Shown here: positions 1 through 33,744 of the stretch, one piece after another | How positions within the stretch are numbered: position 1 is the first letter of the stretch | Layout: every line of letters begins with the position of its first letter | Source: an uncultured Methanosarcinales archaeon | Lineage (GTDB): Archaea; Nanobdellota; Nanobdellia; Woesearchaeales; CALCXY01 | DNA length: 33,744 bases | Direction of reading: 5' to 3' | Assembly: GCA_964385185.1 (NCBI GenBank) | Contig: CAYLOA010000013.1 | Span: forward strand, 1-33,744 | The notes under the pieces: model-generated | Seen by the model: only the letters and a program-made list of their open reading frames with translations | Database searches by the model: none | What the model was told of the DNA's origin: nothing | Position numbers and translations under genes: made by a program

Positions 1-34
1 TCGCTATTAGAACAATAATGGCTTTAATGGTCAT
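1..34 (-). CDS. 5' end of a gene running off the left edge (MTIKAIIVLIA...), hydrophobic N-terminus, possibly secreted or membrane
   Basis: ATG at 34 (minus), open to position 1. TTTAAATA box at 57-64 lies 23 nt upstream, the same spacing as at other genes here. Confidence 0.5.
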   Translation of the reverse strand, partial: MTIKAIIVLIA

Positions 35-56
35 GGATAATAATTGAGAATAAAGC

Positions 57-64
57 TATTTAAA
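57..64 (-). promoter_or_regulatory. Archaeal TATA box for the edge gene (leaderless)
   Basis: TTTAAATA on the minus strand, 23 nt upstream of the ATG at 34. Confidence 0.5.
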
Positions 65-72
65 GATATTGG

Positions 73-381
73 TCAATTATCATTATCATCTGCACTATCA
101 TAGACATCTACACAGCAGAATTGAGCACAGTTAGTGTCTGGGAGTTTAACTTCGTTGGATTCACAGCCGTTCTGTTCACAGACACCGTTCTTTGCTTCGC
201 AGTTTTGGATTTCGGTTCCGAAGACTTTAATCTTTCCTGTGAAGATAACGACGATTAGAATTAAGACAATTAAAGCTATAGCAGCCACAATGATGATATT
301 AATGGCTATTGCTGCTCCTTTTTTTGAGTTTTTAGACTTGTTAAATAAAGATGGAAAAGAAAAAGAAGAAATTGGAGGCAT
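73..381 (-). CDS. Small type IV pilin-like protein, class III signal peptide, six-Cys C-terminal domain
   Basis: KKG/AAIAINIIIVAAIALIVLILIVVIF basic leader plus hydrophobic helix, then C-x6-C-x4-C-x11-C-x3-CC. Starts 1 nt after the stop of its paralog. Confidence 0.8.
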   Translation of the reverse strand: MPPISSFSFPSLFNKSKNSKKGAAIAINIIIVAAIALIVLILIVVIFTGKIKVFGTEIQNCEAKNGVCEQNGCESNEVKLPDTNCAQFCCVDVYDSADDNDN

Positions 382-382
382 A

Positions 383-646
383 CTATGCCCCTGCTTTTAG
401 ACAACATCTTTGTCCTTCAGTTGAACATGTAAATGTTGGATGTGGAGTTGCAAAGTCAACTGCGTCGCCTTCACCGCAAGAGTCTGCACATAAGGTATTT
501 GAACCGAATGAGCCACATTCATTAGACTTTCGACTAAAGATGTCTACTCTCCCAATAAAGATTACTGATAGTACAACGAGTACTAGAAGAGCGATGGCAG
601 CTACTATAATAACATTAATAGAAATGCCTTGTCCTTTTTTATCCAT
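383..646 (-). CDS. Small type IV pilin-like protein, class III signal peptide, six-Cys C-terminal domain
   Basis: MDKKG/QGISINVIIVAAIALLVLVVL, then C-x8-C-x3-C-x16-C-x6-CC. GAGGTGA Shine-Dalgarno at 651-657. Confidence 0.85.
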   Translation of the reverse strand: MDKKGQGISINVIIVAAIALLVLVVLSVIFIGRVDIFSRKSNECGSFGSNTLCADSCGEGDAVDFATPHPTFTCSTEGQRCCLKAGA

Positions 647-650
647 GGAA

Positions 651-698
651 TCACCTCAATATTCTAATACTTTGGTATTTAGGAGACTGGTATTTAAA
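651..698 (-). promoter_or_regulatory. TATA box (691-698) and Shine-Dalgarno (651-657) of the two-pilin unit
   Basis: Minus strand reads ACAAAACA-TTTAAATA (BRE/TATA-like), and GAGGTGA lies 4 nt before the ATG at 646. Confidence 0.6.
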
Positions 699-745
699 TG
701 TTTTGTTAATGGTTTATACATATCAAATTATGGGGTTTGTGAGAA

Positions 746-2176
746 TTAGTAAGAGTTTCCCCTATATCGTAGACAATTCTTTACTGTATTGATCTCCATA
801 AAGTTCGTAGCGTGGTCAAATTTCGCTGGAGAAGCAACCACAATGATCACTACATCAGATCCTTTTAGTATTTTTTTCTTAACTAAAGGGGTAATTGCCG
901 TATGTAAGAGTGTATCTGTGGATTTTGCCTTTTTGATTACAGCTGAATGTATCCCATAGGATAATTGTAGCTGTCTCATAATCATAGGATCGAAAGCAGG
1001 GGCGTAGATTCGTAATTTTCCCCTAAAAGATGAAATGTATTTAGCTGTTCTGCCTGATCTTGAGGGGACAATTAAAGCGTTAATTTTAGTATCTGCTGAG
1101 ATTGCTAATGCTGCTTTACCTAATCTCGTTCTAAGATCTTCAGCTGATTGTTTCATAGCTGCATATTTGAAATTAGGTTTTGAAGCTTCCACTCTTTTTG
1201 CGATTCTTGACATCACTTCTACTGATTCAACAGGATATTGGCCTTTGGCTGTCTCTCCTGAAAGCATAATTGCATCTGTACCGTCTAAAATAGCGTTTGC
1301 AACGTCTGATACTTCTGCTCTCGTAGGTCGTGGATGGGTAATCATAGATTGAAGCATTTGAGTTGCAGTAATAACTGGTTTTGCCTTCATTATACATTTA
1401 GTGATAATCTTCTTTTGAACTAATGGAACGACTTCTGCATCAAGTTCTACTCCTAGATCTCCTCGAGCAACCATAATTCCATGTGCTGTATCGATAATTT
1501 CATCGATATTCTGTACACCTTGATTATTTTCTATCTTAGCGATTATTTTACATTTTGAATTATGTTTTTTCAGAATGGATTTTACTGCTAGAACATCTTC
1601 TTTTGATCGTACAAAAGATTGAGCTATAAAATCTAATTTATGTCTGATAGCAAAGTCGATAAACACCTTATCTTTTTTAGTTAAGGTTGGTAGATTTAAG
1701 ACGACGTTGGGAACATTCATTGTTTTTTTGCTGCCCACAATACCTTCGTTTAGAACTTTACATGTTAATGCTGTTTTGCTCTTTTTTACGACCTTTAATG
1801 TTAGTTCACCGTCGTCTATTACTAATGTAGAATCTTTAGGGACTTCCTTTACAAATTTATTATAAGATACATAAATAGTAGATTCCGTTGTAGGTGCAGA
1901 TCCAGATTTAACCTGAACTATTGCATTTTTCTTGAAAACAAGATCTCCTCCTGTGGATGATGTTCGAATTTCTGGACCTTTAATATCGACTAAGATTGCT
2001 ATATCATCTGCAACTTTTCTTGTATTTTTTATGACTACAAGGGCATCTTTAGGTTCTTGGTGAGCAGTGTTTAATCTCACCACATTCATGCCTCCTTTAT
2101 AGAGTTTCTTCATTAAGGGTAGACCACAATTTCTATCAGAGATTGTTGCTACAATTTTAGTTTGTTTTTCTCGCAT
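746..2176 (-). CDS. pyk: Pyruvate kinase
   Basis: Canonical motifs TKIVAT, RLNTAH, DIKGPEIRT, IIAKIEN, MVARGDLGVE, ATQMLQSM, PTRAEVSDVANA, MLSGETA. Confidence 0.98.
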   Translation of the reverse strand: MREKQTKIVATISDRNCGLPLMKKLYKGGMNVVRLNTAHQEPKDALVVIKNTRKVADDIAILVDIKGPEIRTSSTGGDLVFKKNAIVQVKSGSAPTTESTIYVSYNKFVKEVPKDSTLVIDDGELTLKVVKKSKTALTCKVLNEGIVGSKKTMNVPNVVLNLPTLTKKDKVFIDFAIRHKLDFIAQSFVRSKEDVLAVKSILKKHNSKCKIIAKIENNQGVQNIDEIIDTAHGIMVARGDLGVELDAEVVPLVQKKIITKCIMKAKPVITATQMLQSMITHPRPTRAEVSDVANAILDGTDAIMLSGETAKGQYPVESVEVMSRIAKRVEASKPNFKYAAMKQSAEDLRTRLGKAALAISADTKINALIVPSRSGRTAKYISSFRGKLRIYAPAFDPMIMRQLQLSYGIHSAVIKKAKSTDTLLHTAITPLVKKKILKGSDVVIIVVASPAKFDHATNFMEINTVKNCLRYRGNSY

Positions 2177-2198
2177 TGCAGATATACACCCTGTTGAG

Positions 2199-2206
2199 TA
2201 TTTAAA
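2199..2206 (-). promoter_or_regulatory. TATA box of pyk (leaderless)
   Basis: TTTAAATA 23 nt upstream of the ATG at 2176. Confidence 0.6.
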
Positions 2207-2221
2207 TATATTGGAGGAGAA

Positions 2222-2542
2222 TTAAGCGATTTCAAGTAAAATATGTTTTTTGTCTGGGACCGATACTTCAATTTCCTGTCCTTTTTTGAGATTTAACGAG
2301 GATACAACATGTTTATTCAAATATAATCCTAGCCGTTCTCCAGATAATTTAACGATTTTTTGTGTAATTTTCAAAGATTGTTCCTTTAGCTCATCTACAA
2401 CCGAAGAACCTGATTTTTGATCGAATTTGAAAAAGTCACACTTAGGACATTGGAACGATTGGGCTTTTTTCTTAGAGTTAAAAAATGATACCCATACCTC
2501 TTTGAGATCTGCTGAACACTTTGGACAAGTAGTTTTGTTCAT
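2222..2542 (-). CDS. Zn-ribbon plus AbrB/MazE-like DNA-binding protein, putative antitoxin
   Basis: CPKC...CPKC zinc ribbon. C-terminal KIVKLSGERLGLYLNKHVVSSLNLKKGQEIEV matches the AbrB swapped-hairpin pattern. ATGA overlap with the upstream gene. Confidence 0.75.
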   Translation of the reverse strand: MNKTTCPKCSADLKEVWVSFFNSKKKAQSFQCPKCDFFKFDQKSGSSVVDELKEQSLKITQKIVKLSGERLGLYLNKHVVSSLNLKKGQEIEVSVPDKKHILLEIA

Positions 2543-2748
2543 TTTCTTTTTGCATTGATTATGTAAGCAACTGCATTTTTAATAGCAAACACAATAAAAT
2601 ATTTATCTGTTTCGATTTGATAAATATCTCCATTTTTTCTTGGATTTTTTGTTTCTAACAATATCTTTGTTACCTCTTCAGGTGGAATGTCCTTAAGATG
2701 GTATTTCAGATAATGTTGTGTGGGTTGTACACTTGTAAAGTACGGCAT
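2539..2748 (-). CDS. Small DUF4258/BrnT/RelE-like protein, putative toxin
   Basis: 69 aa with TQHYLKYH near the N-terminus and C-terminal beta strands ending YIINAKRK, the layout of BECR-fold small toxins. Coupled to the AbrB-like gene. Confidence 0.55.
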   Translation of the reverse strand: MPYFTSVQPTQHYLKYHLKDIPPEEVTKILLETKNPRKNGDIYQIETDKYFIVFAIKNAVAYIINAKRK

Positions 2749-2756
2749 TTTTTAGT

Positions 2757-2778
2757 CGTACTACATTATTGTAGTACG
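2757..2778. promoter_or_regulatory. Perfect 9-bp inverted repeat, putative operator of the TA-like pair
   Basis: CGTACTACA-ttat-TGTAGTACG lies between a TTTAAATA box (2785-2792, minus) and the ATG at 2748. Confidence 0.7.
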
Positions 2779-2794
2779 TTTATCTATTTAAACT

Positions 2795-3262
2795 TTACTC
2801 TTGTTTTAAGAGAGCTAGTGTTGCTGCTGAATCCTCCATAAAAGTCTCTCTTTGGATATCATAGATAATATGATGGATATCCATTTGAAAAGCTTGAAAT
2901 TTGTCCTCTAAGGCCTCTACAAAATCCTCTAAATGTTTAATGTGTTTAAAGATCGCTTCCACCATAAAATCATGTTGGTGATTTATCTTATAGACCGAAT
3001 TTATATTTTGATGCTTGCACAAATATTTTTTAGCTTCCTTTCTTAGCTCTTTTGGGATGGCCATCATCATTATTACTTTAGTTGAGAAACCAAAGTCGTT
3101 AAAGTCTAAGAGAGCGGTGTATTTTTTAACCGCTCGATCATACTTTATTTTGTCAAACACCGTAGAAATCGGGAGTTTTGTTGACTTTGCAATATTGGTT
3201 AATGATTTTCTCCCATCTTTTCGTAGTTGGGCATATATTTTCAAATCTTTTTCTCTGTACAT
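2795..3262 (-). CDS. Lrp/AsnC family transcriptional regulator
   Basis: N-terminal HTH (DLKIYAQLRKDGRKSLTNIAKSTKLPISTV), linker YTALLDF..GF, RAM domain. Start moved to ATG 3262 because GAGGTG at 3269-3274 fits as its Shine-Dalgarno. Confidence 0.92.
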   Translation of the reverse strand: MYREKDLKIYAQLRKDGRKSLTNIAKSTKLPISTVFDKIKYDRAVKKYTALLDFNDFGFSTKVIMMMAIPKELRKEAKKYLCKHQNINSVYKINHQHDFMVEAIFKHIKHLEDFVEALEDKFQAFQMDIHHIIYDIQRETFMEDSAATLALLKQE

Positions 3263-3308
3263 CGTAAACACCTCGTTTTTTCGTTTTAATCTTCTGAAAA
3301 AATTGTAG

Positions 3309-3426
3309 ATAATACGTTTTTCTCGGAAGATATTCGTATTATGTAGCTAGTTCTTAGAAATTATATATTTTTGTCTTATGCCTTATATATTGCCTTATAA
3401 TTATATATTTTAGGAAGGCTTAAATA
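3309..3426. promoter_or_regulatory. Divergent lrp/phoU control region with inverted repeat, AT-rich direct repeats and TATA box
   Basis: ATAATACG...CGTATTAT (3309-3316/3335-3342); AATTATATATTTT at 3359 and 3399; TGCCTTATA at 3379 and 3391; CTTAAATA at 3419-3426, 23 nt before the ATG at 3449. Confidence 0.45.
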
Positions 3427-3448
3427 GGTATTTTGTTCTTATATTGTA

Positions 3449-4357
3449 ATGGAACGGAAAGTTATCCAGTTAGCAGGAAGGACTTTAGTGGTTAGTTTAC
3501 CTAGCCAGTGGGCAAGAAAGTATCATGTTAAGAAAGGGGATACCATTCAAGTGGAAGATCAAGATAATGCTTTAATCATTTCCAGTGAGAAGCGTGAAAC
3601 TAATAAGAAAGTTACTATAGATGTGGGAGGGATGGTCTCAATAATCAAAAGATCTTTGGGTGCATTGTATAAAATTGGCTATGATGAATTTGAGGTGATA
3701 TATTCTAGTAAAGAAGAATTTTCTGTGTGTCAGGAAGTTGTAAGAGAGGAATTTTTGGGATTTGAAATAGTTCATCATGGGAAGAATAGAATTGTTGTAA
3801 AGAATGTAACTTCTGTCAATTTTGAGGACTTTGATGTTATGTTTAAAAGAATTTTTTTTATTATCAAAGAAATGGGTCAATCTCTTGTTGAATCATGGCA
3901 GGAATCTGATTATGATTGGATTAAAAGTATTGTTCTGAGAGATAAAGACATCAACAAAATTGATGATTTTTGTAGAAGAGTGCTCAACCAAAGGGGACAT
4001 CCGAAATATAAGTTAACTGCCCCTCTTTACTATATTGTAGAACAACTTGAACGTGTTGGAGATGTGTACAGAGATATGGCAAAAGAAATTAACATGGGTA
4101 AGATTAAAGCATCTAACGATCATTTAGAATTATTGAAACGTATAAATGCATATTTTAATGATTTTTTTGAATTCTACTATTCATTTAACTTAAAAAAAGC
4201 ACATGATTTCGTCAATGAAGGAAAAGTGTTGAAAACTCTAATTTCAGCCAGTCAAAGCACGAATATTAAAAAATATGGTGGATTGTTAATCCTTTACTCT
4301 TCATTAGTTGAACACATATTTGATATGAATGGTGCGACGATGGCAATTAATCTTTAA
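3449..4357 (+). CDS. phoU: Archaeal phosphate uptake regulator (AbrB N-domain plus PhoU domains)
   Basis: MERKVIQLAGRTLVVSLPSQWARKYHVKKGD AbrB motif; PhoU motifs DKDINKIDDFCRR and EQLERVGD. Confidence 0.88.
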   Translation: MERKVIQLAGRTLVVSLPSQWARKYHVKKGDTIQVEDQDNALIISSEKRETNKKVTIDVGGMVSIIKRSLGALYKIGYDEFEVIYSSKEEFSVCQEVVREEFLGFEIVHHGKNRIVVKNVTSVNFEDFDVMFKRIFFIIKEMGQSLVESWQESDYDWIKSIVLRDKDINKIDDFCRRVLNQRGHPKYKLTAPLYYIVEQLERVGDVYRDMAKEINMGKIKASNDHLELLKRINAYFNDFFEFYYSFNLKKAHDFVNEGKVLKTLISASQSTNIKKYGGLLILYSSLVEHIFDMNGATMAINL

Positions 4358-7300
4358 CTAAAGGTAATTTCGCTTAAGGCAGAATGTAATCGATGTAATG
4401 CTTTATTCTCCTCGGTAGAACATGATTTATTATCAAGTATATTATCTAAAGAGGATTTTGCTGTCACAAAATGATGATACTTATACTCAATTTCTAAGGT
4501 ATTTTGATCCGGATTATCTTGCTGAGAGTGAGCGTCTCTTGAACGATATCCAATTAATTCGAGGTGACGTTGAATCCTAGCAAAGTCGTAATCTAATTTG
4601 AATTGTGTTGGATCAATATCTTGACTAGTTTCGGCGATATATATTTCTTGCATTTCTTGGATTTCATCTCTAGTAAGGTAAGCAAAACCGAATTCCAATA
4701 AGCTGACAAGATCAATTTGTACCGCTCTTTCATCCAGAGCCTCGAAGTCTATTGCCTGCATTGTCTGATCATGTTTTAGCACCCAATTTCTTACATTTCC
4801 ATCAATATAGAATCCTTGTTTTGCTGCCCTGAGTCTCTCATCTATTACCCAAAAATTTTCTAAAATTGTTTTGTGAACTTCATCTGGAATCGTTCTTTCA
4901 TCATATTTTTCCACTTGTCTGAAAAATAAATCTTCAATTCTGCCCGTATAATAATCATCTATTTTCTCTGTTTGATGTAACTTCAAATTAGAAGAACCAA
5001 ATTCATGTAGGTTTGCCATTAACTTTACACATTCCTTTATTGCATGGTAAGCATCTACTCTTTTTTCTTCCCTAATATAATCCAGAAGGGATCCTCTCTC
5101 GGCCCTCTCCAGGAAGAGATAACTATAATCGTCACTAGCTAAAGAAAATCCTATTACTTGAGGGACATTTTCTGGAAATCTTGTACGCAGTTTTTGATTA
5201 TTTTCATAATCTGTTGCGATGGCCAGATGATCCTTTGATCTTTTAATGACATACGTACTTTGGATAATTCCCTCTGATGAAAATTCAAGTGCCTCATGTC
5301 GAGAATCTACAAGAGGATCCCAATTTGTACTGCCGTCACTTTTTTTTAATAAGGATTTAAGAGCTTCTTCTTTTACTTGGAATGATCTTTCAGGGAGATT
5401 TTGATGGATAAGGGCTTCGGAGAAAAGAATTCTTGCAGCTTCATGTGTACAATCAGTAGAACTTTCCCCTAATTCCCCTAATTTCTCGAAAACCTTTTGA
5501 GAAAGTTTGAAATATCCCATACCTGCAAGGTCGTATCCTTGTAATACAATTTTTTGAATATCTGCTGCATCTACTACCTGCTTTCTCAGAATATTTAATG
5601 TAGAAGGTAGAGCACATCCTAGTTGCAATATATGTGAATTGAACACTGTTCCTTGAGTGTATTCAATTTCAGCAAATTTTCTTAGCCCATTTCGCAGGTG
5701 CATCATGGCCTGTTGTGTTTCTCCTCTTTCAAAGCATCTTCTTGCTTGCAGTCGATCATAGATAGGTCCTTTGTAGTTCATGGCTTCGATTTGTTTTGTT
5801 AAATTATCTTCTAGTTGATTCTCCTCACTACTCTTACTCATTTTATAGTCGATATATTCAGATTTAAGCATATTTTCTATTTTTGGAGACTTGTAGTGGG
5901 TAGCAAATTCACATAAGCTGTGAATTAATAATGGAATTGTGACAGACCCTAATAGGCCTGTTACCCCTGCCAGTTTGTAAAAATTTGCAAAAAAATCATT
6001 ATTTTGAGTATACATATTTTTAATAAAGTAGGATGCAGGTACCATATAAGAAGCGATTGCGGGAAGGTAAGGATGGTTAGCCAATACGTCTGAAATATGA
6101 TACTTGTTGTCCTCGTGAGGATTAGATGAAAATCTACCTGTGCATTTTTTTGTATTTCCTATATCCTTTACTAGAAGTAGATTAAGGCCTGCTAGGAAAG
6201 CCATTCCTCCTAAGAACATATGGAATGTGTAGTTGGAAACCTCCAAACCAAGACTTGTCTGTCTATCAATTTTTTTTTCTGTTGTATTATAAGTGAACAG
6301 ATCCACACCGGAAGGTCGTAATTGACCGTAAATTGAGGAAAATAAAATCTCACTATTTTTCCATTTTCCCAAAAATGAAAAACCTGGGTCCAATTCAGAG
6401 GTAATGTGTTCTAAACCTTTTCTACCTACTTGACCAAGATATAGATGTTGTTGATTTAGGGAAGAATTAAAATTTGATTTTCTTAATTTCTTAACTTCCA
6501 CTTGCAAACAATATTGCGTGTGGTCTGGGGAAAATGTTAGGTTAGTTATGTCTCCAAAAACAGAACCTACAAAAGTAGCTTCAGAGTTAGCCAAATCTAT
6601 TTCCATGATGGATCCCCTACCCAGTCTTCCGTAATTATTGGTAATCAGCATAGCTTTCTCACCGAGTGGACCGATTAGGGCATAGATATTCTCATCAGTT
6701 TTTGTATACGCTAATTTGTCATACTTTTTCGTAATTCCATTAGTTTCTGCTACATAAAAATTAAATCTTTCATTATAGCATACTCTTGTGCCATCCTTTG
6801 ACCAAGAAAAAATTCGTTTATAATCATGATCTGCTATTTCTATAGTGGTTCTTTCTCCTGATTGTAGGTCACATAACTCAGTAGTTTCTGTGTTGCCATT
6901 AGATGTTTGGAGAACCATGTGTAGAGCATCTGGTGAAATATGACTTGGAGTGAATGTGAGTTTCTTTCCATCATGGATTATTATCTCCTCTAGTGTCTTT
7001 ACGTCTTGAATCCAAATTTTTTGATTTGCATCTGTTATTTTTTCAAAAATAATTTTATCCTGGCTTTCTGAAATGTAATGTCGAGTTTTGTGTTTATTTG
7101 TAAGGAATCGAGTTTGGCCATCTAAATTAGCGAGAGCCAAATCCTTATTTCTTCTCATATACAGAATTTCACCAGATTCTAGCCATTGATGAATTCTAAG
7201 AACATTTGGGTCAGGAAATGGTGTAAGTGTGTCTTTTTCAAAGTTGTAGATATCAAATTCTAATCCTTTTTTGGACAGATGTTGGAATGCTAGCTTTTTC

Positions 7301-7473
7301 CAATCGGGAGAGATATTTTCGATTTGTGGGGTAAGTAAAAACCGTTTTGCACTATAATTTTCTAGTATTTGAGAATGCCAATGCCAGTTAAGGGCACCCC
7401 ATGCCATTCCTCCCATCATGAGTGCTTGAGGCAGATATTTCTTTAGAAATTTAGTAACTTTATTAACCAACAT
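4354..7473 (-). CDS. Membrane protein with TolB-like beta-propeller, about four TM helices, helical linker and C-terminal APH/choline-kinase-like phosphotransferase domain
   Basis: PD40/TolB-type repeats (ISPD, ISPDA, WSKDGTRV, FSPDHTQY); hydrophobic segments; kinase motifs YVIKR, FLERAERGSLLDYI, IDGNVRN, IDFE. Confidence 0.75.
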   Translation of the reverse strand: MLVNKVTKFLKKYLPQALMMGGMAWGALNWHWHSQILENYSAKRFLLTPQIENISPDWKKLAFQHLSKKGLEFDIYNFEKDTLTPFPDPNVLRIHQWLESGEILYMRRNKDLALANLDGQTRFLTNKHKTRHYISESQDKIIFEKITDANQKIWIQDVKTLEEIIIHDGKKLTFTPSHISPDALHMVLQTSNGNTETTELCDLQSGERTTIEIADHDYKRIFSWSKDGTRVCYNERFNFYVAETNGITKKYDKLAYTKTDENIYALIGPLGEKAMLITNNYGRLGRGSIMEIDLANSEATFVGSVFGDITNLTFSPDHTQYCLQVEVKKLRKSNFNSSLNQQHLYLGQVGRKGLEHITSELDPGFSFLGKWKNSEILFSSIYGQLRPSGVDLFTYNTTEKKIDRQTSLGLEVSNYTFHMFLGGMAFLAGLNLLLVKDIGNTKKCTGRFSSNPHEDNKYHISDVLANHPYLPAIASYMVPASYFIKNMYTQNNDFFANFYKLAGVTGLLGSVTIPLLIHSLCEFATHYKSPKIENMLKSEYIDYKMSKSSEENQLEDNLTKQIEAMNYKGPIYDRLQARRCFERGETQQAMMHLRNGLRKFAEIEYTQGTVFNSHILQLGCALPSTLNILRKQVVDAADIQKIVLQGYDLAGMGYFKLSQKVFEKLGELGESSTDCTHEAARILFSEALIHQNLPERSFQVKEEALKSLLKKSDGSTNWDPLVDSRHEALEFSSEGIIQSTYVIKRSKDHLAIATDYENNQKLRTRFPENVPQVIGFSLASDDYSYLFLERAERGSLLDYIREEKRVDAYHAIKECVKLMANLHEFGSSNLKLHQTEKIDDYYTGRIEDLFFRQVEKYDERTIPDEVHKTILENFWVIDERLRAAKQGFYIDGNVRNWVLKHDQTMQAIDFEALDERAVQIDLVSLLEFGFAYLTRDEIQEMQEIYIAETSQDIDPTQFKLDYDFARIQRHLELIGYRSRDAHSQQDNPDQNTLEIEYKYHHFVTAKSSLDNILDNKSCSTEENKALHRLHSALSEITFS

Positions 7474-7495
7474 ATAGTATGGAGTGCTCTATTTT

Positions 7496-7503
7496 TTATA
7501 TAA
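7496..7503 (-). promoter_or_regulatory. TATA box of the propeller-kinase gene (leaderless)
   Basis: TTATATAA 23 nt upstream of the ATG at 7473. Confidence 0.55.
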
Positions 7504-7519
7504 GGATTTACGTTATTTA

Positions 7520-8062
7520 CTATATAACATCTCTGCATACTTGTAGTGTTACTTTCATTATGCCTGCACGGGTTTGGACAGGGGAGAATTTAGATTCTAT
7601 CTCTTGGCCGGCACATGCTTTGTCATAATCAGGATCAGAAGCCATCTGTATTATTCCTCTTCCTGGATCACATGCCTTATTTTTTATGATACAGGCTTCA
7701 AATCTGAAATTTCTGTTGGATTGTACCAATGTGGCGTCAAATATTTCTTGGATCTTTTCTTGGGCATAGTCACAGGAGTTGGTGAGTCCAGGGGGACAAT
7801 TATTGATCTCAGGAGATTGTCCTAAAGGCGTTTGGACGCAATCCTTCAATAGGTCTTGAATTCGTATATCTCCGCATTGTGTGGTGAATAACAAAACTGA
7901 GTTCTTTAGGTTTGCAGCGAGAACGGTATCAGCATATGATTGTTTTATAGTAGATTGTGGTTTTAGCAATACGAATCGAACCACGAACAGCATTCCTAGA
8001 ATCATCAGTATCACTACAATAGCCAATCCCATGATTTCAAACTGTCCTCTTTTTCTAGCCAT
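7520..8062 (-). CDS. Class III signal peptide (pilin-like) protein
   Basis: MARKRG/QFEIMGLAIVVILMILGMLFVV; several Cys; 8-bp overlap with the upstream gene. Confidence 0.82.
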   Translation of the reverse strand: MARKRGQFEIMGLAIVVILMILGMLFVVRFVLLKPQSTIKQSYADTVLAANLKNSVLLFTTQCGDIRIQDLLKDCVQTPLGQSPEINNCPPGLTNSCDYAQEKIQEIFDATLVQSNRNFRFEACIIKNKACDPGRGIIQMASDPDYDKACAGQEIESKFSPVQTRAGIMKVTLQVCRDVI

Positions 8063-8540
8063 ATGATTTCACCAGTAATTGTGCAAACTTATATCTGTCT
8101 TCGATGGGATTATAGATAGTAACGGGGACGGTTATGGTTGATATAAATAATGAATCTAGTTTGGGATTTGAGTATAGTGGAAATAGATCTGACCCTGAGC
8201 TATCTATGTCTAATTGTTCTAGAGTAACCTCGGAAAAGCCAAACGTATCTAGATAGAATTCTTTTGTCGATGAACTGGTCATTGCTCTGATAAAAGCATT
8301 TACTTTTAATTCATCAAAACAATTATCTGTTTGGATATTTCGAAAAGTACATTGTAATTCGGGAAGAAATGCTGCCTTTTGAGCAAGAGCAATGGCTTTG
8401 AGGTCTGCATTTCTTTCTGCATCTCTTGATATGGAAGTTTTTTGTATTTTTGTATAAAAACTGAAACCAAAAACTAACAAGAAAAAGAAAATGATCAATA
8501 CGGCGATCGTCTCTGTCATTTTAATTTGAGCCTTATTCAT
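8055..8540 (-). CDS. Class III signal peptide (pilin-like) protein
   Basis: MNKA/QIKMTETIAVLIIFFFLLVFGFSFY; TAATG stop/start overlap at 8540. Confidence 0.82.
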   Translation of the reverse strand: MNKAQIKMTETIAVLIIFFFLLVFGFSFYTKIQKTSISRDAERNADLKAIALAQKAAFLPELQCTFRNIQTDNCFDELKVNAFIRAMTSSSTKEFYLDTFGFSEVTLEQLDIDSSGSDLFPLYSNPKLDSLFISTITVPVTIYNPIEDRYKFAQLLVKSYG

Positions 8541-9628
8541 TAGTACATGCCCTCACAACTTGAGACTGTTTGAAGGGCTTCATTTTTTCTATTTAATCCT
8601 GCACCTCCATAGGCTGCATTGTTCAAATCTATGAAATCTTGTTTATCTCCCTCTTTGAGACCGTCAGAGAGTATATCTGTAACGGTCTGGTCCATATCAT
8701 CTAAAATTTGGAGTGATTCATCATAGGGCGTTTGACAACTTAGAAATGAAGCTAATAATCCCTCTGTTCTTTCTTTGTAAACATCCGTTACAAACTGCAT
8801 CTTATGGAGGATTCTTTCTGTCCCGCATCGATACATTTCAGGATTCTCTGCAAAAATAGCAGCATATAATAATGATTTTTCAAGAAACGGTAGCGTTGTA
8901 GGATCTGTACTCCAGGAGTTGCCCTCTTTTTGATAGAATGAAATTAATCTATCATTGGGAGATATTTTAATAGCTGTTACAAATGCGTCACCCATTGATT
9001 GAAGATTTTTTGGAATTTCCCTGCTCAGATCGAATCCATCAAATCCGATTATTTTTACTTTGTAATTATTCAAATCTTGTATATTAGGTAGATCATTTTT
9101 AGCAACTAACTCTTTGTTGAACACTAATTCTTCTGAATCGTCAATTTTCATCAATCTTGGAGGGAGTTCAGCAAAAATGTCTGAGACCAAATCTTCATTG
9201 TTAGCATCTTCCAAAATAATGTATCGCACTTCAGGAGAGGTAATTAAAACCATATTGGATACTCTGTACGGCATGCTCCAGTCATTCGTCCATGCTAGCA
9301 TTCTAATGCCTTTTACCAAATCAGGGGCAAACATGACTTTATCACCATAGGGCACTTGGGTATCTGAAAGTGAATAGGTGCAAGAGCATGTTTCTGTGCA
9401 TCTAAATCCTAGGTTGAGATTTGGAACATTTATGACTTGGATGGTTCCTCGTGAGACTTCAGCACCTGTTGAGATGGCATCGATATCATTCAATACTGTG
9501 GCTGCAATTTTGCTTCTTGAAAACTTGGTTTGAGTGTTAATTACATTAGCAAAAAAGACTAAAATAAGAGCGCCTGCTATTAAGACAAAAATCCAATTAA
9601 ATTGCATAGAAATTTGAGCTTTTTTCAT
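8540..9628 (-). CDS. Class III signal peptide (pilin-like) protein, about 362 aa
   Basis: MKKA/QISMQFNWIFVLIAGALILVFF. ATG at 9628 lies 1 nt after the upstream stop and is preferred over GTG 9646. Confidence 0.82.
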   Translation of the reverse strand: MKKAQISMQFNWIFVLIAGALILVFFANVINTQTKFSRSKIAATVLNDIDAISTGAEVSRGTIQVINVPNLNLGFRCTETCSCTYSLSDTQVPYGDKVMFAPDLVKGIRMLAWTNDWSMPYRVSNMVLITSPEVRYIILEDANNEDLVSDIFAELPPRLMKIDDSEELVFNKELVAKNDLPNIQDLNNYKVKIIGFDGFDLSREIPKNLQSMGDAFVTAIKISPNDRLISFYQKEGNSWSTDPTTLPFLEKSLLYAAIFAENPEMYRCGTERILHKMQFVTDVYKERTEGLLASFLSCQTPYDESLQILDDMDQTVTDILSDGLKEGDKQDFIDLNNAAYGGAGLNRKNEALQTVSSCEGMY

Positions 9629-9629
9629 C

Positions 9630-10157
9630 CTAAGATGGCCACTCACTTATTCGTGTTCTGTCTCCTGCCCCTTCTAGTCTTAATTTTGCTTTGCCGTCTG
9701 ATGTCGGTATGCAGAGGAATCCATCAGATCCTAGGTCAATATTACCTACATCTATGGTCACTTCAGCTCCTGGGATGAGAAATACATTATTCTGTGTTCC
9801 TGTGGTCCAAAAATTACAAATTAAGGCATTGTAGTCATCAGATGTGTCGTCGCAGATTGCTGTCTGCGCAGGAGTTAAACCTGCATGGTCTTGGACATCT
9901 AAGTCTATAAAACATATTTCTTTGAATTTTGAAGGGACGGTAATAACTTTTTGTTTCACATCTTGAGATGAAGCGGTAGACTTTATGGATGTCTTTAGGT
10001 CTGTTCGTAATTCAATTTCTGCTACTTGATCTGCTCGGTTAATGAAATCTCCAATTGCTCGGTATCCATAGAGGAGGACGAGAGAGAATATGATTGCTGC
10101 CATGACATAGATGAATATCTGTCCCATGATTTGTCCTTTTTTGTATTTTTTTACCAT
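9630..10157 (-). CDS. Class III signal peptide (pilin-like) protein
   Basis: MVKKYKKG/QIMGQIFIYVMAAIIFSLVLLYGY; 7-bp overlap with the end of the giant gene. Confidence 0.82.
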   Translation of the reverse strand: MVKKYKKGQIMGQIFIYVMAAIIFSLVLLYGYRAIGDFINRADQVAEIELRTDLKTSIKSTASSQDVKQKVITVPSKFKEICFIDLDVQDHAGLTPAQTAICDDTSDDYNALICNFWTTGTQNNVFLIPGAEVTIDVGNIDLGSDGFLCIPTSDGKAKLRLEGAGDRTRISEWPS

Positions 10158-13100
10158 TTTTTTCGTGCTCTCGCTGCTGTTTGCTTTGAGATAATTTTAT
10201 TCTTAACGAGTCTGTCTAAAGATTTTTTAGCATTTGCTTTTGAAATCTTTTTTGATTGGACCGCATGGTGGATAATATCAGTATGTGTTGTCTTTTTGGT
10301 ATGAGGCGCCATACTTTCTAGGGATGATGATAATTTAGATGCTGATAGGGTAGACGATCTACCAATCTTTCTAAGTTCATCGATTACAGTAGGGTGATCT
10401 GATCCTATGTGCTTCTTTATCTTTGGAGATACCTTATCTGCAGATTCCCATCGTGTTAATCCATCTAATCTCGAAAAGACATCAGATAATTTATGTGTTT
10501 TTGGTGCCTTAATTGGAATCCAACCTTTACCGTCATCAGGAGTGGATGATTTTGGAGGGAGGCCAAAGAAATTGGAAGGTGCTTTAGACCTTTCTTTCAT
10601 ATATTGAGCCCTTCTTGCACGCATTTGTTGTGCTAACGTATCCAGCATCTGGGTGCCACGTGTAGGTGATTTTGGAGCGGGTTTGGCTATTGGAGCCATC
10701 TTCTTCATCGGTTTCTTTGGAGGGAGAGGTTTAGGTCCTGATCCTTTATTTTTATTGTAATAATAGTAAGCAGCATATCCTCCTCCGCCTAGTATTAACA
10801 GTATAAGGATTACCATTATAATGGTGAAGAATGAACTCGGATGGGAATCTGGATCAGTAGGGTCTGTTCCTTCATCGATTTCTACTTTGTCATCGTATCC
10901 ATCATCATCTGTATCGGGTAATCTTGGATTGGTATCTTCTCTAAACTCATTGAGGTTGGTAAGACCATCTTCATCAAGGTCTTGAGAAGCGTCTGATGAA
11001 TCTAGAGGGTCTAGATTGTGTCTTATCTCGAAATCATCATTCATACTGTCATTATCGTCATCAAGGTCACATGCATCTCCTTCTTTATCTCCATCTGTGT
11101 CTTGTTGGTCATTGTTAGCATCATCCGGACAGTTATCCACATTATTTAGGACGTCATCTCCATCTCTATCTAGGTCCTCTTCTGCTGAACACAGTCCTTG
11201 AATGCAGGAGAATCGTGTTTTACAATCATCTTCTGCGTTACATTTTAGGTTTACATCACATTTCAGTGCACATGATTTTCCACAATCGATGTCTGTCTCT
11301 GTTCCTGGGTCAAACTTTCTATTGAAACAGGTGCCTGTCTCTACACAGATTCCTGCTGAATTTGAACATTCAGTTGATTTACAGTCTGCATTTGCATGAC
11401 AATCTTCTCCTAGATCACATTTATTACAGTTTCCACCACAATCTACATCTGTTTCTTGGCCATTTTCAATTCTGTCATCACATGATGAAGCCCTACAGAT
11501 ATTTGCAACACAAGAGTGGGATGAACAATCATCTGCATCATCACAGGTTCTTCCTGTTGAGCATAATCTGCACGATCCTCCGCAATCTGTGTCGGTCTCA
11601 TCTCCGTCCCTAATATTATTATTGCATGAAACTGAGTTGGTTAGTAGGTTTATTGAAAATCCGTCTGTATCCTTTGGTTGAGAGGATAAGTCAGCTGTAT
11701 TTTTTGCTCTCACGGAGAGTCTATAGTCTTTTGACTCATTAAGATCTACTCCTGTGACAAATCCTCTGAATTCTCCAAAGAAAGATCCATTTGAAGATTG
11801 TTCAGCTGATCTTGTTGTGTTTAGGACCACTACTGACCCAAATTTCTCTTTGACTACGATTTCGAATTCATTCACAGCTGATTCATCATCCTTTGCCTCG
11901 ACATCTACAAATACTTTTTCGGTGAATGGGGATACTTCTGAGTTGGATGATGAGGCGTTTGGTATTTTATCAGATAGCCGAGTAATTCTTGGAGCTGTTG
12001 AATCTATAATAAAGGTTAATGATCTTGAAGTCTCCTCTCCTGAAAAAGCACAGGATATTGAGAATGTGTGTGCCCCTGAGTCTGTATCTGGTAGCGTTGC
12101 AGTATGATGCAATCCATCTCTCAACATTCCTGAGAATGGTAGGGATGCATTTGTGTAGAAACACTCAGCCCCTTTATTTGTGGTTACATTAAGTACAGGA
12201 GGGGGTGTTGTAATTACAGGAGGGGTGTTAATCCTTGTGATTTGGAGTGGAATCTCAAGATCGAAGTTTACCGGAACAGATGTATTCAACTTTGAGATGA
12301 GTTCTGCTTTGTTTCTACATCTAATATTGAATGTGTGTAGTTTTGTAGCTAAGTCCACGAATGGAGTTGCTACTTCATGATCATTCTTGAAGGAAGATTC
12401 TACTATTAAGAGATCTTCTAGACTTCCAGAGGTAATTTCGGTAGCGTTTATGGTGAAATCGTCTTCAAACTGTTGCAGGTTTATAGCATTTACACCATTA
12501 AAGATATGTCTCATCTCATCAAACTCTGCAAATTCTTCATCAAACTTACAAATTGTTTTGTCGTCTGTGGTGAGTGATAAGGTTGTTCTCTCAGGAGGTT
12601 CTACGACTGGATTTGGTGTAGCTTTCAAGTTGGAAATTCTTGGAGTAGAGAGATCAACGGTGAGTGGGAAAGAAGCCCCTTCAACTTTGTCTGTTTCTGC
12701 GTCAATACATTTGACAAATAGTGTGGCTGTTGTTTGGACGAAGAGATCTCTTATAGTATGTGTGGATCTTCCTGTTGTATTGAATTTTTTCATATTTGCC
12801 AATTGGACATTCTTAGTTGAGAATGAACACTCGGAGGATCTGGAAGTGACCATGGTTACGTTCAATTTGTTTACGGATGAGAAACCGTAAGATGGCTCTG
12901 TTAAGACGAATTGGAGATCTGAGAAGAATACTGCAAATCGGAATTCTTGTTCGTTAAATTTATTGCCAATAAGATCTGTTGCGTTTATTGAAAATGTATA
13001 TGTGGACTCTTTAAGTTTTGCAAATGGACGATAATTAAATTCTTTATTGTCTAGAGATGCATTAAATAAGGTTACTTGGATAGGTTCATTTGTTGTTTCA

Positions 13101-16100
13101 TCGATTAGGATTGGTTTTAATGAGGTAGGTTCAACAGGTTCGTTAAATTGAAGTCTCAATAATGGTCTAGAGTCTTCTACAACGGATAGATCTCCTCCTG
13201 TTATATCTAGTACGACATCTTGTAGCAATTCTGATAGTGGGGAGGCATCGATAGATCGTGCAGTAATTGTTGCAACTGGGCCAATAGAGTCTAAGATGAT
13301 ATTCCCTTCTGCTTTTCCTTCTTTTCCAAGGTCATTAATTGCTGTAATGTTTATGAGATTATCACCTTCAAATAAATTTAGGAAATCGAATGAAAATGAA
13401 TAGATGTTTGGATTTCCGGATGTTTCTAGCTTGACACTTGTGGTTTGGTCATTAATTGATATGGTGTCTTGGAGTACTGCTTTTGTTGTAATTATTCCTT
13501 CAATAGTTATTGGAGATGCGTCAACCACTGCATTTGCAAAAGGAGTTGGGGAAGTTACAATGATTACTGGCGTGGTAGTGTCAATAGTAAATTTATTTGC
13601 TACTGGTGTTGATCTTCCTTGGGTATCTACACCATTCAGATGGATTGTGTAATTTCCATCAACTCTTAGTGGAGTGAATAATGTGAGTGTGATTAGTCCT
13701 CTTGCAGCATCTGAGGTTGTTGTTGAGGGAATTACTCCATTTGGTCCAGTGATATGGAGGGAAGAGGCGATGAAGTCAATTCCTACATCTGATGTCAGTA
13801 TTCCTTGTGCCGTCCTAATTTCTCCTAGTATACTATTCTTTCTTGGATTGTTAATTTCAGCAAATGGCCCATCTGAAGAGAAGAAAATATCATGAGATGA
13901 GCTGTTTACATTTCCTGCTAGGTCTGTTGCTCTAATTTCTACTGCATTTGGTCCTCTACTGAGAGGGACATTTTCTATTGCATAGGAACCGTTTGATGTG
14001 GTTGCATTTGATTGAAATCCATTTACGAATATTTGTATGGATGTATTTTCCTCAGCAGATCCAGCCATTAAGATGGATGAGTTAATGACTGTTCTGTTAC
14101 TTGGAATGTCTAATGTAGGTTGAGGAGTGATGTAATCTGCTTTGAATTCGATTGTGATGGTTCCTTTTTGCAGATTTTGCCCTTTGTCCTCACAACTTAT
14201 TTCGAATTTGTAGTTTGTTCCATCTATTAAGAGACCTGAATCGGTATCAATTGTAGAAATTCTATGTCTGAATTCTCCTAGTTCTTGGGTTGAGGACATT
14301 ACTTGTTGCTGTACGCCCCCTCCAATGAAATCTGCTTTACATTCTGTGTCGAGTGAGTAGGTGGTTACTTCTAATAGTTCAGCAAAGTCATTATCTGAAT
14401 TATTTCTGAAGAACGTATTTGGTGCAATTTGTTGGATAACTACTGGGAAGTTTGGATTTATAGTAAGTTTAATATCCTTTATTTCTGATAACTTTCCAGC
14501 TTTGTCTTCACACTGGACACTCTTGCTGATTATTCCTACGCCTGATGTAAATGATTCTGTTAAGAGTTTTTGGCTGAAGTTTAAGTCATCAAACCCTAAT
14601 GTTTTTTGGTTTAGAGTTAATGGTGAATCTCCAAATCTACATCTCACTCCACCAGAATTATCGGATGCTTTGATGTCTAAGGTGATTGTTGCGATGTCTT
14701 GTTGATCCACCTTAAAGACTAAGAAGTGATCTTCCTCTAAGAATATTCCATCCACCGGTCTTATGTCTGTGATAATTGGGATATCATCTGGAGCTGCTCT
14801 TTCAATGAACATATTGATGAGTTTTTGTTCTCCTACATTTCCTAATGCATCTTTACATTCAATAGTGATTGGGTTGGATCCTAAGTTTAGCTGGAAGTCT
14901 GGAGTGTGTGAAAACTCTGTTTGTGAAGTTGAGGACATTCTTTCTGTTGATGGCGTTTGTCCTGGGATGTAACTTAATGTGCACTCTGTGGCAGCTTCAT
15001 CCGTTCTCAATGTGAAGGTTGGTCTTCTTTGGATGGATGCGTTTGTTAATTGGGATGTCATCTCTATTGTTGGTCCTTTGGTATCACTGATTACTATGAC
15101 TGAGAAATTATTGAGATTTCCTGCATTATCTAGAATTTCTAACAGTAGATTGTTGGTTACTTCTTGTCCTCGTTGTTCGTTTATGTTTATATTTGAGAGT
15201 GTGAATGTTCTTATGATGTCGTTAATAGTTGCGTCTGTGCTTCCAAGAGTAATTTTCTGAATTGGGTTTTCTGAATAGGTTCCTGAAATATTCACTACCT
15301 TACTATTCGTTCTGAATTGGAGTAGTTCTTGAAGTGCAGGAGTTACTGAAGCAGAGGTTATATCAGCCCCTACTGTGTCTCGTGTGAATACTTGTGTTGA
15401 AACGTTTGTATTTCTTGCACCATCAAAGGCTGTAACAAGAATAGTATTTTGACCTTCTGTTAGGTTAATTGGGATTCTCAATCCATTATTTGATTCTATG
15501 CCATTTCCATCTGGAATCGGGACACTTACTGGATCTTTGCCACCTGTTACTAATAATCTGGCCATATGTTCATCTGAGAATGAAACGAGTAGTGTGACAA
15601 GTTCAGTGTTTGTGGTGTCGGTTGCAGTTTCATCAAGACCAATAATTTCTACTTTTGGATTGGTTGTGTCTACTATGAAGTTTAGGGTTCGGACGTCTGG
15701 AGATGAACCTGTTGTTCTTTCAACAATGAGGTCTAGGGCATTTGTTCCTTCTTGGACTTTATCGAGTAGAGTTGTCGTGTGGGAGAATATTCTATTGTTT
15801 GTTGTTGTGAAAATGATTGGATTTCTGTTTAACTCAGCTTTTGTGATGGTCACTTCTTCTGCATATTCAAATGTGATAGTAGGTAAGGCTGTTGGTATTT
15901 GTTCTAGATGGATCGGGGCTGATGATAGGAAAGTTGGAGTAGAGGTATCAACAAAGAACGTGTGATGAGTCGCATGCGTATTCCCTGGAAGGTCTTGGAT
16001 CACTAATGTGATGGTGTGGAGAGTATTATCTGATAGTGGGGTGGTGAGTACTTGACTGACATCAATTGATTTTTGACCGTTGAGTAGTCGAGTTACCAGG

Positions 16101-19100
16101 AATGTATCGTCTATAATTAAAGTTACATTGGCAACACCGGATGAATCTGTTAAGGTGAATGAAATAGTAGGAGTCAGGCTATTTGTTAATAATTGAGGTG
16201 TTACTAATGATACTGATGGAGGTGTGGTGTCTAATGTGACGATGTTTGATACGGTGTTTGTATTGGTTGCAGTATCTGTTGCGGAGGCTTCTAGAGTGGT
16301 TTGACCTTCTTGAATAAATGAGATCGGAATTGTTGATTCTATGGTGCCCAAAAGGTCTTGAGCAGCTGTAGGGACATTGTCTATTAGGATGCTTCCTTTT
16401 GTATCTGTATCTGATTCAACAATTACATTTGAAATTCTTTGGGAGAGGATGGCTTGAGCTTGAGGTTGTTTAATTTCTATTGATGGGGAGTTTGTATTTC
16501 TGACAATAGGGATTGTTTCTGTTGTTACTTGGCCTGATTTGTCTGTTATACTTACTGTTAGTGTAAATGTTTGGTCTCCGCCTGATAATGGTGTTTGTAA
16601 AAGATAGGTATTATCAATAATTGGAAGCGTACCTTGAGAGCTGATTGCTCCTGAAGATGTTCTGAGTGCGAAGGTTACTGATTTTGGATTGTCTTCGACG
16701 AATGTTCCTAATACATCGATAGTGTTTGTATTGGTAGGACTTTGAATCTGTGTAGTTTGGAGTGATGGAGGGATAAGATCTGTTGTGAACGTTTTTGTTC
16801 TTGTTGCCTTTTTGATTGTCTCTTTTGTTGCTGAAATTTGGAGCGTGTATGTCGTGGCATGATCTAGGGCAATCTCTGGGTAGAATACAAAGGTGTCTCC
16901 TGTTGGGGGTATGATGGTGATAAGAGGGATTGGGCCTGTTCCTGAAGTTAATGTGGCTGATACTTGTTCCCCTTCTGGAATAGAAGCAGTAATGAATGGC
17001 TGTTTGGTGAATACATATGCAGATAGATCTTCTAATAAGTTGATTTCTGGTACGTCTGCTTGAGTAAAACTGAATGAATGGGTAGAAGATAATCCATGGA
17101 TATCGGTAAGTAGTGTTTCTACGGAAATGGATCTTGGTGTTGTATCAATAAGTGCCTTTATGGTTTGTGCCCCTTTATCTGTTGTAAATTGAACAGGGAG
17201 TCCATTTACTTTTACAGAAGAAGCTCCTGGATTGAGATCAGATAGATCTTCAAAGCCAATTTCTATTTCTGATGTGGAGACGGTATCTCCTTCTTCAGGG
17301 GATGTAAGGATAACTCTTGGTGCTGATGAGTCCACTAATGTGGTGAATCTTTTAGTAACTTCTCCTGCGGAAACAGTGATTAAGTTGTTTTGATTGCTTT
17401 GCATTCCTTGCGCAGGTCCTGCATTTAGGGTGAATTCTCCTCTTACGTCTGAAGTGACAGAGTTTACTTGGTTATTGATTGTAATGGTGACTTCAGTTCT
17501 TGGAGATGTTGTTCCTGTAATTGTAATCGGGAGTGATGAAGCCGTTGGGACTGTGTTGACGGTTAATTCGATGTCCTCAGAGGGTTCAGGAAGTTCAAGG
17601 GTAAATTGTTCACTATGTCCAGCCTGATCTTGCATGGTAAGAGTTGGATTTAATGAAGTAGTTGTTGCCGTGAATCTTCCTTTATCAACTTGTGTATGTG
17701 ATAAGAACTTGTCAACTGAGATAGATGCAGGGAATGCGTCAGAGGCAATTCCTCGTATTTCAGTATACTGAGATTTAGGAGTTATGGATGTTGTGTCGAA
17801 TATGGGTGAAAGAGTATCTACTCCGAATATGAACGTTCTTCTCGTTGTTCCTAACGATGTGGTTGCTTCAATTGTAATTGTGTGGGAAACTTGATCAGCT
17901 AATGGGGGGAGTTGGATTGAAAATATTCTGTTATCTTCTGTTGTTATACTTGATGAAGGGATTTGGATGGTATCAAGTTCACTATTGATTGCATCTATTC
18001 TTTCATTGAATAATAGATCTAACTTTTGGGTTGAATCGTTGACTACTGTGAATGTCTCTAGAGGGATGCTGTTTAATGAGGTTGAGATCAGGGTTGGAGC
18101 GTCAGATTCTATTGTGAATGTCCTTGAAGTGGTGATTTCTTGACCTAGCGAATCTACCGCTGAGACTGATAAGGTATGCACACCGTCTGTTTCCGTAAGT
18201 AATGCTACTGTATTTGTTCGGATACCTGAAATTGTTGGTGTTTTTCCTGTTTGAGTTGATTGGAGTGATCCGTCTACTCTAATTTCTATGGATGATACAT
18301 CAATATCTGAATCATCCTCTAGAATTATATGGATCGGGATGGAGCCTTGTGAAAATTGCTCATTTACGTTTGGAGTGATTGCGATTATTCTTGGAGGTGA
18401 AAGATCTATTGTAAATGACTTTGAGATTGATGGGAGAGATTCTAGATTGGCAAGGAAATCAACAGTTGTGACGAATAAGGTATAGTGTCCCTCAGGCATT
18501 CCTTCTAGTTCTTGGTTGAATTTACCATTGGATTGAGTGTTTGCTGTGGTGAGCAGTACTGGAGGGAGTCCTGGCTGAGCTATGTATATTCTGACTATGG
18601 ATTGTGGTTCTGATTGTCCTGTAATTATTACGTCTTCTTCATCCACTTGTACGTTTATTGCTGTTGGAGTATCTGATTCTTTGTCAACTGTAATAGTTTG
18701 TGTAGATGTTGCTGTTGAGGGACCATTTTCTAAGATATCGAATGCATCTGCAGTTATTGTAATTTGTTGGTTATGTGTGTATGGCTCTAATGATAGGGTT
18801 GTTGAGAATGTTCCTGCATCTACTTTAGTGATTGCAGCTGGATTTTGGTTTACTAATATTCTTACGAACTCAGCGTCTGCAAAGCCTGTAACGGATAGTT
18901 GGGAGTTTGCTGTTGCAGGTAAGGTATTGAGGGTTGGAGTTGGAGGGGGTGTTGTATCTACATTTACAGAGACGGTAAAAGTTGCTTTATTTATTCCAGA
19001 ACGACATTCTACGTCAATAGTGTCTATTCCTTCAGATAGTGGGGTGGAAAGTGGTAATTTATAGATATTAAAGAGTCTATTTCCTTCCAAAGATTGTTGG

Positions 19101-22100
19101 ACGGTGGTGGAGGATTGTCTGTTTAATGCTGAAAGTGAAAACTGGCAAGATTCTACACCGTTGATAAAGGATTTTTTGTTTGTTTTTGCGAACAATGTTG
19201 GAAGTGTATCTGCAGTGGTGAACACATTGCTTTGTTTCAAGGTAATCTTGTTGTTTTGTGTGATAATACCTGCATCTGCAATTTCTATTGGAAAGTCTAC
19301 ATCAATTTGGTTTTGTAAGACAAACCCTTGACCGGATGAGGCCGTTTTTGATGTTTTATCTACACAATCTATGTATATGTGGAAGACTCCATTGAATCCA
19401 AAGTCATGGTCTATGGAATGCACCCTTGAGAATGTTTCTCCTGATGAAAACTCTAAGCTTGAGAATGGGATGGTTGGTGGGGAAGGCTCTTGTAATGTTG
19501 AAAATCTACAGATGGAATCTAGATTTGTTTGTATATTAATTGTGTTTGTAGTGGTGTCTGTTACGATTGTTCCTTTTCCAAGTGATGATGCTTCTATAAT
19601 CAGTGGACGAGAGTCTATTAAAAGGTCATTTCTTGTTACTTTCTCTTGATCATAATCATTGGTACATTTTACAAAGTATTCTACTGTTTTTACCGTATTA
19701 TCAAACGCATCTCCTAGATTGTAGATTACTTGATGTAATGTTTTTGCTGCATTTTGAGGACTGAATGAGCCAATTGAATTTCCTTCTCTGAATTGGTGGA
19801 GTGTACAGACGGAAGGTTGACTCGTTTGGATTTGGATGGTCGTTAATTGTGTGCTTGTTCCACCAAACTCTGGCTGGATGATTTCGATTTGAGGTCCTTC
19901 TTTGATGACAGTTATATTTTTATCGGTGATTCCTAGGTTTCCCGCTTGATCTTGTACTTCACATCGGAAGGTAATATTTGTATTTTTATTTCCTATTTGC
20001 GAAGCTAAGTTAATCGGTTGTGAGTTGATTTCCAAGAATCCTTGGCTGTTTACTGAAGATAATATTCTTTGATTTTGTGTGCAACCGGCATCTTGGTCTG
20101 TACAGGAGCAGGATAACTGGAAGATATCTTCATTTGTGAATTTATCTGCAATAAGTGGAGGTGCTTGGATTATTATTTGAGCACTTGGAGGGGTTAAATC
20201 AACGAATACTGATGTTGTTTGCGTGATTGAGTTTTTGGCTTGATCTATGGCTTTTACTTCAATCTGTCTTTCTCCTTCACTTGATGCAAGAATTCCTAGT
20301 GGAATTGATGCTACCAATGTTCCTGAACGTCTCTCTGGTGTTAATGTGAATGGTATAGGTGTAGTGTTCGTAATATCAATTCCAGTTACTTCTGCTGAAA
20401 CGAGGTTGTCTTCTGAAATATTTACTTCTAAGATAATTGTATCTTGGGAGATTGCTGGAGAGGATGAGAGGTTAATTTTTGGAGGGGTTGCATCTATTAC
20501 GAATGTGTGTTCAGGGAAAACTCCTTCTAATGATTGTGAGATGACTCCTCCTACATTTGAGATGATTTTAGCTGCTGTTATTGCAACTGTGTATGAACCA
20601 TCCGGTAGAGTAGAAGGGGTGGAGGCTGTAAAGACATGTGGTGCTAATGATGAGGTGAATGGAAGGAGATCTAATGCAAGGTTAGTTCCTGTTAGAGTGA
20701 CTGATGTTAGGTTGATAATTTCTCCTGTAGTGAATTCAATGAGTAATTCTGGATTAGGAGATCTGATAAATCCTTTTGGAGAGATCGTTGGTGTGGAAGG
20801 TACGTCTACATCTATAGTAAAAGACCAATCAAATTCATTAAAATTGTTTGCTTCATCGGTGGCGTTTACCTTGATATTGTATACCCCTTCTGGTAAACCT
20901 TCTTGGACGTTGATGTTGTGTATTAACAGAACTCCCGATTGAGTAGGTTGTTGGTTAGGAATAACTACTACGCCATCAATATCCATAAATGTAGAGACAA
21001 TTGGAGACTTGTTTTGTACTTCTACTACTATGATTGAATTGTTCTCTGAGATAATGGATTTATCTCTTGGGATTTCATTAAAGAAAAATGGTGGATTTTG
21101 TTCTAGAACAATGATGTGTGGATCTGAAAATCTTCCTAGGTTTCCAAGTTCATCTTCAGAAGCTGCAAAGAAAGCATTTACTCCATCCTCTAAAGTTACG
21201 GTTGTGCCAAAGAAACCTGGAGGTTCTGCGGTATTCATTACAAAAATAGGAAGGCCTTGTAGAGTAGGATCATCTTCAAATGGAGGGGATATGGTGACTC
21301 GCTTAATAGCGTTTGATAATACTTGTACTCCGACAATCTCATAATTTTTTCCAGAGAATCTTCTTGGTTGTGTAAAGGTCATAAATCTATCTGGAGAGAT
21401 TGATGAAGATGGTCTGTCAAACGTGTTGAAAGGATCTCGGATGGTGAAGATATCCGTTTTTAGGGAGAGTAATATTTCTTCTCCTCGTAGATTTTGGCCA
21501 TCGTCGTCCATAAAGGGTTTAAAGTATGATGGGGGGGTCGTGGTTCGTAGAGGGATTACTTTTGCTGAGATAAATTCATCAATCGATGTTCCTAGAGCTT
21601 GCCTTAATTGGATACCTACATCTGGTTTTTGTTCAAAGTCAACTCCTGAGACAAAAAAGGAGGGGATATTTGTGAATTGGAGTTGGTCTGTTAATGTAAA
21701 GAATGTTGGTGGAATTTTTGGTCCAATTGTGTCAATTACTATTGCTCGACCATTTGCGATTACATTTGAATCTACATTATTTTGATCTTTGGAACTTATG
21801 GTAAACGTTGCAGTAGCTTTGTCTAAGTTGGTAAAGAATCCTGTGCCCGGAATAGTTAATGTGGCTGTGAATCTTTGTTTGTTGGAATCTGTTTGAGTCG
21901 TTTGTAGAGGAACTGTTCTCGTTATTCCTGTTACATCTAGGAAGGTAAGAGCGAATGCTTGTATACTGCTCATAGGTTCAGATGTATTTATTTTAACGGT
22001 GTATTGCTTGACACCTCCTCCTGGATGGATGAGGGTGACTGCGTCAATACCATCATGTACAGAGATATTAATTTCTGCAGGGATGGTATCTGAGATGGTA

Positions 22101-25100
22101 AAGAATGCTTCTTTAGTACTTGGATTTTGAAGGCCATCTTTTGCAGCGAATCTCGCTCGATAGTTGCCTACTTCAAGACAATCTGCTACTTGTGCTGAAA
22201 ATACATTTCCTGTTATTTTTTTGAGAGGTATTTCTCTTGTAACTGCACATCCTGTTGTGGATAGAGCCGTATCGATGTTTTCGATACGAACTGTTGTAGA
22301 TGTAGGGATGATGGTATTTGTAAACTTAGGATCTGAAATGGTTGCAACGAGTCGGATTGATTCTTTGTATTCACCACTTCCTGCAGTATCTATGTTAGCT
22401 TGAGATAACACTTCTATTCTTTCTTCATCTTGGTTAACGACTTGAGGATCTGCAATAATTGGACCTAATTGATCATTTGCTATTTGAAATGAAAGTGGAG
22501 GAGAAATACTATTTTTTCCGTTTATAGCAGAGAGGTCAGTTGCGGTTAATGAAAATGATTGTATACTGTTTGACTGTAGTATTACTGGTGCAAAAGTCCA
22601 GATGCCCCTTCCTGCTGTATCTACAAAAATTCCCTCTCGATTGTCTAGTTTAACCTTTACTCTTCCAGAGGGCTCAATCCAGGTTCCTGAGACTCGTATA
22701 CTATTTTGGGTCGTTACAAAGGGATTTACTGTATCAATGTTATGAGGAACCCCATCGATTGAGAGATCTATAAGCTGAGGAATATTATTATCTACATTCA
22801 CGAAAATACATTCAGGATTTTCATAATTATTGTTAGTTCCGTCTGATCCCGCAAAGCACATAAATCCTGATTCCTCTAACCGAGGGAGCTTTGTGACATC
22901 TCCTGGTGCAAAGTTCTGTTCTTGGTTATTGGCATCAATAAAACATCCTTGTGTTGCTGTTCCAAAACAGAATTTAACATCTGTTGTAAGGCAGCCTAGA
23001 GGACCTAAGTTGTTGAAATTTCCAGTATCGTCATCACATGCGAAAGAGAGGATTGTATTTCCCAGGTAGACGTCATCTACGTCTAGAGGGGTAAATCCAC
23101 CTAAGACTTCAACTAATGGAGTAACTTCTGGAGGGGTTGTATCCACTGAGAAAATTGCTGTTGCTGTATCTACAACTGCTCCATTATCTCTACATATGGT
23201 ATCTACTGTATGGAAACCGTCTGTTAAGGGGATAGTTGATCTGTATATATAGTCAGTTCCAGGTTCTGCATTCGGATTTATGATTTGTTGGAATGATGCC
23301 TCTTGTGAGGTTCCCAGTCTAAACTTACAATCATAGGGTGCTTTTCCGAATTGATCGTTTAACGTCGTTATTTGGATTACTGTGGGTGAAGTGGTTACGA
23401 TTTGGTCAAATGGTGTGATCGTGTTAATCTGTTTGTTTTGATCAATTTCTACTGATCTGGAAAAACTTACAGGATTAAGTGCATTATCTGTACATGTTAA
23501 GGCAATTCTGTATACTCCGTCGGCGAGTTCTTCTAGGTCTTGATTGTCTAGGGAGAATGGAGTTCCTGGAGTGATCGTTACTCCATTGAGTGGAAATCCT
23601 GGAAGGTCTTCAATGGTGGATGTGATTTTTTCAACGTTGATGTTGCATACTACAAATTCGGAGGAGGTAATGGTTGATGCTATGTCTGATGTTGAGCTGT
23701 CTTCCAGGTTATTTGTGACTTCGATAGGGGATATTGTTATTATAGGGGAGATGGTATCTATTAATGCCTTTTTGGTCTTAATTGGTTCCACATTTCGGTA
23801 TATGTCTTGAGCAAAGTAGGAAATAGTAAAGTCGCCTTCTTGACCTTCTGGAGGAGTTAGTATTGTAGAGAATTCAAATTTGTTATTTTCTTTTTGGACT
23901 ATGATTCCTTGATTTGGATCAGGGGTGCAAGATTCTTCAGTGGTTGTGCACATAAATAGAGTTATTGATTCTACGTTGCCGTAGGATATATCTTCTATTT
24001 CAAATGCAAGTACATTTTCTGATCCCGCTGAGAAAAATGCTGGGTGTAGTAATTTGGTTACAGGAGCTACTGTGTCTCGTCTGCAGGGTAGAAGGCCCGT
24101 TCCTACACAATCTTGGATGCCATCATCATCTCCATCTTTTATACAAGCAGTTCCTGTCCATTCGCAGACACCGAGTTGGCATTTATCTTGAGATGGGATG
24201 AATGTTTTTGATGAGAGATCATCACCTGGCACTATAAATGGTGATGCTCCTTGGCAGGCTGTCTCTGTTTGGTAATCTTCACACAATGTTGGAGCAGATT
24301 CTGTAGCTGATGGTGATGCACATGCATTACATGCAGAAGCTTCTTCATTTGCAAAACAAGCACCTAGTTTTAAACAAGTATTATCTGTACATTGATCCAA
24401 TCCTTGGCATTCGTCACAATCATCTGTACTTTTATCTGAAGCTGAGAAACAGATTCCTCTTCCTAGCTCTGAATTCAGACCAATATTTTCTTCCCACTGA
24501 CAATTCGTTGGGCCACCTAATCCACAATTGTCTTTTTCACATGCCCCTTCACTTTTGTAGTCAAAACAAGTCATTGAGGGTGAACAAGATATACATCTAT
24601 CTACCGTTGTTGGCAAAGGATTGAGTGAAAATGGTTGATTTGGTTGGGTATCATGTCCGTCTGCATCTTCTATATCATAATAACAGAAATTTCTGTCTAG
24701 TAATGTGCCATCCCCTCCATTACAGGAATTTTCTTTGTAATACATACCTAATATGTTTGGAAAGGCAACGTCGATATTTTTACATACAGTTGTGCCTATA
24801 CATGCAGCTTCATCATTTTCTCCATTATCTATACATACTGCGCCAGGAGCTAAAGAAGTTTCACAATTATTTTCAGTTAATTTATTGTTTGTATCGCATG
24901 ATCCTACTATAATTTTTTTATCGTTGGTGTCCCTTAAGCAGAAATCTCCTTTGTTACATTGTAGTTCGCATACTGCATCTCCTGCAAATGTGGATAAAGG
25001 TGATGAGGATATCGGTGAGCCGCCATTCAATGCTGTGTCAGCTAAGTTTGCTTCTAATGTGTAGCTAAACGTTTTGTCGAATTCTGAAGAGGTGTCTATA

Positions 25101-26962
25101 TATGATGTTGTTGATGGGCCTAATTCTGCTAATCTATCTCCTTTACCACTCCCTTCTGATCGGAATAATACATATTTTGTAATAGGGCAGCCAAATGAAT
25201 CCCAATTTACGGTGAGTTGAGGGGAACATTGAAGATGATCTATTGATGTTAGGGTTAGAGTTGGGAATTCTGTTTTACAGTTACCGTCAAGCGGTGTGAG
25301 TTCAATGTCCTTTTCTATGGTAATTCCTGGAGTGTTTGGGACTACTATTCCTGATTCTTTGAATTTTGCAAATCCTGGAGTTGATGCTTCTACTTCTAGG
25401 GTGTATGTTATACCTGTACTTACTGCTCTTCTATACTTGAAGATAGGATCTCCAGTTGTAATATCTAGTGTATTCGTTTCAGCAGGGAAGGATAAACCTA
25501 ACGCTTTATTGACGAATCTTAATGTTGCTTGGATAGATTCTTGAGTATTTGCGTTTACTACTTTACCGGTGAAGGTTAATTCTGAGCAGGGTGAACCTTG
25601 GAGGAATGAATCAAACCCTGGAAGTTGGCAACAGAATAACTGGTCATCATTTGGTGAATCGGTATCTACTATTGTATTTCCACATGAACAAAATGATTCC
25701 GTGTATGTTGTTGAACGACCTGTTGTTACTGTTGAACTGTCGAAAGATGCTGTTGGTTGTCCTACTTGACATGCTGGCATAAAGCAAGCAGTTGAGCAAC
25801 ATACTTGACCGGTTGTTCCTGAGAAAAGATTGTTATTAATCGGTATTCCTCCTCCATCGAAACATTGTTGATTTCCATATGAGTCACAGGAGTTTCCTGC
25901 TGGACAGGAGCACTCATTATTTTCAGTCGTGTCAGAGGGGTTTAGGCAACAGAGATCTGATGTGTCTATAGATCCATCTCCGTCATTATCGATTCCATCA
26001 CTACATTGGGAAAGTCCTTGGTTATCACATACTCTATCGTTATTTGCATCTTGATTTTCATCACATTGGAGACAAGCTTGCGCTTGAGGTCTACATACTG
26101 TTGAACCTTGGGATGGGTTTGGACAGAAATAACATCCTGCAAGGGATGAGGAACATGATTGCTCATCTGTTAATTCTGAGCAGAATTGTGTTTGTACAAT
26201 ATTATCGCAGATATTATCATTATCGCCATCTCTTTGGTTATCTTGACATGCTGTACATGTTTGCAAACATTGTTGAGAGGATTGACAGAATGAACATCCT
26301 GATGCTAGACAGGTATTTTCTCCTGAGATATCTTCACATCTTAGTTGTGTTGGTGCTCCTTCGCATACTCCATCTTGGTTTTGATCTTCACTTTGTGGAC
26401 AGGTTGAACAATCAGGGAGGCAAGCGCCTGTTGATTTACAAAATGAACAGATGGAGGATGTACATGCTGCTTCATCTCCTGAAAAGTCTGCACAGGATTG
26501 AGTATCTGTGCCAATATCTGGACATTGAGGGAATTTCTTTGTAATGGATCCATCAGATTCTTCTGCGTAACAGAGATTGCCCCCTCTTGGAGTTCCTGTT
26601 GTAAATTTAGCGAATTCTGCACCTGAGTTGACCAGACAGAGTGATTCTATATTATTGATTGCACACTGACTTACTGCAGCTGGATCGAAACAGCATCCTA
26701 GATCACATGCAGGAAGTTCTTCACACGCATCCGTGGTAAAGAAATCTGCTAGACATTCTGCTTGATCTGCTGGATGTTGAGGGAGACCGTATTGAGGTGA
26801 TGTTGCTGGACAACATTCTATTTGAGTAATTGCGGACTCTTCACATACAGCGTCGAGAAACTCAATATTTGCACAGCAGCCAAAGTCATTCTCTGCAGCT
26901 TGCGCTGGAGGGATTAATGTGAGGAGGAATGCTACGGTTAGAAGTAAGAGGAGTTTCTTCAT
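10151..26962 (-). CDS. Giant (5,603 aa) membrane-anchored cell-surface protein, putative adhesin
   Basis: Sec signal peptide (…PPAQA/A), Cys-rich N-terminal repeats, FN3-like domain, dozens of Ig-like repeats ending D-x-T-x-P, three ETDxDCG repeats, TSP3-type Ca-binding repeats, one C-terminal TM helix and a Pro/Lys-rich tail. Uninterrupted 16.8-kb ORF with GAGGAG RBS. Confidence 0.92.
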   Translation of the reverse strand: MKKLLLLLTVAFLLTLIPPAQAAENDFGCCANIEFLDAVCEESAITQIECCPATSPQYGLPQHPADQAECLADFFTTDACEELPACDLGCCFDPAAVSQCAINNIESLCLVNSGAEFAKFTTGTPRGGNLCYAEESDGSITKKFPQCPDIGTDTQSCADFSGDEAACTSSICSFCKSTGACLPDCSTCPQSEDQNQDGVCEGAPTQLRCEDISGENTCLASGCSFCQSSQQCLQTCTACQDNQRDGDNDNICDNIVQTQFCSELTDEQSCSSSLAGCYFCPNPSQGSTVCRPQAQACLQCDENQDANNDRVCDNQGLSQCSDGIDNDGDGSIDTSDLCCLNPSDTTENNECSCPAGNSCDSYGNQQCFDGGGIPINNNLFSGTTGQVCCSTACFMPACQVGQPTASFDSSTVTTGRSTTYTESFCSCGNTIVDTDSPNDDQLFCCQLPGFDSFLQGSPCSELTFTGKVVNANTQESIQATLRFVNKALGLSFPAETNTLDITTGDPIFKYRRAVSTGITYTLEVEASTPGFAKFKESGIVVPNTPGITIEKDIELTPLDGNCKTEFPTLTLTSIDHLQCSPQLTVNWDSFGCPITKYVLFRSEGSGKGDRLAELGPSTTSYIDTSSEFDKTFSYTLEANLADTALNGGSPISSSPLSTFAGDAVCELQCNKGDFCLRDTNDKKIIVGSCDTNNKLTENNCETSLAPGAVCIDNGENDEAACIGTTVCKNIDVAFPNILGMYYKENSCNGGDGTLLDRNFCYYDIEDADGHDTQPNQPFSLNPLPTTVDRCISCSPSMTCFDYKSEGACEKDNCGLGGPTNCQWEENIGLNSELGRGICFSASDKSTDDCDECQGLDQCTDNTCLKLGACFANEEASACNACASPSATESAPTLCEDYQTETACQGASPFIVPGDDLSSKTFIPSQDKCQLGVCEWTGTACIKDGDDDGIQDCVGTGLLPCRRDTVAPVTKLLHPAFFSAGSENVLAFEIEDISYGNVESITLFMCTTTEESCTPDPNQGIIVQKENNKFEFSTILTPPEGQEGDFTISYFAQDIYRNVEPIKTKKALIDTISPIITISPIEVTNNLEDSSTSDIASTITSSEFVVCNINVEKITSTIEDLPGFPLNGVTITPGTPFSLDNQDLEELADGVYRIALTCTDNALNPVSFSRSVEIDQNKQINTITPFDQIVTTSPTVIQITTLNDQFGKAPYDCKFRLGTSQEASFQQIINPNAEPGTDYIYRSTIPLTDGFHTVDTICRDNGAVVDTATAIFSVDTTPPEVTPLVEVLGGFTPLDVDDVYLGNTILSFACDDDTGNFNNLGPLGCLTTDVKFCFGTATQGCFIDANNQEQNFAPGDVTKLPRLEESGFMCFAGSDGTNNNYENPECIFVNVDNNIPQLIDLSIDGVPHNIDTVNPFVTTQNSIRVSGTWIEPSGRVKVKLDNREGIFVDTAGRGIWTFAPVILQSNSIQSFSLTATDLSAINGKNSISPPLSFQIANDQLGPIIADPQVVNQDEERIEVLSQANIDTAGSGEYKESIRLVATISDPKFTNTIIPTSTTVRIENIDTALSTTGCAVTREIPLKKITGNVFSAQVADCLEVGNYRARFAAKDGLQNPSTKEAFFTISDTIPAEINISVHDGIDAVTLIHPGGGVKQYTVKINTSEPMSSIQAFALTFLDVTGITRTVPLQTTQTDSNKQRFTATLTIPGTGFFTNLDKATATFTISSKDQNNVDSNVIANGRAIVIDTIGPKIPPTFFTLTDQLQFTNIPSFFVSGVDFEQKPDVGIQLRQALGTSIDEFISAKVIPLRTTTPPSYFKPFMDDDGQNLRGEEILLSLKTDIFTIRDPFNTFDRPSSSISPDRFMTFTQPRRFSGKNYEIVGVQVLSNAIKRVTISPPFEDDPTLQGLPIFVMNTAEPPGFFGTTVTLEDGVNAFFAASEDELGNLGRFSDPHIIVLEQNPPFFFNEIPRDKSIISENNSIIVVEVQNKSPIVSTFMDIDGVVVIPNQQPTQSGVLLIHNINVQEGLPEGVYNIKVNATDEANNFNEFDWSFTIDVDVPSTPTISPKGFIRSPNPELLIEFTTGEIINLTSVTLTGTNLALDLLPFTSSLAPHVFTASTPSTLPDGSYTVAITAAKIISNVGGVISQSLEGVFPEHTFVIDATPPKINLSSSPAISQDTIILEVNISEDNLVSAEVTGIDITNTTPIPFTLTPERRSGTLVASIPLGILASSEGERQIEVKAIDQAKNSITQTTSVFVDLTPPSAQIIIQAPPLIADKFTNEDIFQLSCSCTDQDAGCTQNQRILSSVNSQGFLEINSQPINLASQIGNKNTNITFRCEVQDQAGNLGITDKNITVIKEGPQIEIIQPEFGGTSTQLTTIQIQTSQPSVCTLHQFREGNSIGSFSPQNAAKTLHQVIYNLGDAFDNTVKTVEYFVKCTNDYDQEKVTRNDLLIDSRPLIIEASSLGKGTIVTDTTTNTINIQTNLDSICRFSTLQEPSPPTIPFSSLEFSSGETFSRVHSIDHDFGFNGVFHIYIDCVDKTSKTASSGQGFVLQNQIDVDFPIEIADAGIITQNNKITLKQSNVFTTADTLPTLFAKTNKKSFINGVESCQFSLSALNRQSSTTVQQSLEGNRLFNIYKLPLSTPLSEGIDTIDVECRSGINKATFTVSVNVDTTPPPTPTLNTLPATANSQLSVTGFADAEFVRILVNQNPAAITKVDAGTFSTTLSLEPYTHNQQITITADAFDILENGPSTATSTQTITVDKESDTPTAINVQVDEEDVIITGQSEPQSIVRIYIAQPGLPPVLLTTANTQSNGKFNQELEGMPEGHYTLFVTTVDFLANLESLPSISKSFTIDLSPPRIIAITPNVNEQFSQGSIPIHIILEDDSDIDVSSIEIRVDGSLQSTQTGKTPTISGIRTNTVALLTETDGVHTLSVSAVDSLGQEITTSRTFTIESDAPTLISTSLNSIPLETFTVVNDSTQKLDLLFNERIDAINSELDTIQIPSSSITTEDNRIFSIQLPPLADQVSHTITIEATTSLGTTRRTFIFGVDTLSPIFDTTSITPKSQYTEIRGIASDAFPASISVDKFLSHTQVDKGRFTATTTSLNPTLTMQDQAGHSEQFTLELPEPSEDIELTVNTVPTASSLPITITGTTSPRTEVTITINNQVNSVTSDVRGEFTLNAGPAQGMQSNQNNLITVSAGEVTKRFTTLVDSSAPRVILTSPEEGDTVSTSEIEIGFEDLSDLNPGASSVKVNGLPVQFTTDKGAQTIKALIDTTPRSISVETLLTDIHGLSSTHSFSFTQADVPEINLLEDLSAYVFTKQPFITASIPEGEQVSATLTSGTGPIPLITIIPPTGDTFVFYPEIALDHATTYTLQISATKETIKKATRTKTFTTDLIPPSLQTTQIQSPTNTNTIDVLGTFVEDNPKSVTFALRTSSGAISSQGTLPIIDNTYLLQTPLSGGDQTFTLTVSITDKSGQVTTETIPIVRNTNSPSIEIKQPQAQAILSQRISNVIVESDTDTKGSILIDNVPTAAQDLLGTIESTIPISFIQEGQTTLEASATDTATNTNTVSNIVTLDTTPPSVSLVTPQLLTNSLTPTISFTLTDSSGVANVTLIIDDTFLVTRLLNGQKSIDVSQVLTTPLSDNTLHTITLVIQDLPGNTHATHHTFFVDTSTPTFLSSAPIHLEQIPTALPTITFEYAEEVTITKAELNRNPIIFTTTNNRIFSHTTTLLDKVQEGTNALDLIVERTTGSSPDVRTLNFIVDTTNPKVEIIGLDETATDTTNTELVTLLVSFSDEHMARLLVTGGKDPVSVPIPDGNGIESNNGLRIPINLTEGQNTILVTAFDGARNTNVSTQVFTRDTVGADITSASVTPALQELLQFRTNSKVVNISGTYSENPIQKITLGSTDATINDIIRTFTLSNININEQRGQEVTNNLLLEILDNAGNLNNFSVIVISDTKGPTIEMTSQLTNASIQRRPTFTLRTDEAATECTLSYIPGQTPSTERMSSTSQTEFSHTPDFQLNLGSNPITIECKDALGNVGEQKLINMFIERAAPDDIPIITDIRPVDGIFLEEDHFLVFKVDQQDIATITLDIKASDNSGGVRCRFGDSPLTLNQKTLGFDDLNFSQKLLTESFTSGVGIISKSVQCEDKAGKLSEIKDIKLTINPNFPVVIQQIAPNTFFRNNSDNDFAELLEVTTYSLDTECKADFIGGGVQQQVMSSTQELGEFRHRISTIDTDSGLLIDGTNYKFEISCEDKGQNLQKGTITIEFKADYITPQPTLDIPSNRTVINSSILMAGSAEENTSIQIFVNGFQSNATTSNGSYAIENVPLSRGPNAVEIRATDLAGNVNSSSHDIFFSSDGPFAEINNPRKNSILGEIRTAQGILTSDVGIDFIASSLHITGPNGVIPSTTTSDAARGLITLTLFTPLRVDGNYTIHLNGVDTQGRSTPVANKFTIDTTTPVIIVTSPTPFANAVVDASPITIEGIITTKAVLQDTISINDQTTSVKLETSGNPNIYSFSFDFLNLFEGDNLINITAINDLGKEGKAEGNIILDSIGPVATITARSIDASPLSELLQDVVLDITGGDLSVVEDSRPLLRLQFNEPVEPTSLKPILIDETTNEPIQVTLFNASLDNKEFNYRPFAKLKESTYTFSINATDLIGNKFNEQEFRFAVFFSDLQFVLTEPSYGFSSVNKLNVTMVTSRSSECSFSTKNVQLANMKKFNTTGRSTHTIRDLFVQTTATLFVKCIDAETDKVEGASFPLTVDLSTPRISNLKATPNPVVEPPERTTLSLTTDDKTICKFDEEFAEFDEMRHIFNGVNAINLQQFEDDFTINATEITSGSLEDLLIVESSFKNDHEVATPFVDLATKLHTFNIRCRNKAELISKLNTSVPVNFDLEIPLQITRINTPPVITTPPPVLNVTTNKGAECFYTNASLPFSGMLRDGLHHTATLPDTDSGAHTFSISCAFSGEETSRSLTFIIDSTAPRITRLSDKIPNASSSNSEVSPFTEKVFVDVEAKDDESAVNEFEIVVKEKFGSVVVLNTTRSAEQSSNGSFFGEFRGFVTGVDLNESKDYRLSVRAKNTADLSSQPKDTDGFSINLLTNSVSCNNNIRDGDETDTDCGGSCRLCSTGRTCDDADDCSSHSCVANICRASSCDDRIENGQETDVDCGGNCNKCDLGEDCHANADCKSTECSNSAGICVETGTCFNRKFDPGTETDIDCGKSCALKCDVNLKCNAEDDCKTRFSCIQGLCSAEEDLDRDGDDVLNNVDNCPDDANNDQQDTDGDKEGDACDLDDDNDSMNDDFEIRHNLDPLDSSDASQDLDEDGLTNLNEFREDTNPRLPDTDDDGYDDKVEIDEGTDPTDPDSHPSSFFTIIMVILILLILGGGGYAAYYYYNKNKGSGPKPLPPKKPMKKMAPIAKPAPKSPTRGTQMLDTLAQQMRARRAQYMKERSKAPSNFFGLPPKSSTPDDGKGWIPIKAPKTHKLSDVFSRLDGLTRWESADKVSPKIKKHIGSDHPTVIDELRKIGRSSTLSASKLSSSLESMAPHTKKTTHTDIIHHAVQSKKISKANAKKSLDRLVKNKIISKQTAARARKKW
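10843..11175 (-). repeat. Thrombospondin type 3-like Ca2+-binding DxDxDG repeats in the giant protein
   Basis: DRDGDDVLNNVDNCPDDANNDQQDTDGDKEGDACD, DDDNDSMNDDFE, DLDEDGLTNLNE, DTDDDGYDDKVE. Confidence 0.85.
11186..11627 (-). repeat. Three tandem Cys-rich ETD(T/V/I)DCG repeats in the giant protein
   Basis: CNNNIRDGDETDTDCGGSC, CDDRIENGQETDVDCGGNC, CFNRKFDPGTETDIDCGKSC, each followed by C-x5-C-x4-C. Confidence 0.85.
26024..26497 (-). repeat. Three tandem ~50-aa eight-Cys repeats near the N-terminus of the giant protein
   Basis: C..E..C....C.FC.....C...C..C....D...D..C pattern occurs three times (SCADF…DGVCE, RCEDI…DNICD, FCSEL…DRVCD). Confidence 0.8.
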
Positions 26963-27096
26963 TTTTTCTCCTCTTTCTTTAGTTTTTCTTCTATCGCTTC
27001 AGTTATGAATTGAATTAACGTTTTATTTTTGAGAAGGGCATTGAGTCTAGCTTTTTTATGTAGTTGGTCTTCTATTTCAATATTTACTCTCGTCAT
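26959..27096 (-). CDS. 45-aa ribbon-helix-helix (CopG/ParG-like) DNA-binding protein, absent from the ORF track
   Basis: Manual translation MTRVNIEIEDQLHKKARLNALLKNKTLIQFITEAIEEKLKKEEKK* shows an alternating beta strand (RVNIEI) plus two helices. Its TGA overlaps the ATG of the giant gene (ATGA). Confidence 0.85.
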   Translation of the reverse strand: MTRVNIEIEDQLHKKARLNALLKNKTLIQFITEAIEEKLKKEEKK

Positions 27097-27129
27097 TTAG
27101 GCGTTTTCTTTCTTAAATTAGGCACTATG

Positions 27130-27166
27130 CTAAGTTAGTTAACTTAGTTTATCTCGTTAACTTAGT
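27130..27166. promoter_or_regulatory. Putative RHH operator array
   Basis: GTTAACTTAGT direct repeat at 27138-27148 and 27156-27166, plus inverted repeat CTAAGTT-agtt-AACTTAG at 27130-27147, just downstream of the predicted transcription start. Confidence 0.65.
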
Positions 27167-27192
27167 AGTTTGGAGTAATTTTGTGATTTTTC

Positions 27193-27207
27193 TTTATAAA
27201 GTTTTGG
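27193..27207 (-). promoter_or_regulatory. BRE/TATA promoter of the RHH-giant protein-pilin operon
   Basis: Minus strand reads CCAAAAC-TTTATAAA; predicted transcription start about 27170. Confidence 0.6.
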
Positions 27208-27210
27208 ATT

Positions 27211-29349
27211 TTATGTAGAAGTAACGTCTGGTAGGGTGCATAATCCGTTTGTGCATGTTGCTGTGGAGTCTTTTAGGGTACATAGACCTAATGTATCTGC
27301 ATCGTCGGTTGTGCATGATCCGGAGGAGCATATATTACATGCACTGCAGTCGTTTACTTGGTTGTCGTCTATTACGCAGACCCCATATTCCGAACATGAT
27401 TGGCAGGATGAGCATGATCCTTTTGTTCCTGCTGGGAAAGGGGTGAAATCATTTGCTGTATTGCAGCAACCTCCATTTATAGGATCATTAGGGTCACATC
27501 GTACTTGGATTTTTACATCTTGGAAATCGTAGTTTCCATAGAAGTCTGTAGCTTTAATTCTCACATAATGATAACCTGTATCAAATGATGAGGTAATGTA
27601 TGATGCGTCTTGTTGGTTATTTATGTATTCAGGTGATAATTCCCATTCATTTTCATGTGTGGTGTATCCTTGGCTATTTTGTGTTCCTCCTGAGGTGATG
27701 GTTCCTTCTTTAGCAGGAGAGAATTTAGTGTCTTTGTAGATGAAACCTGAAGGATTATTGCTGGTAAGAGATGTGTCTTGGTCGTTGCAGAGAGATCCTG
27801 ATGCTGATGTGAGGTCACAGATAGGTGTTGGTGTTCTCCAACCTGAGTATGAATATGTTATTGTGTCATCATCTGGGTCTATGGCTCTCGGATAGATGTC
27901 AATTTTATCTCCTACCATGATTACTATATTATAGTTGTCTGGTATTAATGATGTGAGTGTTTTTGAATATGCACTTTCTGGAGTAACTCCGTATTTGTCT
28001 AGTAGATGGTAATAATATCCTTGGAATTTGCTGTAGGGATATATTTGGATGTCATTTGTGACTGATTCGTCTATGTGGTCTAACGCAGGAGGTCTATTTT
28101 CAATGGCTAATTTGAATTGGAATGGTTTATCGTCGACAAGTGATAGATTGTCTTTGATAGTTAAGATTGTAGATCCTTGGCCTTTTTTAGTTTTGCAGAA
28201 GAATGAACATGCATCTCTTTCTAGATGGACAGACATGTTCGGATAGAGACAGGGGATGTTATATTTCGTTCTTGCGATAGACTCTATTGTAGGTCCTGAC
28301 TGAAACTGTGCGCAGAGGTCTATAGATTCTATGTGCTCTTGGTTGTTTGTTGAGAAAAATATATCTTGGATGTCCCTTTTTGCTAATTGGAATGCTAATT
28401 CATGTATGAGTTTATACCGGATTTGTTTTAATGTTGCAAACTCAAAAACTTCTGTTGTTGTTTTTCCAGAGGGGAATGTAAATGCAATTGGATAGTCGAC
28501 AAGTACCATTGAATAATTGTCTGCAAACAGCACATCAACTTTTCCTTCTGGTGAAAAAGTAAGTGAAATGTTGGTAAGGTCTCGGTAGAATTGAGAGTCT
28601 ACACAGAGTTCTAATTGTTGTTTAATATATGATTGGAGGAAATCTTGAGATGTTTTCGTGTGGGCGTAGAGAGTATCTTCACAGGAGTAATTTGCACCCA
28701 GCATGGTCCGATTGTTTACACCACCATAATTGCATAATGCATTGATGTTTGTAGGTGGGGCTGATGCCAGATCTGCATGACCAAATGGATCTAAGCGTTC
28801 AGTTGGGGCAGATGTGAGGGAGCCTTTATAGGGATAGTTTGGTGGTGGTGGATGGGCTGTTCTTCCTGTAAATGATGGTGATTTTATGGCATAATGTAAG
28901 GTGTGGAGTTCTGTATTTGTATCATGGATGATACCATTGATGCCTGGTTGGAACTGGATTCTTTCGGGGATGGGTTGGCCATTTTCGTCTATGATTACTT
29001 TATCAAACGCACCATGTGATTCGTATTTTGGGATGAAGTCTGATCTTGTTAGTGTGCCTCCTTGCTGGCCAATACGGTAGAAGGCATCATTAGCTGCTTG
29101 TTCTATGCAGGAGGTGATGAATGCTTTAATTTCGATGGTATTGAGTACTTGATCGTTTAACGTGACTCTTTGGGTAGATGTGGATTGAGTTGTAGCTGAA
29201 GAAGCTAGGAATAATACGACACCTGATAAGAGTATGAGGGTTAGAGCAATAACTAAGAATAGGGTGAGTTGACCTTTTTTTGCATACTGTGTTGAGGTAT
29301 CTATATATGTGGGTGTTAATGTATTAACATTCTCTTTTCTTTTTATCAT
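27211..29349 (-). CDS. Large class III signal peptide protein (712 aa) with cadherin/PKD-like module and Cys-rich C-terminus
   Basis: AKKG/QLTLFLVIALTLILLSGVVLFL; ENRPP…AIDPDDDTITYSYSGW motif; C-terminal CxxCxxC repeats. Confidence 0.82.
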   Translation of the reverse strand: MIKRKENVNTLTPTYIDTSTQYAKKGQLTLFLVIALTLILLSGVVLFLASSATTQSTSTQRVTLNDQVLNTIEIKAFITSCIEQAANDAFYRIGQQGGTLTRSDFIPKYESHGAFDKVIIDENGQPIPERIQFQPGINGIIHDTNTELHTLHYAIKSPSFTGRTAHPPPPNYPYKGSLTSAPTERLDPFGHADLASAPPTNINALCNYGGVNNRTMLGANYSCEDTLYAHTKTSQDFLQSYIKQQLELCVDSQFYRDLTNISLTFSPEGKVDVLFADNYSMVLVDYPIAFTFPSGKTTTEVFEFATLKQIRYKLIHELAFQLAKRDIQDIFFSTNNQEHIESIDLCAQFQSGPTIESIARTKYNIPCLYPNMSVHLERDACSFFCKTKKGQGSTILTIKDNLSLVDDKPFQFKLAIENRPPALDHIDESVTNDIQIYPYSKFQGYYYHLLDKYGVTPESAYSKTLTSLIPDNYNIVIMVGDKIDIYPRAIDPDDDTITYSYSGWRTPTPICDLTSASGSLCNDQDTSLTSNNPSGFIYKDTKFSPAKEGTITSGGTQNSQGYTTHENEWELSPEYINNQQDASYITSSFDTGYHYVRIKATDFYGNYDFQDVKIQVRCDPNDPINGGCCNTANDFTPFPAGTKGSCSSCQSCSEYGVCVIDDNQVNDCSACNICSSGSCTTDDADTLGLCTLKDSTATCTNGLCTLPDVTST
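29314..29329. repeat. 16-bp palindrome TGTTAATGTATTAACA (copy 2)
   Basis: 7-bp arms; 15/16 identical to 29603-29618. Confidence 0.7.
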
Positions 29350-29354
29350 TTTGG

Positions 29355-29603
29355 TTATTTAATTAACACGATATTTCTTTTTTTGCTGGTTATTTTCCAG
29401 TATTTTAGGAATGTGTCCATTTCTTTTTGATGATGAGTGTGTAATAGAAAGCAGGAATCTGCGAGAAACTCTCCCTTTAGTTTGTGGATGAGTCCTGTTG
29501 AGTTTGGTCTACCTCGTAAGGCGTAGACAAACCGTACTTTTTGAGAAGGGGATAGGTCTGCTATACGATAGGTGTAGATAATATGTGTAGGTTTTGTGGG
29601 CAT
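29355..29603 (-). CDS. Small basic hypothetical protein, possible Cas2/VapD/PaaX-like ferredoxin fold
   Basis: 82 aa with a beta-alpha-beta-beta-alpha-beta pattern (IIYTY…KVRFVYALRGR…GEFLADSCFLL…MDTFLKYW). TTTTAAAC box at 29627-29634 is 24 nt upstream. The fold call is pattern recognition only. Confidence 0.6.
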   Translation of the reverse strand: MPTKPTHIIYTYRIADLSPSQKVRFVYALRGRPNSTGLIHKLKGEFLADSCFLLHTHHQKEMDTFLKYWKITSKKRNIVLIK

Positions 29604-29618
29604 GTTAACGTATTAACA
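29603..29618. promoter_or_regulatory. 16-bp palindrome TGTTAACGTATTAACA (copy 1) over the start of the 82-aa gene
   Basis: 6-bp arms; lies between the TATA-like box and the ATG. Confidence 0.7.
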
Positions 29619-29662
29619 GAATGAGAGTTTAAAAGTGTTATTATTCTATTTGTGGAATTTTA

Positions 29663-31021
29663 TTAAGAAGTACTGAGAGGAGCGGAACAGAAAGTCCCTA
29701 CACAGATTTTTAGGTCTCCACTTGTTGTTGAGAGATCTGAGATGGACTGAGTAGCGTAAATATCTTGTAGGTTTAATGCAGTATTTGATACTGCTGGGCA
29801 GTTTGTATCTGGTCCTTGACAGAGTCTAGCATCTCCTGGGAAGTTTTTGTTATATGTGACTACATGACCTGATCCTGTTGCTTTTACTTCAATTAATGTT
29901 AATTTAGGTTGTGCACGTACAGAACAGCAGATTGATTTAGTACCTGCTGAGTTACTTGCAATATGTGAATTCGTTGATTCGTATGTTTTTGCTAGTGCAA
30001 TTTCGTCTGATCCGCAGGAGTCTTTAATTGAGCAGGTGTCTAATGTTTGTGGACATTGTGTAGAGAGTGAACAACAGACTGGTTCTGTGTATGCTGTATC
30101 TGAGGCGTCTGCTATATGTGTATTTGTAGCTCCGAATTTATTAATTACTTGGGCAGCTCGTGGATCAGAACAATCTGAGGAACAATCCAAAGCACAAGCT
30201 GATGGGCTTACGGTTACACATAGATTCGTTGTCCCTTGATCGCAAGTTGTTGCGTGTGAATTATCTAGAGCGTATAAACCTGTTAAACATGATTGTCCTG
30301 AACAAGTTGTAGCTGTAGAAGTAGTGGTGGTAGGTGTAGTTGGTTGTACATTTAGTTCTGTGATTAAGACAACTGGGATAGCAGGACGTTTTGAATTTTT
30401 GTAAAGATAGGCAAAAATTCCTACTTCTAGAGGGCCTTCCGTAGCGTTTTGAGGTACTGTAAAATCTCCTTCGATAAAGAATCTTCTGTCATCGGCTGGA
30501 GTAGTTGGTACATTTACAATCGGATTAATGTATGAGAATTTAAATCCGTCTCCTGTAGTTACTAAAATATCATTTTTCACTAATGATGCTGGTGCAGTGT
30601 CAAATTGATCATTATTTAAGATATAGGGAAATTGGACTGCCCAGAGAAACATCATTTTAGTATTAACTGTTTGTGATGAAATTGATAATGGGGATAGTCC
30701 CAAATCTGATCTATCTATAGTTGATGTAGGTAGCTGAATTTCTGGAGGGAATGTTGGTGCTGGTGCTCCTGCTGGGATGTCTGCAGGATTAAGAGCATCT
30801 ACAGCTAATTCTAAACGTACTGTTTGGCCTGGAGTTACATCTACTGCAGAAGATCTCATAACATTTCTAATTTGGATGTGATTTGAGAAAGGTACTGAGG
30901 TAATTCCTCCACCTTGTGCTGCTGCATTAAAGACAGAGGATGTTGCTCTTCCTACTTTGTCTACTTGGCAAGCCGATACTAAGAGGAGTATAGCTATGGT
31001 AAGAATTATTAGTTTTCTCAT
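29663..31021 (-). CDS. Putative lipoprotein with Thr-rich linker and Cys-rich repeats
   Basis: MRKLIILTIAILLLVSA/C lipobox-like signal; PTTPTTTTSTATT linker; three N(S/T)H…(C)C repeats. Confidence 0.8.
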   Translation of the reverse strand: MRKLIILTIAILLLVSACQVDKVGRATSSVFNAAAQGGGITSVPFSNHIQIRNVMRSSAVDVTPGQTVRLELAVDALNPADIPAGAPAPTFPPEIQLPTSTIDRSDLGLSPLSISSQTVNTKMMFLWAVQFPYILNNDQFDTAPASLVKNDILVTTGDGFKFSYINPIVNVPTTPADDRRFFIEGDFTVPQNATEGPLEVGIFAYLYKNSKRPAIPVVLITELNVQPTTPTTTTSTATTCSGQSCLTGLYALDNSHATTCDQGTTNLCVTVSPSACALDCSSDCSDPRAAQVINKFGATNTHIADASDTAYTEPVCCSLSTQCPQTLDTCSIKDSCGSDEIALAKTYESTNSHIASNSAGTKSICCSVRAQPKLTLIEVKATGSGHVVTYNKNFPGDARLCQGPDTNCPAVSNTALNLQDIYATQSISDLSTTSGDLKICVGTFCSAPLSTS

Positions 31022-31045
31022 CCTTATTGATTTTTAGGAAAATTG

Positions 31046-31060
31046 TTATAAAAATGTTTC
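31046..31060 (-). promoter_or_regulatory. BRE/TATA upstream of the lipoprotein gene
   Basis: Minus strand reads GAAACAT-TTTTATAA, 25 nt upstream of the ATG at 31021. Confidence 0.5.
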
Positions 31061-31074
31061 TATTCGTATTCTTT

Positions 31075-33744
31075 TTATGGAATGAGGGGTAAGAATAAAC
31101 AATTGTCTTGTCCATTTGGATTTGCTAGACAAAATCCACAAGCTTGGTCTTGGAAAACTCCTCCTACGCAGACTTGTAAGGTATTGAAATCTTTGCATTT
31201 ACTTTCAAACTCTGTGCACCCGTCTGATTGTTGATTACCTTCCACTCTGCAACACATTTTGATAGGGAAATCATCAACACTGTCACAATCAGTTGCTAGT
31301 CCTTCCGTTGCGTGATTTGTTGAGTAGAGGCATGTATCAAAACCAGATGAGGGGCAGTTATTGGATATTGGCAAACTGTTAGTTGGATCTCCAATTGAAG
31401 TTCCTGTACCACTTTGGTCAGATCTGATAGGGGTGCAGGTTATTTTCTCATCACCTGCATTAAGATAGAGTTCAACGTCATTTGAAACGGCATCAGGAGT
31501 TACAATTAATTTTGCGTTCTGGGAACTTGTTAAAGAAGCATAGTGATCTGAATCAGCTTGTTCATTCATTGTGGTGAACAATGTGGCACCAGAAGATAAT
31601 CTGCAGCAAATTCTTGGACCATTATTAGAGTCTGGGACTGATGAAAGTGCGTTTGTTTTCTTTGATAGTTTTAGGACAGTTGTAGATAGAGGATCTTGGC
31701 AGCTTGAAGGTTGATATTCACATTTTAATGTTGCTGGNNNNNNNNNNNNNNNNNNNNNNNNNNNNNNNNNNNNNNNNNNNNNNNNNNNNNNNNNNNNNNN
31801 NNNNNNNNNNNNNNNNNNNNNNNNNNNNNNNNNNNNNGATTCTGTTGCTAAACATTGCCTTGTAGCTGTTGATTGTGTTGAAGGATTGCCGTTATCAAAA
31901 TCAGGATCTACTGCTGTATCTGTTAGGTCTTTGTCTAAACCGCATTTTAAAGGGACATTGTTATTACATCCATCTGGGAAACATTGGGTAATTGGGATTT
32001 CTTTAATTCGTGTTTTTACGGTTAGTTCATTCCACACTTCTTGTTTAAAGAGGTGTCTTCTTGTAGGAGATTGATCTGCTGCAGTTACTTCGACAATAGT
32101 TCCTTGTCTTTTACAGTTAAAATCTTCAGAGGTAAATCCGATTAAATCGTCTACTAATCTGCAGACGTCTCCTGCGAAATTATCATAGAAAATGCCAAGA
32201 TAGTTTGTGGAAATTGCTACTCCTGAACTCCAGTCGAATAGGTTTAATTCCATTGCACCGAAGATTGACTTTTCTCCTTTTTTGGAGAAGAATATTTTTT
32301 GGAAGTTTTCAATGTCAGCTACTTGAGTAGAAAATGTCTCGAGTAATGCAGGAGTATCTGGGCGGGTGAATGCTTGTGTGAGTAGATCTACCCAGCAGAG
32401 AGAATTGTAGGTGTTGAAGATGTCTAGGAATGAAAAACTTCCGGTGACTGGACATGCACTAATTGATGCAATCTTTTGGTCTATTGCTTCTGGTGAAAAT
32501 AATAACGTGTTGAGAGTCGGGTTGTGATATGCAAATCCTTTTTTGTAGATTGACTTGGGAGTATTACACAATTCGTAGCCATCTATGTTATCTTCAGTAT
32601 CTGTACAGTGTGATCCATCTTTACGAAAAACCTCTAAGATATTATTCTTAGGCATAGTTACAGGACAATTTAATGAAACTCCAAAGATAACGTTGTTGCC
32701 ATTGTTTAGGACACATACATTGTTTATTACATTCGTTTCATTTCCATTGCACAATGTGGGATCGGAAATAGTTGAAATAAAATTAGTATCTACTGTACCT
32801 ACTTCGAACTTTTGTTCTGGATTTGAGAGGAAATCATAGGTAATGTAGTTCAACACTTGTTCTGGTTCGTCGCAGTATAATGAAAAATCAGAAGATGCCG
32901 CTTTTAGCAATGTTTCTGAAATAGCCTGAGTTCTTGATTGCCAATCTCCTTCTTGGCAGATAAAATCGTTTAAGAAATATCCTTCATCCACACATCCTTC
33001 AAATGCTGGTTGAGGGAATGATCCTGCTTGTGCTGATTTTTTTGCAAAACATTGATCTTGTCGGCAGTTAAGAGATCTTGCATCACGTTTAGGGGTGTAC
33101 TTGAAAATATCTTCATTTTGTTTTTTCCATAATCCTCGAAAACAAAAGAATTCTTCTGCACTTGGTGCAATAGAACCATGTGGTTGACAAGAGTTTCCTG
33201 TCCAGCATTGATCTATAACACAACATTCACTATTTGAGGTAAAAGATTTTTCTTCTGGGAATCTGATAGTTCGTAAAAACATTTCTTCTTCTGTTTTAGC
33301 ATCATTTTTCCAGGTCTCTTCAAATGAGCAATACAATGTTTTAGATGCTCCATTAACGGTGTCTGTAAATGTTTGACAATATTCGTTGTCTGTGATGAGT
33401 GTGGAGCCAAATCTATCTTTTTTGTCAAGTAACTCTTGATTTCCATCGATAAAATTTTGAGCTGCTATATTGCATCCTTGGAAAGTACCGTTAAATACTA
33501 AGACATCTGTATTGTCTGTGGTGTCTAAGAATGTAAAATGTGGAACGCCATTACTTTCAAAACATGCAGCTTTTCTTTGAGTGATTGTTGCTTGTTCTGG
33601 ATTTTGTACCGTTCCCTTATCTGAAAGATCATTAAATGATTCGTCCACATTGTCTCCACAACAGGTTGAACCTGTCCAAGTAAATTCTAGGTCTCGTGCA
33701 GTTAGTCTTAAGTCTGTTATGTCTTGAGCTTCTGTGCATGCTTC
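31075..33744 (-). CDS. Large Cys-rich extracellular protein, 5'-truncated by the window edge and spanning an assembly gap
   Basis: The frame stays open from 33648 to 33744 (EACTEAQ…WTGSTCCGDN), so the listed GTG is not the true start. Motifs CCGD, CC…QCWTGNSC and C..G.W repeats. Confidence 0.75.
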   Translation of the reverse strand, partial: EACTEAQDITDLRLTARDLEFTWTGSTCCGDNVDESFNDLSDKGTVQNPEQATITQRKAACFESNGVPHFTFLDTTDNTDVLVFNGTFQGCNIAAQNFIDGNQELLDKKDRFGSTLITDNEYCQTFTDTVNGASKTLYCSFEETWKNDAKTEEEMFLRTIRFPEEKSFTSNSECCVIDQCWTGNSCQPHGSIAPSAEEFFCFRGLWKKQNEDIFKYTPKRDARSLNCRQDQCFAKKSAQAGSFPQPAFEGCVDEGYFLNDFICQEGDWQSRTQAISETLLKAASSDFSLYCDEPEQVLNYITYDFLSNPEQKFEVGTVDTNFISTISDPTLCNGNETNVINNVCVLNNGNNVIFGVSLNCPVTMPKNNILEVFRKDGSHCTDTEDNIDGYELCNTPKSIYKKGFAYHNPTLNTLLFSPEAIDQKIASISACPVTGSFSFLDIFNTYNSLCWVDLLTQAFTRPDTPALLETFSTQVADIENFQKIFFSKKGEKSIFGAMELNLFDWSSGVAISTNYLGIFYDNFAGDVCRLVDDLIGFTSEDFNCKRQGTIVEVTAADQSPTRRHLFKQEVWNELTVKTRIKEIPITQCFPDGCNNNVPLKCGLDKDLTDTAVDPDFDNGNPSTQSTATRQCLATEXXXXXXXXXXXXXXXXXXXXXXXXXXXXXXXXXXPATLKCEYQPSSCQDPLSTTVLKLSKKTNALSSVPDSNNGPRICCRLSSGATLFTTMNEQADSDHYASLTSSQNAKLIVTPDAVSNDVELYLNAGDEKITCTPIRSDQSGTGTSIGDPTNSLPISNNCPSSGFDTCLYSTNHATEGLATDCDSVDDFPIKMCCRVEGNQQSDGCTEFESKCKDFNTLQVCVGGVFQDQACGFCLANPNGQDNCLFLPLIP
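31738..31837. other. Assembly gap (100 N placeholder)
   Basis: Run of exactly 100 N. Confidence 0.99.

Follow-up and report, generated by a model that had tools for sequence, protein, structure and literature searches.

A conserved cassette of four pilin-like genes beside a giant surface protein: possible minor pilins of a type IV filament in an archaeon

Four consecutive genes for pilin-like proteins, here called P1 to P4, lie directly behind the gene of a giant surface protein in the window, a stretch of 33,744 nucleotides from a tiny, probably host-dependent archaeon. A census of 2026 describes, in its accessible part, the type IV filament genes of the Nanobdellati as scattered and of uncertain function (PMC13705601). 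The pilin-like genes found here are not scattered: about nine in ten of the genomes tested carry them as a single-copy cassette of constant order. The reading that we favour, with a probability of roughly 0.5, is that P1–P4 are the minor-pilin set of a type IV filament encoded in trans, combined with an anchored giant adhesin of variable length. The features concerned are the following, with coordinates in the window.

73..381, minus strand: 102-aa paralogue of the short class III protein on the next line
383..646, minus strand: 87-aa short class III protein (KKG/QGISINVII), candidate major pilin
7520..8062, minus strand: P4, 180 aa, leader KRG/Q, Glu at +3, six near-invariant Cys
8055..8540, minus strand: P3, 161 aa, leader KA/Q, Glu at +6
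8540..9628, minus strand: P2, 362 aa counted from ATG, leader KKA/Q
9630..10157, minus strand: P1, 175 aa, class III leader KKG/Q
10151..26962, minus strand: giant gene, 5,603 aa, an open reading frame without internal N
11663..13195, minus strand: C-module of the giant (aa 4590-5100), from a profile search
13196..23752, minus strand: Ig-like stalk (aa ~1070-4590), about 37 domains by length, the length-variable part
23753..24895, minus strand: Cys-rich N-module (aa 690-1070), one copy per locus, in same-order loci only
26959..27096, minus strand: RHH gene, 45 aa, an open reading frame for a ribbon-helix-helix-like regulator
27130..27166, strand unspecified: candidate RHH operator, direct and inverted repeats AAGTTAAC/TAACTT
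~27191..27210, minus strand: candidate promoter, TATA-like TTTATAAA with BRE-like CCAAAAC upstream, a consensus match only
27211..29349, minus strand: 712-aa class III protein (KKG/QLTLF), conserved upstream cluster member, from a profile search
31075..33744, minus strand: Cys-rich protein, conserved upstream cluster member, open at the contig end

The tight coupling of the six genes from RHH to P4 was recomputed, and all five junctions agree with the original prediction (4-bp overlap, 7-bp overlap, 1-nt gap, 1-bp overlap, 8-bp overlap). Gaps of -12 to +2 nt are present in 185/713 same-strand neighbour pairs genome-wide, and from this rough background the chance of five such junctions in succession was calculated by hand as about 0.001. 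The TATA-like site TTTATAAA with its upstream CCAAAAC spans about 27207-27193, roughly 100 nt ahead of the RHH start; the predicted BRE/TATA-type site is present as a consensus match, of a kind that is common in 37% GC DNA. A sigma-70 promoter scan was set aside, because it is unsuited to an archaeon. The gene after P4 has a separate TATA-like site at 7502. The bounds 7520..27207 enclose the six genes, but the cluster extends further on both sides, so that the unit is one segment of it. On the upstream side, the profile of the 712-aa protein has 11 further matches in this genome, and the Cys-rich gene is interrupted by a 100-N gap (31738-31837). On the downstream side, relatives of the 87-aa gene are found shortly after P4 in many loci.

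The RHH gene was expected to be part of this operon. The gene is real and overlaps the giant gene as described, but it is not a constant component of the locus: only two homologues occur in the scanned cluster loci, both preceding other genes. Across 41 genomes, homologues were found in 15, at varied positions, including ahead of the ATPase gene in two (G020 and G037) and ahead of a cluster gene in another (G039). The protein has weak Pfam matches to HicB (E 0.002) and ParD (E 0.016), both below the cut-off. AAGTTA or TAACTT is present upstream of RHH in 8/8 loci, this one included, with one to three copies each and 17 copies in total. In this lineage, RHH probably represses its own promoter and hence the unit from the giant to P4.

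The giant is composed of a Sec-type leader, a Cys-rich head, an Ig-like stalk (Pfam Big_13, E 3e-26, plus related families), the conserved C-module, Asp-rich TSP3-like repeats and an anchor; at the C-terminus, a single TM helix (aa 5372) is followed by a 203-aa basic tail. Weaker internal copies of the C-module lie at aa 2273-2695 and 3885-4356. The counterpart in relatives is either a fused gene (mostly 1,566-2,161 aa) or split in two genes. The giant is a stretched version of a conserved gene, with the head, a stalk of about 3,500 aa and a conserved anchor. The giant surface gene of the original prediction is kept as a conserved large surface protein, but its extreme size is specific to the lineage, and the length of 5,603 aa is by itself not the new point. 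The homology of the C-module outside the order is tentative, because the profile is Ig-rich and was iterated from 78 to 102 sequences, and a direct BLAST against other-order proteins gave only four matches (E 1e-6 to 4e-5). The same applies to the 4,168- and 2,227-aa proteins that open the second filament operon of one relative (G008) and match this profile. One relative, G022, has an in-frame fusion of the anchor gene with P1, in which the basic tail runs into KKG/Q.

Class III leaders were called by a custom pattern scan. The four leaders predicted for P1–P4 were confirmed, with a hydrophobic helix after each. Most aligned homologues carry a basic-G/A/S motif within their first 45 residues (P1 91/96, P2 143/146, P3 102/109, P4 90/98), and a small residue at -1 together with Gln at +1 in 74/96 homologues of P1, 88/109 of P3 and 90/98 of P4. 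The alignments of homologues contain no +5 Glu in any of P1–P4; P1 and P2 have Gln at +5, P2 homologues share the +3 Glu of P4, and P3 has its Glu at +6. It was found that P1–P4 of this genome match no Pfam/NCBIfam pilin family, PilA/Pilin_N included, and the homologue alignments of P1 and P4 gave only scattered single-member family matches. PF23958 was not found in this genome. All 30 of the 30 ESM Atlas matches of P1 and P4 are unnamed archaeal clusters; the nearest named clusters (0.80-0.84), namely Class_IIIsignal, DUF7266, DUF7287 and DUF7288, are leads only. P3 and P4 were also considered as full-length paralogues, which was rejected since only 38 N-terminal columns align.

As regards the predicted pilin fold, the long N-terminal helix was borne out in the models of P2 and P3, but the matches listed for them include no solved pilin head. 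The helix is continuous over 55 residues in both. The P2 model has it at 2-56 (pLDDT 95.9), followed by a beta sheet, an alpha/beta insert and a three-helix bundle; in the P3 model, a helix at 3-57 (pLDDT 95.5) leads into an alpha+beta head. Foldseek with the whole P2 and P3 models gave no match at E 0.001 and no pilin head among the matches listed. In the fold search, the best Z of P2 was 10.4 and came from the three-helix bundle, while its region 131-265, which resembles a receiver domain in fold, reached about 6; the best of P3 was 5.7 and came from the helix; the lists for whole models were filled by generic helices. Neither a new fold nor a difference from pilins follows from this, because whole models rather than heads alone were searched. 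A PDB sequence search with the P2 profile returned two weak, unrelated matches. A four-chain prediction of mature P1–P4, with P3 as partner, scored 0.70, while two controls with an unrelated partner scored 0.00 and 0.00 and a control with P2 replaced scored 0.61; the result counts neither for nor against a complex.

The cassette is single-copy and conserved in Woesearchaeota-like and related orders. P3 was found in 183/201 genomes, and P2 in 39/41 relatives and 175/301 genomes of the class. Synteny of the four genes across Woesearchaeota/Pacearchaeota-type genomes, as had been proposed, holds: the order P1-P2-P3-P4 is kept in 78/90 loci (45/52 same-order, 24/28 other-order and 9/10 named), which were chosen by P2 matches, with profiles built from many of the counted genomes. 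The linkage of the quartet to a large surface protein is likewise upheld, with a gene of at least 500 aa no more than 300 nt upstream in 47/52 same-order and 19/28 other-order loci. A literature search found no account of this cassette, although the supplements of PMC13705601 and PMC4858521 may list the genes.

Pfam/NCBIfam-level searches agree that the window holds no ATPase, platform protein or peptidase. The machinery that the original prediction sought elsewhere in the genome is present, all in trans. The sole PF00437 (T2SSE) match above the cut-off is a VirB11-type ATPase on another contig (C15:8540-10834), with FlaI as its best NCBIfam match (E 1e-33, below the cut-off). Next to it lies the only TadC-like gene of this genome, which encodes a 711-aa multi-TM protein without a Pfam match of its own and is assigned by homology, as a 606-aa homologue (E 1e-33) passes the PF00482 (T2SSF) cut-off. 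Two A24/FlaK-like peptidases, on contigs C27 and C81, match PF01478 above the cut-off. The arrangement agrees with the accessible part of a report that the ATPase and platform are kept together in Nanobdellati while pilins are scattered (PMC13705601). In a survey of 50 genomes, about 20 of them chosen for missing P2 or P3, the ATPase was full length in 49/50 and the TadC-like gene was matched in 50/50. The motor does not require the P1–P4 cassette, and co-occurrence of the two is uninformative, because the motor is nearly everywhere.

In 10/20 loci with a second VirB11 ATPase gene and two TadC-like genes, the P1 profile matches a gene that immediately precedes them, and this P1-like gene of relatives belongs to complete type IV filament operons. 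A profile-profile comparison of P1 with the ATPase-adjacent family gave a probability of 96% (E 2e-9, 80 columns), whereas P2 reached 15%, and P4 reached 54% but over 10 columns. The homology of P1 is limited to the leader, helix and first strand.

The original prediction of a pilus-plus-adhesin machine is partly supported. Three checks that could have refuted it, on the machinery, the conserved linkage and the helix of P2 and P3, came out largely in its favour, but P1–P4 lack the +5 Glu, RHH is not constant, and the extreme size is not general. If P1–P4 are minor pilins, an A24 peptidase would cut their leaders after G/A, and the four subunits may form a priming or tip complex of fixed ratio on the TadC-like platform, beneath which the ATPase would add short pilins such as those at 73-646. 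The giant is not a pilin: Sec would export it, the C-terminal helix would hold it in the membrane, and the Ig stalk, whose length is particular to the lineage and is estimated here at about 150 nm if fully extended, would raise the conserved Cys-rich head beyond the S-layer. It may act beside the filament as an adhesin or scaffold. The weakest step in this reading is the choice of a host cell as target, which has about even odds even granting the rest.

A bolder version, which we consider improbable, sees in the giant and P1–P4 the conserved core of an organelle for host contact that only Woesearchaeota, Pacearchaeota and their kin possess. The giant would then be a molecular ruler, with a fixed Cys-rich recognition head and a stalk tuned to the host envelope (from almost none to about 3,500 aa), and its basic cytoplasmic tail would couple contact to the type IV motor via P1. 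If this were true, stalk length and head sequence would predict the host type for lineages without a known host.

Among the rival explanations, an unlikely one holds that P1–P4 are cut like pilins but remain a short membrane-anchored complex, which positions the giant and caps no long filament; it would be similar to the bindosome of Sulfolobus or to a portal or anchor associated with the S-layer. An S-layer gene lies directly after P4 in 23/28 other-order loci by sequence search; the remaining five have a 750-940-aa gene there, and the one checked matches S_layer_C. Strictly single-copy subunits with large disulfide-rich heads and without +5 Glu would also suit such a complex, as would the absence of the cassette from genomes that retain motor and short pilins: four genomes of one family have no P1, P3 or P4 orthologue and no giant head, and keep the motor, peptidase and short pilins. 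However, S-layer adjacency was found in 0/50 loci of the window's own order, in which P4 is followed by many short genes of pilin-like type, and the occurrence of a P1-like gene in ordinary ATPase-TadC operons also speaks against this rival.

It is quite improbable that P1–P4 act as pseudopilins in a piston similar to type II secretion, by which giant disulfide-bonded proteins would be driven across the S-layer or into a neighbour cell. GspH/I/J/K are a minor pseudopilin set with one large member, which four minor subunits with a large P2 may resemble by analogy. The genome has several genes for giants, one of them on contig C19 with a product of 4,172 aa, and giant genes of Omnitrophota follow T2SS/Tad-like loci carrying class III genes, according to the accessible part of a preprint (bioRxiv 10.1101/2023.11.21.568195). 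The giant of the window carries a C-terminal anchor, however, and neither it nor any of 11 related large proteins has a catalytic or cell-wall-cutting domain by Pfam. To our knowledge, archaea also have no outer membrane and no secretin. Very doubtful, finally, is the view that the KK[G/A]Q starts serve simply as positive-inside signal anchors, and that P1–P4 are uncut single-pass membrane proteins with an envelope role apart from type IV filaments. In its favour, a loose class III filter admits about 40 ORFs of the genome, of which several are clearly Sec-type, and P1–P4 have no family assignment. Against it, a small residue at -1 with Gln at +1 is conserved beyond the needs of an anchor, the genome has two A24 peptidases, and P1 is homologous to a type IV operon gene.

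For the favoured reading, in which P1–P4 are minor pilins, the cassette supplies four defined substrates for cleavage assays and a defined complex for reconstitution. The conserved adhesin head could be used as bait for hosts, and the natural loss in one family could be used for comparison.

Several known systems can be compared. In bacteria, FimU-PilVWX-PilY1, GspHIJK and ComGD-GG represent priming complexes of minor pilins that go with a tip adhesin. The cassette resembles these in having four co-encoded, unequal minor subunits beside a large adhesin. However, no sequence or fold match to them was found for P1–P4, and the giant cannot ride on the filament tip unless it is cut, because it is membrane-anchored at its C-terminus. 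Module 98 is a group of 51 protein families common to Woesearchaeota and Pacearchaeota (PMC8204110). It has the same distribution as P1–P4 and contains unannotated one-TM families (median 300, 200, 166 and 171 aa); distribution and length are the basis of this comparison, the accessible part of that report making no statement on pilins, synteny or function. A DPANN attachment organelle has been seen by tomography, its protein make-up being unknown (PMC11420986). This host-contact structure of the Nanobdellota archaeon YN1 has a 6-7 nm filament and belongs to a different lineage, and nothing in the present analysis ties the P1–P4 or giant genes to it.

In the euryarchaeal clade 2 with trans-encoded pilins, as outlined in the accessible part of PMC4858521, the ATPase/TadC module lies apart from the pilin locus, as it does here, and an S-layer-like gene is a possible extra component. 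The P1-like family also has one member that passes Pfam DUF7289. Unlike in that clade, P1–P4 have no PilA/Pilin_N match, and no counterpart was found there for P2–P4 or the giant.

EppA substrates follow a rule of Gln at +1, and the Epd leader has, in addition, Glu at +5 (PF04021). P1–P4 differ from Epd in this +5 Glu, and PF04021 was found in 0/17 candidates of the genome, the control in Methanocaldococcus being positive. The peptidases and motor lie outside the locus here (peptidases on C27 and C81), there is one 711-aa TadC-like gene as opposed to two TadC in Epd, and the large protein combines an Ig stalk with an anchor at the C-terminus and has no DUF2341 match. The Epd pilus, or system 1, of Methanococcus maripaludis is nevertheless alike in its many class III proteins and short major pilins; as far as the accessible parts of the two reports show, its locus has at least five minor pilins, large putative adhesins and an ATPase with TadC (PMC4858521, PMC13705601), all with counterparts here. 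Leaders with +1 Gln are common in P1–P4 too.

The four pilin-like genes P1-P4 form a cassette that is real and conserved, and that is undescribed in the literature within reach of our search, in which no description of it was found. The likeliest reading, at a probability of about one half, is a variant of the minor pilins of type IV filaments that is associated with an anchored adhesin. All six open reading frames, the five junctions between them and the leaders of P1-P4 agree with the original prediction. The features of the region are as follows.

746-4357: cluster interruption (pyruvate kinase, a two-gene pair with an AbrB/MazE-like member, an Lrp-like regulator, an AbrB-PhoU gene)
4354-7473 (-): 1,039-aa orphan with a hydrophobic middle, between P4 and the PhoU-like gene
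8062-7520 (-): P4
8540-8055 (-): P3
9628-8540 (-): P2
10157-9630 (-): P1
26962-10151 (-): giant, a 5,603-aa membrane-anchored surface protein
27096-26959 (-): RHH, a 45-aa ribbon-helix-helix-like regulator
29355-29603 (-): 82-aa gene of no family, within the upstream part of the cluster
29663-31021 (-): 452-aa lipoprotein-like Cys-rich gene, within the upstream part of the cluster

A 50%-clustered library contains 1,461 representatives of P2 at E 0.001, and P2 was present in 39 of 41 near relatives and in 175 of 301 genomes of the class (166/226 among the best assemblies). P3 was present in 183 of 201 genomes, a few of the matches being weak and the profile including many of the counted genomes. 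The genome holds one orthologue of each of the four, and a domain search returned no Pfam or NCBIfam family for any of them. Gene order was surveyed at 90 loci chosen by a P2 match, and P1-P2-P3-P4 was kept at 45 of the 52 loci from the same order, 24 of the 28 from other orders and 9 of the 10 named ones. Some of the misses are due to contig ends or the ORF filter; at the others, P1 seems truly absent. In one P3 orthologue (L030:255-1346 (-), genome G023), the head is extended by an Asp/Cys-rich insertion of 185 aa, so the P3 head tolerates added domains.

The basic-G/A/S motif was found in at least nine of ten P1-P4 homologues, with Gln at +1 in 74/96 (P1), 54/146 (P2), 88/109 (P3) and 90/98 (P4). 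The canonical Glu at +5 is absent from all four; instead, Gln occupies +5 in P1 and P2, and Glu is placed at +3 in P4 and most P2 homologues and at +6 in P3. Confident AlphaFold models of P2 and P3 (pLDDT 95.9 and 95.5) each open with one continuous N-terminal helix, about 55 residues long, which leads into a beta-rich head, a predicted layout that is the pilin plan; the P2 model additionally has an alpha/beta insert and a three-helix bundle. Over 71 N-terminal columns, P1 could be aligned with P2.

The giant begins with a Sec-type leader, and its first 1,000 aa are rich in Cys. It further contains Ig-like repeats (Big_13 and related families), Cys and Asp-rich repeats towards its C-terminus, a single TM helix at 5372 and a tail of 203 aa that is basic; a domain search revealed no catalytic domain. 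The expected linkage of the pilin quartet with a large surface protein is conserved: at 47 of 52 same-order loci, a gene of at least 500 aa precedes the cassette at a distance of no more than 300 nt, in 46 cases with a C-terminal TM helix, and 53 of 55 tails of such TM-anchored upstream genes are net basic. The Cys-rich N-module was found in 44 of 52 same-order regions but in none of the 28 regions from other orders. There, a different Cys-rich protein (539-1,798 aa) takes the upstream position, and the S-layer gene comes after P4. Head and anchor share one gene at 22 loci (of 19 complete genes, 18 span 1,566-2,161 aa and one 6,042 aa) and form two genes elsewhere, the first of up to >4,800 aa. 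The 5,603 aa therefore reflect a long stalk within a fused gene. A second giant in the genome (C19:10885-23403 (+); 4,172 aa, 348 Cys) matches the C-module profile.

The genome comprises 1.30 Mb in 85 contigs, of which the window is C13, and is rated 100% complete. The upstream genes 29349-27211 and 33744-31075 are members of conserved families of the same cluster. In many relatives, 10-12 further class III genes come after P4. In this genome they have been displaced: two short class III genes are located 7 kb off, at 73-646, as they are in the same-genus genome, and others are on contigs C71 and C38. The genes at 746-4357 lie between P4 and the two short ones. The TATA-like site at 7502 belongs to the orphan, which matched a TolB-like propeller (E 0.002) and has a C-terminus with weak likeness to a kinase (Pkinase, E 0.085). 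Across the genome, the KKG/QxTxF class III family has twelve matches, including C1, C4, C11, C14, C19, C24, C27 and C43.

RHH gave weak profile matches to RHH-type families and has homologues in 15 of 41 genomes. The 130-nt stretches upstream of eight RHH copies together contain 17 occurrences of AAGTTA or TAACTT versus about two expected (hand calculation); the repeats are likely an auto-operator moving along with the gene. The next gene at seven other loci encodes an ATPase (one), a cluster protein (one), a Cys-rich protein (two) or something unrelated (three), and G020 has additional tandem copies ahead of the ATPase. RHH appears to be a movable regulator with some preference for surface genes.

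Consistent with the pilus-plus-adhesin apparatus originally proposed, type IV filament machinery was found elsewhere in the genome: one VirB11-type ATPase (764 aa, contig C15), an adjoining 711-aa membrane protein that is TadC-like via a homologue, and two A24 peptidases. The accessible text of an earlier census notes a nanoarchaeal ATPase whose pilins were not identifiable (PMC4858521). Weak P1 matches in cassette-less genomes adjoin a second ATPase, and 10 of the 20 regions of this kind that were fetched contain a P1-like gene just upstream of an ATPase and two TadC-like genes. The P1 and P1-like profiles align over 80 columns (96% probability) and share a Gly-Ser/Gln-x-x-x-hydrophobic-Pro strand at the end; the P2 and P4 profiles gave no comparable alignment to this family. 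The second operon of G008 starts with 4,168- and 2,227-aa proteins matching the C-module profile of the giant; as that profile is Ig-rich, this link is tentative. In G022, the anchor gene is fused to P1, a single case and possibly an assembly effect. No second ATPase operon was found in the genome of the window, so the C15 ATPase is its sole motor. Additional complete operons for type IV filaments (L165-L184), absent from this genome, occur in relatives; they are of at least two kinds, with VSPLIAT-type and QAAMEFL-type pilins. At loci L174, L190 and L191, a paralogue of the 711-aa TadC-like gene is part of another large cluster of class III genes, which includes weakly P1- and P4-like ones. 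The ATPase match is split inside a single long open frame in G117:C3 and G356:C2 (1,297 and 1,423 aa), which suggests an intein.

There is also evidence against a tight link between cassette and motor. The C15-type ATPase and TadC-like genes occur in 50 of 50 genomes (full-length ATPase in 49), about 20 of which were picked for lacking P2 or P3. In four fragmented assemblies from family f44, 93-99% complete, P1, P3, P4 and the giant head were not found, though motor, peptidase and short pilins are kept. If this absence is real, the cassette represents an accessory module that filament assembly does not require in every case, and a universal priming role is thereby weakened.

The named relatives matched by P2 are eight Woesearchaeota records and two labelled 'uncultured Methanosarcinales' (L004 and L007), which have a typical Woesearchaeota-type cluster and ATPase. 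Since these two carry the same ATPase as the present genome (62% identity) and have genomes of 0.8 and 1.4 Mb, their label is probably a misassignment. The accessible text of PMC8204110 reports 51 families common to Woesearchaeota and Pacearchaeota, mostly unannotated and some of matching size; the word 'pili' is absent from that text.

Host attachment by the giant and the cassette is put forward as a hypothesis. Read as minor pilins with an anchored adhesin, the cassette works like system 1, the Epd type IV pilus of Methanococcus maripaludis, yet it fails two tested features of that system and is therefore not filed as Epd.

Follow-up and report, generated by a model that had tools for sequence, protein, structure and literature searches.

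A giant Ig-like protein, fused in frame to its membrane anchor and coupled to pilin-like genes, as a candidate adhesion fibre of Woesearchaeota

Overview of the Giant

The window (the whole stretch of DNA that was analysed, 33,744 nucleotides) carries one very large gene, whose product is on balance best understood as a membrane-anchored adhesion fibre of an undescribed family, linked to a type IV filament (T4F), and which probably helps Woesearchaeota cells to hold on to other cells. The giant is an in-frame fusion of a tip-stalk gene and an anchor gene, and it is translationally coupled to four pilin-like genes, A to D. The first-pass annotation had described a single protein with a tip-stalk-base-tail layout and a distal head. 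One open reading frame (ORF) is present as claimed, but it unites two genes that the nearest relatives carry separately; the layout agrees with the topology (Sec signal, C-terminal transmembrane (TM) helix, Lys-rich tail), and it is the design of the whole family, not of P0001 alone. From the N-terminus to the C-terminus, the parts are as follows:

10151..26962, minus strand: whole ORF P0001, 5,603 amino acids (aa), single and stop-free, the fused tip-stalk and anchor protein
26894..26962, minus strand: Sec-type signal peptide, aa 1-23 (hydrophobic window aa 4-22), followed by the 'GCC' start motif of the family
25265..26893, minus strand: Cys-rich N-terminal modules and a beta-rich module, aa 24-566
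24980..25264, minus strand: predicted FN3 domain, aa ~567-661 (AF2 model m1f43178f9ea4)
24008..24979, minus strand: conserved Cys-rich head module, aa 662-985, family-defining, with about 19 conserved Cys (alignments A1 and A3)
13259..24007, minus strand: stalk of tandem divergent Ig-like domains, aa 986-4568
13163..13258, minus strand: fusion linker, aa 4569-4600, 32 non-hydrophobic residues
11693..13162, minus strand: Ig-like domains of the anchor part, Big_5 first, aa 4601-5090 (blastp to separate anchor genes; Pfam Big_5)
10835..11692, minus strand: base with three ETDxDCG Cys modules and TSP3-like acidic Ca-type repeats, aa 5091-5376
10766..10834, minus strand: transmembrane helix, aa ~5377-5399 (hydrophobic window aa 5377-5395)
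10154..10765, minus strand: Lys/Arg-rich cytoplasmic tail, aa 5400-5603, with the motif SDVFSRLDGL

Authenticity and Occurrence of the DNA

All 30 of the 30 bins into which the ORF was divided are covered by contigs from four runs of four independent metagenome studies, and nearly all of the covering pieces are at least 99% identical to it, with no indels. Contigs of a variant haplotype depart from the reference at 10154 and 18611. A check of the read-mapping type against a chimera had been asked for in the first-pass annotation, and since contigs of four independent studies span the ORF, it is not an assembly chimera. An assembly error or a sequencing error joining two genes might be suspected from the two-gene state of the closest relatives and from a gap of 100 N elsewhere in the contig; such an error is nevertheless scarcely credible, since the junction is in frame, the X5 contig (12853-15073) crosses the fusion point with 0 differences, and the ORF holds no long DNA repeats able to misjoin. 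A signal peptide hidden in the other frames at the junction was looked for and none was found. The chimera and frameshift readings were thus rejected on the junction frame and the independent contig coverage.

At least 17 studies have metagenomes, from marine, seawater and vent samples, that contain DNA of the giant, so that material for proteomics and cryo-electron tomography exists; no RNA run was among those listed. The host is a marine Woesearchaeota archaeon with a genome of 1.3 Mb, a size that fits the DPANN assignment of the first-pass annotation.

Head and Stalk of the Giant

The proposed signal peptide is borne out by the hydrophobic window at the N-terminus, and a CC pair lies within residues 16-50 in 61 of 96 full-length relatives. 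The density of Cys is 5-15 per 100 aa across aa 1-1000, and again across aa 5101-5300. Three Cys repeats of about 50 aa begin at aa 157, 209 and 261, inside the region aa 24-566, for which no Pfam or PDB sequence match was found; the relatives P0002 and P0003 can be aligned to the giant over aa 1-980. For the FN3 domain, the structure model (mean pLDDT 75.9 for the whole model, with block means mostly 87-97 in the FN3 part) is matched by Foldseek with a probability of 1.0 and by VIA with Z 12.0 and an rmsd of 1.8 Å over 83 residues to 4u49_A, while the ESM Atlas gave an FN3 lead of 0.84 only. An FN3 domain in the head is thus supported by the model, and the earlier description of about 950 aa of Cys-rich modules with an FN3-like domain agrees with both the Cys counts and this model. 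The conserved non-repeat head comprises aa 540-985. Its Cys-rich part matched no family in Pfam or among PDB sequences and nothing in the ESM Atlas, and the Foldseek and VIA lists for the head model were filled by FN3 matches, not by matches to the Cys-rich part.

In the Ig-like stalk, the strongest Pfam family is Big_13 (E 1.7e-19), together with Glucodextran_B, Big_3_3, Big_5 and Big_6. A self-trained HMM run over aa 983-4989 gave 27 domains at i-E<0.01, rising to 36 under looser criteria; because of these strict and loose counts, about 40 Ig-like domains is a fair figure, and the claim of more than 4,000 aa of divergent Ig-like repeats holds up on the Pfam Big families and on the HMM counts. 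The repeats had also been called divergent at the DNA level, which is confirmed: there is no DNA repeat longer than 35 nt in the ORF, four tiny tandem arrays being all that it contains, and the pairwise protein identity of the Ig repeats has a median of 18.4% and a maximum of 31.9% (351 pairs). Taking an Ig-like domain as 3.5-4.5 nm long, about 40 of them would, by arithmetic, give a reach of 100-200 nm. The stalk ends with the linker LDSIGP, followed by the strand VATITA. A long tandem Ig-like array, an export signal and an anchor opposite a non-repeat head are combined in one protein, as in fibrillar surface proteins.

Pfam was searched with 28 overlapping pieces of 400 aa from the giant, and no enzyme or toxin family appeared at E<=0.01, as had been expected from the first reading; at E<=0.1 the enzyme-type rows were solely Prok-E2_B (0.013) and RE_BanI (0.09).

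The Anchor Half

The base carries C..ETDxDCG modules at aa 5113, 5161 and 5212, plus four acidic motifs of the DxDxD type. Among 59 anchors, DxDxD[GN] is present in 55 and the ETDxDCG-type motif in 40. The ETDxDCG modules proposed earlier stand. The proposed TSP3 repeats find partial support: one repeat is clear and canonical and the three further acidic motifs are looser, with phmmer matches to COMP 3fby (E 9.9e-8) and TSP-2 (E 8.3e-6), and with Pfam TSP_3 at E 0.003-0.005 and 17-17.7 bits, below its cut-off of 25. The acidic DxDxDG-type repeat with Cys also matches Myxococcus MtsC (NCBIfam NF047638) at E 4.7e-5. The base may bind Ca.

The anchor half ends, as proposed, in a single C-terminal TM window and a tail of about 204 aa. 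Among 59 unique tails, whose lengths are 123-340 aa with a median of 176 aa, the motif Phi-F-x-x-[LFIM] occurs 133 times, compared with 17.0±3.8 times in shuffled tails, and it is carried by 57 of the 59. These conserved motifs would tie the giant to a cytoplasmic partner.

Fused and Split States

In a genome of the same genus, the position of the linker is occupied by a stop codon and then by the first 32 residues of the anchor gene, including its signal peptide. Residues ~4601-5603 correspond to an anchor gene of its own in that genome and in many relatives. At 8 of the 12 loci looked at first, stand-alone anchor genes matched aa ~4570-5384; the best blastp match has E 1.5e-83 (L018), and the anchor of G001 is 44% identical. 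The stand-alone giants are collinear with P0001, that of G001 over aa 693-4567 and P0003 over aa 17-4566, and both stop there. These stand-alone giants have no TM helix, and the anchors have their own signal peptide, TM helix and tail. A secreted outer subunit with an adjacent anchored subunit is thus found in the relatives, and P0001 itself is fused.

The two states were counted at the 56 assessable loci that had been located through pilin gene B. A single ORF of at least 1,500 aa with a C-terminal TM helix is present at 29 of them, 24 of these ORFs having the head; two-gene loci number 17, the head being found in 13 of the 17 upstream partners, against 1 of 23 ORFs of anchor size. Mapped onto the pilin-B tree, the two states imply 7 changes, of which well-supported branches force at least 2. 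Of the 21 two-gene giants listed, most were read by eye to end in an inter-domain linker and a short strand.

What this terminal strand may do was addressed by modelling the giant and the anchor of G001, not the fused protein of the window. The complex obtained an ipSAE of 0.65 (0.63-0.67 in three runs), compared with 0.01 for the best of 3 controls, and the runs agreed in at least 98% of contacts with a partner pLDDT of at least 85. In the modelled interface, the last 12 residues of the G001 giant lie antiparallel to anchor residues 32-42. The same docking mark was attained by 116 of 157 solved complexes and by 2 of 215 mismatched pairs, counts that are only rough because our own alignments were used. 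It is therefore predicted by the model that the terminal strand of a split giant docks on the edge of the first Ig-like domain of the anchor.

This prediction bears on the idea of a pilus-tip adhesin like PilY1/PilC, borne by four minor pilins. Four genes of minor-pilin size adjoin the giant, and the split forms end in a free beta-strand, comparable to the device reported for Kingella PilC1/PilC2 (PMC13711793); however, no PilY1/PilC or DUF2341 row was found in Pfam at E<=0.1 with the 28 pieces, the modelled strand partner is the membrane anchor and not a pilin, and the fused forms are membrane-anchored, which makes such an adhesin very improbable. The C-terminal TM anchor also weighs against the adhesion-fibre reading that we prefer, so far as that reading would place the giant at a pilus tip.

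Pilin-like Neighbours and Filament Machinery

The giant is surrounded by genes of pilin-like and Cys-rich proteins:

9630..10157, minus strand: pilin-like gene A, 175 aa, with KKGQ and then a hydrophobic helix; family in 72 of 80 related loci
8540..9646, minus strand: pilin-like gene B, 368 aa; 133 relatives
8055..8540, minus strand: pilin-like gene C, 161 aa; orthologues at E 2e-30, family in 75 of 80 loci
7520..8062, minus strand: pilin-like gene D, 180 aa; orthologues found, family in 75 of 80 loci
73..381, minus strand: small Cys-containing pilin-like protein, 102 aa, candidate major pilin; orthologues at E 4.7e-12, in 63 of 80 loci
27211..29349, minus strand: large pilin-like protein, 712 aa, with KKGQ and then a helix, and a Cys-rich C-terminus; orthologues at E 1e-11 to 5e-15
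29663..31021, minus strand: Cys-rich secreted protein, 452 aa, with a lipoprotein-like signal, between the 712-aa and 889-aa genes
31075..33744, minus strand: Cys-rich secreted protein further upstream, 889+ aa, truncated by the contig end, with the 100-N gap; orthologues at E 1.7e-44

The overlaps giant/A, A/B, B/C and C/D are 7, 17, 1 and 8 nt, gene A overlapping the stop of the giant, and it is in this manner that the giant is coupled to the four genes. The tight order A-B-C-D is kept in 44 of 69 assessable loci (the counts for the cassette and for families A, C and D come from profile HMMs over the 80 related loci), and the giant adjoins pilin-like genes in 50 of 56 assessable loci from deeply diverged genomes; the 712-aa protein is its conserved upstream neighbour. 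Both the conservation and the synteny of the locus are therefore plain. The 452-aa protein belongs to no Pfam family and has no blastp match at E<=1e-3 among 25 proteins compared.

In five neighbours, K/R-G/A-Q is followed by a hydrophobic helix, that is, a class III, prepilin-like signal of the kind expected next to a T4F gene, and these proteins would be cleaved by prepilin peptidase. The model of gene B (pLDDT 92.6) has an N-terminal helix of 54 residues, which is predicted to be pilin-like; this model found no match among solved pilins (best Foldseek E 0.01, none at E<=1e-3), and VIA returned generic helix bundles only, with Z 8.8 or less. The pilin-like proteins matched no Pfam or NCBIfam family, and the Pfam family for class III signals was absent from the first 60 residues of six of them.

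As for the machinery, the genome encodes two A24 prepilin peptidases and a FlaI/TadA-type ATPase (T2SSE E 3.3e-13; the best NCBIfam row, FlaI with E 1.3e-33, is below its cut-off). An ORF of 711 aa with 8 TM helices overlaps the ATPase gene and matches no family; a platform protein was sought with Pfam T2SSF and none was above the cut-off, the E of 0.008 being in an unrelated frame. The ATPase gene lies on contig C15 and the window is C13, and in G017 and G026 the ATPases are tens to hundreds of kb from the locus. This separation from the ATPase, together with the lack of a platform recognised by T2SSF, of pilin family matches and of a solved pilin like the gene B model, speaks against the reading as a T4F-linked adhesion fibre. 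The distant ATPase gene would suit a fibrillar adhesin that stands alone, whose pilin-like neighbours would reflect the co-regulation of surface genes only, and the giant's own Sec signal and membrane anchor would allow display without a pilus. Such an adhesin seems quite improbable to us, since the start/stop overlap and the adjacency in most loci exceed the conservation usual for co-regulation. The giant is instead read as a component of a T4F apparatus because it is coupled to four proteins with class III signals and lies near a candidate major pilin.

Distribution, Sequons and the S-layer Question

The head module has 312 relatives at E<=1e-3. Its profile was found in 31 of 40 other genomes of the same order (40 families) and in 207 of 300 genomes sampled across the phylum, the strong matches being confined to the same order, in which 198 of about 216 sampled genomes have the module, mostly as a single copy. 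The frame length among relatives ranges from 505 to 8,507 aa, and the length of the stalk differs more than tenfold between genomes. A homologue search limited to 3,081-9,806 aa returned the query alone, which the unrestricted search revealed as a length artefact, and a search for related loci with a head alignment of 5 rows matched 25 stretches, none of which was confirmed.

The first-pass annotation had spoken of many N-x-S/T sequons, and this was overturned. In the giant, 41 sequons are observed and 69.7±7.3 are expected, with 0 of 2,000 shuffles as low; across aa 1-1600 there are zero, where 18.5±3.7 are expected. The giant ranks second in sequon depletion among 442 ORFs, and sequons are thus avoided in it, not plentiful. 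The same genome encodes two further large secreted proteins that are instead strongly enriched (145 against 48.6 expected, and 75 against 32.7 expected), one of them having beta-helix/NosD domains, and these two are therefore the better candidates for a glycoprotein coat. AglB/STT3 is present in the genome.

In the two-subunit S-layers of archaea (SlaA/SlaB) and in the long-stalked tetrabrachion, an outer subunit is held by an anchored stalk protein encoded by the adjacent gene. By analogy, an S-layer or S-layer-like envelope component could have the tip-stalk as its outer subunit, with the anchor serving as its membrane stalk; one variant is an Ig-fold 'S-layer-like' protein that lets a T4F filament cross the envelope. 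This is the main rival of the adhesion fibre, and we hold it to be unlikely. The near-universal, mostly single-copy presence in the order and the two-subunit logic with an anchored partner would suit it, and the conservation of the head could reflect a contact within the lattice instead of ligand binding. The strong conservation of the head also counts against the adhesion fibre, since the members of the order presumably have different partners and such order-wide conservation is odd for a host-specific adhesin. On the other hand, so variable a length is hard to reconcile with a lattice of fixed geometry, and the giant is poor in sequons, unlike a heavily N-glycosylated coat protein, in a genome where two other large secreted proteins are enriched and which has AglB/STT3; moreover, motif-bearing tails of 123-340 aa are not known as a feature of S-layer anchors. 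The giant family thus differs from SlaA/SlaB and tetrabrachion in its variable length, its depletion in sequons and its long conserved tail, and no similarity to them was found. S-layer-like proteins with an Ig fold and a C-terminal TM helix are nonetheless described in archaeal T4F loci in passages of two papers (PMC13705601, PMC4858521), which lends the S-layer reading further weight.

Comparison with Known Systems

Giant surface proteins of more than 5,000 aa in DPANN archaea are reportedly known as SPEARE in Nanohaloarchaeota, where they are thought to act in host contact. SPEARE proteins have serine protease and restriction-endonuclease domains, while the giant has no protease or nuclease domain (the RE_BanI row being noise), and the two families are unrelated.

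According to passages of PMC4858521 (Makarova, Koonin and Albers 2016) and PMC13705601 (PLoS Genet 2026), two kinds of protein are often encoded in archaeal T4F loci, large adhesin-like ones with an Ig fold and S-layer-like ones anchored at the C-terminus, and a role in adhesion or in priming the envelope has been proposed for them. The present locus is like the loci described in those passages in having a giant with a signal peptide, a protein with a C-terminal TM helix, minor-pilin-like genes and Cys-rich components. It is unlike them in that its head, anchor and pilin-like proteins match no Pfam or NCBIfam family, in that it does not lie beside an ATPase or platform gene, and in sizes of up to 5,600-8,500 aa. 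Neither the alternation of split and fused forms, with its modelled strand dock, nor the long tail with motifs has a counterpart in these passages, although the DPANN loci of Fig. S10 of PMC13705601 could overlap with the present one.

Bacterial giant adhesins with Ig repeats, such as SiiE (PMC6272769) and a Mobiluncus adhesin of 7,651 aa (PMC10619420), share with the giant tens of tandem Ig-like spacer domains and a distal non-repeat region, and the giant, like them, far exceeds in size every other gene product of a small genome. However, these bacterial giants are exported by a T1SS or linked by sortase and belong to a bacterial wall, whereas the present protein is archaeal, carries a Sec signal and is held by a TM anchor with a cytoplasmic tail. 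In the 28 Pfam pieces there was no RTX or thioester/isopeptide family, the C-terminus being the TM helix and the Lys-rich tail, in contrast to the T1SS signal of RTX adhesins of the LapA or SiiE type.

Kingella PilC1/PilC2 reportedly join a minor-pilin complex by a beta-strand (PMC13711793); the present case is similar in that a large adhesin stands with four minor-pilin-like genes and its C-terminal strand is predicted to complete the sheet of a partner. It differs from PilY1/PilC in that this modelled partner is the membrane anchor, and in that a PilY1 propeller or a Pfam match is lacking. In the literature searched, no description of a Woesearchaeota locus of giant plus pilins was found, and in the paper on the YN1 attachment organelle no passage on pilins or a giant protein was found.

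Proposed Role and Significance

Few uncultured DPANN archaea are as widespread as Woesearchaeota. In the adhesion-fibre reading, the giant would be exported via Sec and held by its one C-terminal TM helix, with the Lys-rich tail inside the cell, and about 40 Ig-like domains above the Cys-rich, Ca-type base would carry the disulfide-rich, sequon-free head far from the membrane. In most relatives, the same machine would consist of a secreted tip-stalk protein and a separate membrane anchor, the last beta-strand of the former docking onto the edge of the first Ig-like domain of the latter. The giant would then be the adhesin-like anchored component of a surface apparatus specific to Woesearchaeota and related to type IV filaments, its tail motifs would bind a cytoplasmic partner, and its function would most likely be cell-cell or cell-surface attachment. 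This role is probable because a long anchored fibre is placed in a pilus-like cluster common to most of the group.

A bolder reading, which we hold to be distinctly unlikely, sees in the locus an archaeal equivalent of transmembrane links like those of integrins or cadherins, made from parts of the pilus era. The fibre, stiffened by Ca and adjustable in length, would be assembled by beta-strand donation onto the anchor, the tail motifs K-x-L-F-E-x-F-G and E-D-V-F-x-K-L would recruit the T4F motor or another scaffold, and a contact 100-200 nm away would be coupled to the pilus-like apparatus. If this were true, the apparatus would be the attachment organelle long sought in Woesearchaeota episymbionts.

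Returning to the adhesion fibre, the recurrence of split and fused forms is a Rosetta-stone argument for how a secreted giant is kept on the archaeal cell, and the docking prediction gives a specific, testable interface for this retention. What is now defined is one conserved, nearly order-wide locus, consisting of a sequon-free Cys-rich head, a variable stalk, an anchor that is either detachable or fused, four pilin-like partners and a tail with motifs, whose parts can be expressed and imaged.

Genomic Context and Soundness of the Giant ORF

The giant protein is encoded by one stop-free frame on the minus strand (10151..26962, 5,603 aa), which occupies about 1.3% of a genome of 1.30 Mb (35.5% GC, 85 contigs, completeness rated at 100%); the window is the entire length of one of its contigs (C13, 33.7 kb). 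The ORF is free of any N, and the 100-N gap of the contig is located at 31738-31837. The first-pass annotation had asked whether the ORF could be a product of chimeric assembly. In total, 17 studies of marine, seawater and hydrothermal-vent metagenomes, with 20 public runs between them, contain this stretch of DNA, and all 30 bins of positions 9000-28000 are covered by contigs from four runs of four studies, none of which was flagged as a possible source of the assembly. Since nearly all of these contig pieces are at least 99% identical to the window over 9000-28000 and carry no indels against the reference there, the ORF passed the chimera check over its whole length.

In addition, one contig each from three of the four runs (X5, X6 and X9, from three studies) diverges from the reference at 10154 and 18611, and the foreign letters past these two points are identical among the three. 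Therefore, there seems to be a co-occurring strain in which another sequence replaces the C-terminal ~2,800 aa, namely part of the stalk, the anchor and the tail.

Domain Anatomy of the Giant Protein

From N- to C-terminus, the giant consists of the following parts:

aa 4-22: hydrophobic signal, then a GCC motif
aa 24-985: Cys-rich region (3-15 Cys per 100 aa)
aa ~986 to ~5090: Ig-like domains (Big_13, Big_3_3, Big_5, Big_6, Glucodextran_B)
C-terminal to the Ig-like domains: three C..ETDxDCG modules
aa ~5377-5399: transmembrane (TM) helix
C-terminal ~204 aa: Lys/Arg-rich tail

A CC pair within residues 16-50 is found in 61 of 96 full-length relatives. For the Cys-rich region (aa 24-985), no Pfam family was matched at E<=0.1, and the PDB sequence search gave nothing better than E 0.61. 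The FN3-like domain that had been proposed for this tip was recovered at aa ~567-661 in a structure model of aa 540-985 (33-row alignment, pLDDT 75.9, pTM 0.50), with a Foldseek probability of 1.0 and a VIA Z of 12.0 (1.8 A over 83 residues); it is followed in the model by what are predicted to be small Cys-knotted alpha/beta modules.

A self-trained HMM detected 27 Ig-like domains at i-E<0.01; a loose threshold raises the number to 36, and the gaps between them leave room for a few more. The repeats are indeed divergent, as first noted: their median pairwise identity is 18.4%, the longest direct repeat in the DNA is 35 nt, and Tandem Repeats Finder reported only four arrays of at most 43 nt each. 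The reach of 100-200 nm is arithmetic, the domain count multiplied by an assumed length per Ig-like domain. Near the membrane, one repeat clearly resembles TSP type 3 (COMP, E 9.9e-8), and three further acidic motifs fit less closely. The Pfam search of the giant found no enzymatic or toxin family, in agreement with the first reading.

Fusion of the Giant and Anchor Genes

In 8 of the 12 related loci first examined, a separate anchor gene (906-1,306 aa) comes after the giant gene. The anchor starts with a signal peptide of its own and continues with Ig-like domains, a base that is both Cys-rich and acidic, a TM helix and a tail of basic character; the split-type giants have no TM helix. The anchors align to aa ~4570-5384 of the window's giant (best E 1.5e-83); the anchor of a same-genus genome (G001), of which the first 254 aa are on its contig, is 44% identical over aa 4583-4821. 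The stand-alone giants are collinear with the part before it and then stop: that of G001 with aa 693-4567, and another relative, P0003 (4,692 aa), with aa 17-4566. At the window's junction, the linker LDSIGP, the short strand VATITA and 32 non-hydrophobic residues follow each other in frame; the 32 residues lie where G001 has a stop codon and then the first 32 residues of the anchor, including its signal peptide. No signal peptide is hidden in the other frames at this junction, and a contig of an independent study spans 12853-15073 with 0 differences; thus the fusion of the tip-stalk and anchor genes is genuine. In a quick tree of the neighbouring pilin-like gene B (44 rows with known fused or split state), this state needs seven changes, at least two of which are forced by well-supported branches.

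By our reading, in most of the 21 two-gene giants listed, the last inter-domain linker (D-x-T-G-P or K-D-x-R-P-P) has just 6-12 more residues after it before the stop. Residues 22-254 of the G001 anchor were modelled in complex with the last 111 residues of the G001 giant, with a 17-row alignment each. An ipSAE of 0.65 was obtained (range over three runs 0.63-0.67), against 0.01 for the highest-scoring of three controls; at least 98% of the contacts agreed between runs, with a partner pLDDT of at least 85. Of 157 solved complexes, 116 attain this ipSAE, as do 2 of 215 mismatched pairs; these counts are only rough here because custom alignments were used. In the modelled interface, the last 12 residues of the giant run antiparallel to anchor residues 32-42, the first strand of a Big_5-like domain, so that in G001 the terminal strand of the split giant is predicted to dock on the first domain of the anchor. 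In the window, the two docking segments are joined in cis within one protein. We know of no comparable strand-dock complex.

The Pilin-Like Neighbourhood

The stop of the giant overlaps the start of gene A (175 aa) by 7 nt, and three further genes, B, C and D, follow with overlaps of 17, 1 and 8 nt. All four, as well as an upstream protein of 712 aa, start with K/R-G/A-Q and a hydrophobic helix, so that their N-termini have the look of archaeal class III signals; Pfam and NCBIfam gave no family for any of the five. Gene B (368 aa, 133 relatives) was modelled with high confidence (pLDDT 92.6, pTM 0.88) as an N-terminal helix of 54 residues followed by a beta domain and a C-terminal helical bundle, for which Foldseek and VIA found no solved pilin and no convincing solved-structure match. 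Four near-invariant Cys and a conserved C-terminal S-C-P-x-x-Y were also observed in gene B (8540-9646, minus strand).

Among 80 gene-B loci, a few of which hold the same genes as the loci examined before, profile HMMs found family A in 72, families C and D in 75 each, and a small Cys-containing pilin (~95 aa; window copy at 73-381) in 63. The tight A-B-C-D order is kept in 44 of the 69 loci with room on both sides. The region upstream of gene B could be assessed in 56 loci, after exclusion of 21 with less than 6 kb of upstream flank and 3 without a motif-found gene B. In 29 loci it holds a single ORF of 1,500 aa or longer that carries a C-terminal TM helix, in 17 giant plus anchor, in 4 an anchor-size ORF with an unclear partner, in 4 no large ORF and in 2 a large ORF without TM helix. 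Matches to the HMM of the N-terminal Cys-rich head were found in 24 of the 29 single ORFs and, at the loci with two genes, in 13 of the 17 partners upstream of the anchor, as against 1 of 23 ORFs of anchor size.

The upstream proteins of 712 and 889 aa have orthologues in the same positions in relatives. The Cys-rich 889-aa ORF holds the 100-N gap (31738-31837) and runs off the contig end, and its protein is therefore incomplete. On the other side, the pilin cassette is directly followed by a 1,039-aa ORF (4354-7473, minus strand), for which there is no Pfam family and no counterpart at that position in 12 loci examined; its C-terminal part resembles, by eye only, a choline/aminoglycoside-kinase fold. 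An AbrB(MazE-like)-PhoU protein (3449-4357, plus strand) and an Lrp/AsnC-type regulator (2795-3271, minus strand) lie between the cassette and the small pilin gene.

The only T2SSE-family ATPase of the genome (764 aa, nearest FlaI and TadA) is on another contig (C15, 6433-10834, locus L131), where it overlaps a 711-aa ORF with eight hydrophobic windows; this ORF matched no known family and is a candidate for a divergent platform protein. Two A24 prepilin peptidases are also encoded outside the window's contig. In two closed relatives, the ATPases are likewise far from the giant locus.

Distribution of the Head

A search of 1.84 billion representatives with the head (aa 1-980) gave 312 relatives at E<=1e-3, 126 of them at <=1e-10; most are 1,800-6,400 aa long and match near their own N-termini. 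The same order, which we take to be Woesearchaeales in GTDB, was sampled with 40 other genomes, each from a different family; a head profile matched 31 of them, mostly with one copy per genome. Among 300 phylum-sampled genomes at least 90% complete, 207 carry it; 198 of these belong to the same order by our own count, including the unpublished genome G262, and the remaining nine, from further orders of the class, are weak matches (E 1e-4 to 1e-8). The profile is missing from 18 listed same-order genomes; as the listing follows kinship, the 73 unlisted misses appear to belong to other orders. The related loci are recorded as Candidatus Woesearchaeota, Nanoarchaeia or Nanoarchaeota MAGs, some of them evident auto-labels.

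Such near-universality, together with the two-subunit logic of the split loci, would also fit an S-layer-like or envelope-priming role, the main rival to an adhesin-like fibre. This role is considered unlikely, as it accords poorly with a tenfold variation in length: the shortest open frame of the head matches has 505 aa and the longest 8,507 aa, many lie near 1,650-2,150 aa, and the window's frame is the fourth longest among the matches listed.

Sequons, Tail and Membrane-Proximal Base

The giant had been described as having many N-x-S/T sequons, but it is depleted instead, with 41 observed versus 69.7+-7.3 expected from composition-preserving shuffles (n=2,000), none of which was as low; aa 1-1600 contain 0 versus 18.5+-3.7. 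Among the genome's 442 ORFs with 300 aa or more, it ranks second in depletion, after a second giant on another contig (C19; 4 versus 42.2), and an STT3/AglB gene is present. Since relatives range from 58 versus 26.7 expected to 8 versus 42.6, the avoidance belongs to this lineage rather than to the family; it, too, is a poor fit with an S-layer-like role. Two other large secreted proteins of the same genome are strongly sequon-enriched and are likely candidates for a glycoprotein coat, one of 2,024 aa (C3, L128; 145 versus 48.6) and one of 2,704 aa (C9, L129; 75 versus 32.7), the latter with beta-helix/NosD and alpha/beta-hydrolase domains.

The second giant gene (C19, L130; 4,172 aa, 8.3% Cys) contains DUF4215 repeats and Big_7. 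Next to it is encoded a protein of 1,196 aa that is similar at its N-terminus to the N-terminus of the 712-aa pilin-like protein of the window (E 4.7e-8); this may be a paralogous module.

The cytoplasmic tails (59 unique, 123-340 aa, median 176) contain 19.9% Lys and no Cys, as counted on 62 tails before three duplicates were removed. The motif Phi-F-x-x-[LFIM] occurs in 57 of the 59, 133 times in all versus 17.0+-3.8 in shuffles (maximum 28); a typical tail has a proximal K-x-L-F-E-x-F-G and a distal E-D-V-F-x-K-L, and the window's tail has SDVFSRLDGL. A long motif-bearing tail of this kind is again a poor fit with an S-layer-like role. The membrane-proximal ectodomain is also kept family-wide: 55 of 59 anchors contain DxDxD[GN], and 40 of 59 contain an ETDxDCG-type motif.

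Probable Relation to Type IV Filaments

The archaeal T4P locus survey of Makarova, Koonin and Albers (PMC4858521) and a 2026 T4F survey (PMC13705601) report minor pilins encoded next to large adhesin-like proteins with Ig folds and to S-layer-like proteins with a C-terminal anchor. They also note poor recognition of T4F systems in DPANN, and the panel on DPANN in the second survey (Fig. S10) might depict the giant-pilin locus. In summary, the giant is probably an anchored adhesin-like fibre, which would be part of a Woesearchaeota-specific apparatus related to type IV filaments.
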